The notes under the pieces: model-generated
What the model saw: the letters and a program-made list of their open reading frames with translations, nothing else
What the model was told of the DNA's origin: nothing
The model's database searches: none
Made by a program: the position numbers and the translations under genes
Assembly (NCBI GenBank): GCA_043801745.1
Contig: JAZDLR010000013.1
Coordinates: 9,608-73,607 of the forward strand
From: Candidatus Komeilibacteria bacterium
GTDB taxonomy: Bacteria > Patescibacteriota > Patescibacteriia > UBA1558 > 2-01-FULL-52-15
DNA: 64,000 nucleotides
Direction: 5' to 3'
In this document: piece by piece, positions 1 through 64,000 of the stretch
How the letters are laid out: every line of letters starts with the position of its first letter
Position numbering within the stretch: position 1 is the stretch's first letter

Positions 1-33
1 TATGAGTGCTAATTTTTTTTAAAAATTTTTAAA

Positions 34-61
34 TAAAAAAACACCCGACCGAGGCCGGGTG
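34..61 (-). terminator. intrinsic terminator for CDS 92..556
   Basis: Minus strand reads CACCCGGCC-TC-GGTCGGGTG followed by TTTTTTT, immediately after the stop of CDS 92..556. Confidence 0.5.
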
Positions 62-91
62 AGCAGTTAGGGATGCCAGCCCAAAGTCAGG

Positions 92-556
92 TCAGGAGGC
101 GTGCTGCAGCAGATAGGCCGCGGCGGCCTGGATCTGGGCCCAGTCCTTGGCGACCTCGACGGGGTCCAGGTCGTCGAAGAGATTCATCCTGGTCATCCGC
201 CCCAACGGACCCTTGTCGGTGCGGAACGACTGTCCCGCGCCCCAGGTGCCGTTGGCCGCGCGGTGCAGAATACCCCTCTCCGTTTCCGTGACATCGCCAT
301 TGACGATGTCACGGAGCAGAGGCAGGTAGTCCGGCTCAACCCCGCGGGTCAGAGCCATGATGCTGCACCCGGTCAGGACCGCCTGCGGCCCGGCCAGGTT
401 CTGGGCCACCATCTCGGGCTTGTCCTCGCCGAAGGGTTCGGTCCACTCGGGGTGGCCGCAGCCCTCATTGTAGGCGGCGGCACAGGCGTTCGCGATTTCA
501 ATCAGCCGCACCTTGTTCTGCATCAGGTCTCGGATCCACTGATTGCTGGGGATCAT
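92..556 (-). CDS. hypothetical protein (GC-rich island 1)
   Basis: 154-aa ORF in a ~60% GC segment flanked by AT-rich DNA. SD GGAGGT sits 7 nt upstream on the minus strand. No recognisable domain. Confidence 0.5.
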   Translation of the reverse strand: MIPSNQWIRDLMQNKVRLIEIANACAAAYNEGCGHPEWTEPFGEDKPEMVAQNLAGPQAVLTGCSIMALTRGVEPDYLPLLRDIVNGDVTETERGILHRAANGTWGAGQSFRTDKGPLGRMTRMNLFDDLDPVEVAKDWAQIQAAAAYLLQHAS

Positions 557-704
557 TTTTAACCTCCGTCGGTTTAGGGTTTGGTAAGGAACTACGGGGA
601 ATTGCTGGAATTTATAAGGATATCATATATTTCGTATCTTGTCAATAGTGTGATGAGAAGCTATTTATCATTGAAAATATCTCTTATTTTGATATAATTG
701 TCTT

Positions 705-1991
705 ATGTTAGCGCGACTTGGACAGCTAGCTAATTTTGTTGCTAAAGAGGTAGAAATACCGGCGTGGGTTTATAACCTACGTTCTTCGGGTAAGATAACT
801 TTTTTGCAACTTCGTGACGGGTCTGGGTGGAGTCAGGCCATTGTTGATGAATCTAAAGTTGATTCTAAAGTTTGGAAAACTACCAATGAGCTAACTATTG
901 AATCGTCAGTAATTATTTTTGGTAAAGTTTCCAAGCATCCGAAAAAAGAGGAATACGAAATTCAGGTCAGTGATATTAAAGTTCAGCAGATAGCCGAGGA
1001 GTATCCGATTGGAAAAAAAGAGCATGGTGTGGACTTTCTCATGGACCAACGGCATCTTTGGTTGAGGTCATCTAAACAATGGGCCATTCAGCGTGTGCGG
1101 AACACAGTAATTAATAGTATCTTTGAATTTTTGAATAATAGGGGATATATCAAGATTGACGCGCCGATTCTGACGCCTAATGCTTGTGAGGGCACGACTG
1201 AACTTTTCGAAGTGCCGTATTTTGACGAAAAAGCTTATTTAACTCAAAGCGGTCAGTTATATATTGAAGCTGCGATCTTTTCTCATGGCCAAGTTTTTGA
1301 TTTTGGTCCGGTTTTCCGCGCGGAAAAATCCAAAACCCGCCGGCATCTGACCGAGTTCTGGATGATGGATGCCGAGGCAGCCTGGGTGGAGCACGAGGAG
1401 AATATGAAGATTCAGGAAGAGTTGATTAAATATGTTGTCAGTAAAGTGGTTGAAAGTTGTCAGTTAGAATTACAACTTCTGGAGAGAGATATTGAGCCGT
1501 TGAAAAAATTAAGCCAACCGTTTATTAGAATGAGTTATGACGAGGCGATTAAGAAATTAAATAAACTGGGCTCGGATATTAAAAACGGTGAGGATTTGGG
1601 TGGTGATGACGAAACTTTATTAACCAAAGATAGTGAGGTGCCGATTTTTGTGGAAAAGTGGCCGAGTGAGATAAAGGCTTTCTATATGAAGCGCGATCCT
1701 CAAAATACAAAATTAGCCTTATGTTCTGATTTGATCGCGACAGAAGGACACGGTGAAATAATTGGCGGGTCGCAGAGAGAAGATGATTATGACGAGCTGT
1801 TGAAACGCATTAAAGAACGGAAATTTCCCATTTCTGATTGGCAATGGTATCTTGATTTAAGGAAATATGGGTCAGTGCCGCACTCGGGATTTGGCGTTGG
1901 TTTGGAGCGTTTAGTTGGCTGGATCTGCAACGTTCATCATGTTAGGGAAACTATTCCATTTCCACGGACTATAAATAGACTACGTCCATAA
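705..1991 (+). CDS. asnS: asparagine--tRNA ligase
   Basis: Class II aaRS motifs FRAEKSKTRRHLTEFWMMDAE, GGSQRE and HSGFGVGLERLV. N-terminal OB fold (ITFLQLRDGSG). 428 aa. Confidence 0.85.
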   Translation: MLARLGQLANFVAKEVEIPAWVYNLRSSGKITFLQLRDGSGWSQAIVDESKVDSKVWKTTNELTIESSVIIFGKVSKHPKKEEYEIQVSDIKVQQIAEEYPIGKKEHGVDFLMDQRHLWLRSSKQWAIQRVRNTVINSIFEFLNNRGYIKIDAPILTPNACEGTTELFEVPYFDEKAYLTQSGQLYIEAAIFSHGQVFDFGPVFRAEKSKTRRHLTEFWMMDAEAAWVEHEENMKIQEELIKYVVSKVVESCQLELQLLERDIEPLKKLSQPFIRMSYDEAIKKLNKLGSDIKNGEDLGGDDETLLTKDSEVPIFVEKWPSEIKAFYMKRDPQNTKLALCSDLIATEGHGEIIGGSQREDDYDELLKRIKERKFPISDWQWYLDLRKYGSVPHSGFGVGLERLVGWICNVHHVRETIPFPRTINRLRP

Positions 1992-2010
1992 ATTTTTAAC
2001 CTCACCCCGA

Positions 2011-2033
2011 CCCTCTCCTTGGAAAGGAGAGGG
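2011..2033. repeat. GC-rich palindrome CCCTCTCCTT-gga-AAGGAGAGGG (family A)
   Basis: Perfect 10-bp inverted repeat between asnS and aspS, preceded by CCTCACC. The 3' arm carries an AGGAG SD-like sequence 15 nt before the aspS ATG. Confidence 0.5.
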
Positions 2034-2047
2034 AGGACAAGGAAAAT

Positions 2048-3466
2048 ATGAAAACCTACATCAACGAAACATTGAAGAAAAAAGTCGGCGAAACAATAGA
2101 GCTCGCCGGCTGGTGTCAGACTATTCGTAAAATGGGCAAGATTGCCTTTATTGATTTACGGGATTCCACTGGTTTGATTCAGGTTGTTTTGGTGCCAAAA
2201 GAAATGGCCATTGGGGCGGATATTACCAGTGATTTACGGCCGGAATTTGTGGTAAAAATAAAAGGAATTATTCAAAAACGAGACGCGAAGCAGGTTAATG
2301 AATCTTTGGCAACCGGCCAGATTGAAATTTTAGCCAAGGAAATTGTGATTTTAAGCGCCTCAGAAGTTCCGCCTTTTGAAATAGATAATGAAGAGCGTCA
2401 AGCCAATGACGAGCTGCGGTTAAAATACCGCTATTTAGATTTACGGCACGAGCGGATGAATAAGAATATGCATTTGCGCAGTGACGTGCTATTTTTCTTG
2501 AGAAATTATTTGCAGAAACTGGGCTTTATCGAAATTCAGACGCCGATTTTGTCCAAGTCTACCCCAGAGGGCGCGCGCGACTATTTAGTGCCTTCGCGTC
2601 TGCATAAAGGCAAATTTTTTGCTTTACCGCAAAGTCCGCAGCAATATAAGCAGCTTCTAATGATCGCCGGCTTTGAACGTTATTTTCAGATCGCGCCGTG
2701 TTTCCGCGATGAGGACGCGCGCGCCGACCGTAGTCCGGGCGAGTTCTATCAACTGGATATTGAAATGTCATTTGTGGAACAGGAAGATATTTTACAGCTG
2801 ACAGAGAAAATGTATACGGAAATGGTGAAAACTTTGTTTCCGGATAAGAAAGTAACTGTTAAACCCTGGCCGCGTCTTAGTCACGCTGATGCCATGAAGA
2901 AATATGGTACTGATAAACCCGATTTGAGGCAAGAGAAAAATGATCCCAATGAATTGGCTTTTGCCTGGATCGTCGATTTTCCCTTATTTACTGAACAATC
3001 GGCTGACGATAAATTTTACGGCGTTAGCGGTAAATTTGTGCCTTCGCATCATATGTTTACCGCGCCACATCCTGAGGACGTTTTGCTTCTTGATAAAGAA
3101 CCGCTGAAGGTGCGCGGACTGCAGCACGACTTAGTACTGAACGGCTATGAGGTTGGCGGCGGCAGTATCAGAATTCATGATGCGAAAATCCAGCAGAAAG
3201 TTTGGGACCTGATTGGTTTCACGGCGCAGCAGCAGAAAATGTTTAGTCACTTAATTGAAGCTTTCAAATATGGCGTACCACCGCACGGCGGAATTGCTCC
3301 GGGCATAGAACGTTTATTGATGGTTTTAGCCGGTGAGAAAAATTTGCGCGAGATTACGGCTTTTCCTTTGACCAGTGACGGTCGCGACCCCCTGATGGAT
3401 AGTCCGTCGCAGGTGACGAAAGAGCAGTTGGCTGAATTGGGGCTAAGATTGGAGAAAAAGAGTTAA
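2048..3466 (+). CDS. aspS: aspartate--tRNA ligase (short form lacking GAD insertion)
   Basis: LRYRYLDLR, QSPQQYKQLLM, FRDEDARADR and GGGSIRIHD motifs. 472 aa. Confidence 0.9.
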   Translation: MKTYINETLKKKVGETIELAGWCQTIRKMGKIAFIDLRDSTGLIQVVLVPKEMAIGADITSDLRPEFVVKIKGIIQKRDAKQVNESLATGQIEILAKEIVILSASEVPPFEIDNEERQANDELRLKYRYLDLRHERMNKNMHLRSDVLFFLRNYLQKLGFIEIQTPILSKSTPEGARDYLVPSRLHKGKFFALPQSPQQYKQLLMIAGFERYFQIAPCFRDEDARADRSPGEFYQLDIEMSFVEQEDILQLTEKMYTEMVKTLFPDKKVTVKPWPRLSHADAMKKYGTDKPDLRQEKNDPNELAFAWIVDFPLFTEQSADDKFYGVSGKFVPSHHMFTAPHPEDVLLLDKEPLKVRGLQHDLVLNGYEVGGGSIRIHDAKIQQKVWDLIGFTAQQQKMFSHLIEAFKYGVPPHGGIAPGIERLLMVLAGEKNLREITAFPLTSDGRDPLMDSPSQVTKEQLAELGLRLEKKS

Positions 3467-3566
3467 TTATTTTGTTAGGCGGTACTACTAAATTTTGCTC
3501 TAATTAGTAAGTTATTGTAAAATTACAATGTTTTTACAGGTTTTTTAATGCCTGGAAAAATTCTTT

Positions 3567-5408
3567 ATGCTAAAATATTTTACCTTAGATCAGTCCGCCA
3601 AAAAAATATTTTATTTGTTAAATAAACTAACTTTGCTGACTTTGGTGATCGTGGTTTGTATATTAATCGTGCCACGGGCGGCCCGAGCCGCAGTCGGCGA
3701 TATTGCTGTCGCCAGCACAAAAACTGAAGCATCTCTAGATTTAGGAAATGCGGTGATTCAAGTCAAATGTTACGAAGGTGATTATACTAATTTAGGAACA
3801 ACTAATGATAGTGGAGTGTTGAGCGCGACTACTCCAGATCCGGCTTCAGGTTGTGATGATAATGAAGAGCAGATGGATTATAAGGTTATTAAGGATGGCT
3901 ATGTGACACTCACGGTTACTAATGTTGCTGGAGGTTGGCAAGCATTATCATTAAATACTTTAACAATCACTGGAGTAAAATATTCCAACAAGGTTTCCGG
4001 TATTAGTTCCGATGATGGCGCGGCTTGGACTAGTGGTACGGGTGTTACTGTTAAGACCGGTAATGCTTATGGCACGACCTGTACCTTTTATTCTAATTCT
4101 TGGTACTGTGCTGTGCCCTTAGCTGATACCGCGAAAGTGATTTATGTTGCCCGGGACGGTTATGTCACTGATACAACTATTTCCTTTACAGCAGATAGAA
4201 CTGTTGCTACCGAAGCGCAACAGGTTAAGGCAGTATCCTACGTTACCTACGCCTATATGCTGGCTTCTATCGTTAATGAAGTTGGAACAGAGATCTCAAT
4301 GTTGGCCACTGCCGTGGAAATCGGTGACGAAACTGGATTAACTACCTGTGTCGCGGGGGCTGTATCTGATCCCAATGCCTATTGGTCTTGTCCGGTAGTT
4401 TTAGCTAACAGTAACGGTACGATGGTGGTTCGAGTTACGGTCAATGGTTATGTTACTAAGAATTATCCTTTGGGTGCCGGCTTTAACAGAACTAACCCTG
4501 ACGGTACTGAGGCTAGTGTTGGTGTCACGGTTGATCCGATTGAAAGTGCTTTGAAGATCACGGTTTACGATGGTGCTACTGGCACAACTGCACTTACTGG
4601 TGCCAAAGTAGAAGCTGGTGATAATTTGGCAGTCTCCTGTAACGAGAGTGCCGGGGTTTATTATTGCGCCATACCTTTAGCTAATACGGCAACTTACGCC
4701 CGGGTGGTGAAAGATGGTTATGGCACACAATCACCTACCTATACTGACCGTACAGCTGCTACTGATGCTCAAGGAACCCTGACTGTTCATATGACTACTA
4801 CTACTGGCAGCGCCGGAAATGGTGGTAGTAGCAGTGGCGGATCTGGAACCTCTACACCGCCACCGGTAATACCACCGACCACTCCAATACCTCCGGTGAC
4901 TACGCCGGAGCCTCAGCCGGTAATTACCATGCCGGCATTAGACAGAATTCAGTCCACCATTGCACGCGAGCAGGAGCGCCTGCAAGCAGTTGACATTGCT
5001 TTGCGCGACAGATTATTGGGCCGCATCTTATTACAGGTCCAGGATCATGGCGAAGCTTGGTATTTAGACCCGGTCTCCCAGGTACGGTATTATCTGGCTG
5101 ATGGTCCGACCGCTTTTCAAATGCTGCGTCAATTTGGTTTAGGTATTACTAATGCTGATCTGGCTAATATTCCAGTTGCTACCGATACATCCAATAAGCC
5201 CTTAACCGTGGCAGCAAAGAATTTGCTAGATAGGTTGAAAGGGAAAATTTTACTTCAGGTTCAAAGTCACGGTGAAGCTTGGTATATTAATCCGGTTGAC
5301 GGCAAGAGATATTACTTGAAAGATGGTGCCGCGGCTTATGAGATTATGCGGTCGCTGTCCCTGGGTATTACTGATGCTGATCTGGCGCAGATCGGATTAG
5401 GTCGGTAA
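3567..5408 (+). CDS. secreted repeat protein
   Basis: N-terminal signal/TM. Four ~100-aa modules with conserved C...Y.C..P and GYVT motifs. PT-rich linker. Two tandem ~55-aa C-terminal repeats (GEAWY..P....RYYL.DG.A...M....LGIT.ADLA.I), also repeated at nucleotide level (about 4978-5160 vs 5215-5400). Confidence 0.7.
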   Translation: MLKYFTLDQSAKKIFYLLNKLTLLTLVIVVCILIVPRAARAAVGDIAVASTKTEASLDLGNAVIQVKCYEGDYTNLGTTNDSGVLSATTPDPASGCDDNEEQMDYKVIKDGYVTLTVTNVAGGWQALSLNTLTITGVKYSNKVSGISSDDGAAWTSGTGVTVKTGNAYGTTCTFYSNSWYCAVPLADTAKVIYVARDGYVTDTTISFTADRTVATEAQQVKAVSYVTYAYMLASIVNEVGTEISMLATAVEIGDETGLTTCVAGAVSDPNAYWSCPVVLANSNGTMVVRVTVNGYVTKNYPLGAGFNRTNPDGTEASVGVTVDPIESALKITVYDGATGTTALTGAKVEAGDNLAVSCNESAGVYYCAIPLANTATYARVVKDGYGTQSPTYTDRTAATDAQGTLTVHMTTTTGSAGNGGSSSGGSGTSTPPPVIPPTTPIPPVTTPEPQPVITMPALDRIQSTIAREQERLQAVDIALRDRLLGRILLQVQDHGEAWYLDPVSQVRYYLADGPTAFQMLRQFGLGITNADLANIPVATDTSNKPLTVAAKNLLDRLKGKILLQVQSHGEAWYINPVDGKRYYLKDGAAAYEIMRSLSLGITDADLAQIGLGR

Positions 5409-5442
5409 GCAAACGGATTTCAGCAGTTATAAATGTAAATGA

Positions 5443-5490
5443 AAAGAGCGGCCGCGTTACTCACTGTTGTGAGTGTTGCGGTCGCTCTTT
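5443..5490 (-). terminator. long hairpin terminator for the island 2 genes
   Basis: AAAGAGCGGCCGC...GCGGTCGCTCTTT inverted repeat with an inner ACTCACA/TGTGAGT stem. Followed by TTTTCATTT on the minus strand. Confidence 0.45.
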
Positions 5491-5504
5491 ACGTTGTCGG
5501 CACA

Positions 5505-5600
5505 CTAGCTGTTCCATCTCCGATTCCCGATCAGTCGACTCATTAAGACCGGGACCCACAGCGGGGAAAGGATCAGAATGAAGATACCGAGAATGTCCAT
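5505..5600 (-). CDS. putative 31-aa hydrophobic peptide
   Basis: ATG preceded by GGGAGA at 5-nt spacing. Product MDILGIFILILSPLWVPVLMSRLIGNRRWNS. Below the ORF-track size cutoff, so speculative. Confidence 0.2.
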   Translation of the reverse strand: MDILGIFILILSPLWVPVLMSRLIGNRRWNS

Positions 5601-5670
5601 GGATGTCTCCCTTCTTCCTTAAAGTGCCTTTTCTGGGGTTGCTTCTTTTTTGTGCAGGTAGAGTTAGTGT

Positions 5671-6165
5671 TTAGAAGTTCTCTACCACTACACGTCTTGA
5701 CTCCCAGCGAACGTTGCCGCTGAATTCGACCGTAGCTCCATTGGTGTCTTCGAAAATGAAGCACCAACCATGGTCCGCCTCATTCAGGCCATTGAAAGAC
5801 AGGGCCTTGAGAGTGTAGCGGTTGTTGACTAGCCCAACCGGGGTCACTCCGAGCGTGATCTGGTAGGCGCCGGATATAGAGTATCCGGTTACCATGGTGA
5901 CGATGGTGATCTGCTGACTGGGAATATTCGGCCAGCAAGTAATGATTCCGCCGAATGGGTCAAGCGGTAGGCCGGCATCTTTGAACGTCTGACTCCTGAT
6001 TTGCACCAGTGCCTGGTCGTCGCTCCCGTTCATGGCCACAGTCTTGGGCTGTTGGCGGTTAATAACAAGTACACCGCCACCTCCCTGAGCCCAGGCAGGA
6101 ACCATGTTCAGACACAGAACCGCGAGAACAAGCAGTACGAGGCCGATGATTTTGGGGGTCTTCAT
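5671..6165 (-). CDS. secreted hypothetical protein (GC-rich island 2)
   Basis: Signal peptide MKTPKIIGLVLLVLAVLCLNMVPAWAQ. SD GGAGGA 6 nt upstream. ~55% GC versus AT-rich flanks. Confidence 0.55.
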   Translation of the reverse strand: MKTPKIIGLVLLVLAVLCLNMVPAWAQGGGGVLVINRQQPKTVAMNGSDDQALVQIRSQTFKDAGLPLDPFGGIITCWPNIPSQQITIVTMVTGYSISGAYQITLGVTPVGLVNNRYTLKALSFNGLNEADHGWCFIFEDTNGATVEFSGNVRWESRRVVVENF

Positions 6166-6337
6166 GAAGCGTCCTCCGTGTTTAGTGATTGGAACACTAT
6201 TGGCACAGTGATTATCGTTATCAGCTGACATTGGGTCAGCTAAGGTTGTAAGAACGTAAGATTCTAGAAAGTATCAATTTTGTGTCATTTTGTCAATCTG
6301 GGCTAATCTTGTGCTTTGGTTTAATCTATAGTTAGCC

Positions 6338-6622
6338 ATGAATTTGTCGCTATTACAGAAATATATACTTAAAGTTTGCTATGGTCAGCTCTCTTTGCCC
6401 AAGGAGTATTTTTTAGCGTTTTATCAGGGTAATAATATTGACGCAGAAACGGCCTTAAAGGATATAGGCAAAAGTATCGATCGTCTGGTTTCGCGGGATT
6501 TATTGAAAGTTTCAGGTGTCAAAACAGCGAAAAAATGGTATACTTCCACTGTGAATTTGACGTATCAGGGAGAAAAAATGGCCAAGAAATTGTTGAGTGA
6601 GCAGCCGAAGTTGTTTAGATAA
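6338..6622 (+). CDS. hypothetical protein
   Basis: 94-aa ORF in host-like composition. Confidence 0.4.
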   Translation: MNLSLLQKYILKVCYGQLSLPKEYFLAFYQGNNIDAETALKDIGKSIDRLVSRDLLKVSGVKTAKKWYTSTVNLTYQGEKMAKKLLSEQPKLFR

Positions 6623-6645
6623 TTAAACCACCCCGCCTGTCGGCA

Positions 6646-6667
6646 CCCCTCCTTGCTAAGGAGGGGA
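6646..6667. repeat. GC-rich palindrome CCCCTCCTT-gcta-AAGGAGGGG (family A variant)
   Basis: 9-bp inverted repeat preceded by ACCACCCCGCC, the same words that open the ~400-nt elements. The 3' arm supplies AGGAGG 13 nt before the GTG at 6679. Confidence 0.45.
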
Positions 6668-6678
6668 ACGCTGATACA

Positions 6679-7311
6679 GTGTCTCGGTGTAACATATTAA
6701 CCACTATGACCAACAAACAATTGATCAAAAAATTGGACGAGTGGGGCGTCGATTATGAGGTGCTGAAACACAAGACTGTGTTTACCGCTCATGATGTGGC
6801 CGCCACTCTGAAAACAAAATTAGACGAAATCGTGAAAACGCTGGTCATTGAAGCGGACAAGCGTTTTTATTTAGTGTCTTTGCCGGCCAGCAAGAATATT
6901 GATTTTAAGCAGTTGAAAAAGGTGATTAAGAAAATGGGCGGCTCGGTCAAGAGCATCGGCATTCCGAGCGAGGAAGTTTTAGTTAAGAAGCTGGGCATCA
7001 AACCCGGCGGAGTTACGGCTTTTTCTAAGTTGCATAAATTACCGCATATAATTGACCGCGATCTGAAGAAAATTAAGAAAGGTGTGTTAAGCGGCGGCAG
7101 TGTGTCAGAAAGTCTGAAAATGAAAATCGCCGACTGGATTAAAGTTGAGGAGCCGAAGGTGGAGATCATTGGTGTTAAGCGTAAAATTAAACCGGTGAAA
7201 AATAATAAAAAAGGGAAAAGCAAAGTTGTAAAGAAAAAATTAAAGATTAAGAAATCAAAACCAAAGGCGAGGAAGGTTGTGCCGAAGAGAACGAATAAGC
7301 GTCGCCGCTAG
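6679..7311 (+). CDS. YbaK/ProX-like aminoacyl-tRNA deacylase domain protein with Lys-rich tail
   Basis: DEWGVDYEVLKHKTVFTAHDVA and LVIEADKRFYLVSLPASKNIDFKQLKK resemble the YbaK/EbsC editing domain. Start could instead be the ATG at 6706. Confidence 0.55.
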   Translation: MSRCNILTTMTNKQLIKKLDEWGVDYEVLKHKTVFTAHDVAATLKTKLDEIVKTLVIEADKRFYLVSLPASKNIDFKQLKKVIKKMGGSVKSIGIPSEEVLVKKLGIKPGGVTAFSKLHKLPHIIDRDLKKIKKGVLSGGSVSESLKMKIADWIKVEEPKVEIIGVKRKIKPVKNNKKGKSKVVKKKLKIKKSKPKARKVVPKRTNKRRR

Positions 7312-7380
7312 TCTTTCCTAATCAGCTAATAAGCCAATAAGCTAATCAGCTACTAAACTACTAATCTACCAAACTATTTT

Positions 7381-8031
7381 ATGGAATCAGAACTACATTC
7401 ATTTATTAAAGATTCTCTGGCTAAAGGCCTGGCCAAAGATAAGATCCGCGAAGTATTACTTCAGGCCAATTGGGAAAAGGATGAAGTTGACGTGGCTTTA
7501 AACCGCTATGCTGACATTAACTTTCCTATTGCCGTGCCCAAGCGTAAGCCCTATTTATCCGCGCGAGAAGCCTTTATGTATCTACTGACCTATGTGACTT
7601 TGTACGTCAGCTCATTTAATTTAGGCGCTTTGATTTATCAGTTTATTAACCGCGCTTTTCCGGATGCGACTATTCCGGTTGGTCAGCTCTATGATGCTGC
7701 GGTTAATCCTTCGGGTATCCGCTTTAATTTAGCCTCGCTGATTATTGCTTTTCCGATTTACCTTTGGCTGACCATTATTCTCAATCGCAGCGCGGCGAAA
7801 AATCCGGAAGCCCGTAGTTCCCGCGTACGCAAGTGGCTGACTTATTTGACGCTATTCGTCACTGTCGGCGTCATGATCGGCGATTTGATCGCCTTGCTCA
7901 ATCGTTTGTTCAATGGCGATATTACTATGCGCTTTGGCTTGAAGTTCCTCACGGTGCTGGTCATTGCTGGAGTAGTCTTTGTTTATTATTTGCGCGATCT
8001 GCGTAAGGAGGAAACTACTAATGCTAAATAA
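7381..8031 (+). CDS. membrane protein
   Basis: Soluble N-terminus followed by 4 predicted TM helices. DUF5671-like in my recollection. Confidence 0.5.
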   Translation: MESELHSFIKDSLAKGLAKDKIREVLLQANWEKDEVDVALNRYADINFPIAVPKRKPYLSAREAFMYLLTYVTLYVSSFNLGALIYQFINRAFPDATIPVGQLYDAAVNPSGIRFNLASLIIAFPIYLWLTIILNRSAAKNPEARSSRVRKWLTYLTLFVTVGVMIGDLIALLNRLFNGDITMRFGLKFLTVLVIAGVVFVYYLRDLRKEETTNAK

Positions 8032-8479
8032 AATTTTATTTTGGGTAGCAATCGCCGTAGTAGCAGCTGCTATTGTCGGCGGATTTATGCTCAGTGGTTC
8101 GCCCCAGCAGGCGCGAAAAACTAATCTGGATGACAGCCGCGTCAGTTCATTATCGCAAATTAACACGGCAATTAATCTTTTTTATGATAATAAAAAAGTG
8201 TTACCCCAATTATTGAGTGAATTGCAGCAGCAGCCGGTTTATTATGTGAGTATGATTACTGATCCGGTTACGGCCGTTCCGTTCGAGTATAAGATTACTG
8301 GTGCTACCACCTATGATTTATGTGCTACGTTTGATCTGGCTTCGGACCAAAGTTCAAATCTGCCCGTTGATCCTTATTACAACGGCTCCACTTTTTGGCA
8401 GCATCCGGCCGGAAATTATTGTTATCATTTAGAAGTTTATAGCGCCAACAAAGATGTAACACCACTGCCAGTTAAATAA
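8021..8479 (+). CDS. membrane-anchored hypothetical protein
   Basis: AGGAGG 10 nt upstream of the ATG at 8021. N-terminal TM MLNKILFWVAIAVVAAAIVGGFML. Confidence 0.5.
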   Translation: MLNKILFWVAIAVVAAAIVGGFMLSGSPQQARKTNLDDSRVSSLSQINTAINLFYDNKKVLPQLLSELQQQPVYYVSMITDPVTAVPFEYKITGATTYDLCATFDLASDQSSNLPVDPYYNGSTFWQHPAGNYCYHLEVYSANKDVTPLPVK

Positions 8480-8483
8480 ATAA

Positions 8484-9209
8484 TTGATGCATAAAGTCAG
8501 TCTGGAACAATTTGAAGGACCACTAGACCTACTCCTGCAGCTCATTGAGCAGCAGGAGTTGGATATTACCACCGTTTCTTTGGCCCATGTGACGGATCAA
8601 TATCTGCAGTATTTGGAGAAATTAGAGCAGATAGTGCCGGAAGAAGTAGCGGATTTTTTGTTAGTGGCCTCCAAATTGATTTACCTCAAGTCTAAATACT
8701 TATTGCCTAATTTAACTATTGCTGATGAGCAGGACGCTACTGATCTGGAGCGGCAATTAAAGATGTATCAGCAGTATTATGAGGCCAGTAAGGTTATTGA
8801 GCAGATGATTGCCAAGCGGAGGTTTACTTTTGTCCGCGAACATCCTCTGAAAGTCAAGTTTGAGCAGGAATTCACACCGCCTCCGGCCCTGAAATTGACT
8901 GATCTGTCTACAGCTATGCGTTCAGTAATTGAGCGCCTGGGCGAGATTAAAATCCTGCCGCGTATTATGATGGCTAGGGCTGTGAGTATCAAGGAGCGGA
9001 TTCAGCATTTCCGCGAGCTGCTGACCAAAAATATCAAGCTCAGCTTTGACCGTTTTCACGATAAAGACAACAAAGTTGATACCATCGTTAGTTTTTTGGC
9101 GCTATTGGAATTAGTTAAACAGCGTTTTGTCACAGTGGAACAAGAAAATTTATTTACGGAAATAACCATTTGTTCTAATCCTTTACAACAACCCAAACTC
9201 AATGAATAA
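8484..9209 (+). CDS. scpA: segregation and condensation protein A
   Basis: FEGPLDLLLQLIEQQELDIT N-terminus typical of ScpA. Followed by scpB. Confidence 0.8.
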   Translation: MMHKVSLEQFEGPLDLLLQLIEQQELDITTVSLAHVTDQYLQYLEKLEQIVPEEVADFLLVASKLIYLKSKYLLPNLTIADEQDATDLERQLKMYQQYYEASKVIEQMIAKRRFTFVREHPLKVKFEQEFTPPPALKLTDLSTAMRSVIERLGEIKILPRIMMARAVSIKERIQHFRELLTKNIKLSFDRFHDKDNKVDTIVSFLALLELVKQRFVTVEQENLFTEITICSNPLQQPKLNE

Positions 9210-9786
9210 GTCATCTTTGGCCAGTTCAATTGAAAGTTTATTGCTGGTTTCCGCTAAGCCCTTGTCTTTTCGGGAATTAGCCCAATTAACCCAGAGTGGG
9301 ACTGACGAAGTGGCTGCTGCTGTGACGCAATTGCAGAGTAAATTTAATGATGCCGTTGGCGGTATCCGTTTGCTAGTAAACGATAAACGGGCGCAGTTAG
9401 CAACTGATGCTGGTCAGACCAAGTTGATCAAGGCTTACTTGCAGTCGGAAATCACCGGAGAATTAACCCGCCCTAGCTTGGAGACCTTAACAATAGTAGC
9501 TTACCGCCAGCCGGTGACGAAGGAGGAATTGGAGCAAATTAGAGGCGTTAATTGCAGTTTGATTTTGCGTAATTTAATGATCCGTGGCTTGGTGGAGCCC
9601 CGGGAAGCCAAAGGAGGCCTGACAACTGATTACAGTGTTACTATGGATTTTTTGCGTTTCTTGGGGATTACAAAAGTTGAAGAGCTGCCTGATTATGAGC
9701 GGCTGCATAGTCATGAAAATATCCAGGCAGTGCTAGACCAGAAACAAGCCGAGGAGAGCGAGGTTAGTCATGATACGGTTAGCTAA
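9202..9786 (+). CDS. scpB: segregation and condensation protein B
   Basis: ScpB-like winged-helix repeats. Overlaps scpA by 8 nt. Confidence 0.8.
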   Translation: MNKSSLASSIESLLLVSAKPLSFRELAQLTQSGTDEVAAAVTQLQSKFNDAVGGIRLLVNDKRAQLATDAGQTKLIKAYLQSEITGELTRPSLETLTIVAYRQPVTKEELEQIRGVNCSLILRNLMIRGLVEPREAKGGLTTDYSVTMDFLRFLGITKVEELPDYERLHSHENIQAVLDQKQAEESEVSHDTVS

Positions 9787-10444
9787 ATTTTTAGCCTTGG
9801 CCGGTATTGCCAGCCGGCGGGAAGCTGAGCAGTTGATTACAGCCGGTAAGGTTTTGGTCAATGGCAAGCCGCACCTGGAGCTGGGCCGTCCGATTGATGA
9901 AAATAGAGATGTCGTTGTCTTTCGTGGCCAACCAGTGAGAGCTGAAGCCAAAGTTTACTATTTAGTGCACAAGCCGATCGGTTATCTATCGGCCAATAAG
10001 GATAGTTACACGGATCTGGTAGTTACTAAGCTGGTTCCTATTCAGCCAAAAGTTTATCCGGTGGGTCGTCTGGATAAAGATTCCAGCGGCTTAATGTTGT
10101 TAACTAATGATGGTGATTTAACTTATCAGCTGACTCATCCTAAGTTTGCCGTTGAAAAAGAATATGAAGTAACCACCGATAAACCGGTTACGGCGGCTTT
10201 GTTGGCGGATTTAAAAAAGGGAGTGAAATTGGCTGAGGGATTGGCGGTTATTGATAACGGTAAAATTATTGGTCCGAAAAAATTCAGTCTGACTTTGCAT
10301 CAGGGCTGGAACCGGCAAATTCGTCGGATGTTAGGTCACTTAGGTATTGGCGTAGTTGGTTTAGTCCGGGTCCGGGAGGGAAATCTGAAATTAGGTAGTT
10401 TGCCTGTGGGCAAGTATAAAAAAATTACCCAGCCGCATTTATGA
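9770..10444 (+). CDS. rluB: pseudouridine synthase, RsuA/RluB family
   Basis: S4 domain (IASRREAEQLITAGKVLVNG) plus the catalytic motif GRLDKDSSGLMLLTNDG. Confidence 0.8.
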   Translation: MIRLAKFLALAGIASRREAEQLITAGKVLVNGKPHLELGRPIDENRDVVVFRGQPVRAEAKVYYLVHKPIGYLSANKDSYTDLVVTKLVPIQPKVYPVGRLDKDSSGLMLLTNDGDLTYQLTHPKFAVEKEYEVTTDKPVTAALLADLKKGVKLAEGLAVIDNGKIIGPKKFSLTLHQGWNRQIRRMLGHLGIGVVGLVRVREGNLKLGSLPVGKYKKITQPHL

Positions 10445-11391
10445 CCAGTTTCGTACAATTTTGCGCGGCCATCATTACTCTGTTAGGCTTATCTCTAAGC
10501 CAAACGCCGCAGCTTTATACTTTAGTCTGGCATGAGCGGGCCGAACCGGTGGGTTCTGTCTGGACTTGGAGTAAACAATCAACAGTTGGAGCTCCGGTGA
10601 AAATTAATAGGGATTCTTTAGGTGTGGCGGTCGCAGCGCCGACAGCGATTATTATCGACGGTCAGAGCGGTGCTACGCTCTGGGAGAAAAATCCGGCCGA
10701 TGTCCGCGCCATTGGCAGTATTACTAAACTCATGTCAGTGTTAGTTTTCTTAGATCATAATCCTGGCTGGAATACAGTTGTCACCATTACAGCCGCAGAT
10801 CAAGCGAACGACGGCAGAAGTAACTTTGTGGTTGGCGAACAAATTAAAGTCCGGGATTTATTGGCTGCCAGTCTGATCCCGTCTGATAATGACGCGACGC
10901 AGACTCTGGCGCGGATTAGCGGTCTGTCATCAGAGGACTTTGTGAAAGCCATGAACGATAAAGCCCGCAGTTTAGGCATGACGCAGACGGTTTTCACCGA
11001 ACCGACCGGCCTGTCAGCTGATAATGTCTCCACTGCCCGCGAAGTAATAGTTTTTGCTCGGGAAGCTTTTGCCCGCCCGGAAATTGCCGTTTTTGTCAGC
11101 GATAAGGAATATCAATTTACTTCCGTAAGTGGTCAGCAACATCGATTAAAATCCACCAATAAACTTTTCGGCTCTATTATTGGTATTAAACAAGCCAAGA
11201 CTGGTTTTATTGATCAGGCTGGTCATTGTATGGTGGCCAAAGTTGAGGATAAAGGGCGAATTATTTTTACCGCTGTGCTGGGAGCGCCAACTGATGCCGA
11301 CCGTTTTCAAGATACTAAAATGTTAAGCTATTGGGCTTTTCATAATTGGCGTTGGCCCCAAGAGGCTAATCCGCCGCAGTTAGTGCTATAA
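10441..11391 (+). CDS. D-alanyl-D-alanine carboxypeptidase (PBP5/DacA family)
   Basis: SITK, SDN and KTG active-site motifs with an N-terminal signal peptide. Confidence 0.75.
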   Translation: MTSFVQFCAAIITLLGLSLSQTPQLYTLVWHERAEPVGSVWTWSKQSTVGAPVKINRDSLGVAVAAPTAIIIDGQSGATLWEKNPADVRAIGSITKLMSVLVFLDHNPGWNTVVTITAADQANDGRSNFVVGEQIKVRDLLAASLIPSDNDATQTLARISGLSSEDFVKAMNDKARSLGMTQTVFTEPTGLSADNVSTAREVIVFAREAFARPEIAVFVSDKEYQFTSVSGQQHRLKSTNKLFGSIIGIKQAKTGFIDQAGHCMVAKVEDKGRIIFTAVLGAPTDADRFQDTKMLSYWAFHNWRWPQEANPPQLVL

Positions 11392-11396
11392 TATCA

Positions 11397-12161
11397 GTGA
11401 TGAAACCTCTGATTATCGGCAATTGGAAAATGAACTTAAGCCTGCAGGAGGCCGTGTCTTTGGCGCGTTCCGTGCGCCAACGTTTAGTTTTGAATCGGTC
11501 AGGCAATAAAGCGGAAGTAGTTCTGTGTCCCAGCTTTGAGGCCCTGGTTTCAGTAAAGAAGGTGTTGGGTCGCGGTCAGATTGAGTTGGGTGGTCAGGAC
11601 GTTTTTTGGCAAGCTTACGGACCGTTTACCGGTGAAGTGACGGCGCAGAATTTAGCCGACTTAGGTTGTCGCTATGTGATTGTCGGACATTCGGAACGAA
11701 GGCAGCATTTGGCGGAAACTAATGAGATGATTAACCGTAAGGTCAAGGCCGTGCTAGAAGCTGGTATGATTCCAATTCTCTGCGTGGGCGAAACTATTGA
11801 AGAACGCCGCGAGCAGCAGCAAGATTTAACAGTGATGACGCAAATTATTGAAGGCTTAGCCGGTATTCAATTAACCGCCGACCAATCATTAGTCATCGCT
11901 TACGAACCAGTCTGGGTTATTGGTTCTGGTCAAGCCATCAATCCGCCCGAAGCTGGTCGTATGAGTTGGGTGGCACGGCAGGCTTTAATTGATATTTTTC
12001 CTCTGACTACGGTGCAGCAGCAAACCAGGATTATTTATGGCGGCAGCGTTGATGACGTCAATATTAAAAGTTTTCATGATTTAGAATTGATCAGCGGTTT
12101 TTTAGTCGGCGGATCTAGTCTAGATAGTCATAAATTTATTGATTTAATTAAAGCACTCTAA
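11397..12161 (+). CDS. tpiA: triosephosphate isomerase
   Basis: IGNWKMN, VIVGHSERR and AYEPVWVIGSG motifs. Confidence 0.9.
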   Translation: MMKPLIIGNWKMNLSLQEAVSLARSVRQRLVLNRSGNKAEVVLCPSFEALVSVKKVLGRGQIELGGQDVFWQAYGPFTGEVTAQNLADLGCRYVIVGHSERRQHLAETNEMINRKVKAVLEAGMIPILCVGETIEERREQQQDLTVMTQIIEGLAGIQLTADQSLVIAYEPVWVIGSGQAINPPEAGRMSWVARQALIDIFPLTTVQQQTRIIYGGSVDDVNIKSFHDLELISGFLVGGSSLDSHKFIDLIKAL

Positions 12162-13054
12162 TGATTGAAGATTTATTGTTGACAGTCCGCAAAGCGCAAA
12201 AAAAGCATTATGCCATCCCGGCTTTCAATGTTTCTGATTTGGAAATGGTGCAGGCCATAATCCGTGCGGCCGTGAAAATGAAGTCACCGGTCATTGTTCA
12301 GACTAGTGAATCAGCCTTAAAATACGCCGGTGCTAAAACTCTGGCTATGATTATTAGTTCAGTGGCCGCGGATATTGGTCAAGCTGTGCCGGTGGCAATT
12401 CATTTGGATCATGGCAAACATCAGGCGGTCATTAATCAGTGTTTGCGTAATGGTTTTAATTCTGTGCACCGTGATGCTTCGGAATTGCCTTTAGCTAAAA
12501 ATATCGCAGCCACGAGAAAAACAGTTTTGGCCGCCAGGAAATTTAAGGCCCGCGTCCAGGGAGAATTAGGAGCCATTTTTGGCCTGGAAGGTTTAACTAA
12601 ATTGAAGCAGGGCTTTGATCAGCGGCAGATGATGACAGATCCGCGGCAAGTCAAGGAATTTGTCGGCAGGACTGGAATTGATACTCTGGCTATTTCAGTC
12701 GGTACTATTCACGGATCGTTTAAAGGCGTGGAACATATAGATGTTAAGCTGATCAAAGCTATTGCTCGAGAAGTAACGACTCCTTTAGTTTTGCACGGTG
12801 GTTCTGGCAATGATCCGCGGCAAATTAAAGCTGCTATTAAAGCTGGCGTCTGCATTATTAATGTGGACACGGATTTGCGTTTAGCCTTGGTTAGCGGCAT
12901 GCGCCGTGCCTTGAAAAAACCCAGTAAAGCTGGTAAGGTTGACCCTCGCGCAATTTTGTTAGAATCATACGCGCCCATGCAGGCGGAAGCCGAGCGGCTG
13001 ATGAAATTGTTTGGCAGCGCGGGTCGAGCTCAGCTCGATGCGGGTCGAGCTTAA
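12161..13054 (+). CDS. fba: fructose-bisphosphate aldolase class II
   Basis: Class II aldolase architecture (AIPAFNV, HLDHG, LVLHGGSG). Confidence 0.85.
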   Translation: MIEDLLLTVRKAQKKHYAIPAFNVSDLEMVQAIIRAAVKMKSPVIVQTSESALKYAGAKTLAMIISSVAADIGQAVPVAIHLDHGKHQAVINQCLRNGFNSVHRDASELPLAKNIAATRKTVLAARKFKARVQGELGAIFGLEGLTKLKQGFDQRQMMTDPRQVKEFVGRTGIDTLAISVGTIHGSFKGVEHIDVKLIKAIAREVTTPLVLHGGSGNDPRQIKAAIKAGVCIINVDTDLRLALVSGMRRALKKPSKAGKVDPRAILLESYAPMQAEAERLMKLFGSAGRAQLDAGRA

Positions 13055-13055
13055 T

Positions 13056-13940
13056 ATGATTTGGAACTATTTATTTATCGCTCTGATAATCGTTTCGGCC
13101 GGTTATTTACTGTCCCTTTTTTGGCGTCAGCGTAAGATGCTGGCCACTATTAATGTGGAGCGCGTCCCCGGCGTCAAGGATCAGCAAGTTAAAAGTCGTT
13201 TGTTAGAAGCTAAGTTGAAGCGGACCATTGGCGAACACTGGGGTAATGCACGCCGTTTTATCGGTTGGCATCCACGGAAATTATCTGACAGTATAAAATT
13301 CCTGCAGCAGCGCTTACAACAGTTAGAACGCGAGTACCGCCGGATTATTCATAAAGATCTGTCGTCCGAAGTGAAGAAGAGTAAAGCGATTGAAGATTTA
13401 TTGATTGGTGCCCGCACTTATTTGGATCAAGGTGAATATGCTAAAGCGGAAGAGGTTTTGATTGACGCCTTGTCACTCAATGATCATAACGTGGAAGCTT
13501 ACTTTATTTTGGCGCGGGTTTATCAAGGCAAGAAAGAATTAGATCATGCCCGTGAAACTCTGGAATATCTTTTGCGTCTGACTCATAATGAAGATCCTCA
13601 AGTTTTTGAGCAAATGGCCGCTTTATCTCTGGAGCGTGGCAATTTGAAGGAAGCAGAGGAGGAATATTTGCGTTCCATTTCTTTGGATGAAAATAATTAT
13701 CTTTATTATTTTGAGCTGGCCGGTATTTACCGTGATATGGAAGAATTAGTTCAGGCTTTGGAAATAGCCAAGAAGGCTTTGGTATTGGCGCCTAATAATC
13801 CCAAGATTTTAGATTTTCTAATTGAGCTGGCCATTGCGCAACAGGATAAAATTGAAGCTAAACAGTATCTGGAACGGTTAATGGAAGTTAATCCGGATAA
13901 TAATAAGATTGAAGATTTCCGGCAGAGGATTGAGGGTTAG
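13056..13940 (+). CDS. TPR-repeat membrane-anchored protein
   Basis: N-terminal TM then several TPR-like repeats. ATG directly after the fba stop. Confidence 0.6.
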   Translation: MIWNYLFIALIIVSAGYLLSLFWRQRKMLATINVERVPGVKDQQVKSRLLEAKLKRTIGEHWGNARRFIGWHPRKLSDSIKFLQQRLQQLEREYRRIIHKDLSSEVKKSKAIEDLLIGARTYLDQGEYAKAEEVLIDALSLNDHNVEAYFILARVYQGKKELDHARETLEYLLRLTHNEDPQVFEQMAALSLERGNLKEAEEEYLRSISLDENNYLYYFELAGIYRDMEELVQALEIAKKALVLAPNNPKILDFLIELAIAQQDKIEAKQYLERLMEVNPDNNKIEDFRQRIEG

Positions 13941-13987
13941 AAGTTAGAAGTTTGGAGTAAGAAGTAGGGGCAGATTTTTTATTCGTA

Positions 13988-14015
13988 TTGACAGTAATTA
14001 CCAATCTGCTAAGTT
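13988..14015 (+). promoter_or_regulatory. sigma70-like promoter upstream of the riboswitch
   Basis: TTGACA, 16-nt spacer, TAAGTT. Confidence 0.35.
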
Positions 14016-14034
14016 AACCGTACAACTAAATTAA

Positions 14035-14178
14035 TTACGTATCCAGAGAGTAGAGATGCTAAGGGACCGGCCCGATGCTCTACCTGCAACCAATTAAGTT
14101 TGGTGCAAATTCCGTCCTCATGAGTGGGGCGAAGATGCTTAAATGTTTTGGATACGTCGCAATTACAGCGACTTTTTT
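14035..14178 (+). promoter_or_regulatory. SAM-I (S-box) riboswitch with terminator expression platform
   Basis: Matches SAM-I conserved words: GGGAC.GGCCCGATG (K-turn region), GCAACCA...GGTGCAAATTCC (P3/J3-4), ATGAG and GATGCTTAA pairing with the 5' TTACGTATC (P1). Followed by terminator GTCGC-aattaca-GCGAC-TTTTTT. Confidence 0.65.
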
Positions 14179-14214
14179 CATATATAAGCGCCAATTCGAC
14201 GTACTATAAACAGT

Positions 14215-14249
14215 ATCACGCTATCTTTGTGGGGAACGTGATTTTTTTG
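14215..14249 (+). terminator. second intrinsic terminator
   Basis: ATCACG...CGTGAT stem followed by TTTTTTT. Confidence 0.45.
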
Positions 14250-14310
14250 TTGCAGTTCTTTTACATCATCTCCAATGTGCTGACAGTGCTTCATCTGACT
14301 GGAGGAAAAT

Positions 14311-14487
14311 ATGAAACGAAAGGTGCTCAAACAGACCGGATTGTCCGTTGACGAAACGCGAAGGGCGCTTAAAAGTGAAGATCCTGTTAAGATCGGATCT
14401 GGGCTGAAAGACCCAGTTTCCATTTTGATGCTAATTAAGCAGGTGGCATCCAGAAGGAGGAGTAAGACAAAACAGCACACAAACTGA
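14311..14487 (+). CDS. 58-aa basic hypothetical protein downstream of the SAM riboswitch
   Basis: Strong SD GGAGGA 5 nt before the ATG. Product MKRKVLKQTGLSVDETRRALKSEDPVKIGSGLKDPVSILMLIKQVASRRRSKTKQHTN. Absent from the ORF track because it is under 60 aa. Confidence 0.4.
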   Translation: MKRKVLKQTGLSVDETRRALKSEDPVKIGSGLKDPVSILMLIKQVASRRRSKTKQHTN

Positions 14488-14530
14488 AGGCGAATTACAT
14501 TTACGTTTAGTATCCCGCCTTTAGTTATCG

Positions 14531-14567
14531 AGCGGCATGTCCATCATGGGTGTGCCGCTTTTCTATT
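14531..14567 (+). terminator. intrinsic terminator after the small ORF
   Basis: AGCGGCA...TGCCGCT stem followed by TTTCTATT. Confidence 0.4.
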
Positions 14568-14599
14568 AAAAAAAACAGCCGATGAGGTTGTTTTTTTAA

Positions 14600-14686
14600 T
14601 GGTGGGCCGGGTAGGGTTCGAACCTACGAAGGCGCAAGGCCAGCAGATTTACAGTCTGCCCCGTTTGACCACTTCGGTACCGACCC
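14600..14686 (-). tRNA. tRNA-Tyr(GTA)
   Basis: Cloverleaf with anticodon loop CTGTAAA, long variable arm, GGTTCGAACC T-arm and encoded CCA. Confidence 0.85.
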
Positions 14687-14802
14687 ATAAGCCAAAGGCT
14701 TATTATTTTTGATTGTAAAAGATTTTTGTCTCTTATTGTGGGCCCTTGGCCCATGGAGCCGAGAATCCCGCAAAACTATTTCGTCAACTCTTATTTTAAT
14801 TT

Positions 14803-14878
14803 TGGAGCCATCCGTCGGAATCGAACCGACGACCTACGGTTTACAAAACCGTTGCTCTACCAGCTGAGCTAGGATGGC
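14803..14878 (-). tRNA. tRNA-Thr(TGT)
   Basis: GCCATCC acceptor, anticodon loop TTTGTAA, T-arm GGTTCGATTCC, encoded CCA. Confidence 0.85.
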
Positions 14879-14918
14879 GGACTTTTAATTGGTGATTAAT
14901 GAACCTTCGTCAATGCGG

Positions 14919-15024
14919 GACGACCTACGGTTTATCCCGCCACCTTTATTAAATTTAAATGAAGGCGGGACCCCGCCAAAGGCGGTGGCAAAACCGTTGC
15001 TCTACCAGCTGAGCTATCTCGGCC
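14919..15024 (-). pseudogene. tRNA-Thr(TGT)-derived pseudo-tRNA with a 53-nt insertion in the anticodon loop and no T-arm
   Basis: 28 nt (TAGCTCAGCTGGTAGAGCAACGGTTTTG) and 16 nt (TAAACCGTAGGTCGTC) are identical to the adjacent tRNA-Thr. They are split by CCACCGCCTTTGGCGGGGTCCCGCC...GGTGGCGGGA. The 3' part lacks a T-stem and acceptor strand. Confidence 0.5.
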
Positions 15025-15031
15025 TATTCGC

Positions 15032-15105
15032 TGGCAGGGGTGGAGGGAATCGAACCCCCGACATCGGTTTTGGAGACCCATGTTATTCCACTTAACTACA
15101 CCCCC
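15032..15105 (-). tRNA. tRNA-Trp(CCA)
   Basis: GGTCTCCAAAACC anticodon arm as in the E. coli tRNA-Trp I recall. T-arm GGTTCGATTCC, CCCCTG-CCA end. Confidence 0.85.
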
Positions 15106-15125
15106 ACATATTTTTTTGCTACTGA

Positions 15126-15154
15126 TTTATATATACTTTTGGGTATTTTGTAAA
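15126..15154 (-). promoter_or_regulatory. candidate promoter of the tRNA cluster
   Basis: Minus strand reads TTTACA, 17-nt spacer, TATAAA, about 20 nt before tRNA-Trp. Confidence 0.35.
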
Positions 15155-15254
15155 GGGCTACATTATTATACCTTATTGGTAAGCGTTTCTGATAGTCCTG
15201 GCGGCCAGCTCGACGTAACGACTAAGTTCTGACAGCGCGCTGTTAGCTTTTAGT

Positions 15255-15312
15255 TAAAAAATCCCCCGCGTGAGAGCACCAGGCCAAAACCTGATACTGC
15301 TTCACGCGGGGG
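15255..15312 (-). terminator. intrinsic terminator of the island 3 gene
   Basis: 11-bp stem CCCCCGCGTGA/TCACGCGGGGG followed by ATTTTTT on the minus strand. Confidence 0.5.
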
Positions 15313-15326
15313 AAAGGCGCGGCCGA

Positions 15327-15890
15327 CTACTTTACCTCGGCCTGCTCTTCAGGGTTCGCATAGACCGCCCAGTGGCAGGTCAGGCGCCTGAACTCGGACC
15401 AGGCCATGTGCTTCTCCAGCATGCCATCGTCAGTGACGGCGAGGATGGGGAAGCGACGGGCACCGTCCTTCAGCCAGTAGTCGTCTGGGAAACCCACTCC
15501 TCTCCTGGCACTCTTGATTGAGCTCGGGGTCATGGGGTCGTCCCAGGATCCGTCGTGGGGCAAGATGTCCTTGAGGCTCTCGAGTGTCGGAAATCTAGCA
15601 TGGAACGGTCCCATCCACCAGCCCGAAGCCGGCTGTCCGTACGGGAGGAGCGCTTGCTTCATCGTATTCAGGTTAGGCCGGATAACGCCGTGCAATATCA
15701 CTAGCTTGAAATTTCCCACGACATTGAAGGGAGGTCCCGTACCCCCCGAGTAAACCCACCCCCGAGGATCATCTCCGCAGGCGCGGACCAACTCCATGGG
15801 GTCGAATGGGGTTGCGAGCGTGAGCTGAAACACCTTGCTCACGCTGACCTGGTCGGTCTGGTCTTCGATGGTCACAATAGGTTCAGTCAT
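15327..15890 (-). CDS. hypothetical protein (GC-rich island 3)
   Basis: 187-aa ORF at ~60% GC. SD GGAGGA 6 nt upstream in the context CACCAAACCACGGAGGATACTATG. No recognisable domain. Confidence 0.55.
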   Translation of the reverse strand: MTEPIVTIEDQTDQVSVSKVFQLTLATPFDPMELVRACGDDPRGWVYSGGTGPPFNVVGNFKLVILHGVIRPNLNTMKQALLPYGQPASGWWMGPFHARFPTLESLKDILPHDGSWDDPMTPSSIKSARRGVGFPDDYWLKDGARRFPILAVTDDGMLEKHMAWSEFRRLTCHWAVYANPEEQAEVK

Positions 15891-16086
15891 AGTATCCTCC
15901 GTGGTTTGGTGTTCTTGTTCTCCTTCGCGACATCCGCGTGGTAAGCGCCATAGCTTCTCACCAGATTGTCCGTACAGGCGAAATTGTACTTACAGACTCT
16001 TAAAGGAACCACACACACCCTAACATTATTATCAGTAACGTCAAGGCGTAGGGATCCTTCCCAGGAGGTCGTATGATAATAAAAAG

Positions 16087-16104
16087 ACAAGCGCAGCGCT
16101 TGTT
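16087..16104. terminator. palindromic hairpin ACAAGCGC-ag-GCGCTTGT
   Basis: Perfect 8-bp stem flanked by an A-run and TTTTG. May insulate island 3 from rpmG read-through. Confidence 0.35.
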
Positions 16105-16127
16105 TTGATGGGATTATATATATAAAT

Positions 16128-16153
16128 AAAGAAAGCGCTTTCGCGCTTTCTTT
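16128..16153 (-). terminator. rpmG terminator
   Basis: Perfect 11-bp stem AAAGAAAGCGC/GCGCTTTCTTT with a 4-nt loop, directly after the rpmG stop. Confidence 0.55.
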
Positions 16154-16310
16154 ATACCTTAGTTTCTTTATGTTCAGTATGCTTTTTACAGAACTTGCAG
16201 AACTTGGTCAGTAATAGACGTTCTTTGATCTTTTTCTGATTACGGGTGGTATGGTAGTTCACGTGGTGGCAAACCGAACATTCCAGACCAACTAGATTTT
16301 CTTGAGACAT
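16152..16310 (-). CDS. rpmG: 50S ribosomal protein L33
   Basis: 52-aa product MSQENLVGLECSVCHHVNYHTTRNQKKIKERLLLTKFCKFCKKHTEHKETKV with the C4 zinc ribbon typical of L33. Missing from the ORF track because it is under 60 aa. Confidence 0.8.
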   Translation of the reverse strand: MSQENLVGLECSVCHHVNYHTTRNQKKIKERLLLTKFCKFCKKHTEHKETKV

Positions 16311-16399
16311 AATAATTAATTGAGTTAATTGAACAATTGATTAATTGATTTTTTTAATGATGGCGTGCCAGCCGAAGTCCGCCCAGAGCGGACAAAGGA

Positions 16400-16475
16400 T
16401 GGAGCCGTTGCGCGGGATTGAACCGCGGACCTTCTCCTTACCATGGAGATGCTCTACCAGCTGAGCTACAACGGC
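16400..16475 (-). tRNA. tRNA-Thr(GGT)
   Basis: GCCGTTG acceptor, anticodon loop ATGGTAA, T-arm GGTTCAATCC, encoded CCA. Confidence 0.85.
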
Positions 16476-16702
16476 GGAGATGATGATTGTATATCTATTA
16501 TCTATATTGATGACTGTCTCGTAGATTTTGCCACTGCTCGCCCCGCTGAGCGGGGAGCTACAACGGCGCAAACTGTCATTTTTTGCTTATTTTTACTGTC
16601 CGAGTATAACCAATTGATGGGGTATTGTCAACAAAGACAGTGGTTTAAGTCAGCTTCGGTAAGTGGTATAATTATTATACTTTAAAAGCCTTTCAAATAA
16701 CT

Positions 16703-17293
16703 ATGAAAAAATATATTGCCGAGTTTATCGGTTCACTATTTCTGACCCTGGTGGTCGCCCTGTCTTTAGCTTCTGGATCAGCTGTTCCTATACCGATGGC
16801 AGCCGGTCTGACCTTCGGCTTATTAGTTTATGCTACTGGTCATATTTCTGGAGCGCAGATCAATCCAATTGTAACGATCGGTTTGTGGTTCTGGAAAAAA
16901 ATAAAAGCTAAACAGGCCGGGCTTTATATTATTGCGCAGTTTTTGGGGGCCTGGGGTGCTATGATTATTATTAAATATATGAAAGTGATTCCGGCTACAG
17001 TGGTAGTAGTTAATTCGGTGCCGGTTTTCCTAGCTGAAATGATTGGGTCGATTGTTTTCACTTTTGGTGTCGCGGCAGTAGTTTCCGGCAAAGTACGTGA
17101 GTCTTTAGGTGGTGTTGTTATTGGTGCGGCTTTAATGGTCGGAATCATTCTAGCCGGCGCAGTATCTAACGGTACTTTAAATCCGGCCGTGGCTTATGGT
17201 ATCAGGTCTTTTTCCTGGGTTTACCTTCTGGCTCCTATTGTTGGTTCTTTGATTGGCATGAATTTATTCCGCTGGTTAAATAAGAATTCCTGA
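16703..17293 (+). CDS. MIP-family channel (aquaporin/glycerol facilitator-like)
   Basis: Six TM segments with two NPx motifs (GAQINPIVT and NGTLNPAVA). TG-extended TATAAT promoter upstream. Confidence 0.8.
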   Translation: MKKYIAEFIGSLFLTLVVALSLASGSAVPIPMAAGLTFGLLVYATGHISGAQINPIVTIGLWFWKKIKAKQAGLYIIAQFLGAWGAMIIIKYMKVIPATVVVVNSVPVFLAEMIGSIVFTFGVAAVVSGKVRESLGGVVIGAALMVGIILAGAVSNGTLNPAVAYGIRSFSWVYLLAPIVGSLIGMNLFRWLNKNS

Positions 17294-17294
17294 G

Positions 17295-17699
17295 ATGTCT
17301 GGCTACGAAGAAAAACCGGATAACCGCGGTGGACGTCAAGTAGAGTTTCATATCGGAGTTTCTCCGGATTTTATCAATGCCTGGTCTCACTTGTCTCCGG
17401 TGACAGAATTAATTGACAGTCATCCGGACAATCCAGCTTTAATGCAATTCTCGGAAAAGATTGTGAGACGGGCTCTGAGCCAGGATATTCCCAGCTATGC
17501 CGATTATCTCAGAAAAAAATATGACGCCCAGACAGCAGGGCGTATATTGGAAGAGAGTCGAGCCGATGTAGTAGCTCAATTGGATGAGCTGGCGTCGGAA
17601 TTTAATCGCAATAGAGTTAAGATAGCTGAGGAAAGTGATTGGCCGGCAGTTCATGCGTTATTGGAAAGGGCAGTGCAACTAATTCAACAAGCAAAATAA
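17295..17699 (+). CDS. hypothetical protein
   Basis: 134-aa ORF in host-like composition, translationally coupled to the aquaporin gene. Confidence 0.45.
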   Translation: MSGYEEKPDNRGGRQVEFHIGVSPDFINAWSHLSPVTELIDSHPDNPALMQFSEKIVRRALSQDIPSYADYLRKKYDAQTAGRILEESRADVVAQLDELASEFNRNRVKIAEESDWPAVHALLERAVQLIQQAK

Positions 17700-17700
17700 A

Positions 17701-17922
17701 ATGAAGAAAAAGACTACTAAACGCGATTCTTGGGCCGATGAAATTGCCGCTATTGGCGAGCACCTGAGCAATTTAGGAGCGCATGCCCACGATGTTTTAG
17801 GCGAGGCCCAGCAGCGTTATAAGAAGTTAGATCCGGCGACCAAGAAGAAAGTCAAAGCCGGCATGCTGGCTTTGGGAGCGGTGGCCGCTTTGGCTGTTGT
17901 TAATAAAGTTAGAAAAAAATAA
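17701..17922 (+). CDS. small membrane protein
   Basis: 73 aa with a C-terminal TM (AGMLALGAVAALAVV). Confidence 0.4.
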   Translation: MKKKTTKRDSWADEIAAIGEHLSNLGAHAHDVLGEAQQRYKKLDPATKKKVKAGMLALGAVAALAVVNKVRKK

Positions 17923-17924
17923 CT

Positions 17925-18260
17925 ATGTCCATTTTGATTCAATGGCTGGTTTCAGCCTTGGTAATTATGGCCGGAGCTTATCTGCTCCCGGGAGTTAAAG
18001 TTAGTAGTTTTCTGACGGCTTTGGTAGTGGCAGTAGTTCTGGCTGTGGTTAATGCTGTAATTAAGCCAATTTTTGTGCTACTGACTTTCCCTATCACAAT
18101 TGTTACTTTGGGTTTGTTTCTGTTGGTTATTAATGCTTTGATGATTATGCTGGTCAGCGCTGTTGTGCCTGGATTTAAAGTTAACGGTTTCTGGTGGGCC
18201 GTGGCTTATAGTTTGATCTTGACCGTTTTTAATTATGTGATAGCGAGCTGGCGGGCCTAA
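17925..18260 (+). CDS. 4-TM membrane protein, phage-holin-4-like (DUF360) family
   Basis: Pattern GAYLLPGV...AVVNAVIKPIFVLLTFPITIVTLGLFLLVINA typical of the Phage_holin_4_2/DUF360 family as I recall it. Confidence 0.55.
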   Translation: MSILIQWLVSALVIMAGAYLLPGVKVSSFLTALVVAVVLAVVNAVIKPIFVLLTFPITIVTLGLFLLVINALMIMLVSAVVPGFKVNGFWWAVAYSLILTVFNYVIASWRA

Positions 18261-18299
18261 GGATTTTGACATCTGAAATAAATGGTGTAATCTACCCGC

Positions 18300-18803
18300 A
18301 TGCTTCAAGATTCAGTCAATACTGATAAATTACAGCTGTTATTAGCCGATCCGCTTTACCTGCAAAGTATGAGCGAATTTTTGGCTGATCCGCTTAAAGA
18401 TATTACTTTGTCTGAAGCCGAACGGTCGCATCTGGATATTCCCATGTATTCCTTATCTGAGGTGTATCCGGATTTCAAGCAACTCTTTAAGCCGCTTAAG
18501 ACGCTGATTCAGGAAGTGCCGCTGGCATCGCTGGCGGGATCAGTTGAACGTCAATATGAGCACTATACTTATGGCTTTGTGCCGCTCAATCCTGACGATT
18601 TAGAAATTCAAGCGTTGGTCAGTCAGATTCAGTCCGGTCAGTATGACAGTAAGCAAAAGCCCATCCGGGTACACGCCATTCCTTTTGGCGATAAGTTCGA
18701 AGGCTTTGTGGCTGACGGAGCAGTTGTTGTTGCAGCCGCCAAACTGGCGGGTAAGACAACGATTTGGGCGCAAGTAACTTTCTATAAGCAGTTAAAAAAA
18801 TAG
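18300..18803 (+). CDS. hypothetical protein (possible ParB/Srx-like fold)
   Basis: Leaderless context: TTGACA, 17 nt, TAATCT, then the ATG 9 nt later. C-terminal VHAIPFGDKFEGFVADGAVVVAAAKLAG is weakly ParB-like. Confidence 0.45.
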   Translation: MLQDSVNTDKLQLLLADPLYLQSMSEFLADPLKDITLSEAERSHLDIPMYSLSEVYPDFKQLFKPLKTLIQEVPLASLAGSVERQYEHYTYGFVPLNPDDLEIQALVSQIQSGQYDSKQKPIRVHAIPFGDKFEGFVADGAVVVAAAKLAGKTTIWAQVTFYKQLKK

Positions 18804-18875
18804 TTGGCTCACACCTGATGGCTCGCGGGCCACTTTTGTTTTTAGTGACGGTTTATTTGTGTTATAATAAAGTCT

Positions 18876-19385
18876 ATGCGAACTAATAAATTTGTCGTAG
18901 CATTTTTGCTTATTGCTACAGTTTTTGTCCTGACTGCTTGTCAGGCCAAGAAGACCACACAACAACCAACTACACCGGCTAATCAGCAATCAGCGGCTGA
19001 ATTGCCAACGGTGCAAATGCAACCGGTAAAAATCGATGATCCTTCAACTTTTCCGAAGGAGAATTATATTGCGGTGGCGGGGACTGATGGCCAGAAAAAC
19101 GGTGACGCTTACCGCACGTATTTGCTCAATAAGTTTATTATTAAGATAGCTGTGACGCTGCCGAATTTAGGATCGGGTGAACAGTATACGGCTTTTCTAG
19201 TTAATGCTGGTTCTCATAAATTTCTGCCTTTGGGCAATTTGAATTCGAAAGGGGGTAAATGGATCGTTGATTTTTCCAGCGACCGTGACGGCCGCGAATT
19301 TGCTCATTTGGAGATTGTCAGTGGTAAAAATATTATTGATCCTGACAAGGGTAAACTAGTGGCCGCCGGAGACTTTCCTAATTAA
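18876..19385 (+). CDS. lipoprotein
   Basis: Signal peptide with lipobox LTAC. Confidence 0.55.
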   Translation: MRTNKFVVAFLLIATVFVLTACQAKKTTQQPTTPANQQSAAELPTVQMQPVKIDDPSTFPKENYIAVAGTDGQKNGDAYRTYLLNKFIIKIAVTLPNLGSGEQYTAFLVNAGSHKFLPLGNLNSKGGKWIVDFSSDRDGREFAHLEIVSGKNIIDPDKGKLVAAGDFPN

Positions 19386-19410
19386 ATATTGACGCCAGAC
19401 ACGACAGCTG

Positions 19411-20751
19411 ATGACGCAAGCAAAAAAGCAAGCCTGGATAGTAGCGGCTGATATGGGTTACGGCCATCAGCGGGCGGCTTTTCCTTTACGTTATCTGGCG
19501 CATGGCCATGTCATTAATGCCAATAATTATCCGGGCATTCCTGCCTCTGACCGTAAATGGTGGCAAGAAGGACGGAAAATTTATGAATTTATTTCCCGCT
19601 TCAAAGGCGGCACGCCAGTGGGCGATTGGATTTTTGATTTATACGACAAGCTACAGTCTATACCGGCTTTTTATCCCCGACGTGACTTATCCCGGCCGAC
19701 TTTGCAGGTGCGGCAGATTGAGTATTTGATAAAAGCTAAGAACTGGGGCAAGCATCTGATCGACAAGTTGGCTGAAGAACCCTTGCCGTTGGTAACATCT
19801 TTTTTTGTGCCGGCTTTTATGGCTGATCTTCATAACTATCCCGAGGATATTTATTGTTTGGTAACGGATACTGATATTAGCCGGGCCTGGGTTACTTCCA
19901 AGCCAGCCATAAGTAAGATTAAATATTTCGCCCCCAACTACCGCGTAGTCGAAAGGTTGCGGCTTTATGGTGTGCCGGCTGACCGGATTTTTCTAACCGG
20001 TTTTCCTCTACCTAACGAAAATATCGGGAATGAGCATTTGTCTATACTCAAAGAGGATATCCGTCAGCGGTTGAAGAATTTAGATCCCCGCAGCCGTTTT
20101 TGGAATCAATACACCGGTGTTTACCGGCAGTATATTCATAATAGTTTACCGCAGAAAAGTAACCATCCCTTAACACTGACATTTGCTGTGGGCGGAGCCG
20201 GGGCGCAGCGAGAATTGGGTGTGACCATTATGAAGGGATTGCGGCACAAGATCCAGCAAGGGCGTCTCCGTTTGGTGCTGGTGGCCGGCATCCATAACGA
20301 AGTGGCCAGTTATTTCCGTCAGCAAGTCTTGAAGCAGGGTTTGCGTCATGCGCTGCAAGTCGGGGATGTTGTTATAATTCACGCTCAAGATAAATATCAG
20401 TATTTTAATAAATTTAATCATATTTTACGCACTACCGACATTCTCTGGACCAAACCGAGTGAATTAAGTTTTTATGTAGCTCTGGGGATTCCCCTCATCA
20501 TGTCTCAACCCATCGGATCACAGGAGGATTTTAACCGTATTTGGGTGGAGACTATAGGAGCTGGTTGTGATCAGCAAAATCCGGAGTTTGCTGAGCAGTG
20601 GCTATTTGATCTGTTGGATTCCGGCTGGCTGGCTCAGGCAGCGATGCAGGGTTTTATTGAGGCGCCAAAATTTGGTACTTTTAATATTGAAAAGATTATA
20701 ACGCGTCAATACCAGGAAGTGAAAGAGTTAAAGACGGTTTTGCAGTTTTAG
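19411..20751 (+). CDS. putative GT-B glycosyltransferase (MGDG-synthase/UgtP-like)
   Basis: N-terminal IVAADMGYGHQRAA resembles the G-x-GH motif of MGDG synthases. A second Rossmann-like half is present (TFAVGGAGAQ). Assignment is tentative. Confidence 0.4.
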   Translation: MTQAKKQAWIVAADMGYGHQRAAFPLRYLAHGHVINANNYPGIPASDRKWWQEGRKIYEFISRFKGGTPVGDWIFDLYDKLQSIPAFYPRRDLSRPTLQVRQIEYLIKAKNWGKHLIDKLAEEPLPLVTSFFVPAFMADLHNYPEDIYCLVTDTDISRAWVTSKPAISKIKYFAPNYRVVERLRLYGVPADRIFLTGFPLPNENIGNEHLSILKEDIRQRLKNLDPRSRFWNQYTGVYRQYIHNSLPQKSNHPLTLTFAVGGAGAQRELGVTIMKGLRHKIQQGRLRLVLVAGIHNEVASYFRQQVLKQGLRHALQVGDVVIIHAQDKYQYFNKFNHILRTTDILWTKPSELSFYVALGIPLIMSQPIGSQEDFNRIWVETIGAGCDQQNPEFAEQWLFDLLDSGWLAQAAMQGFIEAPKFGTFNIEKIITRQYQEVKELKTVLQF

Positions 20752-20763
20752 CCGCTGATAATT

Positions 20764-21018
20764 ATGGATGGAGAACTGAATTTTTTAGCTTCGTCGGAAC
20801 AACAACTGAAAGAGCAAAGGCAAAAAGCCATCAGTGGGCTACAGCGGGCGCTGATTTTAATGTCAGCCAAAGCAGCTCCCGATTGGATTGAAGCTAATGG
20901 TGAGCGCTTCCGCCGTTTAGTAAAGCGGCGTCCGGAATTTTTGGACCGTTTTAATACTGAAGATGGTGAGGCGGTAGCACAGGAAGTGCGCGATCTAATG
21001 TTTATTGAGGAAGATTAA
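20764..21018 (+). CDS. small hypothetical protein (paralog 1)
   Basis: 84 aa. Shares a W.....RFR..V.R.P..L motif with the next gene. Confidence 0.45.
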   Translation: MDGELNFLASSEQQLKEQRQKAISGLQRALILMSAKAAPDWIEANGERFRRLVKRRPEFLDRFNTEDGEAVAQEVRDLMFIEED

Positions 21019-21046
21019 TTAATTTGCTAACTTTTAATATTAATTT

Positions 21047-21295
21047 ATGTCCGAAGCTTTAGTTACGGCGCCGGAATTGACTTTGCCTGAGCGGCAGAAG
21101 GCGGTTAGTTATTTGCAGATAGATTTAATGAAGTTATCGGATCAAGATCCGGAGCAGTGGATTCAAGAATACTCGCCCCGTTTTCGTGAGATGGTAGAGC
21201 GTGAGCCGAAGCTTTTAAAGGATTATTTAGACGAGAATTTGAGGGCTGCTACAGTCAGGCGGGTACAAGAATTGTTAGGTGCGTTAGAAAAATAA
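21047..21295 (+). CDS. small hypothetical protein (paralog 2)
   Basis: 82 aa. Tandem paralog of 20764..21018. Confidence 0.45.
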   Translation: MSEALVTAPELTLPERQKAVSYLQIDLMKLSDQDPEQWIQEYSPRFREMVEREPKLLKDYLDENLRAATVRRVQELLGALEK

Positions 21296-21379
21296 ATATT
21301 ATATTTACAAAGGCCTCTTTGAAAAAGCGGCTTTTGTTTTTTTGTGGACAGAATAGTGAATGCAAGCTACTGTTAATAT

Positions 21380-22084
21380 ATGAAACCTATGAAACATGTG
21401 AAGCGGGTGCATAGTTACCTAGCGGTCTATATTGGAAGTTTTGGAGCAACGTTAGTAATTATACTGGTGGTACTGGGTATCATTTTCTTTGGTTATACTA
21501 AATTACGGCAACCTCAGGATAACTTAGCGGTGCCTTTTTCATCACAAGCTCCGGCCGGTAACTGGGCCGAGCCGTGGCAAAATGCCTGTGAAGAAACCTC
21601 CATTATCATGATTGATAATTTTTATAACGGTGACACAGTGACCAAGACTCAAGCGAAACAGGAAATCCTAAATATTTTTACCATTAAAAACGCGGAGTTT
21701 GGTAAGAGTAAGGATGAGTCCATGGAATTGATCGCGGAAATAATTAATTCCGCCAAATTAATTTGGCAAGCCCGCGTGGTGGTGAATCCGACTTTAGAAC
21801 AAATGAAACAGGAGATCGCGGACAATCATCCGATTATCGCGCCGGTTTACGCTCCGGCTTTGGCTAATACTCCTTACCCCACCGCGGATCTGAATTATCA
21901 CGTAATGGTTATTTCCGGCTACGATGATGCTAAAGGAGAATTTATCGTTCAGGATCCGGGTAGTTCCCAAGGTAAGGATAATCATTATACTTATACCAAT
22001 TTTTATGAGGCGATTCATGATTACTTAAATACCACTGACTACGAGTTGGGGAGAAAGGCTGTGCTGTTCACGGAGAAAAGATAA
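21380..22084 (+). CDS. membrane-anchored papain-like (C39-like) cysteine peptidase
   Basis: N-terminal TM. Candidate catalytic Cys in QAPAGNWAEPWQNACEETS and His in NYHVMVISGYDD. Confidence 0.45.
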   Translation: MKPMKHVKRVHSYLAVYIGSFGATLVIILVVLGIIFFGYTKLRQPQDNLAVPFSSQAPAGNWAEPWQNACEETSIIMIDNFYNGDTVTKTQAKQEILNIFTIKNAEFGKSKDESMELIAEIINSAKLIWQARVVVNPTLEQMKQEIADNHPIIAPVYAPALANTPYPTADLNYHVMVISGYDDAKGEFIVQDPGSSQGKDNHYTYTNFYEAIHDYLNTTDYELGRKAVLFTEKR

Positions 22085-22151
22085 TTGTTGATAGTTAGTT
22101 ATTTTATTTTAAGCCGTGTCCTTTCGATGCGGTTTTTTTGTTTTTTTTGAT

Positions 22152-22267
22152 TACCTCACCTGTCCTCTCCTTCAAAAGGAGAGGAACGCTATTTATTTAG
22201 CTAGTCGCTCTACTTAGCCTCCACGCATCCTCCCTCTCCTTTATAAGGAGAGGGTTGGGGTGAGGTA
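22152..22267. repeat. composite palindromic element (two family A hairpins inside an outer 9-bp IR TACCTCACC/GGTGAGGTA)
   Basis: CCTCTCCTT-caa-AAGGAGAGG and CCCTCTCCTT-tat-AAGGAGAGGG nested between the outer inverted repeats. High GC in an AT-rich intergenic region upstream of lexA. Confidence 0.5.
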
Positions 22268-22288
22268 TTGTGAGTAAGGTTGTCAGGT

Positions 22289-22300
22289 GAACGATTGTAC
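22289..22300 (+). promoter_or_regulatory. candidate LexA (SOS) box GAACGATTGTAC
   Basis: One mismatch to the Gram-positive consensus GAAC-N4-GTTC. Lies 4 nt upstream of the TATAAT of the lexA promoter. Confidence 0.35.
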
Positions 22301-22316
22301 ACTATAATGTAAGTAT

Positions 22317-22898
22317 ATGCCTGTGGACAAACTAGACCAACGGAAAAAGAGACTATTCAAGTTTTACTCTAACAATAAGCGCCTGCCTTCATATTCTGAG
22401 ATGCTAGGTTTATTTCAGGTCAAGTCCAAAAATGCCGTGGCGAAAATTATTCAGAAGTTTATTGAATTGGGTTTAGTGGAGAAAGACAGCAGCGGTCGGT
22501 TGATTCCGGTTAAATTAGCCGAACCCCTGAAAGTTCTGGGTGATGTTCAGGCGGGATTCCCCAGCGCGGCTGAAGAGGAGTTAGTGGACACTTTGAGTTT
22601 AGACGATTATTTAATTAAGAACCGCGAAGCCAGCTTTTTATTACGAGTTTCCGGTGAATCCATGATCGAGGCCGGTATTCAGCCCGGAGATCTGGTGATT
22701 CTCGAGCGGGGCCGCGATCCGAGAAATGGTGACGTGGTAGTAGCTGAAGTAGATCACCAGTGGACCATCAAATATTACGTTAAACGCGGCTCGCAGATTT
22801 TTCTCAAGCCGGCCAATAAGAATTATCCTATTATCTCGCCTAAGGAAGAATTGAAGATTGCCGGCGTGGTGACGGCAGTGATTAGGAAATATCATTAA
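22317..22898 (+). CDS. lexA: LexA repressor
   Basis: N-terminal winged HTH, Ala-Gly cleavage site (VQAGFPS), S24 peptidase motifs VSGESMIEAGI and K in IKYYVKRG. Confidence 0.85.
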   Translation: MPVDKLDQRKKRLFKFYSNNKRLPSYSEMLGLFQVKSKNAVAKIIQKFIELGLVEKDSSGRLIPVKLAEPLKVLGDVQAGFPSAAEEELVDTLSLDDYLIKNREASFLLRVSGESMIEAGIQPGDLVILERGRDPRNGDVVVAEVDHQWTIKYYVKRGSQIFLKPANKNYPIISPKEELKIAGVVTAVIRKYH

Positions 22899-23006
22899 TT
22901 AGAAGCAAGGAGAAAGCAGAAAGGAGAAGGGGCATACTGATAGCCAATTAGATAGACTTCAGCTTTTTCCCTTACTTCTTTCTCCTAACTTCTTACTTCT
23001 ATTTCA

Positions 23007-24317
23007 ATGTGGAATCAAAGATTATCATCCTGGCCGCGGGCTATTGTGCATCTGGATGCGGATGCTTTTTTCGCTTCCTGCGAGCAGGCCTTGCATCCCG
23101 AGTACCGCGGTAAGCCGGTAATTACCGGCGGTGAGCGCGGCATCGCGGCTTCCATGAGTTATGAAGCCAAGCGTTTAGGCGTGAAGCGGGCCATGAGTTT
23201 GCTGGAGATTAAGAAAATGATTCCGGGTGTGATCATTCTGCCGTCGGACTATGAAACTTACAGTTTGTTTTCTAAACGGATGTTCGCTGTTATGCGCCGC
23301 TACACAGCTATGGTAGAGGAATATTCCATTGACGAAGCTTTTGCCGACATTACCGGTTTACGGCGGCCTTTGCGTCTGACCTATGAGCAGATTGCTCGGC
23401 GGATGAAGGATGAGATCCAGAATGAGTTGGGGATAACTGTTTCCGTGGGCCTGTCGGTGAACAAAGTTTTGTCTAAGCTGGCGGCTAATTTGCATAAGCC
23501 GGATTGTTTCGAAGTAATTTCCACCAAGCACATTGATGGAAAAGTTCATAACGTGCCGGTGGAGGATATTTGGGGAGTCGGGCCGCAGACCACGGAACAT
23601 TTACATAATTTAGGCATCTGGACAGTCGGGCAATTGCGTTCTAAAAGCGAATTATTTATTCAAAATAATTTTACTAAGCCGCATCAGGAGATTTGGTTAG
23701 AACTTCAGGGTTTGCAAGTATACGAAGTAGAGCCGGAGGAAAAATCCAGCTACTACTCCATTTCTAAGACTAAGACTTTCACACCGGCTAGTTCTGACCG
23801 GGAGTTTGTTTTTGCCCAGTTAGTTAAAAATTTAGAAAATGCCTGTATTAAAGCGCGCCGGTATAATCTGGTGGCAAGTAAATTATTTATTTTACTTCGC
23901 ACCCAGGAATTCAAACATTATGGTTTAGAGGCTAAATTATCCCGGGCCACGCATTACCCCGAAGATATTATTGATTTAGCGCGTAAGTTATTTGATCAGT
24001 TATTTGTTGCTGGTACTCGTTATCGTTTGACGGGCGTGGTTCTGGGCGAATTGATGCCAAGGGCCAGTATACAGACAAATTTATTTGAACCACCGGTTCG
24101 CCTGGATAAATTAAAAAAAATATATAGCGCGGTGGATCATTTGGCGGATAAGTACGGCAAACACACAGTTTATTTAGCTGCGGCTCATAAAGCCTATACT
24201 ACTAAGACGCATCAGGGAGGACGGGGAGGTGAATCTGAGCGGCAACAACATAAGTTGAAGGGAGAAACCAAGCGTCAGCATCTAAATTTGCGCCTGTTGT
24301 CCTATGATGTCAAATAA
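23007..24317 (+). CDS. dinB: DNA polymerase IV (Y-family)
   Basis: VHLDADAFFASCE motif, IMS domain and little-finger region. 436 aa with a basic C-terminal tail. Immediately downstream of lexA. Confidence 0.85.
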   Translation: MWNQRLSSWPRAIVHLDADAFFASCEQALHPEYRGKPVITGGERGIAASMSYEAKRLGVKRAMSLLEIKKMIPGVIILPSDYETYSLFSKRMFAVMRRYTAMVEEYSIDEAFADITGLRRPLRLTYEQIARRMKDEIQNELGITVSVGLSVNKVLSKLAANLHKPDCFEVISTKHIDGKVHNVPVEDIWGVGPQTTEHLHNLGIWTVGQLRSKSELFIQNNFTKPHQEIWLELQGLQVYEVEPEEKSSYYSISKTKTFTPASSDREFVFAQLVKNLENACIKARRYNLVASKLFILLRTQEFKHYGLEAKLSRATHYPEDIIDLARKLFDQLFVAGTRYRLTGVVLGELMPRASIQTNLFEPPVRLDKLKKIYSAVDHLADKYGKHTVYLAAAHKAYTTKTHQGGRGGESERQQHKLKGETKRQHLNLRLLSYDVK

Positions 24318-24415
24318 CGGCTAATATTAGGTAAATAATCAGCCGCAAGAAATCAACGGGAAATAACTTGACAGATTACTTGTAATTTAGTAAGGTGAGG
24401 GGTCATATTAAATAC

Positions 24416-24979
24416 ATGAAGCCTCTCATTATTAGAAGTAAATTAATTTTCGCAGTTATTGCCTTTATATTGGCTGGTTTTGCCTTGGGAACACCTATTA
24501 CTCATGCTCAGGTAGCTTCTTTGCGTTTAGACAAGGTAGCTAGCAGCAATTTTGCCAATCCGGAATCAACGATTGACTATACTATTACTGTTACTAATCA
24601 GAGCGAAGTGCCTGTTACCAATCTAGTAGTAGCTGAATCCTGGCCACCCGAGTTTACGTTGAACGGTAAAACGGGTGGTTTTGCTACCTGGACTATTGAT
24701 ACGTTGGCCCCAGGAGCCTCAAATACTAGTATTCTTACCGTGTCTATTCCTAAGGGTTTGGCTGCCGGTAATTATATCTCCAGTACCACGGCTATTAGTC
24801 AGGAACCTCCTTTGCAGGAAACCAGACAAGACAGTCTGGAGATCCGTTCCGTGGCTGTACTTAGCTCTTCTTTGCCCTCAACCGGCGGAAATGACTTTCT
24901 GTGGATTACTTTAGCCCTAATTATTAATTGTTCCCTGATTGCTACTTATAGTTTTAATCGCTATTTATCTCATGTCTAG
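24416..24979 (+). CDS. LPxTG-anchored surface protein with DUF11-like domain
   Basis: Signal peptide, DUF11-like repeat (YTITVTNQSEVPVTNLVV), C-terminal LPSTGG followed by a TM and NRYLSHV tail. Confidence 0.6.
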   Translation: MKPLIIRSKLIFAVIAFILAGFALGTPITHAQVASLRLDKVASSNFANPESTIDYTITVTNQSEVPVTNLVVAESWPPEFTLNGKTGGFATWTIDTLAPGASNTSILTVSIPKGLAAGNYISSTTAISQEPPLQETRQDSLEIRSVAVLSSSLPSTGGNDFLWITLALIINCSLIATYSFNRYLSHV

Positions 24980-25610
24980 GATTTTTAATAAATTATTGTA
25001 CGTCATTTCGGTGGTTTCCACGGCCATATTAGTTTTGGCTTTTATTTTTAGTTATCAGAGTGTTTTGGCCGAGAATAATGATTTGCAGTTTTTGCTGGAT
25101 AACCGCAGTAAATATGATGCGCCGTCACAAGAAGTAACGGTTCAACGGGATGATTCTGCCGGTTTGATTCGGATAGCCGCGGTTAAGTCAGTTAATATTC
25201 AACCGGTAATTGCCGCTAATAGTTTGGTGGTACCTAAGATGAAGGTTAATTCTAAGATTTTGGAAGGCAAGACTACCAAGACTTTAAATCAAGGTTTATG
25301 GCGTATTCCCGGTACTTCAACTCCCGATAAGGGCGGTAATATGGTTATAGCCGCGCACCGTTGGAAATGGCTGCCCAGTAGCCAGAAATCTTTTTATGAT
25401 ATTGAGAAAGTCACGGTCGGCGATCAGATTACAGTAACTTGGCAGGGTAAAGAATATTATTATCAGGTTGTAAAAACTTCTTACGTCAAGCCGAACGAGG
25501 TCAGTATTCTGGCCAATACTTCAGAGCCGCGGTTGACTCTATTCAGCTGCGCGCCGCTATTTTCCACAAAATACCGTTACGTGGTGCAAGCAACTTTAGT
25601 CAAAACATAA
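24972..25610 (+). CDS. sortase
   Basis: N-terminal TM, catalytic His in VIAAHR, and TLXTC-type motif LTLFSCAP. Confidence 0.7.
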   Translation: MSRIFNKLLYVISVVSTAILVLAFIFSYQSVLAENNDLQFLLDNRSKYDAPSQEVTVQRDDSAGLIRIAAVKSVNIQPVIAANSLVVPKMKVNSKILEGKTTKTLNQGLWRIPGTSTPDKGGNMVIAAHRWKWLPSSQKSFYDIEKVTVGDQITVTWQGKEYYYQVVKTSYVKPNEVSILANTSEPRLTLFSCAPLFSTKYRYVVQATLVKT

Positions 25611-25651
25611 TTTTATTTATTAATCACCGGAGGGGTGATAATCACAACAGT

Positions 25652-28324
25652 ATGTCTACAATTCATCTCAATTTGAAAACAGTAAAGATTGCCGTAACAG
25701 TCATAACGATCTTTGGTCTGTTTCAACCCTTTACCCTGGCCGGTTTTCTGTCCCCGATCAGAGCTCAGGAAGCGCCGCCAAGCGAAATAGTGGTTACCGA
25801 ATCCCAGGACAATCAAGTTTCGACAGTAACTATCGTTGCCCACAAAATAGTCTGTCAGCAGGAGGCCAGTTTGCCTAATTGGGGCAACGGCCGTCAGGCC
25901 GGTATCACGATTGATGCCGATACAGCCGCTAATTGGGTGGCCGCTCATCAGGATTGCGCTTTAGTTTCTGGTTGGAATTTTCAGTGGTCGTATGATGAAG
26001 AAATTAATCCCGGCGATCAGGTGGGTGATGCCGGTTCACCCTGGCAAACTTTTGGACCGACAAATAGTTCCGGACAGACGACAACTCAAGTACCTTTGGT
26101 AACTAATCCGGACGAAATTAAGGTACGGGAAGTTTTTCAGTCCGGTTACCTGCCATTTACCGGCAAGAACATAACTGAGAATGTCAGTGCGGAGTTTTAT
26201 TGTAATAATGACGTTCTACATTATGATAATTATGATTTTGTTAAAGTCGCCGTGCCCGGCAACACCTATCACTGTGTGGCCTGGAACGTGCCACAGCCGC
26301 CGGTAGCACAGTGCGGTAATAGTCAAATAGAGGGTAGCGAGACTTGTGATGAGGGCAGTTTGAACGGTCAGCCGTTGCACTGCAATTCTACCTGTTCCGG
26401 TAATACTCCTGCTGTTTGCGGTAATCAGATAACCGAAACTTCTCCTTATGGTTCGGAACAATGTGATGACGGCAATGTAGCTAACGGTGATGGCTGTAGC
26501 TCCAGCTGTCAGATTGAAATCCCGCCATCAAGTCCGGTTTGCGGTAATGGGGTTAAAGAAAGTGACGAAACCTGCGATGAGGGTAATTTGAATGGTCAAC
26601 CTTTACATTGTAATTCTAACTGTGGCGGTAACACACCGCCAGTTTGCGGTAATCAGATAACCGAGACCTCTCCTTATGGTTCGGAACAATGTGATGATGG
26701 TAATGTGGCTAACAGTGATGGTTGTAATTTCAGCTGTCAGATTGAGCCGCAAGCCTGTCATTCCCCCTTAGATTACGTCAATACTGCAGGAATTTTAGGT
26801 CCGGATCAGGCCTTGACTGCCAGTGATGCCGTAATCTTTACTGCCAGATATGAAGCGGCTTTAGGCAGTCATAGCGGCGATGCTAAATTTAATTCTACTG
26901 TTGACGTGAAAACTGACGGGGTGATTAACGCGGCTGATTATTTATGCGCCCGGCCGTATTATGCCGCTGCCGGTCCTTATACCTGTCAGTTGGATTGTAA
27001 TAATCTCTGTGTTAATCCTTTGGATTATAATAAGGATTATTTTATTACTGCTTCTGACGGTGTTGATTTTACCGCCTACTATATGAATAAAACTGTGGCT
27101 ACTTCAACGGGTGGCTACCTGGCGGATCTTAATGGTAATGGCGGGGTTGATTATGGTGATTATGTTTGCGCTAATAGTGAATTATCCACTTCTACTTATC
27201 AGTGTCCGCTGCAGTGTGCGGCGGTTTGCGGTGATACCAAGATTGATAAGCGGTTAGGTGAAACTTGTGACGACGGTAACATCACCGATCATGACGGCTG
27301 TAGTTCGCTCTGTCGCCTAGAAACTAATCAGTGCGAAGCGCCCAATAAATTAGATTATAATGGCGATTACCAGTTGTCGATGAATGATGCGGTTATTTTC
27401 ACCAGTTATTATCAAGCCGATAATCTCTTAGCTAATGTCAATAATAACGCCGTGGTTGATTATGGCGATAAGCTCTGTGCTGATAAATATTATGGTGGAT
27501 CTTTAGCTTATACTTGTACCATAGCTTGTTCGGAATATACACCGGTCTGTGGTGATACTCATAAGGACGCCGGAGAACAGTGTGATGACGGCAATATCAA
27601 AAATGGCGACGGTTGTAGTTCTAGTTGTCAGATTGAAATCCCGCCATCAAGTCCGGTTTGCGGTAATGGCCAGTTAGAAACAGGGGAACACTGTGATGAT
27701 GGTAACCAACAAAATGGCGACGGTTGCAATACCAATTGCGAGGTAGAACCGGCTCCTGTTCCTCAGCCAGTGAGTCACGGTGGAGGCGGTGGCGGTGGCA
27801 GAGGAATGGTTTCGGTCGTGCGTCTAGTCATTGACAAGAAAGTTACTCCGACCGCGGTTGAACCCGGCGGACAGGCCACTTACACTGTTACACTAACCAA
27901 TAGTGGCAATACCATTGCTACTTATGTTAGCCTGACCGATTCCATGCCGTCCGGTATAACCTTTGTAGATGGTGGTGTCAGTAGCAAAACCTGGAATTGG
28001 GATACTTTAGGCGCCGGTCAGTCGGTTGCGATCAGTTATACTGTTAAGGCTGATGTTAAGGCAGTTACTGGTGTTTATTTGAATCAGGCTCAAGCTTCAG
28101 CCGCTAATGCCCAGTCAGTTTCCACTACCGCTCCTTTAGAGCTGCGTCAGCCAACAGTAGCCGGGGTGGAGACAGTTAAGCCGGTAGAGGAGAAGGTTAA
28201 AGTTTTGGGTTATGAGAAGTTACCGGATACTTCCGGCGATTGGTCGACATTACTGCTAATCTTAGGTATAATGTCGGCGGCTTCCACTGGGCTATTGGCG
28301 TTACGGTTGAATCGCAATAGATAA
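25652..28324 (+). CDS. giant LPxTG surface protein with Cys-rich repeats and dockerin-like Ca-binding repeats
   Basis: Signal peptide. Tandem repeats CGN..E.CDDGN...GDGCS..CQIE resembling the Myxococcus cysteine-rich repeat. DxNxDGxVDYGDY dockerin-like motifs. DUF11-like domain. C-terminal LPDTSGD, TM, RLNRNR tail. Internal nucleotide repeats (e.g. a 40-nt exact repeat near 26515 and 27635). Confidence 0.7.
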   Translation: MSTIHLNLKTVKIAVTVITIFGLFQPFTLAGFLSPIRAQEAPPSEIVVTESQDNQVSTVTIVAHKIVCQQEASLPNWGNGRQAGITIDADTAANWVAAHQDCALVSGWNFQWSYDEEINPGDQVGDAGSPWQTFGPTNSSGQTTTQVPLVTNPDEIKVREVFQSGYLPFTGKNITENVSAEFYCNNDVLHYDNYDFVKVAVPGNTYHCVAWNVPQPPVAQCGNSQIEGSETCDEGSLNGQPLHCNSTCSGNTPAVCGNQITETSPYGSEQCDDGNVANGDGCSSSCQIEIPPSSPVCGNGVKESDETCDEGNLNGQPLHCNSNCGGNTPPVCGNQITETSPYGSEQCDDGNVANSDGCNFSCQIEPQACHSPLDYVNTAGILGPDQALTASDAVIFTARYEAALGSHSGDAKFNSTVDVKTDGVINAADYLCARPYYAAAGPYTCQLDCNNLCVNPLDYNKDYFITASDGVDFTAYYMNKTVATSTGGYLADLNGNGGVDYGDYVCANSELSTSTYQCPLQCAAVCGDTKIDKRLGETCDDGNITDHDGCSSLCRLETNQCEAPNKLDYNGDYQLSMNDAVIFTSYYQADNLLANVNNNAVVDYGDKLCADKYYGGSLAYTCTIACSEYTPVCGDTHKDAGEQCDDGNIKNGDGCSSSCQIEIPPSSPVCGNGQLETGEHCDDGNQQNGDGCNTNCEVEPAPVPQPVSHGGGGGGGRGMVSVVRLVIDKKVTPTAVEPGGQATYTVTLTNSGNTIATYVSLTDSMPSGITFVDGGVSSKTWNWDTLGAGQSVAISYTVKADVKAVTGVYLNQAQASAANAQSVSTTAPLELRQPTVAGVETVKPVEEKVKVLGYEKLPDTSGDWSTLLLILGIMSAASTGLLALRLNRNR

Positions 28325-28356
28325 TCATTAGCGTTCCTTAGATTTATTAATTAATT

Positions 28357-30111
28357 ATGGTAAAAATGAAGAAAACAAGAAAACATACTTCATATACTCC
28401 CTTCCTGTTAGGGAAGCGGGTATCCGTGGTCGTGTTAACTGGTGTTCTCTTCATCAATTTGTCGCTAGTAGCACAAGTTTTGGCCAAAGGCCCGAGTGCT
28501 GCCCTGGAGGGGGTGAACGGTGATGAACAGACATCAGTAAATAACGAGCCACAAATCGATCCAGTAGTCAGTACTCCGGTGGAGACTACGCCGGTCGAGG
28601 CAATTGTGCCAACAACTGATCCTGCACCCGAAGTCATGGTGCCAGCTGTTAGACCGGTAGAACAGCCCGGTGCTTATTCAGCACCGCAATGCACCAGCGT
28701 GGCACCGGTGGCAACTATCGTTGCTGATAAGATCGTTTGTCAGCATGAGTCTAGTTTGCCGAACTGGGGAGCAGATCCCGGCGTCACAATTAATGCTAAT
28801 ACTGCTGCTAATTTTGTGCGGGACAGCAAGGGTGATTGTAGTTTGGTCCCAGGTTGGAAATTTCAGTGGTCGTTTAATGAGCTTAATCCCGGAGATCAAA
28901 TCGGAGAAGCGAGTTCGCCTTGGACAACCTTTGGGCCAACTAATGGTTCTGGTCGTGCGACGACCCCGGTGCTATTAGCGGGTAATAGCGAGATTAAGTT
29001 ACGTGAGGTTTTTCAATCAGGTTATATACCGTTTACTGGTATAGGAACTACGGCCAATGTCAGCGCGGAATTTTATTGTTATAATGATGTTTTAAATTAT
29101 GACAATTACGATTTTGTCCGCAATGCTGAGGCCGGACATACCTATTACTGTGTAGCTTGGAACGTGGCTATTCCGCAGTGTTTGTCCACTTTGGACTACA
29201 ATGATGGTCAAGGCGGTGGACCCGAGGGTTTCTTAACCCTTGGTGATGCCGTGAAATTCACCTCGCTTTATGAAGGTGCTTTAGGACATCACAAGGGTCA
29301 GGCAAAATATGATGCTACTGTTGATGTTAATGGTGATGGTAAAGTTAGCATAGCTGACTATTACTGTGCGCAACCATATTATGCTGGTGCTTACGCTGAT
29401 GTTAATGGCATCACTGCTGCGCCCCAGTGTCCCATTGACTGTTCTCGGGCCTGTGTTAATCCTTTAGACCTTAATAAGGATTACGATTTATCCCATAGCG
29501 AGGAAGATCAGTTTAACCATTATTATAATGAGGGTAATATTAAGGCCGATCTGAACGGTAATCAACGGGTTGATTATGGCGATAAGTTATGCGCCGGGGT
29601 TCAGTTTGACCATGATACTCAATATCAATGTCCGGTTAAGTGCGCCGCAGTTTGCGGTGATGGCATTGTGCAAAAAAGATTAGGCGAACAATGTGATAAT
29701 GGTACTGGACATAATACTGCAGACTGTACAGCGGGATGCAAATTGCGTCCTACGGCTCCAGCTGTAATGAGTAGCGAAGTTATTTCCGGCAGTACCAGTT
29801 CTGATGTGACGGCTCCCAGCGTGGACACCCCGTCAGAGCCGAAAGTTACGGTTGAATTACCGGTGATCAATTTTATTGGTCCCTTAGTTCAATCTGAAGC
29901 TCCGGATATTACGCCGGTTAAACCAGTTATTAAGCCAATAAAGAATGTAACTCTGAATCCGGAAACTGTATTGATTACACCCCCGGTTTTAGTGGCGGCT
30001 AATAATCTGCCGGTTAATGATCAGCTGTCAGTAGTTAATACTGCAGTAGCTAAACCAGCTAAGACCTCATCTTGGTGGGTTAAGCCGATTGCTTTCTTGT
30101 TTAGCTGGTAA
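28357..30111 (+). CDS. paralogous large secreted protein
   Basis: N-terminal domain paralogous to that of 25652..28324 (IVADKIVCQHESSLPNWG ... VFQSGYIPFTG). Dockerin-like repeats. No clear LPxTG signal. Confidence 0.65.
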   Translation: MVKMKKTRKHTSYTPFLLGKRVSVVVLTGVLFINLSLVAQVLAKGPSAALEGVNGDEQTSVNNEPQIDPVVSTPVETTPVEAIVPTTDPAPEVMVPAVRPVEQPGAYSAPQCTSVAPVATIVADKIVCQHESSLPNWGADPGVTINANTAANFVRDSKGDCSLVPGWKFQWSFNELNPGDQIGEASSPWTTFGPTNGSGRATTPVLLAGNSEIKLREVFQSGYIPFTGIGTTANVSAEFYCYNDVLNYDNYDFVRNAEAGHTYYCVAWNVAIPQCLSTLDYNDGQGGGPEGFLTLGDAVKFTSLYEGALGHHKGQAKYDATVDVNGDGKVSIADYYCAQPYYAGAYADVNGITAAPQCPIDCSRACVNPLDLNKDYDLSHSEEDQFNHYYNEGNIKADLNGNQRVDYGDKLCAGVQFDHDTQYQCPVKCAAVCGDGIVQKRLGEQCDNGTGHNTADCTAGCKLRPTAPAVMSSEVISGSTSSDVTAPSVDTPSEPKVTVELPVINFIGPLVQSEAPDITPVKPVIKPIKNVTLNPETVLITPPVLVAANNLPVNDQLSVVNTAVAKPAKTSSWWVKPIAFLFSW

Positions 30112-30190
30112 TATAGATAAAAATTAAGGAAAAGAAGGGGAGTGTTGACAAAACACTCCTTTTCTGATATATTACGGATATAACGATTTT

Positions 30191-31294
30191 ATGCACAATA
30201 ACCGGCGATTATCTACCTGGAACATTCTGAAACGGGAGCTGCAATCAGCCCAGCAGGTTTGGTGCGATTATTTCATTCCGCACGCCGGGAATAATCACAG
30301 ACCTCATATTTGGCACCGGCAGCACGTCAATCTTATTGCCGCTATTTTATTAGCGTCCAAAGTTGCTTTGGTCATTATTTTATTCTCTTTTGTTCCTAAT
30401 GGTGCTGAATTGTCACCCCAGGTAGAGCAATCAATGGTCGATCTGTCTAACCAATACCGTCTACAACTCAAAGAATCAACTTTAAGTCGTAACAGCTACC
30501 TGGATTCAGTGGCCTTACTGCGCGCTAATGACATGATTGCCAGAAATTATTTTAGTCACTACACGCCCGATGGCCGTAAACCCTGGGAATGGGTAGACAC
30601 CAAACAGTATAATTACAGCCGCTTTGGTGAAAATTTAGCTATGGATTTTATTACAGCCGAGGCGGTTTTCAAAGCTTTTCTGGCAAGTCCGACGCACGAG
30701 AAGAATTTACACAATGCCAATTACCGCGATATCGGTGTGGCTACGGTTAGTGGTGTCTTGGATGGAAAAGAAACTAATTTGATGGTAGTTCTCTTTGGTG
30801 CGCAGCAACCCAAGTCCGCTCCAGTCTTAGCAGACAATAAGCCAGCTCAGCCAGTGACTCAACCGATAACAGTTCCTGTTGTTAAGCCAACACCGATACC
30901 CACACCAAAACCAGTGCCCGTAACGGTCAATGAACCAGACCGCATTGCTGCGCCTCAAGATTTGGTCACAGCCAATCCTATTATTGTCCAGCCGACAGAA
31001 GTTAAGGGTGTGTCAGCTGAAACGCAGCCGATTCCCGTGACGCCTACGGTTATCAAGAATGCTACTTGGCTGCAACAGTTAGTATCTTACTCCCACGATA
31101 TTTATTTCCTTTTGCTGATCGCCTTTTTAGTCATAGCTTTGCTCAATATTTTGGTGGCTATACGCGTTCAACACCGGTCAACTATTTTGGCCAGCTTTCT
31201 TTTGATCGCTCTAGCCGGTTATCTCTGGCTGGTTAATTGGAACGGAATTGAAGGTTGGACTAGCGGAATCAAAGTTTTAGGTTTATTTTTCTAA
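30191..31294 (+). CDS. CAP/SCP/PR1-like domain membrane protein
   Basis: CAP-domain signature region (NYFSHYTPDGRKPWEW ... FLASPTHEKNLHNANYRDIGVA) between N- and C-terminal TM segments. Confidence 0.55.
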   Translation: MHNNRRLSTWNILKRELQSAQQVWCDYFIPHAGNNHRPHIWHRQHVNLIAAILLASKVALVIILFSFVPNGAELSPQVEQSMVDLSNQYRLQLKESTLSRNSYLDSVALLRANDMIARNYFSHYTPDGRKPWEWVDTKQYNYSRFGENLAMDFITAEAVFKAFLASPTHEKNLHNANYRDIGVATVSGVLDGKETNLMVVLFGAQQPKSAPVLADNKPAQPVTQPITVPVVKPTPIPTPKPVPVTVNEPDRIAAPQDLVTANPIIVQPTEVKGVSAETQPIPVTPTVIKNATWLQQLVSYSHDIYFLLLIAFLVIALLNILVAIRVQHRSTILASFLLIALAGYLWLVNWNGIEGWTSGIKVLGLFF

Positions 31295-31352
31295 GTTTTT
31301 TTGTCAGATAAATCATTAAACGCGTCTTTGGTGCGTTTTTTTGTTATTAACC

Positions 31353-31735
31353 AGATAAACCACCCCGCCTTGGCGGGGTGTGTGCGTTTTAAGGCTTTGC
31401 CCTCGGTATACGAACAGGAGAGAAAGAAACAAATAAACTTTTCTACTCCTAGGATCAATAATCAGCCAACTTGTCCTACCTTCGGTTATAGCTATTCATT
31501 GCGGTGTTCCCCTCGCCGGGGAGGCATTACTTTTGTGACCAAAAGTAATCAAAAGTCTTGGGGTCGCCTAGACTCGCCCTCGGTCTATTAATCTTTAGTT
31601 TTTCTTTTCTTGGGCTCAAACAAGTAGGCGACCCCAAACCCCAAGAGTGATTTGGATAGCCGCATTATTCTATTTTCTGAAGCTGCCGTAGGCAGCGAGA
31701 ACAGAAACCCCCAGAGTTAGTGCTGGGGTATGTTC
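31353..31735 (+). ncRNA. copy 1 of a ~400-nt structured intergenic element (candidate novel ncRNA)
   Basis: Opens with hairpin CACCCCGCC-tt-GGCGGGGTG. Contains H3 ATTACTTTTG/CAAAAGTAAT, long-range helix GGGGTCGCC/GGCGACCCC, H4 GCTGCCgtaGGCAGC, and H5 CCCCAG...CTGGGG, plus conserved AGAACAGAAACC. Pairs with copy 2 through compensatory changes. Confidence 0.4.
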
Positions 31736-31774
31736 ATCTCGGTCCGGTTCAATAATTAGTGATATACTATAAGT

Positions 31775-33043
31775 ATGACAATTACCTCTCTGTCCATCGA
31801 TTCCTATAAAAGCATTATCCGGCCGTTGCGTTTAACCTTGTCGCCTCAGATTAATATTTTTATTGGTCAGAATAATAGTGGTAAAACTAATATTATTGAT
31901 GCTATTGATTTTGTTTTTAATCCCGACAAGTTTCCGAGCCGGCTGCACCATCATCGGGCACGCATTGCTATTCAGTTGGAAGATCGTCGGGAATTACTGA
32001 CGGCCCGCGGTTATGAAGTCAGCGGTTTAACGGCTGACTTGCGGGGTAAGGTCAAGCGCTTATCAGCGGATGAGCCATGGGATTTTGGTTCTATTAGCCA
32101 AGATTATCAGCGTCTTTTTAAGCTCTATCCGCAGCAGTACCAGGTTTTAAATGAGATATTCTCTAGCTATTTTCCTCATGTCGCCGGTGATGACCGGGTA
32201 ATTGATCTTGATTGGCAAGCTGGTCATGCTTTTATTCATGAGGATGATAAACCTCTGGTTTTAGAGCGGCTGGGTAGCGGTTTTCAGAAAATTTTTATTA
32301 TTTTGCTATACGCTTTTCATCCCGATTATCCAATTATACTTTTGGATGAACCAGAAACCCATCTTCATCCGGCGTTAATCAAGAAACTGGCCAAGGTTTT
32401 AGCCAGTAAGTCGACAAATCAAGTTATTTTAACCACGCATTCCCCTTTATTTATCCAAACACCATGGTTGTCAACCATCAATCGCGTGGTGCGGTCTTGG
32501 GATGAGGGTACGGTGGTTTATCATTTAGACCATACTCATCGGGGTTTGGATCCGGCACGGTTAGCCCAGGAATTGAACGCAGATAATTTGGAAATGTTTT
32601 TTGCTGACAAAGTCCTGATGGTGGAGGGTGCTTCTGATCGTTTGCTGCTGCGTGGTTTGATTGACCGTTTTTACCATGGTCCGTTGGAAGTTAAGGTGAT
32701 TGAGGCTCATGGTAAGGGCAATATGGAACTCTACCGCGATTTATTGGAGGCTTTCCATATCCCGAGTATTATTATGTTGGATTTAGACGCTTTGTCGGTT
32801 TGGCAAGCAGCAGATCGGCACTGGCGTCAAGATCCGGCCCGTTTGAAGCTGGCCTTGCAGGAATTGCGGCAGCGCGGTATATACATTCTACCCAATGGCA
32901 CAATTGAGCATAATTATCCCCGGCGTTATCAAAAAAGTGACCGTAAAACCTTGAATGCTCTGCGGGCCGCGGCGCAAATCAGTTTGTCCGAATATCAATC
33001 AGGCGAAATGGCTAATTTGCGGCAGGTAATCGAAGCCTTATAA
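31775..33043 (+). CDS. OLD-family ATP-dependent nuclease (ABC-type ATPase + TOPRIM)
   Basis: Walker A GQNNSGKTN, ABC signature LGSGFQ, Walker B ILLLDEPETHLHP, H-loop TTHSP. C-terminal TOPRIM-like motifs (MVEGASD, IIMLDLD). Confidence 0.6.
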   Translation: MTITSLSIDSYKSIIRPLRLTLSPQINIFIGQNNSGKTNIIDAIDFVFNPDKFPSRLHHHRARIAIQLEDRRELLTARGYEVSGLTADLRGKVKRLSADEPWDFGSISQDYQRLFKLYPQQYQVLNEIFSSYFPHVAGDDRVIDLDWQAGHAFIHEDDKPLVLERLGSGFQKIFIILLYAFHPDYPIILLDEPETHLHPALIKKLAKVLASKSTNQVILTTHSPLFIQTPWLSTINRVVRSWDEGTVVYHLDHTHRGLDPARLAQELNADNLEMFFADKVLMVEGASDRLLLRGLIDRFYHGPLEVKVIEAHGKGNMELYRDLLEAFHIPSIIMLDLDALSVWQAADRHWRQDPARLKLALQELRQRGIYILPNGTIEHNYPRRYQKSDRKTLNALRAAAQISLSEYQSGEMANLRQVIEAL

Positions 33044-33064
33044 ATATGGTATAATAGTGACACT

Positions 33065-34006
33065 ATGTCCCTTTGGTTAAGCGTAGTTTTGGTGTCATAT
33101 TTTATTTTAGCTATCAGTACCCTGGTAGATAAGTTTTTTTTATCCAAGGTTTTAAGTAGCAGCAGTTTTTATGTTCTCTGGGTCAGTATTTTGAGTTTAT
33201 CGGCTTTTCTGGTCATTCCCTTTCCTAGTTTGCTGCGTTGGATGAAAGTTCCGGCTCAAGACTTATCTTGGATCGGTGGCTATTGGTTGTTGATTGCCTT
33301 GATTACTGGTGCAGTGTTCACTCTGGCCCTGTATCTGTTATATTCCGCTTTGCAGAAGGGCGAGGCCTCGCGCGTAGTCCCGTTGGTGGGTGGGGGAATG
33401 CCGGTCATCATTTTTATCGTTTCCTATATTTTAAAAGTGGAAATTTTTACCGGACATAAATTAATAGCTTTTATTTTCTTGCTGGCTGGCAGTATTATTA
33501 TTACTGTTATGCCCAGCAAGAAGAGATTTTTTCAGCTGGACCAAGGTTTGTGGTGGGCGGTAGGCGCCAGTTTGTCGTTTGCGGCTTTTTTCTTGCTGAC
33601 CAAATATATGTTTTGGCAGCACAGCTTTATTGACGGTATTGTTTGGCCCCGTCTCGGTACCTTGGTGGTGATTGTTGTGATGATGTTCTGGCAGATTAAC
33701 CGGCAGCATTTAGCCCATCCTTTTAATAAAGTAGGTTGGCATCTGCGCCTGGGTCTGATTGCTAATCAGGGTTTAGCCGCTTTAGGCTTCTTGGGCCAAA
33801 ATTACGCCATTAAATTGGGCGGCAGTTTATCATTAATCTCCGCGCTTCAGGGTCTGCAATACGTTTTTATTTTAATTTTTGCCGCTCTGGTTAGTTGGCG
33901 TTTCCCCAAGCTTTTTACGGAAGAAGTATCAACTAATATTATTATTCAGAAAGTAATCGCTCTAATCCTCATTGTTATCGGTTTGTATTATAGCGCGGTG
34001 ATCTAA
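33065..34006 (+). CDS. polytopic membrane protein (about 10 TM; EamA/DMT-like)
   Basis: Highly hydrophobic 313-aa ORF. Confidence 0.5.
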   Translation: MSLWLSVVLVSYFILAISTLVDKFFLSKVLSSSSFYVLWVSILSLSAFLVIPFPSLLRWMKVPAQDLSWIGGYWLLIALITGAVFTLALYLLYSALQKGEASRVVPLVGGGMPVIIFIVSYILKVEIFTGHKLIAFIFLLAGSIIITVMPSKKRFFQLDQGLWWAVGASLSFAAFFLLTKYMFWQHSFIDGIVWPRLGTLVVIVVMMFWQINRQHLAHPFNKVGWHLRLGLIANQGLAALGFLGQNYAIKLGGSLSLISALQGLQYVFILIFAALVSWRFPKLFTEEVSTNIIIQKVIALILIVIGLYYSAVI

Positions 34007-35031
34007 TGAAACGCTTAATCAGAATAATCCGTCCGGAATATATAGGCGCGGCCGTTATTGTCGTTTTGGTGGCCCTGCTGGTTTTTATTAAGTTTGACCG
34101 TCATTATTTAGTTTTACAGAGTCATAAGGTTCCGGCTAATTTTTGGGGCATCACGTATTCTAAGAAATATGCCCAAAGTTTAGATTTGGATTGGCGGGAG
34201 GCCTATGTGGCTTTGTTGGATGATGTGGGTGTCAAGAAGATCCGCTTGCCGGTATATTGGGATGACGTGGCGCCGCAAAGTAATGAATTACGGTTTAACG
34301 ATTATGACTGGCTGATTGAAGAAGCGGCTAAGCGCGACGCTCAAGTGATAGTGGCGCTAGGTAGCCGCTTACCTCGCTGGCCAGAATGTCATTTACCGGC
34401 CTGGGCCAGTAAGCAAACAGTTACTGAACGTCAGTCCAGTGAGCTGGCTTATATCCGCAGCGCCATTGTTCATTTTCAGCGCTATAAAAATATTTCGGCC
34501 TGGCAGATTCAGAATGAATACTATGTTACCTGGTTTGGCGAATGTGATAAAGGCGCTGGCCACATTTTGCAGGAACAAATTGATTTGGTCCGTTCTTTGG
34601 ATCAGAGGCCGATTGTCTTGACCGACAGCGGTGAATTTAGTTTATGGCGCCAAGTCAGCAAGCAGGCTGATTATGTTGGTACTACGATGTACCGCGTGGC
34701 CTGGAATAAATATTTGGGTTACAGCTACGGTCCCTGGCCGGCCTGGTTATATCAATTTAAAGCCGCACTAAACGGTTTGTCTCGTTCCCGGGTTTTTGTC
34801 GCGGAATTACAAGCTGAACCTTGGCCACCGGCTTGGCGTGATATTCGGTCTCTGACTACTAGAGAAATTAACGCTTCTTTTACTTTACGGCAGTTTACTA
34901 CTAATGCTGAATTGGCCCGCCGCACTGGATTTAGCCAGGCTTATTTCTGGGGAGCGGAGTGGTGGTACTGGCTACGTCTGCAGGGTGACGACCGTTATTG
35001 GCGTTTAGCTCAAGAGTTATTTAAGCCATGA
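34006..35031 (+). CDS. membrane-anchored glycoside hydrolase (GH5/GH113-like TIM barrel)
   Basis: N-terminal TM. Motifs IRLPVYWDDV and IQNEYYVTW (candidate catalytic NE) typical of clan GH-A. Confidence 0.5.
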   Translation: MKRLIRIIRPEYIGAAVIVVLVALLVFIKFDRHYLVLQSHKVPANFWGITYSKKYAQSLDLDWREAYVALLDDVGVKKIRLPVYWDDVAPQSNELRFNDYDWLIEEAAKRDAQVIVALGSRLPRWPECHLPAWASKQTVTERQSSELAYIRSAIVHFQRYKNISAWQIQNEYYVTWFGECDKGAGHILQEQIDLVRSLDQRPIVLTDSGEFSLWRQVSKQADYVGTTMYRVAWNKYLGYSYGPWPAWLYQFKAALNGLSRSRVFVAELQAEPWPPAWRDIRSLTTREINASFTLRQFTTNAELARRTGFSQAYFWGAEWWYWLRLQGDDRYWRLAQELFKP

Positions 35032-35456
35032 AATCAGGGATTGGCCGCCGGATAGTATTGGTTGTTGGCGGGATTATTTTTTTGACCGTTGTCGTTGTTG
35101 CTGTTTGGACCGGTTTAACGCAGCACTCCAGACAGCAGACAAAAGTTATAAGGCTGGAGTTGCAACAAATTCAGACCGCCTTGCGCGATTATTTCCGCGA
35201 TCACCCAGGGGCTGACGCGGCATGGCCAGCATTTTTTGTGGCTGGTCAGGGCCCAAAGACAGTCTGGTGTGCCTCCCAACAAACTGAAGCAGTGGTTTGG
35301 AATTTACCGGAAACTATAAAAGACTACTTATACCAGTTTCCAGTTGATCCCAGTAAAGAAGTTAAAGGTGTTAGCCTCTATTTCTATCAACATGATGACA
35401 GCGGGCGCCGTTTAGGCAGCTGTACTGAAGCGGCAGATTTTTTTCTGACGCTGTAA
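35028..35456 (+). CDS. membrane-anchored hypothetical protein
   Basis: 142 aa with an N-terminal TM. Translationally coupled to the preceding gene. Confidence 0.45.
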   Translation: MKSGIGRRIVLVVGGIIFLTVVVVAVWTGLTQHSRQQTKVIRLELQQIQTALRDYFRDHPGADAAWPAFFVAGQGPKTVWCASQQTEAVVWNLPETIKDYLYQFPVDPSKEVKGVSLYFYQHDDSGRRLGSCTEAADFFLTL

Positions 35457-35573
35457 TTGTCAGACGGACAAAAAATTAGTATAATAAGGTCAGTGTAATA
35501 TATTGTTTGTAAACTCAAACTTAGCGTTATATTGGCCATTTTTTAAAATCAAGACCGATACCAAATTTAAAGC

Positions 35574-37253
35574 ATGATTTCTGATCAGCAAGTAGCCGAT
35601 TTAATGGTTAATTCGGGACTTTTAGACGCTGAAACGGTTAAAGCGTCTCAAGTCACCGCCACCAGTAAGCAGAAGAGCTTAGTGGATATTGTTTTAGATA
35701 AAAATTTGGTTAAGGCTAGTCAGTTAGGCGCGGCGATTGCCACTATTTATAAATGTCCGTTTGTGGAAATCTCCCGCGAGCAAATTAATGAGGAGGTGTT
35801 GCGTCTTTTGCCGGAATTAGTGGCTATTAAGCAGCAGGCCATTGTTTTCGGCCGTGACGCCACTGGTCTGAAGTTAGCCATGGTGGATCCTAGTAATTTC
35901 ACCGTGGTTAATCTATTGCGTAAGAAAACCGGTGAGCCGATCAGCATTTATTTTACTTTACCGTCTTTGCTCAAGGAGGCGCTAGGTCAATACCGCCGGA
36001 GTATCCGTGATGAGTTTGAAGAAATCATTAAGGCTAATCTATCTAAGGTCAAAAGCGCACAGCCGGAAGATTTATCTATTATTAAAATTGTGGATAATCT
36101 CATTGCTTATGCTCATCATAATGATGCTTCCGATATTCATATTGAGCCGCAAAAGACCACAGTTATTATCCGTTTCCGCATTGACGGTATTCTACACGAT
36201 GTTCTTAATTTTCCTCTGGATATTCATGAATTAGTAGTGGCGCGCGTCAAGATCTTGAGCCGCTTGCGCATTGACGAGCATCGTAGCGCTCAAGATGGCA
36301 AAATTGCCATGGAAATTCGCGGCGAACCCCTAGATGTGCGCGTTTCTATTCTGCCGACAGTTCATGGCGAGAAAGTAGTGATGCGTTTATTATCAGCGGC
36401 TAACAAGCATTTTAGTCTGGAAGAGTTGGGTCTGGGTGATAAGGATTTGGTGTTGGTTAAAGATGCCGCCAACCGGCCGCATGGCATGATTCTAGCCACC
36501 GGTCCTACCGGTAGCGGAAAATCCACCACCTTGTACGCTTTGGTGCAATTAATCAACAGCCGTGAGATTAATATTTCCACCATTGAAGATCCGGTGGAAT
36601 ATGATATTCCCGGAGTTAATCAGATTCAGGTTGACCCCAAGACTAATTTGACTTTTGCTTCCGGCTTACGCTCGTTATTGCGGCAAGACCCGGACGTCAT
36701 TATGGTCGGTGAAATTCGGGATGAAGAAACAGCCAGTATTGCGGTTAATTCCGCTATGACGGGTCATTTAGTTTTATCAACTTTACATACCAATGATGCG
36801 GCCACCACCCTGCCGCGGTTAATTGAAATGAAAGTTGAGCCTTTTCTGATAGCTTCCACGGTGCATATTATTATTGCCCAACGTTTAGTCCGGCGGGTTT
36901 GTCCGCATTGTATAGCCAGCTATAATTTGTCAGCAGCGCAAAAACAAGAATTGTTGGGCTATCCGCAAATTAAGCCTGAGTTGCCAACTGATCCTAATGT
37001 TGAGATCCGCCTTTATCGGGGCAATGGCTGCAATCAATGCGGTCATACCGGTTTCAAAGGCAGAATTGGTTTATTTGAAGTCATGCTCATTGACGACACT
37101 ATACGGGAAATGATTATGAAGCGGACTAATGCCGATGAAATTAAAAACGCGGCCCTGCAACGCGGCATGGTTACCATGTTACAGGACGGCTGGCATAAGG
37201 CCGTGGCCGGGAAAACTACCATTGAAGAAGTTTTGCGGGCCACCTCAGAATAA
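35574..37253 (+). CDS. pilB: type IV pilus assembly ATPase PilB/GspE
   Basis: T2SSE_N domain, Walker A GPTGSGKSTT, Asp/His boxes, and a tetracysteine motif (CPHC ... CNQCGHTG). Confidence 0.9.
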   Translation: MISDQQVADLMVNSGLLDAETVKASQVTATSKQKSLVDIVLDKNLVKASQLGAAIATIYKCPFVEISREQINEEVLRLLPELVAIKQQAIVFGRDATGLKLAMVDPSNFTVVNLLRKKTGEPISIYFTLPSLLKEALGQYRRSIRDEFEEIIKANLSKVKSAQPEDLSIIKIVDNLIAYAHHNDASDIHIEPQKTTVIIRFRIDGILHDVLNFPLDIHELVVARVKILSRLRIDEHRSAQDGKIAMEIRGEPLDVRVSILPTVHGEKVVMRLLSAANKHFSLEELGLGDKDLVLVKDAANRPHGMILATGPTGSGKSTTLYALVQLINSREINISTIEDPVEYDIPGVNQIQVDPKTNLTFASGLRSLLRQDPDVIMVGEIRDEETASIAVNSAMTGHLVLSTLHTNDAATTLPRLIEMKVEPFLIASTVHIIIAQRLVRRVCPHCIASYNLSAAQKQELLGYPQIKPELPTDPNVEIRLYRGNGCNQCGHTGFKGRIGLFEVMLIDDTIREMIMKRTNADEIKNAALQRGMVTMLQDGWHKAVAGKTTIEEVLRATSE

Positions 37254-37256
37254 TTT

Positions 37257-38468
37257 ATGAATTTTCATTACAAAGCTTACGACAAAAATAATAAGTTAGT
37301 GGAGGCCGATCTGCAAGCAGCGGATCAGACCCAGGCTCAAGTATTTCTGACCCAACAAGGGTTGGAAGTCTTGTCTTTGCAGGAGGTCATTGTTAAACCG
37401 GTGGTTCGGTCCGCTGGCGGCTGGAATTTTGGCTTGGTGTCCTTAGATCAGAAGATGCTTTTTACTAAACATCTGTCATTGATGTTAAAATCCGGCATGC
37501 CGGTTAACGAGGCTATAGCGACTTTAGTTAAGGACAATAAGGGTCATTTTAGATGGGTCTTGCGGAAAATTCTCAGCTCCATTGAGGGCGGTAATCATCT
37601 GACTGATAGTCTGGCTCTTTTTCCTCAAGTATTTGATGGATTTTATCTTAATATGGTCAAGATTGGCGAGGAGAGCGGCACCTTGGAGCGGAGCTTGGTA
37701 AATTTAGCCGATCATTTGAAAAAGACTCATGACTTACGTAATAAAATCCAGGCCGCCTTACTTTATCCGATTATTATTTTAACAGCTATGACCGGACTGG
37801 GATTTAGCTTGTCAATATTTGTTTTACCTAAATTGGCCGGATTATTTTCTTCTTTGGGCTCGGAATTACCCTGGTCAACCAGAGCCCTGATCACGACCTC
37901 GCAATTTATTAGTAATCATTGGCAGTCAATTATTGCCTGGTTTGTCTGTGCTTTGATAGCTATCTTTATTTTGCGGCGTTTACGGCCGGTGAAAAGAATT
38001 TTTCATGCCATAGCTTTACATAGTCCGATTGTAGCCAAGTTTAGCCGGACCATGAATGTCGCCTCTTTTTCCCGTAGTGTGGGGTTATTATTGACCAGTG
38101 GCATAACGTTAGATAAGGCCTTGGAAATTGTCGGCGGAAATATTTATAATGTCTATTATCAGGATGATATCAACTTTTTTCTGGAGCAGGTGAAACGCGG
38201 CGAATCTATGGGCGAGGTGATGAAATCACGGACCAGCCGGTTTCCTTTGATTGTTTCGCATATGATCAAAGTCGGTGAGCAGTCGGGTAATCTGGCGGAA
38301 ACTTTTGATTATTTGGCCAATTTTTATGAAGATGATCTGGATAATATATCTAAAAATTTATCCGGTGTTCTGGAACCAATATTATTAATTGTCATGGGAG
38401 CGGCCGTGGGATTTATCGCCTTTTCCGTTATTACGCCTATTTATGATTTCACCACCAGTGTTGGTTAA
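37257..38468 (+). CDS. pilC: type IV pilus platform protein PilC/GspF
   Basis: Two GspF repeats with 3 TM segments. Follows pilB. Confidence 0.85.
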   Translation: MNFHYKAYDKNNKLVEADLQAADQTQAQVFLTQQGLEVLSLQEVIVKPVVRSAGGWNFGLVSLDQKMLFTKHLSLMLKSGMPVNEAIATLVKDNKGHFRWVLRKILSSIEGGNHLTDSLALFPQVFDGFYLNMVKIGEESGTLERSLVNLADHLKKTHDLRNKIQAALLYPIIILTAMTGLGFSLSIFVLPKLAGLFSSLGSELPWSTRALITTSQFISNHWQSIIAWFVCALIAIFILRRLRPVKRIFHAIALHSPIVAKFSRTMNVASFSRSVGLLLTSGITLDKALEIVGGNIYNVYYQDDINFFLEQVKRGESMGEVMKSRTSRFPLIVSHMIKVGEQSGNLAETFDYLANFYEDDLDNISKNLSGVLEPILLIVMGAAVGFIAFSVITPIYDFTTSVG

Positions 38469-38994
38469 TAAATCTTCGGGTCTTACCCTGATAGAGATTG
38501 TTATTGTCGTTGCGCTCATGGTAGTGGTCATGGCCGGTGCCGGGATATCTATCAACAGTATCATGGGCGCGTCCAATAAACGGGTCTATAATAACGATTT
38601 GGAAAGCATTCAGACGTTAATTGTCAAAGCGCGGGCTTATGCTAAAGCCAGCCGCCTGAATGACGACTGGGGAATTAAAGAGCTGATTGCTAATACCACC
38701 GGTTGCGGCGCGACTACTGCCACTAATTGTTTTGTTTTATTCAAGGGCAAGGACTATGCCGCCCGTTCTACTGATTATGACGAGGTTATTACTTTTAGCA
38801 GTAATCTGGAGCGCTATGATAATACTAATAACGAATCGGAAATATACTGGCAGAAAGTTACCGGCTGGGGCAGAGGATTTGAAAATGCCTCCAGCACCGA
38901 TGGGACGGGTTTCCGTTTGCGTTCTGCTGACGGCACTTATGATTGCATTGTTAAGGTGGGCATTTTTGGCGTAGTATTTAATTCCTGTGAATAA
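38458..38994 (+). CDS. prepilin-type minor pilin/pseudopilin
   Basis: Leader MLVNKSSG followed by LTLIEIVIVVALM (class III signal, G|LTLIE). GTG or TTG start overlapping the pilC stop. Confidence 0.6.
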   Translation: MLVNKSSGLTLIEIVIVVALMVVVMAGAGISINSIMGASNKRVYNNDLESIQTLIVKARAYAKASRLNDDWGIKELIANTTGCGATTATNCFVLFKGKDYAARSTDYDEVITFSSNLERYDNTNNESEIYWQKVTGWGRGFENASSTDGTGFRLRSADGTYDCIVKVGIFGVVFNSCE

Positions 38995-39013
38995 GAAGAT
39001 TAATAGAGTAATA

Positions 39014-39051
39014 TCGCCCACAGGGCGACCGCCCCTTGGGCGGGATTAATT
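39014..39051. repeat. GC-rich palindromic insertion (family B) flanked by 8-bp direct repeats GAGTAATA
   Basis: TCGCCCACAGGGCGA CCGCCCCTTGGGCGGG with GAGTAATA on both sides (39006-39013 and 39052-39059). Shares CGCCCACAGGGCG with the element at 60161-60194. Confidence 0.5.
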
Positions 39052-39072
39052 GAGTAATAGACTAATTGAATA

Positions 39073-40038
39073 ATGGAATCGATGAGAGAATATAGGAAAT
39101 CCGTGGGTTTTTCTTTAGTGGAAATTATTTTGGCAGTGGCGATATTGTCAATTTTGGCCGGAGCCGTGGCCTATACAGTCAGTAATGCCAACTCTAATTT
39201 CAGCGGCCCGACAGATGATGCGATGAAAGCCCGTTTTGCCCAGGAAGGTTACGAAGCTGTCAAAGCTATTGCCAGCGACTCCTGGTCTGATATTGTCGCT
39301 GCTTCTGCCTATTTAACTGACGCTTCGCGGAGCTCATCAGGAAAATGGACATTAATACGAATATTTTCTACTCGGGGAACTTTAACCAGAAATATATCTA
39401 TAGATGATGTTCAGCGTGATAGCAGTGGCGCCATTGTAGATTCCGGTGGACAGCCCGATTATAATACCTATAAAGTTACTGTTCAGATAGTTGGAGGAAC
39501 GAGCACTTATCAACTTGTTGGTTATATAACCAACAAAAACGCTTATAAATTCAGGCAAACCAGCTGGGATGGAACCACCGGAGTTTTCTCTTGGTCGGGT
39601 AATAGTTTAAGTAATAATTTTTACAGCGATGAGAACATGACCGGTACTAGCACGGTGGGAGCATTGACTATGCATGATGGAACTTCGGTCGCCTATGCCA
39701 CGTCCTCAGCTATGATTATTTCTTATGCCTCCACCAGTCCGGCAATCAAGAATCAACACATTTTGACTTTAGAATGGACGCAAAATGTACCCACTAGTTG
39801 CGTTTTACGTTTATATTTAGAAGCGACCAATAGCGGCTCCGGCGGTGTGCCTTTTTTTGCTACTAGTACTCTTATTGGACCGTTGACAGCTAGTATTTCC
39901 GGAACAGCCACTACGTCGCTTAATTTATCAGGTTATTCAACTTTGTCCCATAAACGTTGGGTGCGCTATGGTGTCAGCATGCGTTCCTGTTCCAGCAATT
40001 ACCCAACTTTATACGGTGTTAATATTTATGCGGATTAA
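39073..40038 (+). CDS. prepilin-type pilin-like protein (321 aa)
   Basis: Leader ...RKSVG then FSLVEIILAVAIL. Confidence 0.6.
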   Translation: MESMREYRKSVGFSLVEIILAVAILSILAGAVAYTVSNANSNFSGPTDDAMKARFAQEGYEAVKAIASDSWSDIVAASAYLTDASRSSSGKWTLIRIFSTRGTLTRNISIDDVQRDSSGAIVDSGGQPDYNTYKVTVQIVGGTSTYQLVGYITNKNAYKFRQTSWDGTTGVFSWSGNSLSNNFYSDENMTGTSTVGALTMHDGTSVAYATSSAMIISYASTSPAIKNQHILTLEWTQNVPTSCVLRLYLEATNSGSGGVPFFATSTLIGPLTASISGTATTSLNLSGYSTLSHKRWVRYGVSMRSCSSNYPTLYGVNIYAD

Positions 40039-41215
40039 TAATTTTGTGAAAAAAGTACGCGGCTTCACTTTGATAGAGATGATAATTTATGTGGCTGTTT
40101 TGGGTGTTATTTTGGTGGGAGTAATCAGTATCAGTTTAATAGTGAAGACTGCGCAGACTAAATTTATATCGCACCGCCGGGTTGCGACCGACCTAAGTAC
40201 TGCCTTAAATAATGTGGATTTTCTGCTGCGTAATTCCGATGGTTTTGTTACGGATAATAGCGGCAAACAATGTCAGGATTTTGAAGGTACTCAAGGCTAT
40301 AATTCTTATTATTTGGCTCTTTTTTATAGTTCTTCCACTGCCATGTCTATCTTACCCTATGAATGCAGTGGTAGTTTTACGGCTACGACTACGGCAGTGA
40401 AAATTTATTGGCGCGATGCATCCCACCGCGGTTTATGGATTGATTGCTATCACGGATTTGCCAATGGTGAATCCGGTAATTGCACTAAAGTTCAGAGCTA
40501 TGGTGATACCAGTTTTTATTTTACTTCGGATAAAAATACCGTGATCTATAATGGCGGTTTGATTTTTGCCACCACCACAGCTTACGGCAGTCCGGCTTTA
40601 AGTACGACTTTAACCCTGGGTTTGCCTAATCAGGGTCAGCTAAACTTTTTTTCTGCCACCACCACGGCCAGCACCACCACGGCATTTCGCGTCAAGATTA
40701 GTAACTCTCCTGCGCCCACGGAAATCATCTGTGGTGACGGTGTGCGGCAGAGTAGTGAGATTTGTGATTCTAATTTAACCACATCCTGCTCTGGTAATAA
40801 TAATTATTTTACTGGCGGTTACGTGGAAGATGATTCCACCTGTAATAGCAAAACTGCTTGTAAATATGACTGTTCGGGTTGTCTGGATTCGGCTACCTGC
40901 ACGGGCTCTCCTTGCGCTGTTGATGGTATCTACTCGGGTGGTTACTGTTATTATTTGGGCGCTGCTAACCAATCGTGTACGACTGTTTGTACTACTCATG
41001 GCGGCTGCGTGGCCGGAGCCTTGTCTGATACCAGCTGTACTTTATTGACCGAGTTGGATGCTAACTGCGGCGGCGGGTGCGGCATCGGCAGTTTGAACGC
41101 TTATCATCCGTCCTGGGACGGCGGCGCGAATTGTTATTATGTTGGCGGCAGAACTTATGCTTGTGCCACGGCGCCGGCTTCGGGTTATCATCGTTTATGT
41201 CGGTGTGCTTCTTAA
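40028..41215 (+). CDS. prepilin-type pilin-like protein with Cys-rich C-terminal domain
   Basis: Leader MRINNFVKKVRG then FTLIEMIIYVAVL. The C-terminal ~150 aa contain more than 25 cysteines. Confidence 0.65.
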   Translation: MRINNFVKKVRGFTLIEMIIYVAVLGVILVGVISISLIVKTAQTKFISHRRVATDLSTALNNVDFLLRNSDGFVTDNSGKQCQDFEGTQGYNSYYLALFYSSSTAMSILPYECSGSFTATTTAVKIYWRDASHRGLWIDCYHGFANGESGNCTKVQSYGDTSFYFTSDKNTVIYNGGLIFATTTAYGSPALSTTLTLGLPNQGQLNFFSATTTASTTTAFRVKISNSPAPTEIICGDGVRQSSEICDSNLTTSCSGNNNYFTGGYVEDDSTCNSKTACKYDCSGCLDSATCTGSPCAVDGIYSGGYCYYLGAANQSCTTVCTTHGGCVAGALSDTSCTLLTELDANCGGGCGIGSLNAYHPSWDGGANCYYVGGRTYACATAPASGYHRLCRCAS

Positions 41216-41216
41216 T

Positions 41217-42695
41217 ATGACAATGTTTAATCGAAAAGATATGCTAAAATCCGACCGGGGAGCCATAGCATTGATTGCAGTTGTTTTGGTTACTATGTTG
41301 GTTTCTATCTTTGCCGTTAGTCTGGCGGTGATGAATTTGGATTACTCTTTATCTATTGGTTCAATGTTATTTGATAAATCCGTCATGACAGCAACTGACG
41401 GCTGTCTGGACGCCAGCATTGGCCAGCTGGCTTCTTATAATGGTACGGCCAGCAGTAATATTTCTAATATTGGTCCGGCTAATCTAAATTGCAGTATAAC
41501 TGTTACCTCCTCGGGTAATGAAAGATACTTATTGGCCAGCACTGCTAGTACTGCGGCGTTTGTAAATACTGTCCGCAATGCCACCTCAACTATTAATGTG
41601 GCCACTAACCCGGTGACGATTCAGCGGTATATTGAAGAAGTCACACAACCGGCAGATCTTTTAGTTGATGGCGGTAATGTTAATGTGAGTACAGTTGCTA
41701 CTGCCGCGCCTTCGGTAGCTGTAGATGGACAGTATGCCTATATTACTTATAGAAGCACATTAGCTTCAGGGCGTAAGTTAAATACAGTTCAGGTTGATTT
41801 GAATACGTTTACCTCATTGACCTCGTTAGCAAATTATTCAGTAACTACCGCACCCATAAACGACTCTCTTGTTTATAAGGGTTATTTATACGTTAGCTAT
41901 ACCAGCTCTGCCTGTAGATTAAATTTAGCCAGAATTGATTTAAGTAATTTTTCCGGCGGCGCGACTTTGGTGGAATCTATTACTACAGATGGTTGCAGTG
42001 GGGACAGTCTCGTGACGCCACCGTCGCTGGCAGCGTACGGAAACTATGTTTATGTGAATTATGAAGTGGAGGCCACCGGTCAACTTTATTTAGGTCGAAT
42101 GGATACTAGCAATTTTAGCGTTTCTGGTTTTTCTTCTGTGGCTGTCAGTACTGGTCAGGCCTATGCCGCTGATTTAGCCATTAAAGACGGTTTTGCTTAT
42201 ACTGCCTACATGGATACAGTTGATGATGCTTATCCGGTAAAATTATCCAAAATTGATTTAAGCAACTGGAGTGTCACTAATACGATCACTGTTAAAGAAG
42301 TTTGTTGGTCAAGTATAGCGTTGACTATTGTCGATAATAATGCCTATATTTTGCGTGATAGCGGTGATGATTACGCTTTTGATATTACGCGGGTAAATTT
42401 AGATTCCTTTACGGCCAATACTAGTGTTGCCTTGTCAGTTTCTGGTAGTGATTTAACGGCCCTTGCCTCGGCGGGATTTATTTATGTCGGTTTACATGAT
42501 ACTAATGATGATGCGGCTAAAATTATTAAGTTTAATGTACGTACTATGACTCAAGATCAATCATTAGGTACTTATGGAGCTGGAGTTCCGTCCGGACAGT
42601 CGCATTTAGCCGCTCCCGGAGGTAAATATATTTATCAGACATTCTATGACGCTGGTGGACCGGCTAACAGACTATTCCGTATTCAAATTGATTAA
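41217..42695 (+). CDS. pilus-associated large protein with predicted beta-propeller-like repeats
   Basis: N-terminal TM without a G-FTLIE motif. Recurring [YF].Y..Y blades spaced ~50 aa apart (YAYITYRS, YLYVSYTS, YVYVNYEV, FAYTAYMD). Confidence 0.5.
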   Translation: MTMFNRKDMLKSDRGAIALIAVVLVTMLVSIFAVSLAVMNLDYSLSIGSMLFDKSVMTATDGCLDASIGQLASYNGTASSNISNIGPANLNCSITVTSSGNERYLLASTASTAAFVNTVRNATSTINVATNPVTIQRYIEEVTQPADLLVDGGNVNVSTVATAAPSVAVDGQYAYITYRSTLASGRKLNTVQVDLNTFTSLTSLANYSVTTAPINDSLVYKGYLYVSYTSSACRLNLARIDLSNFSGGATLVESITTDGCSGDSLVTPPSLAAYGNYVYVNYEVEATGQLYLGRMDTSNFSVSGFSSVAVSTGQAYAADLAIKDGFAYTAYMDTVDDAYPVKLSKIDLSNWSVTNTITVKEVCWSSIALTIVDNNAYILRDSGDDYAFDITRVNLDSFTANTSVALSVSGSDLTALASAGFIYVGLHDTNDDAAKIIKFNVRTMTQDQSLGTYGAGVPSGQSHLAAPGGKYIYQTFYDAGGPANRLFRIQID

Positions 42696-42697
42696 CT

Positions 42698-44521
42698 ATG
42701 TCTATATTTAATTTGAGAAAAAAAAATTCCTCGGTAGTAGCGCTAAATATCTCCGACCGTTCGTTAGAAGCAGTTAAGATCACTAAAGAGGGGGACCGCT
42801 GTAAGTTATTAGCTTTGTCTAGGCTGGAAATAGAAGCCGGAATTATTGAAGACGGCAAAGTAATCAGGCCCGAGCCCTTAGCTGCGGCCATCAGGCAATT
42901 GATGCATCAGGCCAAACCTTTACCGCTGCGTGATAAGGACCTGGTGATTACCATACCGGAATCCAAAATTTTTTCGCTGGCGAGTGAGATTCCGGCCACG
43001 GCCAAGGATCAGGAACTGATTGATATTATCCGTCACCGGGCGGCCGAAGTGATACCTGTTGAACCGGAACTATTGATCTTTGATTATGTTATTAATCGTG
43101 GAGTCAAGACAGAGATTTTCTACGCTGCTACCTATCAAGCTTTGATTCAGGATTATGTCAAAGTCTTTGACAGTTTAAAATTGCGGCTGCGTTTTATTGG
43201 TATGGAATCACAGGCTTTGGCGCGCGCGGTCATTACTCCGGGACGGGAAGATAATATTTTATTGCTGGATATCGGTGCCCGCTCAACTATCGCTTCTATA
43301 TTTAGTCGGGGATTTATCAGAGAAACGGCCAACTTGGCAATTGCTGGTGATGCTATCACGGCCGCTTTAGCCCGTGATTTTCAGGTCGGCGTAGAGGAGA
43401 TTGAGCAGATCAAAGAGCAAAGGGGTTTAACTTTAAGTGAGGATAATGTCTACCGCGAAGTTATCATTAAGGTGATTGATGATCTGGCGGTGGAAATTCA
43501 GAAATTTTACACCTTTTGGCGTGGCCGCAGCTCTGAGACAGTGACGGAAGTAATTTTGGCCGGTGGTAGTTCACAATTGCCCGGCTTAGCCGAATATTTA
43601 CAGGTTAAGCTGAATTTGCCCGTGCGTCTCGGTGAACTGCCGGTTGAACTGACTTTGGATAAAGCCCAACTAAACGTGCAGAAATTTCTACCTGTCATCG
43701 GAGTGGCTTTGTTAAATTTGTCTGGTGATAAAGGAGCAATAAATTTCTTAAAAATTAAACCGGTAAGCGTTAATAAAAAAAATTCAACAACAGTTTCTCC
43801 TTCACTGGCCGTGCCTGAACCGGTTACGCCAAAGCATGAACCAATACCTCTGTGGCGGTTGCTGATATTAATTTTTTTACTACTGATGTCTTTGGGTGTC
43901 TTTGGTTTTTTTTGGTGGCGCAGTACGGCGCCAACATCATTTATCCATTCGCCGCCGGATATCGCTGATCAGAGTATGGCCGCGTCGTTTATACTGGATG
44001 TTGGATCGGTCTCTGGTGTGGCTGATATTATACCGGCCCGGGCGGAGCGCCGTATTTTGAATGGTCAAATTCAGCTGACGGCGGTGTATTGGCAGCGTAT
44101 CAATAATAATGCCCGCTCAGAAGGTCGGGATATTAATAATCGTCAGCAAATGTATAATTACGTTTTGACTGATTTAGTGGCAAAAATTTGGCGTGATAAC
44201 TACGCTAATCTAGCTAGTCAGTATCAGCGTTCTGGTAGCTATTTGTTGGATACTTATCCGACCTATGAAGTGACCACCTCAACACCCCCCAGTGCTGATT
44301 GGCAGCTTAATCAGGATCAGGCTATGTCTTTGGCAGTCAATTATGCCCTTATTTCTCTGTCAGAACAAGATTTTCAGCAGACCCTTACTAATCAGTGGCA
44401 GTCTAAGTTTCAAGCACCATTACCGAGTAGCTATTCGGTCTCGCAAACGCATTTAGCCAAAATTGATGTTGCCGGCAATCAGTATCGGGCAACAATAACG
44501 ATCTTACCAGAAATTAAGTAG
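42698..44521 (+). CDS. pilM: PilM-like actin-fold ATPase fused to a TM and C-terminal (PilN/O-like) domain
   Basis: N-terminal PilM-like region (VALNISDRSLEAVKI ... LLDIGARSTIASIF) and a mid-protein TM LLILIFLLLMSLGVFGFFWW. Confidence 0.65.
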   Translation: MSIFNLRKKNSSVVALNISDRSLEAVKITKEGDRCKLLALSRLEIEAGIIEDGKVIRPEPLAAAIRQLMHQAKPLPLRDKDLVITIPESKIFSLASEIPATAKDQELIDIIRHRAAEVIPVEPELLIFDYVINRGVKTEIFYAATYQALIQDYVKVFDSLKLRLRFIGMESQALARAVITPGREDNILLLDIGARSTIASIFSRGFIRETANLAIAGDAITAALARDFQVGVEEIEQIKEQRGLTLSEDNVYREVIIKVIDDLAVEIQKFYTFWRGRSSETVTEVILAGGSSQLPGLAEYLQVKLNLPVRLGELPVELTLDKAQLNVQKFLPVIGVALLNLSGDKGAINFLKIKPVSVNKKNSTTVSPSLAVPEPVTPKHEPIPLWRLLILIFLLLMSLGVFGFFWWRSTAPTSFIHSPPDIADQSMAASFILDVGSVSGVADIIPARAERRILNGQIQLTAVYWQRINNNARSEGRDINNRQQMYNYVLTDLVAKIWRDNYANLASQYQRSGSYLLDTYPTYEVTTSTPPSADWQLNQDQAMSLAVNYALISLSEQDFQQTLTNQWQSKFQAPLPSSYSVSQTHLAKIDVAGNQYRATITILPEIK

Positions 44522-44577
44522 ATAAATACCCCTTTTTATGGTATATTATATACTACTAAAAACCTGTGTATAAAAAT

Positions 44578-45144
44578 ATGATCAAAAAACCCGGCTTTAC
44601 CCTTATTGAACTTATTATTGTGGTTGCAATTATTGGCATTTTGGCAGCAGCCGCTTTTGTGGCTATTAATCCCTCTAAGCGCGTTGGTGATTCTAATAAC
44701 TCCCGTCGCTGGACTGACGTGACGGGTATTCTGGACGGTATTATGTCTTATGTTGTTGATAACAATGGTAATTTTCCAGCTGCCCTAGTTAATATTTCGA
44801 ATGCCAATGCTGGTACGTACGTTTTAGGCACTGGCACCAAGGGTTGCGGTAATACGGCGAATGTTTATAACGGATTGGCCAACGGTTGTGGCAACCTTTT
44901 CAGCGGTAATGGTAGTATGGCAACTTCGCTTAACGCCGGCGCTAATATCACCTGCATTAATTTGGCCTCATCTTTAGTTGATACTTATTTGCCGACTATT
45001 CCTCAGGATCCTTTAGTTGCGGCCCAGGGCAATGGTAGCGCTTCCTGGACCGGTTATTATGTTTATAAAGCTAATACCAGTAATCGGGTAACAGTCGGTT
45101 CTTGTCTGCCTTATAATAACGCTGTGATTCGTGTAGCTCGCTAG
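44578..45144 (+). CDS. type IV major pilin candidate (copy 1)
   Basis: Leader MIKKPG then FTLIELIIVVAIIGILAAAAF. Confidence 0.75.
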   Translation: MIKKPGFTLIELIIVVAIIGILAAAAFVAINPSKRVGDSNNSRRWTDVTGILDGIMSYVVDNNGNFPAALVNISNANAGTYVLGTGTKGCGNTANVYNGLANGCGNLFSGNGSMATSLNAGANITCINLASSLVDTYLPTIPQDPLVAAQGNGSASWTGYYVYKANTSNRVTVGSCLPYNNAVIRVAR

Positions 45145-45192
45145 CCAATCTTCTCTCCGCGGCAACAAAACCCATTTAACCAATTTCGATAT

Positions 45193-45783
45193 ATGAGCAA
45201 AAAAAGTCTAGGTTTTACTCTGATTGAACTTATTATAGTCGTGGCCATCATTGGTATTTTGGCAGCCGCCGCTTTTGTGGCCATTAATCCGGCTAAGCGC
45301 GTTGGCGATACTTATAACGCCCGGCGCTGGGCTGATGTGACAGCAATTTTGGATGCCATCATGACTTATGTAGTTGATAATAACGGAAATTTTCCGGCAG
45401 CCCTGGTCAATATTACTAACGCCACGGCTGGTACGTACGTTTTAGGCAATATAGCTGGCGTGGGGGCCGGAACTGGAGGCGGGTGTGGTAATGCTGCTAA
45501 TATTTATAATGGGTTAGCTAATGGCTGCGGTAATGTTTTTAGTAGTAACGGCTCTTTAGCTACTATGATTACTGGTGGCGCCGCCACAAATTGTATTGAT
45601 TTATCGTCAGCTTTGGTAGACACTTATTTACCGACAATTCCTCAAGATCCTTTGGTATCGGGTCAGGGTAATGGTAGTGCTTCCTGGACCGGTTATTATA
45701 TTTATAAGGCTAATACCAGTAACCGCATTACTGTTGGCGCTTGTCTGCCGTATAATAATACGACAATCCGGGTGGCCAAGTAG
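45193..45783 (+). CDS. type IV major pilin candidate (copy 2)
   Basis: Leader MSKKSLG then FTLIELIIVVAIIGILAAAAF. About 75% identical to copy 1. Confidence 0.75.
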   Translation: MSKKSLGFTLIELIIVVAIIGILAAAAFVAINPAKRVGDTYNARRWADVTAILDAIMTYVVDNNGNFPAALVNITNATAGTYVLGNIAGVGAGTGGGCGNAANIYNGLANGCGNVFSSNGSLATMITGGAATNCIDLSSALVDTYLPTIPQDPLVSGQGNGSASWTGYYIYKANTSNRITVGACLPYNNTTIRVAK

Positions 45784-45809
45784 TACAAGTAGATTATATT
45801 TCCAAGCAC

Positions 45810-45839
45810 CCCTACCCATCGCGGTAGGGTTGTTTTTTT
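45810..45839 (+). terminator. intrinsic terminator after the pilin genes
   Basis: CCCTACC-catcgc-GGTAGGG followed by TTGTTTTTTT. Confidence 0.6.
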
Positions 45840-45876
45840 CGCTTCAGTCGGTATTTAGGGCCGTTTTAGGGGGTTT

Positions 45877-45920
45877 ACCCCGTCCGCTCATAAGCGCTGC
45901 GCGCATTGAGCGGACGGGGT
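45877..45920. promoter_or_regulatory. 14-bp perfect inverted repeat ACCCCGTCCGCTCA...TGAGCGGACGGGGT abutting the hrcA -35
   Basis: Its 16-nt loop is itself palindromic (AGCGCtgcGCGCa). The 3' arm ends in CGGGGT fused to TTGACA. No T-run follows on either strand. Confidence 0.45.
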
Positions 45921-45947
45921 TGACAGCTTAATTTAACTTGTTATACT
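45920..45947 (+). promoter_or_regulatory. hrcA operon promoter
   Basis: TTGACA, 16-nt spacer, TATACT, placed just upstream of the CIRCE element. Confidence 0.55.
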
Positions 45948-45951
45948 GAAA

Positions 45952-45978
45952 TTAGCACTCTTTCACTGTGAGTGCCAA
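45952..45978 (+). promoter_or_regulatory. CIRCE element (HrcA operator)
   Basis: TTAGCACTC-N9-GAGTGCCAA, one mismatch from the consensus TTAGCACTC-N9-GAGTGCTAA. Confidence 0.8.
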
Positions 45979-45987
45979 TTGTCACAT

Positions 45988-46656
45988 ATGGAAGAGAGAC
46001 AGCAAAAGTTACTACAATCCGTGATTGAACATTATATTGCTACGGCTCAGCCGGTAGGATCGGTTTTTTTGGCCCAGCAGGACCAGTTTGATCTTAGCCC
46101 GGCTACTATCCGCAATGAGCTGCTGGATTTAGAGGCCCGCGGTCTGATCTATCAGCCGCATACCTCAGCCGGCCGGGTGCCGACTATTAAGGGACTGCGC
46201 TATTATCTGGAATCTTTAATGACAGTAGAGAAGTTAGATCCGGAGTATCAGGAGGCTCTACGGGACTATGTGGCTCAATGGGGTGCTAGGGGTCTGGCCA
46301 AGATAGCTGCTGAACTCAGCAGCACCGCGGTAGTAATTGCTTCGGATGTGACCAATTTTTATTACACCGGATTTAGTCGTTTATTCTTGCAGCCGGAATT
46401 TACTGATGTGGAATTAGTGCGCTCACTGACTCAGGCCGTGGACCGGCTGGATGTTATCCTACCCAAACTATTTGGTCAGCTGGAGCGAAAGCCTTTGATT
46501 CTACTGGGCCGCCATAATCCTTTTGGAGCTTTTTGCAGCGCGCTATTTATCTCCAATGCCAGAGAGCCGGAAACCATTATGGGTCTGCTGGGACCGATCC
46601 GTACGGATTACGCGCGCAACGTGGCCTTATTACGTGAAGCGGTAAACTATTTATAA
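45988..46656 (+). CDS. hrcA: heat-inducible transcription repressor HrcA (short form)
   Basis: N-terminal winged HTH (LLQSVIEHYIATAQPVGS) and ATIRNELLDLEARGLI motif. 223 aa from the ATG at 45988. Confidence 0.75.
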   Translation: MEERQQKLLQSVIEHYIATAQPVGSVFLAQQDQFDLSPATIRNELLDLEARGLIYQPHTSAGRVPTIKGLRYYLESLMTVEKLDPEYQEALRDYVAQWGARGLAKIAAELSSTAVVIASDVTNFYYTGFSRLFLQPEFTDVELVRSLTQAVDRLDVILPKLFGQLERKPLILLGRHNPFGAFCSALFISNAREPETIMGLLGPIRTDYARNVALLREAVNYL

Positions 46657-46658
46657 CT

Positions 46659-47147
46659 ATGCCAGATAAAAAAATAATTGAAGAATTACGTCAGCAATCG
46701 GAGGATAATTTATTGGGTTGGAAACGAGCCTTGGCTGACTATGAGAATTTTAAGCGGGAGCAGGATAAGCGTCAGCTGGAAATGCAGTGGTTTACCCGAG
46801 CAGCGATTATTTCTGAGCTGCTGCCATTCTTTGATAACTTTAGCCGGGCTGTGAGTCATATTCCCCAGGAGCAACAGGAGTTAAATTGGGTAGTAGGCCT
46901 AAAGCATATGCAGAGTCAAACAACTGATATTCTGAAAAATATTGGTTTGGCTGAAATCCGTCCCGAAACCGGAGCGGTCTTTGATCCGCAGATTCACGAA
47001 GCGGTTGATACCGTGCATGATCAGGCTGTCAGCGATCATACGATTACTAAAGTAATTACTGTGGGTTACCTGCTGGACGGAAAGTTATTGCGGCCGGCCG
47101 GTGTAATAGTTAATGCCCACAAGGAGGAACTAACTAATGAATCATAA
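46659..47147 (+). CDS. grpE: nucleotide exchange factor GrpE
   Basis: GrpE coiled-coil plus beta-domain motifs (RALADYENFKRE). Confidence 0.85.
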   Translation: MPDKKIIEELRQQSEDNLLGWKRALADYENFKREQDKRQLEMQWFTRAAIISELLPFFDNFSRAVSHIPQEQQELNWVVGLKHMQSQTTDILKNIGLAEIRPETGAVFDPQIHEAVDTVHDQAVSDHTITKVITVGYLLDGKLLRPAGVIVNAHKEELTNES

Positions 47148-47499
47148 TTCTCATTTTCTTAGTCTGAAACTGATCCAGAAATGTCCGGCTTGTAATTCGC
47201 AATTTCAACAGACTACGGTGACAATCCTGGAGGAGAGTGATTTCTCTTTGTTAGCTCATTTACACTGTCTCAATTGCCACGTCAATTTACTGGCTAATGT
47301 CGTTACTATGCCGCAAGGATTAGTCGGTAACGCTATTCTCATTGATTTACGCTCTGATGAAGCGCCGGTGATACTGGCGCGGCAAGCCCTGACGGAAGAC
47401 GATTGGCTCAATTTATATCAACAGGTTAGCAATAAACAATTTATCAATTCACTAAGCGATCCCCAGGCCTTAGGCCGGATCGATAACAAGAAAGAATAA
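47137..47499 (+). CDS. zinc-ribbon hypothetical protein inserted between grpE and dnaK
   Basis: CPAC...CLNCH motif. Overlaps the grpE stop by 11 nt. Confidence 0.45.
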
Positions 47500-47504
47500 T
47501 AACT

Positions 47505-49403
47505 ATGGCAAAAATATTAGGCATTGACCTTGGCACCACTAACTCCGCGATGGCTATCATGGAGGGTGGACAGCCGAAGATCTTAGAAAACAGCGAAGGT
47601 AACCGCACTACGCCTTCCATGGTGGCTGTTTCCAAATCAGGCGAACGTCTGGTCGGAGTTACGGCCAAACGTCAGGCTGTGACTAACCCGGGTAATACGG
47701 TCTTTTCGGTTAAACGGTTGATTGGCCGCCGTTTTGATGACGCTGAAGTTCAGCGTGATCTGAAAACCATGACGTACAAGATTGCTAAAAGTGGTGAGGG
47801 CGTAAAGGTCACTCTGGGCGATAAAGATTATACGCCGCAGGAAATTTCCGCTATGATTCTGCAGAAACTGAAAGCAGACGCCGAGGCCCGTCTGGGTGAA
47901 ACCATTACCGAAGCTGTTATTACTGTACCGGCTTATTTTGACGATTCGCAGCGTCAGGCTACTAAAGATGCCGGTAAGATTGCCGGTTTGGAAGTTAAAC
48001 GTATTATTAATGAGCCAACGGCGGCTGCCCTGGCTTACGGCTTTGACAAGAAGAAGGATCAGAAAATCGCTGTCTATGATCTGGGCGGCGGAACCTTTGA
48101 TATCTCTATTCTGGAAATCGGACATGACACGGTGGAGGTGAAGTCAACCAATGGTGATACTCATTTGGGTGGCGATGACTTTGATCAGCGTATAATTAAA
48201 TGGATTCTGGAAGAGTTTAAGAAACAATCCGGAGTTGATCTGGCTAATGACCGTTTGGCTTTGCAGCGTCTAAAAGAAGCGGCTGAACGCGCCAAGATTG
48301 AATTATCTTCATCTGCTGAAACCGAAATTAATCAGCCGTTTATTACTACGACAGATGCCGGACCGCAGCATTTGGTCATGAAGATGACCCGCACTAAATT
48401 AGAGGAGATTGTTGGTGATTTAGTGGCAGCTACTTTGGAACCTTGCCGTAAAGCTTTGTCCGATGCTTCCTTACAAGCGACGCAGCTGGATGAGGTTATT
48501 CTGGTCGGCGGTATGACCCGTATGCCTCTAGTTATCCAAGAGGTTGAAAAATTTTTTGGTAGGAAGGCAAACATCAGCGTCAATCCCGATGAAGTGGTTG
48601 CCTTGGGTGCCGCAGTGCAAGCCGGTGTTCTCCAGGGTGATGTCAAGGATGTTTTGTTACTGGACGTTACGCCTCTGACTTTGGGCATTGAAACTTTGGG
48701 TGGAGTGCGCACGCCAATTATTGAACGTAATACTACTATTCCTCATTCCAAGTCACAGGTGTTTTCTACGGCGGCGGATAATCAGGATTCAGTAGAAATT
48801 CATGTTTTGCAGGGCGAACGCGAAATGGCAGGAGATAATAAGACTTTGGGCCGTTTCATTCTGTCCGGCATTCCGCCAGCTCCGCGGGGTGTGCCGCAAG
48901 TTGAGGTGACTTTTGATCTGGACGTTAATGGTATTCTCAATGTCAAAGCCAAGGATAAGGCCACCGGTAAAGAACAGGCCATAACTATTACTTCCTCTTC
49001 TGGTCTGAATAAGGATGAAGTAGAGAAGATGCGTAAGGACGCCGAATTACATGCTGACGAAGATAAGAAGAAGCGTGAAGCAGCCGACTTGAAGATCAAT
49101 ACCGAATCGGTCATAGCTACCGGTGAGCGTCTATTGCGTGAAAGCGGCGATAAGATAACGGCCGAGGATAAGAAGACCCTAGAAGATAAATTAGCCGCCT
49201 TACGCGGTTTGAAGGAAAGTACTGATCAGGCAGCTGTCAAGAAAGCTCTGGAAGAAGTTAATCAGATAGCCCAAAAGATTGGCGCGGCTATGTATCAGCA
49301 ACAGCAATCTACTCCGGGATCAGCCGGCCAGGAACAAGCCCAGCAATCCGCCCCTGGCACAGGCCCGGTTGAAGGTGAAGTCGTGGAAGAGAAAAAAGAA
49401 TAA
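47505..49403 (+). CDS. dnaK: molecular chaperone DnaK
   Basis: [18 protein letters not shown] and full Hsp70 architecture. 632 aa. Confidence 0.95.
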
Positions 49404-49410
49404 GGTATAA

Positions 49411-50508
49411 ATGGCCGCCGATTACTATAAAGTATTAGGTGTAGAACGGAACGCCTCGCAAGATGATATCAAGCGGGCGTTTCGGCGTTTGGCTCATGAG
49501 CATCATCCGGATAAGCAGGGCGGTAATGCCGATAAATTTAAAGAAATAAATACTGCTTATCAGGTTTTGGGTAATGCCGAGAAGCGGCAGCAGTATGATC
49601 AGTTCGGCGCCGGTTTCGATCAGCCCGGTGGAGGAGCCGGAGGTTTCAACTGGGGTGGCGCCGGCGCTCAAGGTTATAGCCAGCAATTTGATTTCGGCGA
49701 CATCGGCGATATTTTCGGTGATATGTTTGGTTTTGGTAGTAATAGAAGCAACCGCCGCTCTGGCGCTCAGGATATTCAGATGGAAATTGCTATTGGTTTC
49801 CGTGAGGCTTATCAGGGTTTGGAGCAGGAGGTTAATCTTTATAAAAATGTTTCTTGTCATTCCTGCGGCGGTACCGGAGCGGAGGCCGGTAGTAAAGTGG
49901 AGCAGTGCTCGGTTTGTAAGGGTAATGGCCGGGTACGTAAAGTACAGAATACTATGTTGGGAGCGATTCAAGTGGAAACTATTTGTACTAATTGTCAGGG
50001 AACCGGCGAGCACATAACTAAACCGTGTAAGAAGTGTGGTGGTGTTGGTTTGATGAAAGAGCAGGAAAGTTTCAGGCTCAAGATACCGGCCGGCATCCGC
50101 GATGGTCAGACTTTGCGTTTTGCCGGCAAAGGCGAGCGCTTAACTAAAGAAGGAGGAGCGGGTGATCTTTATGTTGTGATCAGGGTGTCTAAGGATACGA
50201 CTTTTGATCGAGACGAGGACAATCTCTTAGTCAAGGTCAATGTACCGTTTACTACTTTGGCTTTGGGAGGTGAGGTCGCAGTGCCGACTATTGAGGGATC
50301 AGTCAGACTCAAGGTTCCGGCTGGAACTGCCAGCGGCAAAGTATTTAGTCTAAAGAATAAAGGTTTTACCAAATTAAGCGGCCGTGGCAGCGGTGATTTA
50401 CTAATAACTGTTAATGTTGTGGTTCCGGATAAGCTAACAAAGAAGCAGAAAGAGCTGCTGGAAGAGCTGGATAAGCAGTTTGGGGCGGAAAGAAAGAAGA
50501 GTTGGTAA
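49411..50508 (+). CDS. dnaJ: molecular chaperone DnaJ
   Basis: J domain with HPD, G/F-rich region, four CxxCxGxG zinc-finger repeats. Confidence 0.9.
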   Translation: MAADYYKVLGVERNASQDDIKRAFRRLAHEHHPDKQGGNADKFKEINTAYQVLGNAEKRQQYDQFGAGFDQPGGGAGGFNWGGAGAQGYSQQFDFGDIGDIFGDMFGFGSNRSNRRSGAQDIQMEIAIGFREAYQGLEQEVNLYKNVSCHSCGGTGAEAGSKVEQCSVCKGNGRVRKVQNTMLGAIQVETICTNCQGTGEHITKPCKKCGGVGLMKEQESFRLKIPAGIRDGQTLRFAGKGERLTKEGGAGDLYVVIRVSKDTTFDRDEDNLLVKVNVPFTTLALGGEVAVPTIEGSVRLKVPAGTASGKVFSLKNKGFTKLSGRGSGDLLITVNVVVPDKLTKKQKELLEELDKQFGAERKKSW

Positions 50509-50539
50509 AAGATTAAAACTTATTATTAACCCCCTCTAG

Positions 50540-50560
50540 CTCCCCCTTGGAAAGGGGGAG
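50540..50560. repeat. GC-rich palindrome CTCCCCCTT-gga-AAGGGGGAG (family A variant)
   Basis: 9-bp inverted repeat shortly after the dnaJ stop. Confidence 0.45.
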
Positions 50561-50585
50561 ATTCAAGGATGCAGAATTGTTAAGA

Positions 50586-50622
50586 TTGGCTAAAATAGGC
50601 CATTTTCTTTAATTTTAGCCAA
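50586..50622. promoter_or_regulatory. 11-bp inverted repeat TTGGCTAAAAT-N15-ATTTTAGCCAA upstream of the island 4 promoter
   Basis: Perfect AT-rich inverted repeat ending 9 nt before the -35. Operator-like. Confidence 0.4.
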
Positions 50623-50630
50623 TATAGCTA

Positions 50631-50659
50631 TTGACAAAATATCTGATATTAGATATAAT
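50631..50659 (+). promoter_or_regulatory. consensus sigma70 promoter for the island 4 gene
   Basis: TTGACA, 17-nt spacer, TATAAT, perfect consensus. Confidence 0.55.
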
Positions 50660-50686
50660 ACGATAATACCCAAAGTGGGTAATCGT
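50660..50686 (+). promoter_or_regulatory. palindrome ACGATAATACCCA-aag-TGGGTAATCGT at about +1..+27 of the island 4 transcript
   Basis: Imperfect 11/12-bp inverted repeat directly after the -10. An operator or 5'-UTR hairpin. Confidence 0.35.
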
Positions 50687-50755
50687 ACGTTAACATTGTC
50701 GGAATTGTCCGATTTTCTGGTTACTTAGCGTGGCTGCGGCCACAGGAGGTGGTAC

Positions 50756-52393
50756 ATGTTCGGATTCATGCTGTTCCTGATCGTTGTGGTTCTGGGCGCC
50801 GTTGTTTATGAGAATATGCGGCAGCCCAATCCTGAGACGCGGGTCTTCCCAGATTCGCGCGAACCCATCACTCAGGCAGTGACCTGGAGTCACTGCCACA
50901 CGGTCCTGGAGACCAGCCTTTACTGGCTGCTGGTGGCCATGATTTGGCCCCTGGTTGCGGGCACCATCTTCGGATGGGTCTCGCTGACCTGGTATAGCAG
51001 CTATGTCGTCCAGCACATCGCAGACGGCGGCATCTGGAACATGTTCAGTTTCGCAGTCACCAGTAACATCTTGGTGCGCTGCATCCTGATCTACTGCATC
51101 GGCTCCATAGCTCTTACGGGCTATCTGGTTGTGAACTGGCCACACGGTGTGGCCCGCTTCCTGGTAGGACGCAAGTGGCGGGTCATGAACTCCGGCTTGC
51201 ACTTTGTGCTGGGCGGCATCGTGATTGGCTACCGTACAGTAGTCGTGGATGAGGCCAAGAAGATCACCCGCCGTGAAAGGCGCTACCTTTTCGGCCGCAT
51301 TGGCCGGAATGTGTTAGTGCTGCGCGATGAACTCCGGGCTAGCGTGGTGCTGACCGAGGGCGGTCAGACAAGCGAGCAGGCGATTAAGACCCTCACTACC
51401 GAACCGTTGCCGACATCGATGTCTGTTAACGGCAACGCTGCTGCCGCAGCTGCCAGCGGTTCCGGTGGTACTACGCTGAAGTTCCCCCACAACTTCTATT
51501 TCGTGAAGTGGTGGCTGTTCACCTACCTTGGAACTTCGCCGGCTACGCTGAGCAAGCATCTGGTGACATCTGTTGATGACCTGTTCCAGGCTGATTGGCG
51601 GCGTTTCGTCGCCATCCTGGACTATGACCAGGCAAGGTTTGTGCAGGGTAACGTTTTCTGCTTCGCTGACCAGAACGATCTGGGCAGGAAGATGGAAGAG
51701 TTCAGAGTTCAGCATATCGGCCCCGTTGAGGCTTGGGCTGCCTATCAGCGGTACCTGGCTAACAGGGACGAGGTTACCGAAGGACCACGGTTTGATATCG
51801 CGGCTTTCGATAACCTCAAGGCCACGCGTAACTACGTGGCCATGGCAAGGATGATCCGCGAGCAGGCTCCGAATTCCTTGGCCTGCCGGGTGCTCAATCA
51901 GTTCGGCGTCATTCTCACCTTCTTCGGTATCGAGAACGGCATTGAAGAGGCGGGAATCGCTGCCGAACGCGAGCAGCTGAAGCAGAACCAGGTCAAGCAG
52001 CAGGCAGATTTCCTGGCCGGCGGTGCGGAAATGCGCCGGGCCATGGGAACTGTGCTGCAGCAGCACGGAATCTCGCTGGCTGTGTGGGAATCGCTGCCGG
52101 TAGGTGATCCGCTGAGGGCCCGTCTCCATAGTGAGATGATGGAAACCTGGCGTTTTACCCAGACCATGGCGACTATCGGGGACAAGGACAAGATCATCCT
52201 TGGTGGCAGCGGACAGTCCGGACTTTCCACAACCATCGCGGCCATGGCCGCAGTTCTGCCCCAGGCAAGTGGTGGAGCAGCGGCTGCGACAACGACATCC
52301 ACGTCCACGCCTCCTGTGACACCTGCTCCGCCGACCAGATCTACTGGCCGCGGCAACAGGCCTCGTCGCAGAGGCAACAGAAGCCGACCGTAA
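50756..52393 (+). CDS. membrane protein of unknown function (GC-rich island 4)
   Basis: 545 aa at ~60% GC. AGGAGG 6 nt upstream in a CCACAGGAGG context. About 5 N-terminal TM helices, then a large soluble domain with Ala/Thr/Pro-rich basic C-terminus. Confidence 0.6.
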   Translation: MFGFMLFLIVVVLGAVVYENMRQPNPETRVFPDSREPITQAVTWSHCHTVLETSLYWLLVAMIWPLVAGTIFGWVSLTWYSSYVVQHIADGGIWNMFSFAVTSNILVRCILIYCIGSIALTGYLVVNWPHGVARFLVGRKWRVMNSGLHFVLGGIVIGYRTVVVDEAKKITRRERRYLFGRIGRNVLVLRDELRASVVLTEGGQTSEQAIKTLTTEPLPTSMSVNGNAAAAAASGSGGTTLKFPHNFYFVKWWLFTYLGTSPATLSKHLVTSVDDLFQADWRRFVAILDYDQARFVQGNVFCFADQNDLGRKMEEFRVQHIGPVEAWAAYQRYLANRDEVTEGPRFDIAAFDNLKATRNYVAMARMIREQAPNSLACRVLNQFGVILTFFGIENGIEEAGIAAEREQLKQNQVKQQADFLAGGAEMRRAMGTVLQQHGISLAVWESLPVGDPLRARLHSEMMETWRFTQTMATIGDKDKIILGGSGQSGLSTTIAAMAAVLPQASGGAAAATTTSTSTPPVTPAPPTRSTGRGNRPRRRGNRSRP

Positions 52394-52413
52394 CAACGGT
52401 CGCAACAACAGCT

Positions 52414-52449
52414 CCCCCGTGTGCTTTTACAGGCACGGGGGAGTTTTTT
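52414..52449 (+). terminator. intrinsic terminator of the island 4 gene
   Basis: CCCCCGTG-tgcttttacagg-CACGGGGG followed by AGTTTTTT. Confidence 0.6.
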
Positions 52450-52452
52450 AAA

Positions 52453-52885
52453 CAGATAAGCCACCCCGCCTTGGCGGGGTGTGTTCGTTTTAAAGCGTAG
52501 CTCTTGAAGTACACATAGAAGGCGAAGAAACGGAAGGACAAGCTCTGCTCTTAGCAACTCAAATCATCCGATCTTTCTAGTTGTCCGCATACTAAGGATT
52601 GGCTTTGTTATACCCCTCGCCCCCTCGGCTTCGCTCGGGGCAGGCTTGAGGCCCTACTTTTGTAACCAAAAGTAGGGAAAAGTTTCGGGGGCGCGTAAGT
52701 CGCGTGGGTCTTTTCAGCTTAATCTTGCTTGTCGTGGCTATCAGTACGCGACCCCAAACCCCCTAAAAGATAAAATTAGCAGGTGTTGATTAAACAGTAG
52801 CGTTCTTACCTTTATCATATCAACTTAGGCCGCTACCGTAGGCAGCTAGAACAGAAACCTTCAGCGTTTAAGCTGAAGGTATGTT
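52453..52885 (+). ncRNA. copy 2 of the ~400-nt structured intergenic element
   Basis: Same 5' 45 nt (CAGATAAgCCACCCCGCCTTGGCGGGGTGTGTtCGTTTTAA). H3 is CCTACTTTTG/CAAAAGTAGG, the long-range helix is GGGGGCGCG/CGCGACCCC, and H5 is CCTTCAGC/GCTGAAGG. All are compensatory relative to copy 1. Confidence 0.4.
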
Positions 52886-53863
52886 TATCTCTGCTAGAAT
52901 TTTTCTAACCTCTTCTGGCGAGTTAACCCGCACCAGACGTTGGCGCAATTGGGAAGCGTTAGTTTGCCCTTTAATATAATGCGCTAAGTGATGCCGTATG
53001 GGCTGGAAATACTTCGGTCCATAAAGCTCATAAAACCAGTCAGCGTGCTGCTGCATGGTTTGCTTTATTTCCTCCCAACTGACTGGTTTATAGCTGCCGG
53101 TAGTCAAATAGTCTTTAACCTGCCGGAAGACCCAGGGCTGGCCTATGACACTGCGCGCCAATCCTAAACCGTCAGCTTTAGTAGCTGCTAATACTTCTCT
53201 GGCACTCTCAATAGTTGTTACACCGCCGTTAGCCAATATTGGTCCGGAAAAAAAAGTTTTGGCCTGCTTAATAATAGCTGTATCAATCGGCCCAGTGAAT
53301 GATCCTTCGAAACTGCGGCCATGAATCATTACAGCCGCCAAAGGCAAGTCTTGGTTGGCGTTAATAAAATCCAGAACAGAAACTTTATCCCGTGGCCGGC
53401 CGGCCGGTAAATCGGCAGTTTGATAAATTGCCGTCCGAACCTTAACCGAGACAGGAACCGTTACAGCCGACAGGGCGGCTTCAATTATTTGGCGCGACAA
53501 AACTAAATCCCGCATTAGCATCACGCCACAGAAATTGCGGGCAATCTTATTAGCCGGACAACCAAAATTTAGATCCAAGCCTGCAGCTCCGCTAGCCTCA
53601 ACAATCTTGGCCGCTTCAGCTATGACTTTAGGATTATTACCCATAATTTGTATGACCACTGGTTGTTCGGCGGCCACAAATTCCATCATCTTGAAGGCTT
53701 TGGGAACGTGGCGCACTAGAGCTTCAGCTGCAATCATTTCCGAATACACTACATCAGCGCCCCAGTGCTTGGCTAAACGGCGGTAAGCTGAATCAGTGAT
53801 CCCGACCATCGGAGCCAGAGCCAGGATAGGGCGGGGTAAAGTATTCCAGAAGTCAGATGACAT
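52868..53863 (-). CDS. dus: tRNA-dihydrouridine synthase
   Basis: LAPMVGITDSAYR motif and the Dus TIM-barrel pattern. Its stop codon lies inside hairpin H5 of element copy 2. Confidence 0.8.
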   Translation of the reverse strand: MSSDFWNTLPRPILALAPMVGITDSAYRRLAKHWGADVVYSEMIAAEALVRHVPKAFKMMEFVAAEQPVVIQIMGNNPKVIAEAAKIVEASGAAGLDLNFGCPANKIARNFCGVMLMRDLVLSRQIIEAALSAVTVPVSVKVRTAIYQTADLPAGRPRDKVSVLDFINANQDLPLAAVMIHGRSFEGSFTGPIDTAIIKQAKTFFSGPILANGGVTTIESAREVLAATKADGLGLARSVIGQPWVFRQVKDYLTTGSYKPVSWEEIKQTMQQHADWFYELYGPKYFQPIRHHLAHYIKGQTNASQLRQRLVRVNSPEEVRKILAEINIPSA

Positions 53864-53976
53864 AGTCTGCTACTTTAATATTTTAGACTAAAATAATCAA
53901 GCCGCGCTTGATTTAAGTGAATTAACTGAAGCTAAAGCCTAATTCCTTCGGCCAATGGCCGATTGCTGACACCTGA

Positions 53977-54903
53977 TCAGAGCCAACGTTTCTTGCGGAA
54001 AAATATGAGCAACGTCAGGATCAGACCAAGAATGATAGTTAAGATTATCCAGAAACCGTATTTATCTTGGACTATGGGAGTATGGGTGGCGTTCATGCCA
54101 AAAATGCTGGCTACCAGATTGGCCGGAATAAGTATGACGGAAATAATAGTCAGGATCTTCATGATCTCATTGAGCTGAAAAGAAATCATGGCATTGTTAG
54201 TTTCATCAAAAGCGCTGATGGTTTCCTTGTGCGTTTCCAAAATGTCCCAGATATCCTGACTGCGTTCCAGGGCATTTTTCAGGTAGATACGCATAGCTTC
54301 AGGATTGAAATAGTCATTCTGCACCCGCATTAATTTCCCGATGATTGATTTATGGGAATGCATGATACGGCGGAAGGCGACTATATTGCGCTTGATGATC
54401 AGAATTTCATGCACCATGCGCCGTTCCTGACCAGCAAACATTTGTTGTTCAATGTTTTCAATATCCAGAGTAATATGATCCAGCATGGGGAAAGTGTAGT
54501 TTTGCAGGCGGTGGATGATCTCGTGCAGTAAAGCTACGGTATTGTCAGCCAAATACATCTGACGGATAACTTCATTGTTAGAACATTGATGGAAAAAAGT
54601 ATCCAACTCCTTCATATTGCCGTCACTGACTGTAATCAAGTAGTCATCACCGATAAATAGGTCAATTTCTGAAGCTTTGATTTCCCGTTCGGGTCGGTCA
54701 TAGAAAGGAAAAAGCAGCACCATGAATAAATATTTGGGATATTCATCCAATTTGGGACGGAGCGAAACATTTTTAACATCGGCCATATCCAGAGGATGAA
54801 AGCCGTATTTGGTCTGTAAATATTCTAGGTCGCTGTCTGACGGTTTAGTGCAGTGAATCCAGGTTATATTTTGATAGTGTATTTGTTTTAGTTTGGTGAT
54901 CAT
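53977..54903 (-). CDS. corA: CorA-family Mg2+/Co2+ transporter
   Basis: C-terminal two-TM region with a GMN motif (IFGMNATH). Confidence 0.75.
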   Translation of the reverse strand: MITKLKQIHYQNITWIHCTKPSDSDLEYLQTKYGFHPLDMADVKNVSLRPKLDEYPKYLFMVLLFPFYDRPEREIKASEIDLFIGDDYLITVSDGNMKELDTFFHQCSNNEVIRQMYLADNTVALLHEIIHRLQNYTFPMLDHITLDIENIEQQMFAGQERRMVHEILIIKRNIVAFRRIMHSHKSIIGKLMRVQNDYFNPEAMRIYLKNALERSQDIWDILETHKETISAFDETNNAMISFQLNEIMKILTIISVILIPANLVASIFGMNATHTPIVQDKYGFWIILTIILGLILTLLIFFRKKRWL

Positions 54904-54981
54904 TGCTATTATTATACAATTTTTTTTGCCCAGAGTAAATCGGACAGTCAGGAAAATATATTTATGGTATAATATAACAGT

Positions 54982-55413
54982 ATGCCTGAAACTAATTTTG
55001 AAGTAATTCCTTCAGTAGAAAGCGGTCCTTCTGCGGAAAGTCAGCCGGAACAAGCAGCGGCTAGTCGGCAACAAGAACAGGCGCGGTCGGAGGCTCAAGC
55101 CAAAGCTGTGCCTTTAGCTGTTCCGGCAGGTAATTTGCCGCGCAAAGATCCTCAATTAATGACTATTGAAGGGGTTTTGGCCGAAGGGTTAGATGCGGCT
55201 TATATGTCCATGACCGAAGCGAAACGTCAGGAATTCCGGCTCAAAGGCGAGGTGACGGCGCAAAGTATCCGGGATCTCTTGGTTCGGGGTAAGGCTACGG
55301 TGAGCAAGATCCGGGCTTTGATTATGAAATGGCTGCAGTTGATTCCTGGTGTTAACCGCTTTTTTTTGGAACAGGAAGCAAAAATCAAAGCTGATAAAAT
55401 TTTTCGTTCTTGA
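54982..55413 (+). CDS. hypothetical protein
   Basis: 143-aa ORF. Gln/Ala-rich N-terminus. Confidence 0.4.
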   Translation: MPETNFEVIPSVESGPSAESQPEQAAASRQQEQARSEAQAKAVPLAVPAGNLPRKDPQLMTIEGVLAEGLDAAYMSMTEAKRQEFRLKGEVTAQSIRDLLVRGKATVSKIRALIMKWLQLIPGVNRFFLEQEAKIKADKIFRS

Positions 55414-55422
55414 ACTGGACTT

Positions 55423-57954
55423 ATGATTTTGTGGCAAATAATTATCGTTAACGATCAGCCGCTGTTCACTACGGCCGTGACAGTTGGTTTGGCCTTTATT
55501 GTTGCCGTGGTAGTTGGAATTTTTATATTGCGGGCAGTGATTATCCGCTTACATTTGCGTGATCAATCGTTAAGAGTCTTCTTGTTGACGGTGCCGCGGT
55601 TTACCAGTGATTCCACGGAAAATGATAAACATGAGCAGCAAATTAAAGAGCAGCTTGGTCATATTGAGGCATTATTTGCCTCCTTAGGATCGCTGCGGGC
55701 TCAGAGGGGGTTACCGGCTTGGTTTTTCGGCCGGAACGACCAGTTTTCTTTGGAAATAATTGCCCGCCTGGGGGAAATTTCCTTTTACGCCGCTGTGCCG
55801 CCGAACATGGTGGATTTTTTTAATCACATACTGCAATCAGTGCATCCCTATATTCATGTAGAAGAGGTAACTGATTATAATATTTTCCAGCCTCAAGGTC
55901 AGGTTACTGGCACTTATGTTGTTTTGTCCCGTGATCCGATGTTTCCCATAAAAACTTTTCAGTTATTTGAATTTGATCCTTTGGAGACACTAACCAACGC
56001 CATGAGTAAATTACAGGTAGGTGAATCTCTGGCCCTGCAGTATATTGTCCGGTCAGCAAAAGGTTCCTGGCATAAGAGGGGAGTTAAGGTGGCGCGAGCT
56101 TTAAATGAGGGTAAGGGATTGAAGCAGGCAAAAAAGAAAGCCAACAAAGATTGGCTGTTGCCTTCGGCGGGATCCATGGTTTCGGGAATATTTTCCACTC
56201 TGTCGTCATCCTCTTCCAAGAAACCTAATTCGGTTGAGCCAGAGCGGCCGCAACAGGCTAGTCAGCAGGATTTGGCCATTGCCAAGGCGCTGGAGGAGAA
56301 ATCTACTAAAGCGGGTATGGATGTCAATATTAGGGTTATCAGTTTTGCCACTAACAAAATTACAGCTGAATCCAATCTTAAGAGTCTGGTTAATACTTTT
56401 GGCCAGTTCAATATTTATGAAACCGGCAATTCTTTTAAAGCCAAGCAAATTTCTCACCGCGACCGTTTGGTGCGGGATTTCATTTTCCGCCGGTTTTCAG
56501 AAAGGGCCAGTCTGCTGCTTAACGCTGAGGAGTTGGTCGGTTTATGGCATTTGCCCACACCGTCGATGGAAACACCCAATATTCGTTGGTTAGAGGCGCG
56601 TCAAGCTGCGCCACCGCGGGACTTGCCGACGCGGGGATTATTTTTAGGTGAATCCGATTTCCGCAGTCAGCGAACGCCTATTTATATCAAGGAAGCCGAC
56701 CGTCGGCGCCACATGTATATTATTGGTCAGACTGGTACCGGTAAGTCAGTTTTGATGAGTAATTTAATTATTCAAGATATTAAAGAGGGCAAGGGTTGCT
56801 GTATTATTGATCCGCACGGCGATTTAGTGGATGTTATCTTGGGTCATGTGCCGGACAACCGTGTGGAAGATGTTATCGTCTTTGACCCGGGTGACACGGC
56901 TCGTCCTTTAGGTCTTAATATGTTGGAGTTTTTTAACCCGGAGCAGAAAACCCTGGTTATCAATGAAGTAATAAATATTTTTGATAAATTGTATGACCTG
57001 CGTAAAACCGGTGGTCCGATGTTTGAACAATATCTGCGCAACACTATTTTATTGATGATGGAGGACGTGGAATCCGGTTCCAGCTTGATGGAAGTCTCCA
57101 AAGTTTTAGCTGACGAGGAATTCCGCCGCTATAAATTATCGAAATCGACCAATGCGGTTATCCGGGATTTCTGGCTGAAGGAAGCGCATAAAGCCGGAGG
57201 TGAGGCAGCGCTGGCAAACATGGTTCCTTACATCACCAGTAAGTTGACGCAATTTGTGGCCAACGATATAATGAGACCGATAGTTGCGCAGCAACATAGT
57301 TCTTTTAATTTCCGGGACGTCATGGATGAACGAAAAATTTTGCTGGTTAATTTGTCTAAGGGTAAGATTGGGGAAATGAACAGCAATTTGTTGGGCTTGA
57401 TCGTGGTTGGTAAATTGTTAATTGCGGCCTTATCACGGGTTGATGAAGCTGAAGATAAACGCTTGGATTTTTATCTTTACATTGATGAATTTCAGAATTT
57501 TTTGACTGACAGCATTTCCGTCATATTATCTGAAGCCCGTAAATACCGTTTGGATCTAACCGTGGCTCATCAGTATATCAATCAATTAGTTAAAGACGGT
57601 GACACTAAAATACGTGACGCGGTATTCGGTAACGTCGGCACTAAGATAGTTTTCCGCGTAGGTGCTGAGGACGCTGAATTTTTGGAAAAGCAATTTGCCC
57701 CGGTTTTTACCCAGTATGATCTGATCAATATTCCCAAGCTTCAGGCCTATATTAAATTGTTAGTTGATAATCAGAATCCACCGGCTTTTAACTTTCGGCC
57801 AGCTCCCCCGCAGTCAGGAGACAAAAATCGTGCTACAATGATAAGAGAGTTGTCACGTATGAAGTATGGACGGCCGAAAGAGCAGATAGAGTTGGAGTTG
57901 CAGGCTCGTAGTCAGAGAGTGGTTAAGCCTGAGTCTCCAGTGCAGCCAAAATAA
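55423..57954 (+). CDS. membrane-anchored FtsK/HerA/TraD-superfamily ATPase (DUF87-like with TraG-D_C-like C-terminus)
   Basis: N-terminal TM. Walker A GQTGTGKS followed by CCIIDPHGDL. C-terminal YIDEFQNF as in the TraD/TraG/VirD4 coupling proteins I recall. Confidence 0.5.
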   Translation: MILWQIIIVNDQPLFTTAVTVGLAFIVAVVVGIFILRAVIIRLHLRDQSLRVFLLTVPRFTSDSTENDKHEQQIKEQLGHIEALFASLGSLRAQRGLPAWFFGRNDQFSLEIIARLGEISFYAAVPPNMVDFFNHILQSVHPYIHVEEVTDYNIFQPQGQVTGTYVVLSRDPMFPIKTFQLFEFDPLETLTNAMSKLQVGESLALQYIVRSAKGSWHKRGVKVARALNEGKGLKQAKKKANKDWLLPSAGSMVSGIFSTLSSSSSKKPNSVEPERPQQASQQDLAIAKALEEKSTKAGMDVNIRVISFATNKITAESNLKSLVNTFGQFNIYETGNSFKAKQISHRDRLVRDFIFRRFSERASLLLNAEELVGLWHLPTPSMETPNIRWLEARQAAPPRDLPTRGLFLGESDFRSQRTPIYIKEADRRRHMYIIGQTGTGKSVLMSNLIIQDIKEGKGCCIIDPHGDLVDVILGHVPDNRVEDVIVFDPGDTARPLGLNMLEFFNPEQKTLVINEVINIFDKLYDLRKTGGPMFEQYLRNTILLMMEDVESGSSLMEVSKVLADEEFRRYKLSKSTNAVIRDFWLKEAHKAGGEAALANMVPYITSKLTQFVANDIMRPIVAQQHSSFNFRDVMDERKILLVNLSKGKIGEMNSNLLGLIVVGKLLIAALSRVDEAEDKRLDFYLYIDEFQNFLTDSISVILSEARKYRLDLTVAHQYINQLVKDGDTKIRDAVFGNVGTKIVFRVGAEDAEFLEKQFAPVFTQYDLINIPKLQAYIKLLVDNQNPPAFNFRPAPPQSGDKNRATMIRELSRMKYGRPKEQIELELQARSQRVVKPESPVQPK

Positions 57955-58013
57955 AGATCGAAAAAAATTGCTAATGCTTCCTGACCTCGGCCGGGAGACG
58001 TTGGTCAAAACAA

Positions 58014-58580
58014 ATGTCAAAAATTAAAAAAATTCAGGAACTTGAGGATTATATTCGTCGTCAGGAGCTAGAATTGAAAAAGATGAAAGTGGTCCTGGGA
58101 GAAATGATGGGTCAGGGTTCGACCCAGGCTGTTGATTATGCCGTTAAAGCCCAGGAAGTCGGCCGGGAAAGCAGCAATGACGACGGTAAGATAATTGAAG
58201 GTGTTTTTGATGGTCAGAATATGATCGGTCCTGATGGTAAAGTTTATTCTGTGCCTGCCAACTACGCTTCCAAGTCCAAATTAGTGGAAGGTGATATTTT
58301 GAAGCTAACCATAGACGGTCAGGGCAATTTCATTTATAAGCAGATTGGTCCGGTTGAGCGCAGGCGGCTGATGGGAGTTTTGGCCCGGGATCAGGACAAA
58401 GGCGATTATATTGTTGTGGTTGATGACCGTTTATTTAAGACGCTGACTGCCAGTATAACCTATTATAAAGGGGAAGAAGGCGATCAGGTGGTGATTTTAG
58501 TACCTAAAGACGCTGACAGTAAATGGGCAGCTGTAGAAAATATCATCAAAAAAAGTTTGTTTCCGACGTCTCAGTCTTAA
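58014..58580 (+). CDS. hypothetical protein with N-terminal coiled coil
   Basis: 188-aa ORF in host-like composition. Confidence 0.45.
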   Translation: MSKIKKIQELEDYIRRQELELKKMKVVLGEMMGQGSTQAVDYAVKAQEVGRESSNDDGKIIEGVFDGQNMIGPDGKVYSVPANYASKSKLVEGDILKLTIDGQGNFIYKQIGPVERRRLMGVLARDQDKGDYIVVVDDRLFKTLTASITYYKGEEGDQVVILVPKDADSKWAAVENIIKKSLFPTSQS

Positions 58581-58655
58581 GACTTTTTTGTCAGTTTTTG
58601 GTTATAATTGTACCTAACTTGCCTTGAGCAAGTTTATTTATTACTATAGTAGTCT

Positions 58656-60146
58656 ATGGCTGTCTTATACCGTAAATATCGGCCCCAAAAATTTGCCACT
58701 GTGGTGGGTCAAAACCATATTAAAACCACTCTAGCGGGCGAGATTATTAGTGGTCACTTAGCGCATGCTTATTTATTTGTTGGTCCGAGGGGTACGGGGA
58801 AAACAACTTTAGCTCGTCTGTTTGCCCGGGCTATTAATTGCTTGGAGCGTCCTAAAGATTCAGCGGAGCCCTGCAATAAATGTGCTATTTGTCAGCAGAT
58901 TATGTCCGGCCGTTCGCTGGATATAATTGAGATTGATGCGGCTACTCATACCCAGGTAGATAATGTCCGGGCTAATATTATCGCCAATGCCCAAGTGCCG
59001 CCGTATAACAGTAAGGGGTATAAAGTTTTTGTTATTGATGAAGTTCACATGTTGTCTAAGGCGGCGTTTAACGCCTTGTTAAAAACTATGGAAGAGCCGC
59101 CGGAACGGGTGATTTTTATTTTAGCAACAACTGAAGTGCGTAAAGTGCCGGAAACTATTATTTCCCGTTGTCAGCGTTTTGATTTCAAGAAAATTCCTAC
59201 GGCCTCAATCATTGAACGGTTACAGTCCATTGCCAACCAAGAACAAATTATTATACCGGCCGAAGTACTGGCGGCCGTGGCCCGTCGGTCCGAAGGAGGA
59301 ATGCGTGACGCCGAATCAATTTTGGGCCAAATTGTTGGCTTGGCTGAAGATAAGAAAGTGACGGAGGAAATAGCTTATCTGGTTCTGCCGCGTAGCAATT
59401 GGAATGATGTGGAGATTTTTCTGGAAAATTTGCAGGTCCGCAATGTGCAGCAGGCCCTGAAGCACTTGCATCAATTAGTCAGAGAAGGAATTGACGTGGA
59501 TGATCTGGCGGCTGATCTGGTGGAGTACACCAGACAGATTTTGCTGGCGCAGGCCATGGGATTGGCTTATGATCCGGATATTGAGCAGCAACGGATTGCT
59601 AAAATCAGGGAATTGGCTGGACGCTTCAGCACCAAAGAATTAGTTAATTTATTAGAAGTATTTTTGGACAAAGCAGCAGAGACTAAATCGGCTATGATAC
59701 CGCAGCTGCCCTTGGAATTGGGCATAGTTGAATTCTGCCAGGACGCCGTGATGGCTGCCGAGCCAATAGTAGAGAGGGTTGTGACGGAAGCGCCGGATTC
59801 CCAGACAGCAGCTGTTATGACTACTGGTTCCTGGAATGCTATTTTAGACGCCATGAAGCCCCTGAATCATTCCTTATCGGCTTTTATGAAAGTCGGTCAC
59901 CCAATTAGTTTGGAAAAGGGCATTTTAACTATAGGTTTTGAATACGATTTTCACGCCGAACGTGTGCGTGAAAGCAAAAATAAACAGACAGCTCAACAAA
60001 TTATTGGCGACGTTTTGGGTCAGCCAGTTACTATTCAGGCGATTGTGGATAAGGATTATCAAGCCAATCATCAGAAATTTAACGGCGGTAAGGATAAAGA
60101 AGTGGAGGAGGTATTGGGAGCTCTGGGCGGTGGGGAAATGGTTTGA
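58656..60146 (+). CDS. dnaX: DNA polymerase III subunit gamma/tau
   Basis: AAA+ clamp-loader motifs (GPRGTGKTT, zinc module CNKCAICQQI, SRC motif). Confidence 0.85.
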   Translation: MAVLYRKYRPQKFATVVGQNHIKTTLAGEIISGHLAHAYLFVGPRGTGKTTLARLFARAINCLERPKDSAEPCNKCAICQQIMSGRSLDIIEIDAATHTQVDNVRANIIANAQVPPYNSKGYKVFVIDEVHMLSKAAFNALLKTMEEPPERVIFILATTEVRKVPETIISRCQRFDFKKIPTASIIERLQSIANQEQIIIPAEVLAAVARRSEGGMRDAESILGQIVGLAEDKKVTEEIAYLVLPRSNWNDVEIFLENLQVRNVQQALKHLHQLVREGIDVDDLAADLVEYTRQILLAQAMGLAYDPDIEQQRIAKIRELAGRFSTKELVNLLEVFLDKAAETKSAMIPQLPLELGIVEFCQDAVMAAEPIVERVVTEAPDSQTAAVMTTGSWNAILDAMKPLNHSLSAFMKVGHPISLEKGILTIGFEYDFHAERVRESKNKQTAQQIIGDVLGQPVTIQAIVDKDYQANHQKFNGGKDKEVEEVLGALGGGEMV

Positions 60147-60160
60147 ATCAGGTTGTAGGA

Positions 60161-60194
60161 ATTACCGCCCACAGGGCGGTCGCCCTGTGGACGA
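60161..60194. repeat. GC-rich palindromic insertion (family B) flanked by 10-bp direct repeats GGTTGTAGGA / GGTTGTAGGT
   Basis: ATTACCGCCCACAGGGCGGTCGCCCTGTGGACGA with the stem CCACAGGGCG/CGCCCTGTGG. Flanking repeats at 60151-60160 and 60195-60204 look like target-site duplications. Confidence 0.5.
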
Positions 60195-60217
60195 GGTTGT
60201 AGGTAAGAGATAAAGAA

Positions 60218-60250
60218 AACGGCCCAGCGCGTCTGACGCGCTGGGCCGTT
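60218..60250. terminator. bidirectional terminator between dnaX and the prs-like gene
   Basis: Perfect 14-bp stem AACGGCCCAGCGCG/CGCGCTGGGCCGTT. An A-run precedes it and a T-rich run follows on the minus strand. Confidence 0.55.
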
Positions 60251-60253
60251 CGG

Positions 60254-61318
60254 TTAGTCGTGGAGGGTTTCCAGCACTTCCACTAGACGTCGGGCCAGTT
60301 CCGGTGCCGTATCAACGGTGATGATATGGCCACCGGTGCCAACCTCGTATACCGTCTGCTCGGTAAAGCCGCGTCTGCGGGTGTTTCCCACGATGACCTT
60401 GTCAAAAGGATGTGGACTCTTACGGGGGAAAAGCCGCCGCTTCCAGCCATGGCTGCAGACGGGGTGTGTAGCTACCAGGCGCAGAGAATTAACGCCCTTC
60501 TGTCGCAGATGCTTGGCTGTGTGGGCACAGGTAGAGCCGGAAGCGACTTCATCTTCACGCATGAAGACGTTCATGCCGTTTAGCGCCTCCAGGTCGGTCA
60601 TGACCTGGACGTCGTCACCGTACTGCCGGTAAATGCGGTCAAGAAACGTGTCATCAGTGATGATCTGGATTTCGCCGTCCCGACGCTCTTTAGCCGTGGC
60701 CATCACCCTGGTGTTAGTCAGTTTGGCCATGGTAATAGCGCGGCCCACCGAACCAAAGTCGGGTGAATACCAGAACACAGTTTCCGGGCCATAGCTTTGG
60801 ATCAATGGAGACACTTCGCGCGCAAACAGCTCGCTCGGGTCAGCGATGAACAGGTTAAGGCCAAATTCACGGGCGAACGTGGACGTGATTTCCAGATTGT
60901 GGGGGTCGCAGACCAAGAGATTGTCTACTCCTTGATCTTTTAACCCCTTCAGATACCACCGCAGACGGGTAATCTCGTTGGTGAATTCTGGATGATCCTG
61001 TTTGCGGTAACGCATGAATGGCATGATCACAGTGACTGATCTGGCCCCGTACTGGAACTTACAGGCCGTAATCATATCCCGTAACTGCAATTCATGCTTG
61101 TTATCTATCACGCTGGCAAACAGGATCGCATGACGGCCATTGATTTGTTCTGGTAGCTCCAGCTCAAATCCCGGCTCGCCGTCGTTGAAAGGATCGTGGT
61201 ACACGTGAGTAAAGGTCAGGAGTTGGTTCAGGCGCTGGCTGACTATATCCAGCGTGGTTTCCGCCAGTGAAAAGTTGGATGTTCCGCTGTAAAGAACCAG
61301 CCTGTCTCGGTTAATCAT
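60254..61318 (-). CDS. divergent ribose-phosphate pyrophosphokinase (Prs)-like phosphoribosyltransferase
   Basis: Prs-like order of motifs: LVLYSGTSNFSLAE, VIMPFMRYRKQDH, LLVCDPHN, YSPDFGSVGRA, and the PRPP-binding loop EDEVASGST. ~55% GC with strong SD in a CCACTAGGAGG context. Confidence 0.55.
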   Translation of the reverse strand: MINRDRLVLYSGTSNFSLAETTLDIVSQRLNQLLTFTHVYHDPFNDGEPGFELELPEQINGRHAILFASVIDNKHELQLRDMITACKFQYGARSVTVIMPFMRYRKQDHPEFTNEITRLRWYLKGLKDQGVDNLLVCDPHNLEITSTFAREFGLNLFIADPSELFAREVSPLIQSYGPETVFWYSPDFGSVGRAITMAKLTNTRVMATAKERRDGEIQIITDDTFLDRIYRQYGDDVQVMTDLEALNGMNVFMREDEVASGSTCAHTAKHLRQKGVNSLRLVATHPVCSHGWKRRLFPRKSPHPFDKVIVGNTRRRGFTEQTVYEVGTGGHIITVDTAPELARRLVEVLETLHD

Positions 61319-61406
61319 GGCTGCCTCCTAGTGGAAAGTCAGTGAAAAGGACAAGAACTCGGGGTTCTACTAATCACACCCTACTTAAAATAATGTCAAT
61401 TTGTCA

Positions 61407-61446
61407 ACCCCGTTAGAAGTTCTAATTGAAATATTTCTAACGGGGT
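61407..61446. promoter_or_regulatory. 12-bp perfect inverted repeat ACCCCGTTAGAA...TTCTAACGGGGT abutting a TTGACA (minus strand)
   Basis: Same CGGGGT+TTGACA junction (CGGGGTTGACA) as the palindrome upstream of hrcA. Lies upstream of the prs-like gene. Confidence 0.4.
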
Positions 61447-61490
61447 AAAACAAAAAGAGATGCTATTAGCACCGCCAATTATTTGATAAA

Positions 61491-61913
61491 TTATTTAATT
61501 GTCAGCAATATCGCGCCAATAACCAGTAGCACCGCGCCAATTCCGGAATACCAAGTTAATTTTTCACCCAGAAAGAGTATAGCCAAAATTAGGACAAAGA
61601 TTACGCTTAGCCGGTCTAGGGCGGCCACGCCTGAAGCCGGGCCGTTTTTTAAAGCATAAAAATAAAACAGCCAAGATAAAGCTCCGGCAATGCCGGCCAA
61701 CACAATATACAACAGCGCCTTATTAGTAAAGTGTGACAGCAAATTAAATTTACCTAAGGCAAAGGAAACGATTAATAAAAAAGCAGCCATAATGACTGAA
61801 CGGACAGTAGTAGCAATAGTAGAATCTATATTACTAACCCCGATTTTACCAAAAATTGCCACAGCTGCGGCAAAGACAGCTGACAGAAGGGCATAAATAA
61901 TCCAGATAGGCAT
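61491..61913 (-). CDS. small EamA/DMT-superfamily membrane protein (4 TM)
   Basis: 140-aa hydrophobic ORF with an EamA-like pattern. Confidence 0.55.
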   Translation of the reverse strand: MPIWIIYALLSAVFAAAVAIFGKIGVSNIDSTIATTVRSVIMAAFLLIVSFALGKFNLLSHFTNKALLYIVLAGIAGALSWLFYFYALKNGPASGVAALDRLSVIFVLILAILFLGEKLTWYSGIGAVLLVIGAILLTIK

Positions 61914-61979
61914 AGGAAAAGTATAGCTTATTTGGTTGAAAATTTGAAATTTGACAACGTTTAAGGATATTCTATAATC

Positions 61980-62228
61980 ATGAAAACAGGGCTTAATTAT
62001 TTAAGCATAAATATGCCCAAGAAGAGCGAAAAAAGATCCAGGGAAATTACTAATAATGAGCTTGCCTCAATGATTAAGGCGGGATTTGATGCAACTCCAA
62101 CCAGAGATGAAATGAATCAGCGATTTGACGCTGTGGATAAGCGTTTCGATTCCGTTGAAGGACGTTTAACACATTTGGAGCAAAATTATTCCATTGTTCA
62201 GAAAGTCAAAGAGGCCTTAGCGTTGTAG
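61980..62228 (+). CDS. small hypothetical protein
   Basis: 82-aa ORF followed by a clean terminator. Confidence 0.4.
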   Translation: MKTGLNYLSINMPKKSEKRSREITNNELASMIKAGFDATPTRDEMNQRFDAVDKRFDSVEGRLTHLEQNYSIVQKVKEALAL

Positions 62229-62235
62229 GTAATTT

Positions 62236-62266
62236 AAAAACACCGTTTGTCACAGCGGTGTTTTTT
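62236..62266 (+). terminator. intrinsic terminator
   Basis: AAAAACACCG-tttgtcacag-CGGTGTTTTTT. Confidence 0.55.
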
Positions 62267-62473
62267 AGTGGCGTTTAATCTATCTTGGTGATCATGTCCG
62301 GGGAGCTCTTATCCTTTGTCCGCCAATTTATTTCCAAGGAAATGGAATGTTTTCCCGGGATATACCAGTGAGAAAATCTGAAGCACAATAATTGAAACTT
62401 ATTTTCAGCAATTTTTCCTAAGCCAAATCTATTTAAAGTAAGTTCAATATCTATGACCATAATTTTTATCGTA

Positions 62474-62692
62474 TTATTTACTGCTGTGACCGGCAATCCA
62501 GTTCCACAAGGTGGCAGTTGCCATAAAGTAGATGAAAAACGGATAAAGCAAATCAGTAACAGAGTGGCTGCTGCGGTCCAGAGCCAGAAAAACACTAATA
62601 ATAAATAATACCGGCAATAGGGTGACGATCCAGCCAATTAGCGACACAGGGCGATGGATCCAACCCCAGGGCTTGAACCAAAGATGTTTCAT
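62474..62692 (-). CDS. small two-TM membrane protein
   Basis: 72-aa ORF MKHLWFKPWGWIHRP... It overlaps ORF 62275..62637 in another frame; this one is preferred on hydrophobicity pattern. Confidence 0.3.
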   Translation of the reverse strand: MKHLWFKPWGWIHRPVSLIGWIVTLLPVLFIISVFLALDRSSHSVTDLLYPFFIYFMATATLWNWIAGHSSK

Positions 62693-62839
62693 GGCAGAAT
62701 TATATCTTACTCAAAAGAAAAATGTAAGTTTTGATTGACAAATAGCCTTGAAAATTGTATCTTTTTATAGCGTTTACGATTCATTCGGGGATCGCCTGCC
62801 TACGCTAAAGCTTCGGCGCGGCTGATCTCTAAGATATAT

Positions 62840-62913
62840 TCGGGGATCGTCTAATGGTAGGACGGCAGGTTCTGGTCCTGTTAATTGGGGTTCGAGTCCC
62901 TATCCCCGAGCCA
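62840..62913 (+). tRNA. tRNA-Gln(CTG)
   Basis: TCGGGGA acceptor, anticodon loop TTCTGGT, T-arm GGTTCGAGTCC, encoded CCA. Confidence 0.85.
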
Positions 62914-62997
62914 AGTCCGAAAGGGCTGTTTTTTTATGTCCGTCTAGATAGGCTAAAATAGAATCTGTACGTAGAGGTGTGGACAACATTTCAAATA

Positions 62998-63026
62998 GGC
63001 AGTAGGGATTCGAACCTAGCGACTTG
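62998..63026 (-). pseudogene. tRNA 3'-end fragment (T-arm + acceptor 3' strand)
   Basis: Minus strand reads GTCGCTAGGTTCGAATCCCTACTGCC with no matching 5' half. Typical of an integrase attachment-site remnant. Confidence 0.4.
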
Positions 63027-63073
63027 TAAACACCCCCAAGAATGCTATCGTGAACACATAAGCAAATCACTCT

Positions 63074-63577
63074 ATGAGGGACGCTGATTATATTGTGGCT
63101 AACTGGCCAATAGATAAGCAAGGCGAAGTCGCGGCAGTGAAGAGCTTTTTGGATAACTCAAGATGCGTATTTTCATTTACGCCATCGAATATAGAATGTC
63201 ATGCTGCGGAGCCAACAGATATATGGGTGAAGGATATAAATAGGAAATTTCAGATTGTGGTAGCAGATTTTGAACGTTATGAGCTTCTCGGAAAAGCCAA
63301 GCCAAATGAAATAGGACTCAAAGTAATAAGCTTTGAGCGCAACTGGGATGATGTATGGAGAGAGTATGTAATTAAACCCTTAAGAAAAAAGAACAAATAC
63401 GGTCGAGCAGCTAATGGGATAACGCTACTCATAGATGCGCCGTCTAAAAAACCGCCTCGGCTAGAGTCGGCTATATCTGTCTTGCGAAAGACCGGGCGTA
63501 ATAGAGAGGCGCAACAGTTAGGCTTCGACGAAATCTATTTAGTCTTCAAAGAGGGCAACATACAGATCTATCCTTAA
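63074..63577 (+). CDS. hypothetical protein
   Basis: 167-aa ORF directly after the tRNA fragment. No recognisable domain. Confidence 0.5.
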   Translation: MRDADYIVANWPIDKQGEVAAVKSFLDNSRCVFSFTPSNIECHAAEPTDIWVKDINRKFQIVVADFERYELLGKAKPNEIGLKVISFERNWDDVWREYVIKPLRKKNKYGRAANGITLLIDAPSKKPPRLESAISVLRKTGRNREAQQLGFDEIYLVFKEGNIQIYP

Positions 63578-63588
63578 TCAAAAGTTCA

Positions 63589-63630
63589 ACGGCCAGCCTC
63601 GCACGTTGCGAGGCTGGCCGTTTCTTCTTC
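63589..63630. terminator. bidirectional terminator
   Basis: 15-bp stem ACGGCCAGCCTCGCA/TGCGAGGCTGGCCGT followed by TTTCTTCTTC. Confidence 0.55.
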
Positions 63631-63638
63631 ATGACAAT

Positions 63639-64000
63639 CTATCTGTACAGCGTCTTGATGGCGCCCCAGGTTGTCGGTTGAACCGAAGTCGGAGTAGAAC
63701 ACCCGGGCTCAGGTGCGAACCCCATTGGACCATAGACATGGGTCAATGCGGGTGACACATCCCGGAGACGGTAGTCGCCGTTTGCCGGATCACAGAACAT
63801 GGGATCAGTGGAGATGTTGTAGCCCACAGTAGGAGCACCTGGAAAATCAGAACAGGCAGCATCCAGAGTCTCGCTAGTGAGTTGAATGTCGGGCCCGCCC
63901 AGGTTACCCCAGACTATGGAATGGTCAAGGGCAAGGCTAGACCATTTAGCTACAATTCCGGAACCCCCAGGCGAGGGATTGAACAAATTACCTGCCACAG
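63639..64000 (-). CDS. C-terminal part of a GC-rich right-handed beta-helix-like protein (island 6, continues beyond the window)
   Basis: High GC. PMFCDPANGDYRLRDVSPA resembles the C-terminal repeat of parallel beta-helix proteins. Confidence 0.45.
   Translation of the reverse strand, partial: VAGNLFNPSPGGSGIVAKWSSLALDHSIVWGNLGGPDIQLTSETLDAACSDFPGAPTVGYNISTDPMFCDPANGDYRLRDVSPALTHVYGPMGFAPEPGCSTPTSVQPTTWGAIKTLYR

Follow-up and report, generated by a model that had tools for sequence, protein, structure and literature searches.

GC-rich, Shine-Dalgarno-led single-gene islands in an AT-rich Candidatus Komeilibacteria genome: recent imports or long-lived accessory units?

Why do six genes in an AT-rich bacterial genome look as though they came from a GC-rich one? 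The window, by which we mean the whole 64,000-nucleotide stretch analyzed here, belongs to a metagenome-assembled genome (MAG) contig of Candidatus Komeilibacteria, the host, a member of the candidate phyla radiation (CPR), and has a GC content of 45.3%. An earlier note on this DNA picked out six GC-rich segments with strong Shine-Dalgarno (SD) sequences and private terminators and read them as horizontally acquired, either from a donor with high GC and SD use, Actinobacteria being one candidate, or from a common phage or mobile element.

The segments themselves were confirmed by sliding-window GC and by per-gene GC3. Sustained GC-rich runs lie at 1 to 620 (59%), 15181 to 15980 (58%), 50701 to 52560 (58%), 60061 to 60940 (56%), and 63561 to 64000 (54%), with a weaker one at 5681 to 6200 (54%). 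Compared to 57 host genes (GC, 0.444 ± 0.026; GC3, 0.439 ± 0.037; maximum GC3, 0.51), the islands have a GC content of 54 to 65% and a GC3 of 0.54 to 0.86 (z, +2.7 to +11). Islands 2 and 6 (I2 and I6) are the weakest; the excess in I6 is located in codon positions 1 and 2 and thus reflects amino acid composition. The codon usage contrast was also borne out: pyrimidine-ending codons end in T in the host (72 to 79% NNT) and in C in the islands (63 to 75% NNC), which use AAG at 84% and CTG at 54%. The island proteins are GARP enriched and Lys/Ile poor, like those of a 60 to 65% GC genome. Change-point analysis placed the GC steps at 551 for I1, 15262 to 15863 for I3, 50729 to 52479 for I4, 60103 to 61334 for I5, and 63589 for I6; I2 was not recovered by this analysis. 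The start codon and the terminator are the edges of the GC step. The features of the six units are as follows.

42 to 645, minus strand: I1 unit, between promoter and terminator hairpin
645 to 617, minus: I1 promoter-like TTGACA-17-TATCCT, then a ~55-nt CA-rich leader
569 to 563, minus: I1 SD, ACGGAGG
556 to 92, minus: I1 coding sequence, 154 amino acids (aa), all-helical, FRTDKGPLGR family; GC 0.65, GC3 0.86, z = +11
61 to 42, minus: I1 terminator hairpin, then a T-run
5442 to 6296, minus: I2 unit, weakest GC signal
6296 to 6261, minus: I2 promoter-like sites, then a ~90-nt leader
6179 to 6173, minus: I2 SD, ACGGAGG
6165 to 5671, minus: I2 coding sequence, 164 aa, signal peptide, orphan; GC 0.54, GC3 0.65, z = +5.6
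5600 to 5505, minus: second open reading frame (ORF) of the I2 unit, 31 hydrophobic residues, own GGGAGA
~5490 to 5442, minus: I2 hairpin terminator, common to the convergent plus-strand gene
15262 to 16044, minus: I3 unit, flanked by rpmG (L33, 16152 to 16310) and tRNA-Trp
16044 to 16017, minus: I3 promoter-like TTGACG-16-TAGGGT, then a ~125-nt leader
15902 to 15896, minus: I3 SD, ACGGAGG
15890 to 15327, minus: I3 coding sequence, 187 aa, orphan; GC 0.59, GC3 0.74, z = +8
~15311 to 15263, minus: I3 terminator, long GC hairpin
50631 to 52481, plus: I4 unit, promoter through second terminator
50631 to 50659, plus: I4 promoter, perfect TTGACA-17-TATAAT, then a ~95-nt leader with two small hairpins, found in sister genomes too
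50744 to 50749, plus: I4 SD, AGGAGG
50756 to 52393, plus: I4 coding sequence, 545 aa, N-terminal membrane helices, basic Pro/Thr/Arg tail; GC 0.58, GC3 0.70, z = +7
52412 to 52443 and 52462 to 52481, plus: I4 terminators, two tandem hairpins
60217 to 61407, minus: I5 unit
61407 to 61378, minus: I5 promoter-like TTGACA-18-TAGGGT, then a ~55-nt leader
61328 to 61324, minus: GGAGG of the I5 SD, AGGAGG
61318 to 60254, minus: I5 coding sequence, 354 aa, by sequence a very divergent Prs-like enzyme; GC 0.54, GC3 0.64, z = +5
60251 to 60217, minus: I5 terminator, 16-bp GC hairpin
63588 to 64000, minus: I6, partial
63639 to window end, minus: I6 coding sequence, last 119 codons (C terminus) of a putative secreted right-handed beta-helix protein of 380 aa (P0025/MFH0873682.1); GC 0.55, GC3 0.54, z = +2.7
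63622 to 63588, minus: I6 16-bp GC hairpin, common to the convergent gene at 63074 to 63577

The I2 start, previously placed at 6231, is corrected here to 6165 (MKTPK...), and the 31-codon ORF lies 3' of I2. The islands run mostly antisense to adjacent housekeeping genes, and their neighbors include dnaK/dnaJ, dnaX, aminoacyl-tRNA synthetase (aaRS) genes, tRNAs, and rpmG. I3 sits inside a tRNA/rpmG cluster, close to a degenerate copy of tRNA-Thr.

A GGAGG-type SD (5-mer or longer, 3 to 11 nt before the start) precedes all five island starts visible in the window (I1 to I5), versus 2 of 57 host genes (Fisher p = 3e-6); the sixth start claimed to have an SD falls outside the window. A TATAAT-like hexamer is present 3 to 12 nt 5' of the start codon in 14 of the 57 host genes, which look leaderless, so that the picture of an SD-poor, partly leaderless-looking host held up. 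GGAGG is not enriched across the window (81 found versus 94 expected). ACGGAGG occurs four times, three of them as the SDs of I1 to I3. Each of I1 to I5 has its own promoter and a leader of 55 to 125 nt. These promoters and leaders are AT-rich and host-like, and those of I4 and I5, adjoining the GC step, are conserved between sister genomes. The suggestion that a shared 5' context betrays a single source did not survive: only ACGGAGG and a CA-rich tract are shared, and only by I1 to I3. A GC-rich hairpin terminator does follow all six genes, but these hairpins are not private: the I4 hairpin is part of a repeat found again at 31344 to 31725, and a hairpin adjoining I5 recurs at 39012 to 39047. 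In ten other CPR-type loci, an SD precedes 7 of 14 GC3-high ORFs versus 5 of 96 remaining ORFs.

The nearest homologs of I1, I4, and I6 are found in CPR-type, AT-rich contexts, as is the I5 relative, for which the comparison was limited to the syntenic sister orthologue; for I2 and I3, 1.84 billion representative proteins yielded no detectable relative. The relatives found are thus of the host's own CPR type, the outcome named beforehand as arguing against transfer, and do not point to an actinobacterial or GC-rich donor. No actinobacterial homologs were found for the islands in a word-based family search, which distant homologs could escape. As to a phage or mobile source, I1, I4, I5, and I6 have no match on 2.9 million viral contigs; only I5 matches PHROGs; none of 11 I1 loci, 6 I4 contigs, and 3 I6-family loci has a GC-rich or recognizably mobile context; and no integrase, transposase, recombinase-sized ORF, or flanking repeats occur at any island in the window.

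Two products can be partly placed. I5 has a Pribosyltran_N domain above the Pfam gathering score (PF13793; 32.9 bits versus a cutoff of 25) and full-length weak matches to TIGR01251, phrog_619, and archaeal and bacterial Prs structures. However, it falls under every NCBIfam cutoff (TIGR01251, 93.4 bits versus 113; NF002320, 66 versus 297), is ~24% identical to phage versions, and shows only 47% identity between sisters whose housekeeping proteins share 72 to 90%. By eye, YRKQDH and EDEVASGST stand in place of the RQDR-type and DD..TGGT-type loops of Prs, and I5 is probably not the housekeeping enzyme. The I6 fragment has only a weak match to DUF5123; its full-length protein is labeled beta-helix by NCBI, and the relatives P0027 and P0049 carry PF13229 and PF05048.

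The I1 family was found at 11 distinct loci (word-based search) in backgrounds of 33 to 52% GC. Where a context is labeled, it is Komeilibacteria, Parcubacteria, or Gracilibacteria; one unlabeled contig (L007) uses a UGA-recoded code. At 10 of the 11 loci the gene is GC-richer than its background (52 to 66% GC versus 35 to 52%; GC3 of the gene, 0.57 to 0.91), and none of the 11 lies in a GC-rich genome. The excess ranges from 0.03 to 0.57; in L020, from an SD-using genome of 39% GC, the homolog has native composition (GC3, 0.39), and thus GC-richness is not intrinsic to the family. No pair across genera exceeds ~62% identity, and 15 billion proteins include no near-identical relative of the copies with a GC3 of 0.84 to 0.91. 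The identity matrix is star-like: the L007 copy is 53 to 54% identical to the Komeilibacteria/Parcubacteria copies versus 34% to the Gracilibacteria copy. It also has no in-frame TGA, although ~24% of the presumed Gly codons in its host are TGA (P ~0.03 to 0.07). In a syntenic Parcubacteria pair (L010/L012), the homolog has a dS of 0.47 versus 0.8 to 1.9 for the flanks, and its GC3 is 0.84/0.86 versus a background of 0.25 to 0.34.

How old are the islands at their present sites? I4 and I5 occupy the same syntenic slots (DnaJ-I4-Dus and DnaX-I5-EamA) in six sister contigs, L001 to L006, and no empty site was found among them. Three distinct orthologues are represented (L001, L005, and L006; L002 to L004 carry the L001 protein). 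Presence in the sister genomes argues against fresh import of I4 and I5. Their identity to sister orthologues is 45 to 47%, versus 72 to 90% for 11 of 12 nonpilus neighbors. At 1,663 four-fold sites in 15 flanking orthologues, the S/W state in the window and in L001 is uncorrelated (phi, -0.001; confidence interval, ±0.05); neutral memory is therefore gone, and the sites are saturated. I4 retains a phi of 0.20. GC3 in the sister orthologues is still 0.62 for I4 and 0.53 for I5 versus ~0.46, GC4 (window/L001) is 0.66/0.59 for I4 and 0.69/0.51 for I5, and conserved codons have as high a GC3 as variable ones. With GC3 still raised despite saturated neutral sites, as also in L010/L012, I4 and I5 are neither recent nor simply fading imports. 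The excess is lineage dependent, the window exceeding L001 for both islands alike.

The short-term view differs. Among recent synonymous changes in I4 (trio L001/L005/L006), S-to-W changes outnumber W-to-S changes by 28 to 14, small numbers polarized by parsimony, and the implied equilibrium GC3 is 0.46, i.e., the host value. This S-to-W excess, in L001/L005, is consistent with decay, and the substitution balance looks like decay rather than maintenance. Between L001 and L006, the dS of I4 is 0.9 to 1.2 versus 0.16 to 0.26 for the flanks (4 to 5 times the flank value), with an identity mosaic along the gene, which suggests allele replacement or local hypermutation.

Several explanations compete for these observations. 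That the islands are an assembly chimera or GC-rich contamination of the MAG, as sharp compositional steps on a metagenome-assembled contig might suggest, deserves practically no credence: the steps fall at start codons and terminators beside host-type promoters, the L001 protein occurs on at least 12 contigs including L001 to L004 (ENA, Logan), L005 and L006 are NCBI MAGs, and L011 (JGI) is 100% identical to L010 (NCBI MAG) over 1,366 bp spanning both junctions. Recurrence of the junctions in independent assemblies rules out misassembly for I1, I4, and I5. Recent acquisition of all six from a high-GC, SD-using phylum or from one phage or mobile element would account for the codons and protein composition, the SDs within an SD-poor genome, the ACGGAGG common to I1 to I3, and the placement of I3 in a tRNA cluster. 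It is nevertheless very unlikely, and it is already contradicted for I1, I4, and I5, given the CPR-type relatives and the synteny despite saturation; in addition, the products belong to different families and have unrelated functions, the promoters resemble those of the host, and only three of the six share the 5' context. What stands of horizontal acquisition is the foreign composition and the patchy spread of I1 across CPR; recency and a high-GC donor phylum do not. Foreign composition, different build, and that patchiness make lateral movement at some time plausible. Ordinary translational selection, in which the islands are highly expressed and C- or G-ending codons are optimal for the host, is improbable. 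It fits the strong promoters, SDs, and terminators and also the choice of NNC rather than NNT in every two-fold pyrimidine box, a pattern that many bacteria show in their highly expressed genes. However, the window's genes for chaperones, for replication, and in the ribosomal-protein cluster are unbiased (GC3, 0.39 to 0.50), and AAG, GAG, four-fold boxes, and the first two codon positions shift as well, as under general GC pressure. In slow-growing CPR bacteria with small genomes, such selection is expected to be weak.

A possible, if rather unlikely, alternative is that the ORFs are imported or replaced again and again from a gene pool not yet sampled, one that is GC-rich, uses SDs, and has the standard code, such as CPR mobile elements or viruses or partner organisms. 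They would then ameliorate, the GC excess being a steady state of renewal and decay. The S-to-W excess with its host-like equilibrium, the raised and mosaic divergence of I4, the varying excess, star-like matrix, and TGA-free L007 copy of I1, and the two orphans speak for it. Against it, the surveyed loci lack GC-rich or mobile contexts, I1, I4, I5, and I6 lack viral-contig matches, no mobility genes or repeats bracket the islands, the most GC-rich I1 copies lack near-identical relatives, and exchange must end exactly at the start codon and terminator, sparing the conserved AT-rich promoter and leader.

Known systems resemble the islands in part. The model of Lawrence and Ochman reportedly describes compositionally atypical acquired islets and their amelioration. 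Like such islets, the islands are single genes with deviant GC, GC3, and codons in a uniform background, fast evolving, lineage restricted or orphan, and, for I1, patchy. Unlike them, they are GC-richer than the host, while acquired and orphan genes are usually AT-richer; I4 and I5 stay GC-rich in synteny at saturation; and the deviation tracks the gene family through hosts of 33 to 52% GC, with no donor, mobility genes, or target duplications found. Phage morons are autonomous promoter-ORF-terminator cassettes, and the islands have this architecture: a single ORF, placed between unrelated genes, that brings its own promoter and a strong terminator. Morons, too, are often deviant in composition and of unknown function, but the islands lie beside housekeeping genes, with no prophage and no viral-contig relatives. 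In Bacteroidia, the anti-SD is normally sequestered and the SD-led rpsU is autoregulated. There, too, a minority of genes has a strong SD in an otherwise SD-less genome, which would imply a separate initiation route and possibly a regulon. Here, however, host genes look leaderless rather than dependent on A-rich leaders, the SD-led genes are accessory or orphan rather than ribosomal, and the coupling to a GC-rich ORF has no counterpart; the 16S 3' end and bS21 lie outside the window. GC-biased gene conversion at recombining bacterial loci, reportedly described by Lassalle et al. 2015, likewise raises GC3 in particular genes without translational selection, with excess divergence and mosaicism relative to flanks. 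Yet the island excess of 20 to 55 GC3 points is far above the effects generally reported for bacteria, and it is confined to ORF and terminator, with a sharp edge at the start codon.

Our best reading is a class of accessory genes endemic to CPR bacteria, insulated and reliant on an SD, in which a high GC content is either maintained or renewed time and again. We see about an even chance that the six islands are autonomous monocistronic units whose GC-rich codon usage is long-lived and owed to a GC-favoring force on the transcribed ORF. Each of the five complete units combines a sigma-70-type promoter in AT-rich host style, a leader of 55 to 125 nt, a GGAGG SD, a GC-rich ORF, and a hairpin terminator, set among leaderless or SD-less housekeeping genes and mostly antisense to them. 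The products (a helical family, two orphans, a membrane protein, the putative Prs-like enzyme, and the predicted secreted beta-helix protein) would be fast-evolving accessory proteins almost entirely confined to CPR-type genomes, and the codons would be an enduring trait inside AT-rich CPR genomes, not a fresh scar of high-GC transfer. The maintaining force may be selection, acting on synonymous sites or on properties of the mRNA, or else GC-biased gene conversion where loci recombine often. The islands may be translated through the 30S/SD pathway, unlike leaderless host genes, and 5' and 3' hairpins around a GC-rich body could make unusually stable mRNAs. The analysis demonstrates the anatomy, compositional contrast, CPR-type distribution, synteny, neutral saturation, and persistent GC excess; candidates for the force behind that excess are selection at synonymous sites, biased conversion, and replacement out of a GC-rich pool not yet sampled. 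More speculative, and rather doubtful in our estimation, is a second CPR "expression dialect" of SD-led, GC-rich, hairpin-insulated accessory genes, mostly antisense and UGA-free where tested. Selection would keep their synonymous GC across genomes of 33 to 52% GC because their mRNAs meet a translation or stability regime different from that of the leaderless bulk. That regime could be one of ribosomes with a free anti-SD or of long-lived stored mRNAs or, in the most extreme form, expression in the partner cell of an episymbiont.

Compositional outliers are routinely taken as recent transfers and often trimmed from MAGs as contamination. Outliers that are GC-richer than the host, CPR-endemic, syntenic, and stable past neutral saturation point instead to a gene-specific force on base composition. 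If that force is selection through SD-dependent initiation or mRNA stability, one CPR cell would hold two translation regimes, and secreted, membrane, and nucleotide- or NAD-related proteins would be flagged as candidate host-interaction genes. If it is biased conversion or recurrent replacement, the islands would mark hot spots of recombination in organisms with a scarcely explored population biology. Either way, a GC3 outlier with GGAGG in an SD-poor genome is a search rule usable across the radiation.

Exact protein look-ups identify the host of the window as a member of the candidate phyla radiation (CPR), Candidatus Komeilibacteria, and not a Saccharibacterium. Overall GC is 45.3%, and the + strand holds nearly all of the genes, among them two class II aminoacyl-tRNA synthetase (aaRS) paralogues, a tRNA/rpmG cluster, type IV pilus genes, hrcA-grpE-dnaK-dnaJ, dus, corA, a gene for a VirB4/TraG-like ATPase, and dnaX. 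Host genes (n = 57) have a GC content of 0.444 ± 0.026 and a GC at third codon positions (GC3) of 0.439 ± 0.037 (highest value, 0.51). The earlier note had described GC-rich islands in an AT-richer background, and this was borne out: sliding windows recovered GC-rich runs at all the places that it had named, and the six island genes have a GC content of 0.54 to 0.65.

92-556, - strand: island 1, a 154-aa protein; GC3 0.86
5671-6165, - strand: island 2, a protein with a signal peptide, start at 6165; GC3 0.65
15327-15890, - strand: island 3; GC3 0.74
50756-52393, + strand: island 4, a 545-aa protein; GC3 0.70
60254-61318, - strand: island 5, predicted to be a very divergent Prs-like enzyme; GC3 0.64
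63639 to the window end, - strand: island 6, the C terminus of a 380-aa secreted beta-helix protein; GC3 0.54

Codon usage, proposed as a check, proved to be inverted relative to the host. In two-fold pyrimidine boxes, 72 to 79% of host codons end in T, whereas 63 to 75% of island codons end in C; the host favors AAA and TTA/TTG, and the islands use 84% AAG and 54% CTG. Compared with host proteins, island proteins are enriched in Gly, Arg, Pro, and Trp and depleted in Lys and Ile. Change-point analysis, which did not recover island 2, located the shift in composition at the start codon and at the terminator, and island promoters and leaders match the host in AT richness. The weakest signals are those of islands 2 and 6; in island 6, codon positions 1 and 2 carry the excess. 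The minus strand carries five of the six islands but 4 of 57 host genes (p = 1e-4).

The islands also differ from host genes in their start signals. A Shine-Dalgarno (SD) match of at least 5 nt at a spacing of 3 to 11 nt precedes all five visible island starts but only 2 of 57 host starts (p = 3e-6), confirming the claim of island SDs in a mostly SD-less genome. Because TATAAT-like hexamers lie directly before start codons without an SD (3 to 12 nt upstream in 14 of 57 host genes), leaderless mRNAs are suggested to be widespread among host genes of this Komeilibacterium; examples with TATAAT 6 to 9 nt before ATG are at 705, 18876, 22317, 33065, 53977(-), and 54982. Among host genes, a strong SD precedes only two: the second of the aaRS paralogues (2048) and a gene for a 120-aa protein at 47137, located between grpE and dnaK. 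The SD of this latter gene is conserved in the sister contig L001. Sigma-70-like promoters were found ∼60 to 125 nt upstream of the island start codons (the start of island 6 is beyond the window), and a GC-rich hairpin with a T run terminates each island. The terminators had been called private; they are present at each island, but the hairpins of island 4 and near island 5 recur elsewhere. Similarly, of the proposed shared 5′ context, what stands is ACGGAGG, which occurs four times in the window, three times as the SD of islands 1 to 3; a CA-rich leader did not reach significance when the five islands were taken by themselves (p = 0.13). Every island is an insulated monocistronic unit in which a host-type promoter and a leader precede a strong SD and a GC-rich open reading frame (ORF), with a strong hairpin at the end. 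Island 2 may be bicistronic, since a 31-codon hydrophobic ORF (MDILGIFILILSPLWVPVLMSRLIGNRRWNS; 5505-5600, - strand) with its own GGGAGA lies between its stop codon and terminator; a beta-helix relative of island 6, on contig L017, likewise has a small SD-led secreted ORF downstream.

Integron cassettes were dropped as an explanation in view of the islands' own promoters, scattered positions, and lack of a common attC-like element. AACGGCC in the terminators of islands 5 and 6 is unsupported as a DNA-uptake-like sequence (16 found versus 8.8 expected, a count reached in 2 of 100 shuffles). The folding z of about −3 for the island 1 and island 3 transcripts would stem mostly from the terminator hairpins and was not accepted as evidence of structured RNA; in the window, Rfam at gathering thresholds found tRNAs only. 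A structured intergenic element of ∼430 nt occurs twice (31344-31725 and 52445-52875; 74% identity), both copies containing hairpins CCACCCCGCCTTGGCGGGGTG, GGCATTACTTTTGTGACCAAAAGTAAT, and GGGGTCGCC...GGCGACCCC; one copy supplies the second terminator of island 4. The element has no Rfam match at the gathering score; a small RNA gene and a MITE-like repeat are both candidate identities. Two intergenic regions, at 39012-39047 and at 60163-60198, hold a REP-like palindromic repeat rich in GC (CGCCCACAGGGCG...), and the second copy is flanked by dnaX and the terminator of island 5.

In the host sequence, the aaRS paralogues (Asp/Lys/Asn type) are in tandem at 705-1991 and 2048-3466, and a free-standing tRNA-editing-domain protein is encoded at 6679-7311. 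Between tRNA-Thr(TGT) and tRNA-Trp lies a second, degenerate tRNA-Thr-like sequence (∼14905-15026, - strand), called by neither ARAGORN nor Rfam, with a perfect 28-nt copy of the 5′ half (14989-15016 = 14844-14871), a ∼55-nt insertion with a GC hairpin, and a 3′ half that has diverged. The sequence represents an intron-bearing tRNA or else the scar of a pseudo-tRNA. Adjoining large proteins of 890 and 584 aa (25652-30111) are composed of Cys-rich (EQCDDGN...DGDGC) and dockerin-like Asp/Gly repeats and contain internal duplications of 130 to 280 nt. Pilin-like (N_methyl) genes are duplicated in tandem (44566-45144 and 45193-45783; 74 to 81% DNA identity) and are single copy in L001.

Searches of Pfam, PHROGs, NCBIfam, and PADLOC with the six island proteins gave matches for the Prs-like gene alone. 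Island 1 is part of a small helical family that is well conserved and shares the motif RxANxxWGAGQxFRTDKGPLGR. We recovered 11 distinct loci of this family; those with labels are the window, a Parcubacteria metagenome-assembled genome (MAG) (background, 33 to 37% GC), further contigs from the Parcubacteria group, and a Gracilibacteria MAG. The homologue has 52 to 66% GC and a GC3 of 0.57 to 0.91 at 10 of these loci, against backgrounds of 35 to 52% GC, and none of the 11 has a GC-rich surrounding genome. An SD is usual on the homologue and absent from its neighbors. The exception is L020, a 39% GC contig where the homologue is of native composition (GC3, 0.39) and most genes have an AGGAGG-type SD (four of six by eye, three of five by scan). 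Across the loci, GC excess did not correlate significantly with background SD poverty (rho = −0.29; p = 0.41; one value, for L016, comes from an antisense ORF). Background genes of the unlabeled contig L007 (JGI Ga0556162_0000189) contain 1 to 19 in-frame TGA codons each, and therefore UGA is read as sense by this organism; its GC-rich homologue (10001-10483) contains none, while TGA makes up ∼24% of presumed Gly codons in the host (P ∼0.03 to 0.07). On L013 (4679-8480), a 52% GC CPR-type contig, the homologue is first in a run of SD-led genes, followed by two genes (290 and 249 aa; no Pfam match) at GC3 0.73 to 0.77 and an SD-led PP2C phosphatase gene, the sole multigene GC-rich cluster that we encountered. 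Homologues repeatedly adjoin genes for NAD salvage (L008, 7238-8820; L020, 5665-6336; L021, 135-3946), namely, a PnuC transporter, a NadR-like AAA_28 protein, an NrtR-type Nudix regulator, NadE, and NadD, which hints at what the family does.

A search of 5.8 billion protein clusters yielded only five homologues of island 4; in all three cases where the contig was fetched, the homologue is flanked by dnaJ and dus in sister Komeilibacteria. The predicted structure of island 4 has a pLDDT of 45. Island 5 again lies between dnaX and an EamA gene on sister contigs that are long enough. Between the window and L001, the island 4 proteins are 45% identical and the island 5 proteins 47%, compared to 72 to 90% for 11 of 12 nonpilus neighbors and 61% for the remaining hypothetical protein; pilus genes are similarly divergent (44 to 67%), yet their GC3 is ordinary. 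The sister copies keep a GC3 of 0.60 to 0.63 (island 4) and 0.53 (island 5) over a background of ∼0.46. Islands 2 and 3 have no relative below an E value of ∼1e-7 among 1.84 billion representative proteins. The closest relatives of island 6 (58% identity) are on CPR-type contigs, with an SD and a modest GC excess.

The earlier note read the islands as genes acquired horizontally from a high-GC, SD-using donor, such as Actinobacteria, or from a common mobile element or phage. As a recent transfer, this is largely unsupported: the relatives identified for islands 1, 4, 5, and 6 lie in CPR-type contexts, and scans of viral contigs with these four islands gave no match. Lateral spread of at least one island family among CPR lineages is plausible. 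Assembly chimerism is excluded for islands 1, 4, and 5, because independent assemblies reproduce the junctions.

Window-L001 dS is not computable in 11 of 13 genes, and the G/C-versus-A/T (S/W) state at 1663 four-fold sites of 15 flanking orthologues is uncorrelated (phi, −0.001; 95% CI, −0.05 to +0.05). With neutral amelioration, multiplying the deviation left in one lineage by that left in the other gives at most ∼5% of the squared ancestral deviation. By our own arithmetic, the observed products require 8 to 15%, even with an ancestral GC3 of 1.0; the data thus reject a single predivergence import decaying neutrally in the case of island 4 and, by a narrow margin, in that of island 5. Within island 4, S/W states correlate site by site (phi, 0.20), which is absent in its neighbors, and GC3 is as high at codons with invariant amino acids as at those with variable ones. 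A syntenic Parcubacteria pair, L010/L012 (78% identity over 4.3 kb), has flank dS values of 0.8 to 1.9; the island 1 homologue has a dS of 0.47 and a GC3 of 0.84/0.86 against a background of 0.25 to 0.34, where a two-state estimate of neutral decay predicts ∼0.5.

A gene-specific force would therefore uphold the excess, and selection at synonymous sites or at the mRNA level, GC-biased gene conversion at recombination-prone hypervariable loci, and recurrent replacement are candidates. Ordinary translational selection is unlikely to cause the codon bias, because chaperone, ribosomal-cluster, and replication genes lack it and the shift spans all three codon positions. Episodic allele replacement from a GC-rich, standard-code pool fits several observations. 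Recent synonymous changes of island 4 in the sister trio L001/L005/L006 run S→W 28 times and W→S 14 times, with balanced flanks, implying an equilibrium GC3 of 0.46, the host value; between L001 and L006, its dS is 4 to 5 times that of the flanks and its identity profile is mosaic. The island 1 family has a star-like identity matrix with one apparent incongruence, and its L007 copy is free of in-frame TGA despite the UGA-sense host. However, no such pool was seen.

Island translation would initiate through 30S-SD pairing, in contrast to the leaderless route of host genes, and the 5′ and 3′ hairpins with a GC-rich body would probably make island mRNAs stable. We found no description of this pattern in the literature searched and rate the islands as compositionally atypical accessory islets, a known kind, with unusual features: their GC excess over the host lasts past neutral saturation; it recurs in nearly all loci of one family, across disparate backgrounds; and GC richness is coupled to what is predicted to be SD-led expression in an SD-poor genome.

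Follow-up and report, generated by a model that had tools for sequence, protein, structure and literature searches.

Small palindromic repeats in a Candidatus Komeilibacteria genome and their near-identical counterparts in distant taxa

Several kinds of small palindromic repeat have been described. Each REP family is reportedly confined to its own lineage and inherited vertically. Rickettsia palindromic elements, a kind of selfish DNA, may be inserted in frame into protein-coding genes and be translated; they reportedly measure 100-150 bp and occur in Rickettsia only. The small dispersed repeats (SDRs) of Nostoc are said to be mobile hairpin repeats of 21-27 nt that are nested in other repeats and were first noticed in a tRNA intron, and have reportedly been found only in Nostocaceae. 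In yeast mitochondria, GC clusters form GC-rich palindromic islands in AT-rich spacers, with short target duplications reported. The streamlined genomes of Patescibacteria are expected to carry few repeats.

There is also a described RNA family that has to be considered, namely whalefall-1 (RF01762; Weinberg et al. 2010, PMC2864571). Its 16 members come from whale-fall metagenomes only, and it was described as a small RNA that stands alone. The repeats analysed here lie in a window of 64 kb, i.e., the whole stretch of DNA that was studied, from a metagenome-assembled genome of Candidatus Komeilibacteria. All 10 of the 10 window proteins tested were singleton clusters at 90% identity, and an Rfam search of the window at the gathering score returned tRNAs only.

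Repeat families in the window

Family A is modular, with a C-rich arm, (A)ACCTCACCCC, and a main hairpin of pyrimidine/purine character, CCCTCTCCTT-NNN-AAGGAGAGGG. A small GC-rich hairpin is optional, and sometimes there is a closing arm, GGGGTGAGGT. The window holds single half-modules, a module with an extra hairpin, and an inverted doublet (Table 1). A preliminary description had treated Family A, an outer inverted repeat and a third motif apart; they are not families of their own but modules of one element type. When the window was scanned for hairpins centred on CTT-NNN-AAG, with shuffled sequence as control, exactly five were found in the 64 kb, all belonging to Family A, where the shuffles led to an expectation of 0.76. 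They lie at the positions given in the preliminary description, and all five have loops of 3 nt rather than the 3-4 nt stated there. Two copies have different stems in which complementarity is still perfect.

Table 1. Positions of the repeats within the 64-kb window
Feature	Position	Strand	Composition
A1, Family A half-module	1998..2033	+	arm AACCTCACCCC, linker GA, hairpin CCCTCTCCTT-GGA-AAGGAGAGGG at 2011-2033
A2, Family A module with extra small hairpin	6627..6666	-	main hairpin 6646-6666
54-nt GC-rich palindromic insert	14935..14988	-	CCACCGCC-TTTG-GCGGGGT, TCCCGCC, AT-rich loop, GGCGGGA
A3 composite, two inverted half-modules	22152..22267		left 22152-22185 (+), right 22232-22267 (-), 46-nt spacer
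Third-motif hairpin CCACCCCGCC-TTGG-CGGGGTG	31360..31380	+	5' end of the first ~400-nt element (about 31345-31745)
B1, Family B	39006..39059	-	GAGTAATA 39006-39013, core 39014-39043, AT-rich leader 39044-39051, repeat 39052-39059
A4, Family A variant	50528..50560	+	arm-like AACCCCCTC, TAG, hairpin CTCCCCCTT-GGA-AAGGGGGAG at 50540-50560
Third-motif hairpin CCACCCCGCC-TTGG-CGGGGTG	52461..52481	+	5' end of the second ~400-nt element (about 52450-52877)
B2, Family B	60151..60203	+	GGTTGTAGG 60151-60159, leader AATTA 60160-60164, core CCGCCCACAGGGCGGTCGCCCTGTGGACGA 60165-60194, repeat 60195-60203

The half-module in the asnS-aspS spacer (A1) agrees with the cross-phylum consensus of 102 half-modules described below. 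The plus strand of A2 reads arm ACCACCCC, small hairpin GCC-TGTC-GGC, a single A and hairpin CCCCTCCTT-GCT-AAGGAGGGG; on the minus strand the main hairpin is followed by the small hairpin, with a GACA loop, and then by GGGGTGGTT, and the same architecture is found in the Bacteroidota loci L005 and L029. The composite A3 (hairpins at 22163-22185 and 22232-22254; folding energy -55.4 kcal/mol, z=-5.7) is bounded by the arms TACCTCACC and GGTGAGGTA, which can pair with each other to form an outer stem around the entire composite. On its upstream side is a terminator-like hairpin and on the other side the lexA promoter, which includes a LexA box. Doublets of this architecture also occur in L118, L095 and L035. 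A4 is placed 3' of the dnaJ stop codon, upstream of a conserved terminator.

The third motif is present at the 5' ends of both ~400-nt elements, as had been claimed; at 6628-6637 only its first arm is found, and the supposed copy in a pseudo-tRNA is a variant, the one that opens the 54-nt insert of Table 1. This insert sits precisely inside the anticodon of a decayed copy of tRNA-Thr (about 15024-14905, minus strand). Its flanks match the intact tRNA-Thr(UGU) at 14878-14803 over 28 nt and 16 nt, without duplication, and this intact gene beside the decayed copy represents an empty site for the insert. Homologous inserts are present in a tandem pseudo-tRNA array of a relative (L131). Viral contigs and all the loci retrieved were searched for a conserved piece of the ~400-nt elements, without a match.

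Family B has a core of 30 nt, a double hairpin (CCGCCCA-NN-GGGCGG, then TCGCCC-TGT-GGGCGA) made of two 13-nt inverted copies that stand 2 nt apart. The two copies in the window are the same element in opposite orientation, and both are present together with the direct repeats reported for them: that of B1 measures 8 nt (p=0.008 against random positions in the same sequence), and that of B2, which lies between the dnaX stop codon and a hairpin at 60218-60250, measures 9 nt plus A or T (p=0.003 against random positions). With four further copies from metagenome contigs, Family B is known from six unrelated sites: between two pilin genes, after dnaX, in a nusG-rplK spacer (L124), upstream of a lexA-like gene (L121), near a tRNA-Leu, and in the D-loop of a sequence that resembles a tRNA. 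These contexts rule out orthology among the sites. In four of the six copies, a direct repeat of 6-9 bp is followed by an AT-rich leader, the core, and the repeat again; the lengths are 9, 8, 6 and 8 nt (one mismatch in the last), so that the duplication is not of fixed length, and two copies have no repeat. For the flanking repeats the combined p is 9e-6, and with the four added copies the target-site duplications that had been proposed from the window alone are upheld. Scanning viral contigs for the Family B pattern returned nothing.

Occurrence across taxa and among relatives

An exact-match scan for the Family A hairpin in other genomes found at least 120 loci across many phyla, where about 9 sites would be expected by chance; the source genome is not among the 120 loci listed. 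The same kind of scan found the hairpin in 29 stretches of viral contigs. Within 70 nt of the hairpin, ACCTCACC or GGTGAGGT is present for 132 of 136 listed genome matches and 34 of 35 viral matches, i.e., about 97% of the listed matches carry the arm. A set of 102 non-redundant half-modules gives a tight consensus. Copies that agree almost letter for letter come from cyanobacteria (among them Nostocales), Bacteroidota, Chloroflexi, Armatimonadota, phages and this bacterium of the candidate phyla radiation, and at least one metagenome-assembled archaeal genome has the module. Such sharing across phyla and phages rules out elements confined to a lineage, and it implies that the element has spread horizontally, is under strong sequence-specific constraint, or both. 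Many of the listed matches are in Nostocales, where the module is nested in larger inverted-repeat elements. A BLAST search of plasmids with the full module gave one weak match, the low number probably being due to the low-complexity filter, and literature searches with the literal DNA and RNA strings gave nothing relevant.

Hairpin complementarity is maintained across variants, with double-sided changes in 4 of 10 pairs and 92.5% of cells paired, and none of 500 shuffles attained the observed value. Of 61 small hairpins, 33 have a loop of the form G...A, with the orientation fixed, and the orientation of Family A with respect to genes is biased about 2:1 (p=0.016). Copies are seen in contexts of all kinds and in either orientation; some are nested in other repeats, and some lie in frame within genes. 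One contig of a Mu-like phage (L133) has the module in frame in the linker of the terminase and within a match to the Pfam domain Phage_Mu_F, and in several genomes it lies inside long open frames; no in-frame copy was found in the window. The flanks of 59 complete modules in other genomes have direct repeats no longer than expected by chance, i.e., no target-site duplication was found for Family A. When the ORFs neighbouring the 120 listed loci were clustered, no protein family recurred beside the module.

The similarities and the flanking direct repeats might be thought of as chance matches in low-complexity DNA. The flanks are AT-rich, the Family B copy in L124 has an exact repeat of only 7 nt (p=0.05), and, as noted, two copies have none. 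Against this stand the shuffles, the position controls and the recurrence across genomes together with the arm motif; the shuffle and position controls refute a chance origin, to which we assign a negligible probability. The repeats are real families, as the preliminary description held.

For comparison of orthologous spacers, relatives were used whose compared orthologues have 58-91% protein identity; because their spacers are too diverged to align, the comparison is limited to presence or absence of an element. Orthologous spacers were compared for five window copies, and in four cases (A1, A3, A4 and B1) the copy is missing from relatives. A1 is missing from the same asnS-aspS spacer in L131 and L129, and L161, L162 and L163 have no A3 in their orthologous spacers. 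A4 is missing in L125, L126, L127 and L128, which keep the terminator GGCTA..AGCC with its T's and the downstream promoter, and the pilin-pilin junction that is orthologous to the site of B1 is only 2 nt in L126. A2 differs: a module is present at the orthologous spacer in L129/L130, and none in L131. Conservation of A2 at an orthologous site that two lineages share means that some of the copies are old.

The relatives bear Family A copies of their own at other spacers. The stem of A2, CACCCCTCCTT...AAGGAGGGGAA, is identical at a different locus in L126, so that one stem variant occupies sites in two genomes that are not orthologous. Copies have been gained and lost between related Komeilibacteria, and the repeats behave as dispersed insertion-type DNA, which agrees with the mobility first suggested for them.

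Terminators, structured RNA and mobile elements as possible explanations

Stable GC-rich hairpins in spacers downstream of stop codons could be intrinsic terminators or attenuators that are alike only through common terminator features, and some closed modules in cyanobacteria are indeed flanked by A-runs and T-runs. An intrinsic terminator is a GC-rich hairpin with a T-run directly after it, and no copy in the window is followed by a T-run. The conserved dnaJ terminator, with T-run, is a hairpin other than A4 and is present in all the relatives, which A4 is not; the A3 composite is placed after a terminator-like hairpin; A1 and A2 are missing from a list of terminator-like hairpins for positions 1-20000, the part scanned; and A1 and B1 lie between co-directional genes that are 56-78 nt apart. 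Furthermore, 36-nt sequences that are nearly identical across phyla are not expected of terminators. Terminators are thus a very improbable explanation. The earlier statement that the repeats are often at terminator positions holds only loosely: where relatives can be compared, the true terminator is a separate conserved hairpin adjoining the element.

The Rfam family nearest to Family A is whalefall-1, which raises the question of whether the module is a functional structured RNA akin to it, a small RNA or a cis-acting UTR element that is kept by selection and does not move. The consensus layouts are the same: whalefall-1 has a hairpin CUCUCC-loop-GGAGAG, a variable second hairpin with a stable loop and, at its 3' end, GGGUGAGG, the letters being partly the same as well. 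The minus strand of A2, read as RNA, has this layout (CCCCUCCUU-AGC-AAGGAGGGG, UGCC-GACA-GGCG, GGGUGGUU), as do many loci, and one seed sequence of whalefall-1 (UCACCUCUCCUUUAGGAGAGG...GGGUGAGGAU) is nearly the Family A module. The authors of whalefall-1 rated it as certainly an RNA (PMC2864571). The co-varying stems also favour a structured RNA, as do the variable stems of the small hairpin with their GNRA-like loops in one fixed orientation, the orientation bias relative to genes, and the conservation of A2 at an orthologous site. The arms contain strings like AAGGAG and CCUCC, and from their sequence they could mimic Shine-Dalgarno and anti-Shine-Dalgarno elements and so act on ribosome binding or mRNA decay.

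However, whalefall-1 lacks the 5' ACCTCACC arm, and Family A is a dispersed repeat in many phyla. No copy reaches the gathering score of the whalefall-1 covariance model, which is 37 bits: the best related locus, L048, reaches 21.9 bits, and the window segments 6600-6710 and 22130-22290 gave no match even at E<=10. Across phyla it is the stems that are constant, not the loops or junctions, an uncommon pattern among structured RNAs. In four of the five window copies, the strand that resembles whalefall-1 is the one antisense to the genes; and the variety of contexts, with both orientations, nesting in repeats and in-frame copies, and the lack of an associated gene at the 120 listed loci, are further arguments against selection for such an RNA, which we consider unlikely.

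Of the known repeat systems, REP, BIME and REPIN sequences of proteobacteria (Bertels and Rainey 2011, PMC3116915; Di Nocera et al. 2013, PMC3733652) resemble Family A in being short imperfect spacer palindromes, single or as inverted doublets, in forming mosaics of modules, in lying inside operons and in their proposed role in mRNA stability; A3, the doublet at 22152-22267, is REPIN-like. They differ in that the GTAG or CGTC tag is absent from the consensus of 102 half-modules, where the unpaired end is AACCTCACCCC, and in that Family A is common to phyla and phages rather than to one lineage. No RAYT (Y1 HUH transposase) domain was found among the 50 ORFs of the window. The in-frame modules in the phage terminase and Mu F-like genes and in long open frames elsewhere recall the Rickettsia palindromic elements, whereas the window is without such a copy.

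MITEs (Nezha, Correia/NEMIS, RUP) have terminal inverted repeats, are dispersed and lack coding capacity. The outer arms of A3, which extend into the hairpins, and the 13-nt inverted copies of Family B correspond to such ends, and four of the six Family B copies also have flanking duplications, which vary in length. By contrast, Family B is only 35-38 nt, compared with 70-300 bp for MITEs, and is asymmetric, with its leader on one side, whereas Family A is without target-site duplication. No insertion sequence with the same ends turned up as a parent, and no neighbouring protein recurred at the 120 listed loci. The likeness to the SDRs of Nostoc is by description only, i.e., tiny hairpins nested in larger repeats, with many Family A matches in Nostocales; the yeast mitochondrial GC clusters belong to a different domain of life and serve as an analogy only.

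Taken together, the elements are probably miniature, non-autonomous repeats of nested palindromes, a selfish or semi-domesticated form of DNA that is similar in general type to REP/BIME sequences, Rickettsia palindromic elements and MITEs. Their unusual feature is their taxonomic reach. A more specific proposal, which we put forward tentatively and regard as possible rather than probable, is that the ACCTCACCCC/CCCTCTCCTT module is one ultra-small mobile hairpin (~36-60 nt) that has spread horizontally through a large part of the bacterial tree and has also entered phages and at least one archaeal genome, that can insert into spacers, into other repeats or, in frame, into essential genes, and of which whalefall-1 is a member.

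We infer movement rather than demonstrate it, since the 50 window ORFs include no mobility enzyme (no transposase, recombinase or HUH-nuclease domain) and no associated gene was found at the 120 listed loci; a trans-acting enzyme encoded elsewhere would move the elements. Family A copies settle in transcribed spacers, whether inside an operon, between its genes, or in the interval that separates a stop codon from the true terminator. A stable hairpin is tolerated there and, by analogy with REP sequences, may protect the upstream mRNA. Family B would insert with a target duplication of 6-9 bp and a short AT-rich leader on one side. The loop orientation of the small hairpin and the ~2:1 bias relative to genes are compatible with selection acting on the RNA, be it in addition to pure selfishness or in its place. 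Perhaps the RNA form matters for spread or persistence, as is hinted at by the fixed orientation of the GNRA-like loop and by the variable-length duplications and AT-rich leader of Family B.

Small palindromic repeats are usually seen as curiosities of a lineage, whereas here a unit of ~36 nt is nearly exact across distant taxa. If one mechanism moves the Family A unit, that mechanism is broad in host range; if the unit is kept by its function, databases lack a name for what is then an RNA or DNA signal of very wide distribution. In either case, the Rfam family whalefall-1 can be re-read as belonging to a dispersed repeat, attention is drawn to one cause of false peptide insertions and wrongly called ORFs (of the type PLSLPRRGxGGEV), and the repeats provide markers of recent genome change in the small, streamlined genomes of Patescibacteria.

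Family A modules and their orthologous spacers

The five Family A hairpins and the two Family B palindromes of the preliminary description were all present in the window sequence where it had placed them. A scan of the window for hairpins centred on CTT-NNN-AAG returned these five Family A copies and no others, where 0.76 were expected. Their stems are of three kinds (CCCTCTCCTT, CCCCTCCTT and CTCCCCCTT), each a perfect complement to its partner arm. In eight Family A copies from Komeilibacteria, four of the ten stem pairs have changed on both sides and 92.5% of stem cells are paired, a value reached by no shuffle. The element (A)ACCTCACC(CC) precedes A1 and the two parts of the A3 composite, A3a (left) and A3b (right, minus strand), and A2 is preceded by ACCACCCC and a small hairpin, GCC-TGTC-GGC. 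The latter arm and hairpin are what had been described separately as a third motif; Family A makes up one module within a larger unit. Likewise, the "outer inverted repeat" said to bound the composite consists simply of the arms of two inverted half-modules.

At 90% identity, each of the ten window proteins examined was a singleton, so there is no close strain in the collections. Orthologous spacers were therefore compared in relatives in which gene order is kept and identity is 62-75% for DnaJ, 74-76% for AspRS and about 91% for LexA.

Repeat elements in the window and in loci from other genomes or contigs (L-numbers)
Element	Position (nt)	Strand	Setting	Orthologous site in relatives	Direct repeat	Leader
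A1	1998-2033		asnS / aspS spacer	no copy in L131, L129		
A2	6627-6666		94-aa ORF / ybaK-like gene spacer	present in L129, L130 (TAACCTCACCCACCCTCTCCTTGATAAGGAGAGG...GGTGAG); not in L131		
A3 composite	22152-22267		C39 peptidase / lexA spacer	no copy in L161-L163		
A4	50528-50560		downstream of dnaJ	no copy in L125-L128; real terminator and next promoter kept		
B1	39006-39059	minus	pilin / pilin junction	L126: genes 2 nt apart	TATTACTC	AATTAAT
B2	60151-60203	plus			GGTTGTAGG	AATTA
Family B, L121					TACTTT	TAACTTTA
Family B, L124					ACATTTAT / AAATTTAT	AGTTTA
~400-nt noncoding element	31345-31745		homologous pair with next			
~400-nt noncoding element	52450-52877		homologous pair with previous			
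Third motif	31360-31380, 52461-52481		~400-nt elements			
Decayed tRNA-Thr(UGU) copy, T-arm lost	15024-14905	minus				
Family A modules, L133	1909, 3754, 4410, 6609, 7218		IMG/VR contig, 7283 bp, Mu-like phage fragment			

In the spacer of L161-L163 orthologous to that of A3, the terminator leads straight into the lexA promoter. Relatives have copies of their own in spacers where the window has none (dus/corA in L126, ybaK/DUF5671 in L129), and the stem of the L126 copy is exactly that of A2, at a non-orthologous site. The dispersed repeat thus turns over, its copies coming and going; divergence between the spacers keeps exact empty sites from being seen.

The elements had been noted as often lying at terminator positions. 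A terminator reading was rejected, because no window element has a T-run after it and the conserved terminators form hairpins of their own. Downstream of dnaJ (window 50575-50660 and L125-L128), all relatives share one layout: a terminator (GGCTA, A-rich loop, AGCC, T's), a promoter (TTGACA, about 17 nt, TATAAT-like box) and then ACCCA, followed by a gene without a Pfam match. Long perfect hairpins also stand between convergent genes at 60218-60250 and 63588-63622, the latter flanked by A-rich sequence on the 5' side and T-rich sequence on the 3' side. The two share the outer letters AACGGCC...GGCCGTT; they are probably bidirectional terminators, and their shared ends may be due to chance. In L162 (GCA_964540995.1, the genome that also supplied L125, the nearest DnaJ relative), 433 nt separate the C39 peptidase gene from lexA. 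This spacer holds a GC-rich segment (9640-9900) with long complementary stretches (gccccgactcc...ggagtcggggc) that is in neither the window nor two other relatives, and which may be another inserted structured element.

Family B and its flanking duplications

B1 and B2 are one element in opposite orientations, with a 30-nt double hairpin as core. A 22-base pattern recovered four more copies, in metagenome contigs of 37-51% GC, and the six copies stand in unrelated surroundings: between two pilin genes, downstream of dnaX, in the nusG/rplK spacer, upstream of a lexA-like gene, close to tRNA-Leu, and in the D-loop of a tRNA-like sequence adjoining tRNA-Val. Four copies lie in AT-rich DNA; read in a common orientation, they have the order repeat, leader, core ending CGA, repeat. 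Compared with random positions, the longest flanking repeat gave p=0.003 for B2, 0.008 for B1, 0.001 for L121 and 0.05 for L124; the two GC-rich copies have no flanking repeats. The combined p is 9e-6, and thus the target-site duplications claimed for the window copies are real and of variable length. The element itself is asymmetric.

The ~400-nt elements and a decayed tRNA gene

The third motif, CCACCCCGCC-TTGG-CGGGGTG, is a stem of the arm type capped by a tiny loop, identical to the flank of A2 over 15 nt, and does stand at the 5' end of both ~400-nt elements. These are 76% identical to each other, keep their pairing via double-sided changes in 13 of 80 predicted pairs, and have no Rfam match. 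Each starts directly after an upstream terminator. Relatives lack both at the orthologous positions: the CAP-domain and OLD-like ATPase genes are separated by 65-104 nt in L161 and L163, and in L126 and L127 about 60 nt lie between a gene of unknown function and dus. Both elements resemble insertions or duplications, specific to this lineage, of a structured RNA gene or mobile noncoding element.

The third motif had also been placed inside a pseudo-tRNA. It is there, as a variant within a 54-nt palindromic insert. The insert falls exactly in the anticodon of a decayed copy of tRNA-Thr, which lies between tRNA-Trp and an intact tRNA-Thr(UGU). The intact gene, 60 nt off, represents the empty site, and no sequence is duplicated around the insert. 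At least three such pseudo-tRNA units stand in tandem in L131 (16430-16762), with extra hairpins nested inside the first in one unit; ARAGORN called none of these units a tRNA. The tRNA genes of this cluster are on the minus strand in an otherwise plus-strand region, and the cluster includes a GC-rich island (15270-15900, about 50% or more) encoding a 187-aa minus-strand ORF without a Pfam match.

Distribution and nature of the repeats

An exact scan for CCTCTCCTT-NNN-AAGGAGAGG in one genome per species matched at least 120 stretches, where about 9 sites were expected by chance. Among the matches listed are Nostocales, Bacteroidota, Ignavibacteria, several Patescibacteria groups, Chloroflexi, Armatimonadota, Verrucomicrobia, Nitrospirales, Elusimicrobia and an archaeal genome assembled from metagenome (Bathyarchaeia), and isolate genomes are represented (e.g. 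Calothrix NIES-267, Scytonema UTEX 2349, Gracilimonas DSM 21985). An arm, ACCTCACC upstream or GGTGAGGT downstream, lies within 70 nt in 132 of the 136 genome matches listed. Viral contigs contributed 29 further stretches, with the arm accompanying 34 of 35 matches. The consensus of 102 non-redundant half-modules is (A)ACCTCACCCC, 2-4 nt, (C)CCCTCTCCTT-NNN-AAGGAGAGGG(G), to which A1 is an exact fit. Such near-identity across phyla and phages implies horizontal spread or a strong sequence-specific constraint.

The module also occurs inside genes, a further sign of insertion. Two of the five modules of the Mu-like phage fragment are in frame: one directly N-terminal of the nuclease domain of the large terminase (read as PLSFPRRGAGGEV), the other within the Phage_Mu_F Pfam match of a Mu F-like gene (read as PLSLPRRGDGGEV). 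In other genomes the module lies within open frames, the longest of which has 2,666 codons. No recurrent protein family was found beside the module among the 120 loci listed, complete modules have flanking direct repeats no longer than chance, and the orientation bias relative to genes is only about 2:1. In eight Nostocales loci (L009, L006, L036, L044, L047, L073, L074 and L106), the module is central in a larger inverted-repeat element with arms containing ..GAGTGCAATACA.. and ..TGTATTGCACTC.., and is thus nested within a MITE-like host. One 567-bp contig (L019) is a near-perfect inverted repeat about its centre and in all likelihood an artefact of assembly, so its three module copies are not independent counts.

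Complete modules have an additional small hairpin, GC-rich, placed between the main one and the closing arm; its loop, read in that direction, is G-first and A-last in 33 of 61 cases. Such GNRA-like loops, together with the co-variation of the stems, arms that are Shine-Dalgarno-like and anti-Shine-Dalgarno-like, and one conserved site, make a functional RNA a live alternative, which does not exclude mobile DNA. No Rfam family reaches threshold for Family A. The nearest is whalefall-1, described as a small RNA and from whale-fall metagenomes only (PMC2864571). Its consensus has the same layout (hairpin, variable hairpin, then GGGUGAGG), and one seed sequence is nearly the Family A module. The best score of a related locus was 21.9 bits against 37 required, and the window copies, searched at 6600-6710 and 22130-22290, gave no score at all; the likeness is thus one of design, not of membership.

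The favoured reading is that the elements are miniature, non-autonomous palindromic DNA, and we infer both their movement and a trans-acting enzyme, encoded outside the window, that would bring it about. The window genes are ordinary core genes (asnS, aspS, scpAB, tpiA, fba, lexA, dinB-like, sortase, type IV pilus genes, hrcA-grpE-dnaK-dnaJ, dus, corA, dnaX), and a domain scan found no transposase or recombinase domain in the 50 ORFs covered. The elements would be tolerated in transcribed spacers and perhaps be useful there as an mRNA-protecting hairpin. The repeats are real and belong to a general kind already known, with an unexpectedly wide taxonomic reach and a previously unrecognised link to an Rfam motif.

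Follow-up and report, generated by a model that had tools for sequence, protein, structure and literature searches.

We analyzed a 64-kb stretch of DNA (64,000 nucleotides, hereafter the window) from a Candidatus Komeilibacteria genome and found a compact unit of ∼660 bp, in which a promoter-like site, a SAM-I-type aptamer of a variant subclass, an antiterminator/terminator pair, a GGAGG SD sequence, a 58-aa ORF, and a strong terminator follow each other on the plus strand (Table 1). The identity and the fold of the aptamer, the conserved design of its expression platform, and the boundaries of the module are established by the comparisons described below. We propose that the segment works as a transcription unit of its own that is repressed by SAM and whose riboswitch would gate the 58-codon frame, and we give this reading a probability of about one in two. 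Our proposal is weakened by the shortness of the riboswitch terminator T1 (only 5 bp), by the presence of a second terminator-like hairpin (T2) and of an anti-SD ahead of the ORF, by the atypical codons of the ORF and its lack of homologues, by the absence of the unit in relatives, and, for the aptamer, by a sub-threshold Rfam score, a missing k-turn A.G pair, a P1 mismatch, and short P3 and P4 helices.

Table 1. Coordinates of the features of the riboswitch-ORF unit and of its surroundings, numbered from the first nucleotide of the window
Feature	Position	Strand	Details and source
Lineage-specific segment holding the whole unit	13941..14599	.	Alignment A1 with relatives
Promoter-like site	13988..14015	+	-35 TTGACA 13988-13993; -10 TAAGTT 14010-14015; read from the letters
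SAM-I-type aptamer, variant subclass	14034..14143	+	RF00162 match and window-blind model R1
Aptamer P1	14035-14043 / 14134-14142	+	
Aptamer P2a	14050-14055 / 14078-14083	+	
Aptamer non-standard P2 internal loop	14056-14062 / 14074-14077	+	
Aptamer P2b	14063-14065 / 14071-14073	+	
Aptamer P3	14085-14093 / 14100-14107	+	
Aptamer P4	14116-14119 / 14126-14129	+	
Aptamer pseudoknot	14068-14070 with 14112-14114	+	
Antiterminator 3' arm	14146..14157	+	Pairs with 14037-14048 (P1 5' strand and J1/2); 2-nt overlap with the terminator stem
Riboswitch terminator T1	14156..14178	+	Stem GTCGC/GCGAC (14156-14172), 7-nt loop, T6; terminator scan
Second terminator-like hairpin T2	14215..14248	+	ATCACG...CGTGAT (14215-14242), then T-run; -8.6 kcal/mol
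Anti-SD/SD	14269..14305	+	UCUCCA 14269-14274 pairs with UGGAGG 14300-14305; folding
Candidate 58-aa basic ORF, ATG start	14311..14487	+	ORF list
Strong terminator T3	14530..14568	+	14-pair stem (14530-14560, scan); -20.4 kcal/mol; 43 nt past the stop codon
A-run/T-run hairpin abutting the tRNA-Tyr 3' end	14565..14600	.	Inverted repeats I5 and I6; -15.4 kcal/mol

The initial annotation had proposed a SAM-I riboswitch on the basis of its hallmark words, and we found these words where it had placed them, GGGACCGGCCCGATG at 14063-14077, GCAACC...GGTGCAAATTCC at 14086-14113, and the P1 arms TTACGTATC/GATGCTTAA at 14035-14043/14134-14142. The Rfam model of the SAM-I family (RF00162) aligned over its full length (model positions 1-108) with nucleotides 14036-14141 and yielded 41.1 bits, with E values of 7.5e-08 in a local search and of 6.6e-06 over the whole 64-kb window. 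The curated gathering score of RF00162 is 44.4 bits, so this copy goes unreported at that threshold, and five tRNAs were the only elements reported in the window at Rfam gathering thresholds. The comparison with RF00162, which had been suggested as a check, thus gave a significant E value over the window but a score short of the curated one. The score deficit originates from six nucleotides inserted in P2 and from the shortness of P4 and of the P3 tip, and these same features are found in sister copies that clear the threshold.

Those sister copies came from a scan of metagenome contigs for a SAM-I core in which 'UGB' replaces the 'UGA' of the kink-turn (k-turn). The scan returned ten loci, all of them SAM-I at or above the Rfam threshold, and the exact P2 oddity of the window is shared by L016, L020, L021, and L025 (44.8-53.2 bits with RF00162); the word typical of this subclass had 0 matches in a scan of viral contigs. 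The members that could be placed belong to CPR bacteria, namely, the window itself (Candidatus Komeilibacteria) and its closest relative in Candidatus Uhrbacteria. We then built a covariance model, R1, from the metagenome aptamers of L016, L021, and L025, with the window excluded; since MAFFT misaligned the 3' ends of L020 and of its Uhrbacteria homologue L026, the model was limited to these three cleanly aligned sequences and the others were realigned. The only site that R1 detected in the window lies at 14034-14143 (79.8 bits, E value of 5.4e-18). This score groups with those of the subclass members that R1 had not seen, 94.7 (L020) and 89.5 bits (L026), and is well in excess of those of ordinary SAM-I aptamers (36 to 56 bits).

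An anchored comparison with 10 SAM-I aptamers, in which the T. tengcongensis reference sequence served as a guide only, revealed that the motifs AUC-N-AGAG, AGGGA-NN-GGCCC, GCA-A-CC, GG-UGC, and AA-NN-CC are intact in the window and that all SAM-contacting positions, including the A-U/U-A pairs of P1, are unchanged. Three of the four pairs of the pseudoknot between the P2 loop and J3/4 form in the window, and the variable one is C-G, as compared to U-A in most sister copies and to U-A, C-G, or A-U elsewhere. Over 11 aptamers, 91.2% of the cells in P1 to P4 and in the pseudoknot were paired versus 33 to 50% when the partners were slid, and changes on both sides were seen in 17/31 pairs, values that 0/500 shuffles reached; these counts lean toward structure, since the model itself guided the alignment. 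The aptamer of the window has one mismatch in P1, and its P3 and P4 are short. On this evidence, the region 14034-14143 is very likely an intact SAM-I-type aptamer, which would be neither a chance match nor, at least obviously, a wreck, and its ligand is presumably SAM. The riboswitch call of the initial annotation is therefore borne out by the full-model match, its significant E value, the intact contacts, the compensatory change in the pseudoknot, and the R1 hit, but with two departures, a score below the Rfam threshold and the lack of a standard k-turn.

In standard SAM-I k-turns, a bulge of 3 nt precedes a G.A and an A.G pair. Only the first G.A pair can form in P2 of the window, where G1b and A1n are kept and 2b is a C; the A.G pair is absent, and six extra nucleotides (AUGCUA) are found on the opposite strand, so that the loop reads 5' AUGCUAA / 3' GAUG. 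The consensus of this loop over six members of the subclass is 5' AUGYUAA / 3' RAUG, and in all six an alternative pairing can be drawn, in which A.G, U.U, and G.A lead to a Y-R pair and to a bulged UAA. Variation is seen at the Y-R position (C-G, U-A, or U.G, with C.A in one member). Published work established that the k-turn of SAM-I is needed for docking the P2 loop and that its engineered swap for a structurally different pk-turn retained SAM binding, albeit 1000-fold weaker. Given that the k-turn is replaceable by a pk-turn, it is plausible, by analogy, that an aptamer with the variant P2 is functional, affinity aside. The variant would then provide a natural test of the replaceability of the k-turn in SAM-I, which has hitherto been probed by engineering only.

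The altered P2 could also be the mark of a variant with changed specificity, whose aptamer senses a ligand other than SAM, as P2 of the subclass deviates from the consensus of SAM-I and the associated genes of the subclass are non-methionine ones. We consider this highly improbable, since the changes fall in an architectural turn and not in the pocket, where AUC/AGAG, GCAACC, GGUGC, and the P1 A-U/U-A pairs are unchanged, and since one member of the subclass lies beside metK.

The terminator hairpin that the initial annotation had noted behind the aptamer was called independently by our scan, with a folding energy of -7.3 to -7.6 kcal/mol. It is preceded by a competing antiterminator helix of 12 bp, which involves the 5' strand of P1 and J1/2 and is predicted at -10.8 kcal/mol versus -0.4 kcal/mol for P1; a transcript ending at 14157 folds into this helix. 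The antiterminator takes G14156 and U14157, which belong to the two basal pairs of the T1 stem (5 bp). In the minimum free energy fold, a 10-bp antiterminator and the full T1 hairpin occur together, and since both can thus coexist thermodynamically, we infer that their mutual exclusion must be kinetic. An equivalent arrangement is present in L020 and in its Uhrbacteria homologue L026, where ACGUAUCAAG pairs with CUUGAUACGU, followed by GUCGCC...GGCGAU-U5, so that these two loci have the antiterminator/terminator design in common with the window.

From these elements, we propose the following mechanism. RNA synthesis would start at a sigma-70-type promoter, and the first ∼110 nt would fold into the SAM-I-type aptamer. 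With SAM bound, P1 and the J1/2 pocket would be held together, leaving 14146-14157 free; the 5-bp GC stem of T1 would then be completed and transcription would stop at the U6 tract. Under SAM shortage, 14146-14157 would instead be paired with the 5' strand of P1 and J1/2, and the 12-bp antiterminator would destroy the binding pocket and capture both basal pairs of T1. The polymerase would then read on into the SD-led 58-codon frame and halt at T3. The riboswitch is thus a probable SAM OFF-switch, as judged from its sequence. The site at 13988-14015, with its perfect -35 hexamer and a spacer of 16 nt that ends in TG (14007-14008), presumably serves as the promoter; it was missed by a consensus scan, and its -10 hexamer matches the consensus at 3/6 positions only. 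Sister loci carry TTGACA, TTGAAA, or TTGACG as the -35 element and have a -10 element at the equivalent place.

The window shares with the SAM-I (S-box) family (RF00162, clan CL00012) the P1-P4 junction, the pseudoknot between the P2 loop and J3/4, the intrinsic-terminator platform, and the expected OFF logic. It differs in that its antiterminator is formed from the 5' strand of P1 and J1/2 and not from the 3' strand, and in that the riboswitch is not followed by a gene for methionine, SAM, or transport. SAM riboswitches do usually precede met, sam, or transport genes, as the initial annotation had pointed out, with a published exception in the DseA-DVU1170 pair of Desulfovibrio vulgaris Hildenborough. 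DseA, a SAM-I element, is transcribed from a sigma-70 promoter of its own and ends in an intrinsic terminator, and DVU1170 is a small hypothetical ORF of 189 nt located 129 nt past DseA, with which it is cotranscribed, read-through rising without methionine (bioRxiv 10.1101/803072). The terminated form of DseA is far more abundant than the read-through product and binds the sahR mRNA in trans, and homologues of DVU1170 travel with DseA across Desulfovibrio species (bioRxiv 10.1101/803072). The layout of the window is alike, with a gap of ∼133 nt (versus 129 nt) and an ORF of 177 nt (versus 189 nt), but DVU1170 is conserved with DseA, whereas our ORF has no relatives among 1.84 billion protein representatives or in the related genomes compared, and the phylum differs.

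Between T1 and the ORF, the window contains a spacer of 133 nt, which holds T2 and the anti-SD; the sister loci have neither such a spacer nor a T2 hairpin or anti-SD. A second terminator ahead of the ORF had been part of the initial annotation, and the claim is half sustained: T2 does fold, at the energy given in Table 1, but it was not called by the terminator scan, its loop being too long. Terminator-like sites are dense in this region, with 5 sites within 13800-14800 as compared to 1.1 ± 1.2 in shuffled sequences. The third terminator, past the ORF, is strong and was found as proposed, with a 14-pair stem.

We then evaluated the 58-aa ORF. It figures in the ORF list, starts with ATG, is the only plus-strand frame downstream of the riboswitch before the convergent tRNAs, and is absent as a predicted protein from the public sources, all in line with what had been claimed for it. 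Its GGAGG sequence (14301-14305) stands 5 nt upstream of the ATG, and the statement that this SD is among the strongest of the window also held: the arrangement GGAGG-N4-9-ATG occurs only 10 times on both strands and usually coincides with genuine starts, an ORF of ≥100 aa beginning there in seven cases, and the three other cases comprise two frames of <30 aa and the 58-aa ORF. Conservation, the check that had been set beforehand for this ORF, failed at every level. We found no match in a word-index protein search, no exact-sequence entry among public protein sources (where the aldolase of the same genome is present), no match in translated scans of metagenome and viral contigs, no counterpart in the related genomes compared, and no homologue by phmmer among 1.84 billion representatives. 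Two phmmer matches were long tandem-repeat proteins whose scores summed weak repeats, and we rejected them as homologues. Neither the 58-aa ORF nor the four sister ORFs matched a Pfam or PHROG family.

The codon usage of the ORF is atypical. Its log-likelihood ratio is -0.04 per codon versus 0.23 ± 0.09 for real 58-codon windows of the genome, only 0.7% of which score as low; the ATG ORFs of 45 to 80 aa in the window have a mean of -0.06, and 39% reach at least the value of the 58-aa ORF, which is thus no better in its codons than spurious ORFs. The frame of the ORF nonetheless outscores the other five frames. An AF2 model of the product had a pLDDT of 66 and a pTM of 0.35, and that of the Uhrbacteria protein described below had a pLDDT of 35, a confidence too low for either model to be used in fold searches. 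The terminator scan also flagged a hairpin inside the ORF, at 14399-14416.

Each of the four sister loci comprises a promoter-like site, a variant aptamer, a terminator, a strong SD, a short ORF, and a second terminator, so that the P2 variant and the overall layout are common to the window and to L020/L026, L016, L021/L035, and L025. The sister ORFs have 102, 113, 77, and 66 aa, and their sequences are unrelated to each other and to the 58-aa ORF. A homologue of the L020 ORF, with 81% identity, occurs in a genome of Candidatus Uhrbacteria (L026), where the leader is retained and the gene order is the same, with trmD (minus strand), the aptamer, the ORF, and khpA (minus strand). The dN/dS ratio of this pair is 0.17 and the differences number 14, 11, and 36 at the three codon positions, from which we conclude that, by its pattern of substitution, this ORF is a real protein-coding gene. 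At the L021/L035 locus, L035 has a strong terminator past the 77-aa ORF and a complete metK 92 nt after this short ORF. A stand-alone short gene behind a variant aptamer is thus, as far as sequence comparison can tell, a recurring arrangement that is genuine at least once. For the 58-aa ORF itself, the strong SD, the dedicated terminator, and the four parallel loci, one of them coding, keep the coding reading alive, and we infer that the frame may be translated.

In a competing and less probable explanation, the switch works, yet no gene corresponds to the 58-aa frame and the product is an RNA, either a SAM-terminated leader of ∼150 nt that acts in trans, like SreA or DseA, or a SAM-gated noncoding transcript of ∼540 nt. 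The lack of homologues, the atypical codons, and the low AF2 confidence are consistent with it, as are the two terminators and the anti-SD that separate the aptamer from the ORF; the ORFs behind five aptamers of the subclass are mutually unrelated, as would be expected if the RNA is what matters, and terminated DseA, which binds the sahR mRNA, far outnumbers its read-through product. Yet a GGAGG SD at optimal spacing, an ATG, and an open frame of 58 codons are unlikely to come together by chance: by our estimate, the window holds ∼3 SD-ATG combinations outside genes, and ∼3% of random starts remain open for so long. Strong SDs are likewise present at each of the four sister loci, with one ORF under purifying selection, and no trans target could be named within the 64 kb. 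In Listeria monocytogenes, the SAM-I leaders SreA and SreB act in trans on prfA. By analogy, the terminated leader of the window could likewise be a stand-alone sRNA, with the difference that SreA precedes a transporter operon and the leader of the window an orphan ORF.

We then looked into the genomic slot of the unit by comparing the window with relatives at ∼80% protein identity, in which the content between a TPR gene and the tRNA cluster differs. The aldolase encoded in the window is identical to a protein from a Candidatus Komeilibacteria MAG. Homology to L001 and L002 ends just past the stop codon of the TPR gene and restarts at tRNA-Tyr, and a Peptidase_M15 gene occupies the slot in both. 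The tRNA cluster of L031 is inverted and the 3' end of its tRNA-Tyr is duplicated, and the slot of L003 contains tRNA-fragment repeats. Outside the aptamer core, 13941-14600 had no match in any relative or sister locus compared, and the riboswitch-ORF unit was absent from every sequenced relative of the source genome. The base composition of the segment is ordinary. We searched the segment borders for an integration scar in the form of direct repeats of the tRNA-Tyr 3' end and obtained only short, chance-level repeats. The homology breaks, the differing slots of the relatives, and the lack of a matching locus lead us to conclude from these alignments that the unit is lineage specific and is placed in a rearrangement hot spot, the tRNA cluster. 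It was either gained by the Komeilibacteria lineage or lost from all sampled relatives at this rearrangement-prone site.

Such a location also raises the question of whether we are looking at a decaying relic, a SAM-I leader that a rearrangement of the tRNA cluster split from its original gene (e.g., metK), followed by a chance frame. The sub-threshold Rfam score, the P1 mismatch, and the shortness of P3, P4, and T1 would fit such decay, and the slot that differs in every relative, together with the inversion and integration scar of L031, would fit the rearrangement; one sister aptamer adjoins metK, which the window itself lacks. We nevertheless judge this scenario improbable, as all invariant core positions are intact, the pseudoknot has a compensatory C-G pair, the antiterminator-terminator design matches that of L020 and L026, the -35 hexamer is a perfect TTGACA, and the score deficit comes from features found in sister copies that pass the threshold. 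No gene fragment was detectable downstream, and a search of the window for a metK remnant gave noise only.

Coming back to the SAM-repressed unit as we propose it, its interest stems mainly from its occurrence in CPR bacteria, the replacement of the k-turn, and the recurrent association with short genes of unknown function. It is conceivable, though we would not bet on it, that CPR bacteria carry a SAM-I subclass, with a non-k-turn P2 and an antiterminator made from the 5' strand of P1, that is wired to self-contained modules of fast-evolving, unrelated short ORFs and not to methionine genes. Another possibility is that the riboswitch acts as a mobile regulatory cassette recombined before new cargo. 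Should the former be true, it would represent a small-protein or riboswitch-sRNA response to SAM starvation in organisms whose metabolites come from a host. An active switch would offer a direct handle on how these reduced-genome, host-dependent bacteria respond to low SAM and would implicate unknown small genes (58 to 113 aa) in this response. A native and compact SAM-responsive promoter-leader could also be of practical use, inducible expression being a missing tool for Patescibacteria according to a recent review. Literature searches returned no paper connecting SAM-I riboswitches with Patescibacteria. Standard annotation would overlook the riboswitch of the window, and given its sub-threshold Rfam score and the uncalled ORF, riboswitch regulation in Patescibacteria may be undercounted.

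Past the ORF, the minus-strand tRNA cluster begins as first described, with tRNA-Tyr starting at 14600. Antisense control of this cluster by the unit is unlikely, considering that sister loci lack tRNAs (no tRNA genes were found near the aptamers of L016, L020, L021, and L025) and that two strong hairpins insulate the units. One of them, at 14565-14600, is probably a bidirectional terminator that insulates the two convergent units from each other.

GC content reaches 0.59 to 0.64 in positions 15200 to 15900 of the window, against ∼0.42 in the flanks, and this stretch harbors a 187-aa ORF that matched nothing in Pfam or PHROG. Since only ∼80 nt separate tRNA-Trp from rpmG in L001, a relative's locus at the same slot between the TPR gene and the tRNA cluster, the GC-rich stretch looks like a foreign insertion within the tRNA-rpmG cluster.

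Rearrangements in this region were also found in other relatives. In the Komeilibacteria locus L031 (6870 to 7340), the tRNA Thr-Tyr-Trp cluster is in inverse orientation compared to the window, an ABC transporter takes the place of rpmG, and the 20-nt 3' end of tRNA-Tyr (GAACCCTACCCGGCCCACCA) is repeated ∼90 nt downstream; this second copy looks like an integration scar. The GIY-YIG-like ORF of locus L002 likewise points to the tRNA cluster as a target of insertions. Locus L003 carries three tandem units of ∼115 bp apiece directly 3' of the TPR gene (4973 to 5275), each starting with GCCGTCGTAGCT, which resembles a tRNA 5' end.

Positions of features in and near the tRNA cluster and at sister loci
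Feature	Locus	Position	Strand	Remark
133-nt spacer	window	14179-14310		found in window alone
tRNA-Thr(UGU) paralogue	window	14885-15031	minus	
tRNA-Thr(UGU) paralogue	L002	about 4590-4700	minus	
187-aa ORF	window	15327-15890	minus	inside GC-rich stretch
81-aa GIY-YIG-like ORF	L002	4134-4379	minus	inserted between tRNA-Tyr and tRNA-Thr
113-aa Cys-rich protein	L020	5266-5607		CPCGC motif; Candidatus Uhrbacteria
113-aa Cys-rich protein	L026	5061-5402		CPCGC motif; Candidatus Uhrbacteria
Variant SAM-I aptamer, 77-aa ORF, strong terminator, 321-aa metK (in this order)	L035	1960-3481		

The window also contains a tRNA-Thr(UGU) paralogue, called by neither ARAGORN nor Rfam, with an intact acceptor 5' arm, D arm, and anticodon stem and a degenerate T arm. 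Its anticodon is split by a GC-rich insert of ∼53 nt capable of forming hairpins (TTTTG|insert|TAAACC). L002 harbors the paralogue with the same insert, and there the anticodon stem differs by a compensatory change; the paralogue with insert is absent from L001.

The spacer between terminator T1 and the 58-aa ORF matched no Rfam family. It contains a second terminator-like hairpin followed by a T-run (hairpin at 14215 to 14242) and an anti-SD (14269 to 14274) whose pairing partner is the SD. Elsewhere in the window, the Rfam model of the Bacillus sRNA ncr1175 scored weakly at positions 52409 to 52485 (33.2 bits versus a gathering score of 60; E value, 0.043), probably through a chance resemblance to terminator-like sequence.

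The metK gene of L035 is preceded by an AT-rich region, in which an SD is not obvious. The Cys-rich protein of the two Uhrbacteria loci is encoded by a stand-alone gene between trmD and khpA, downstream of the variant SAM-I leader; its AF2 model was unusable (pLDDT of 35), and a dN/dS of 0.17 between L020 and L026 indicates purifying selection.
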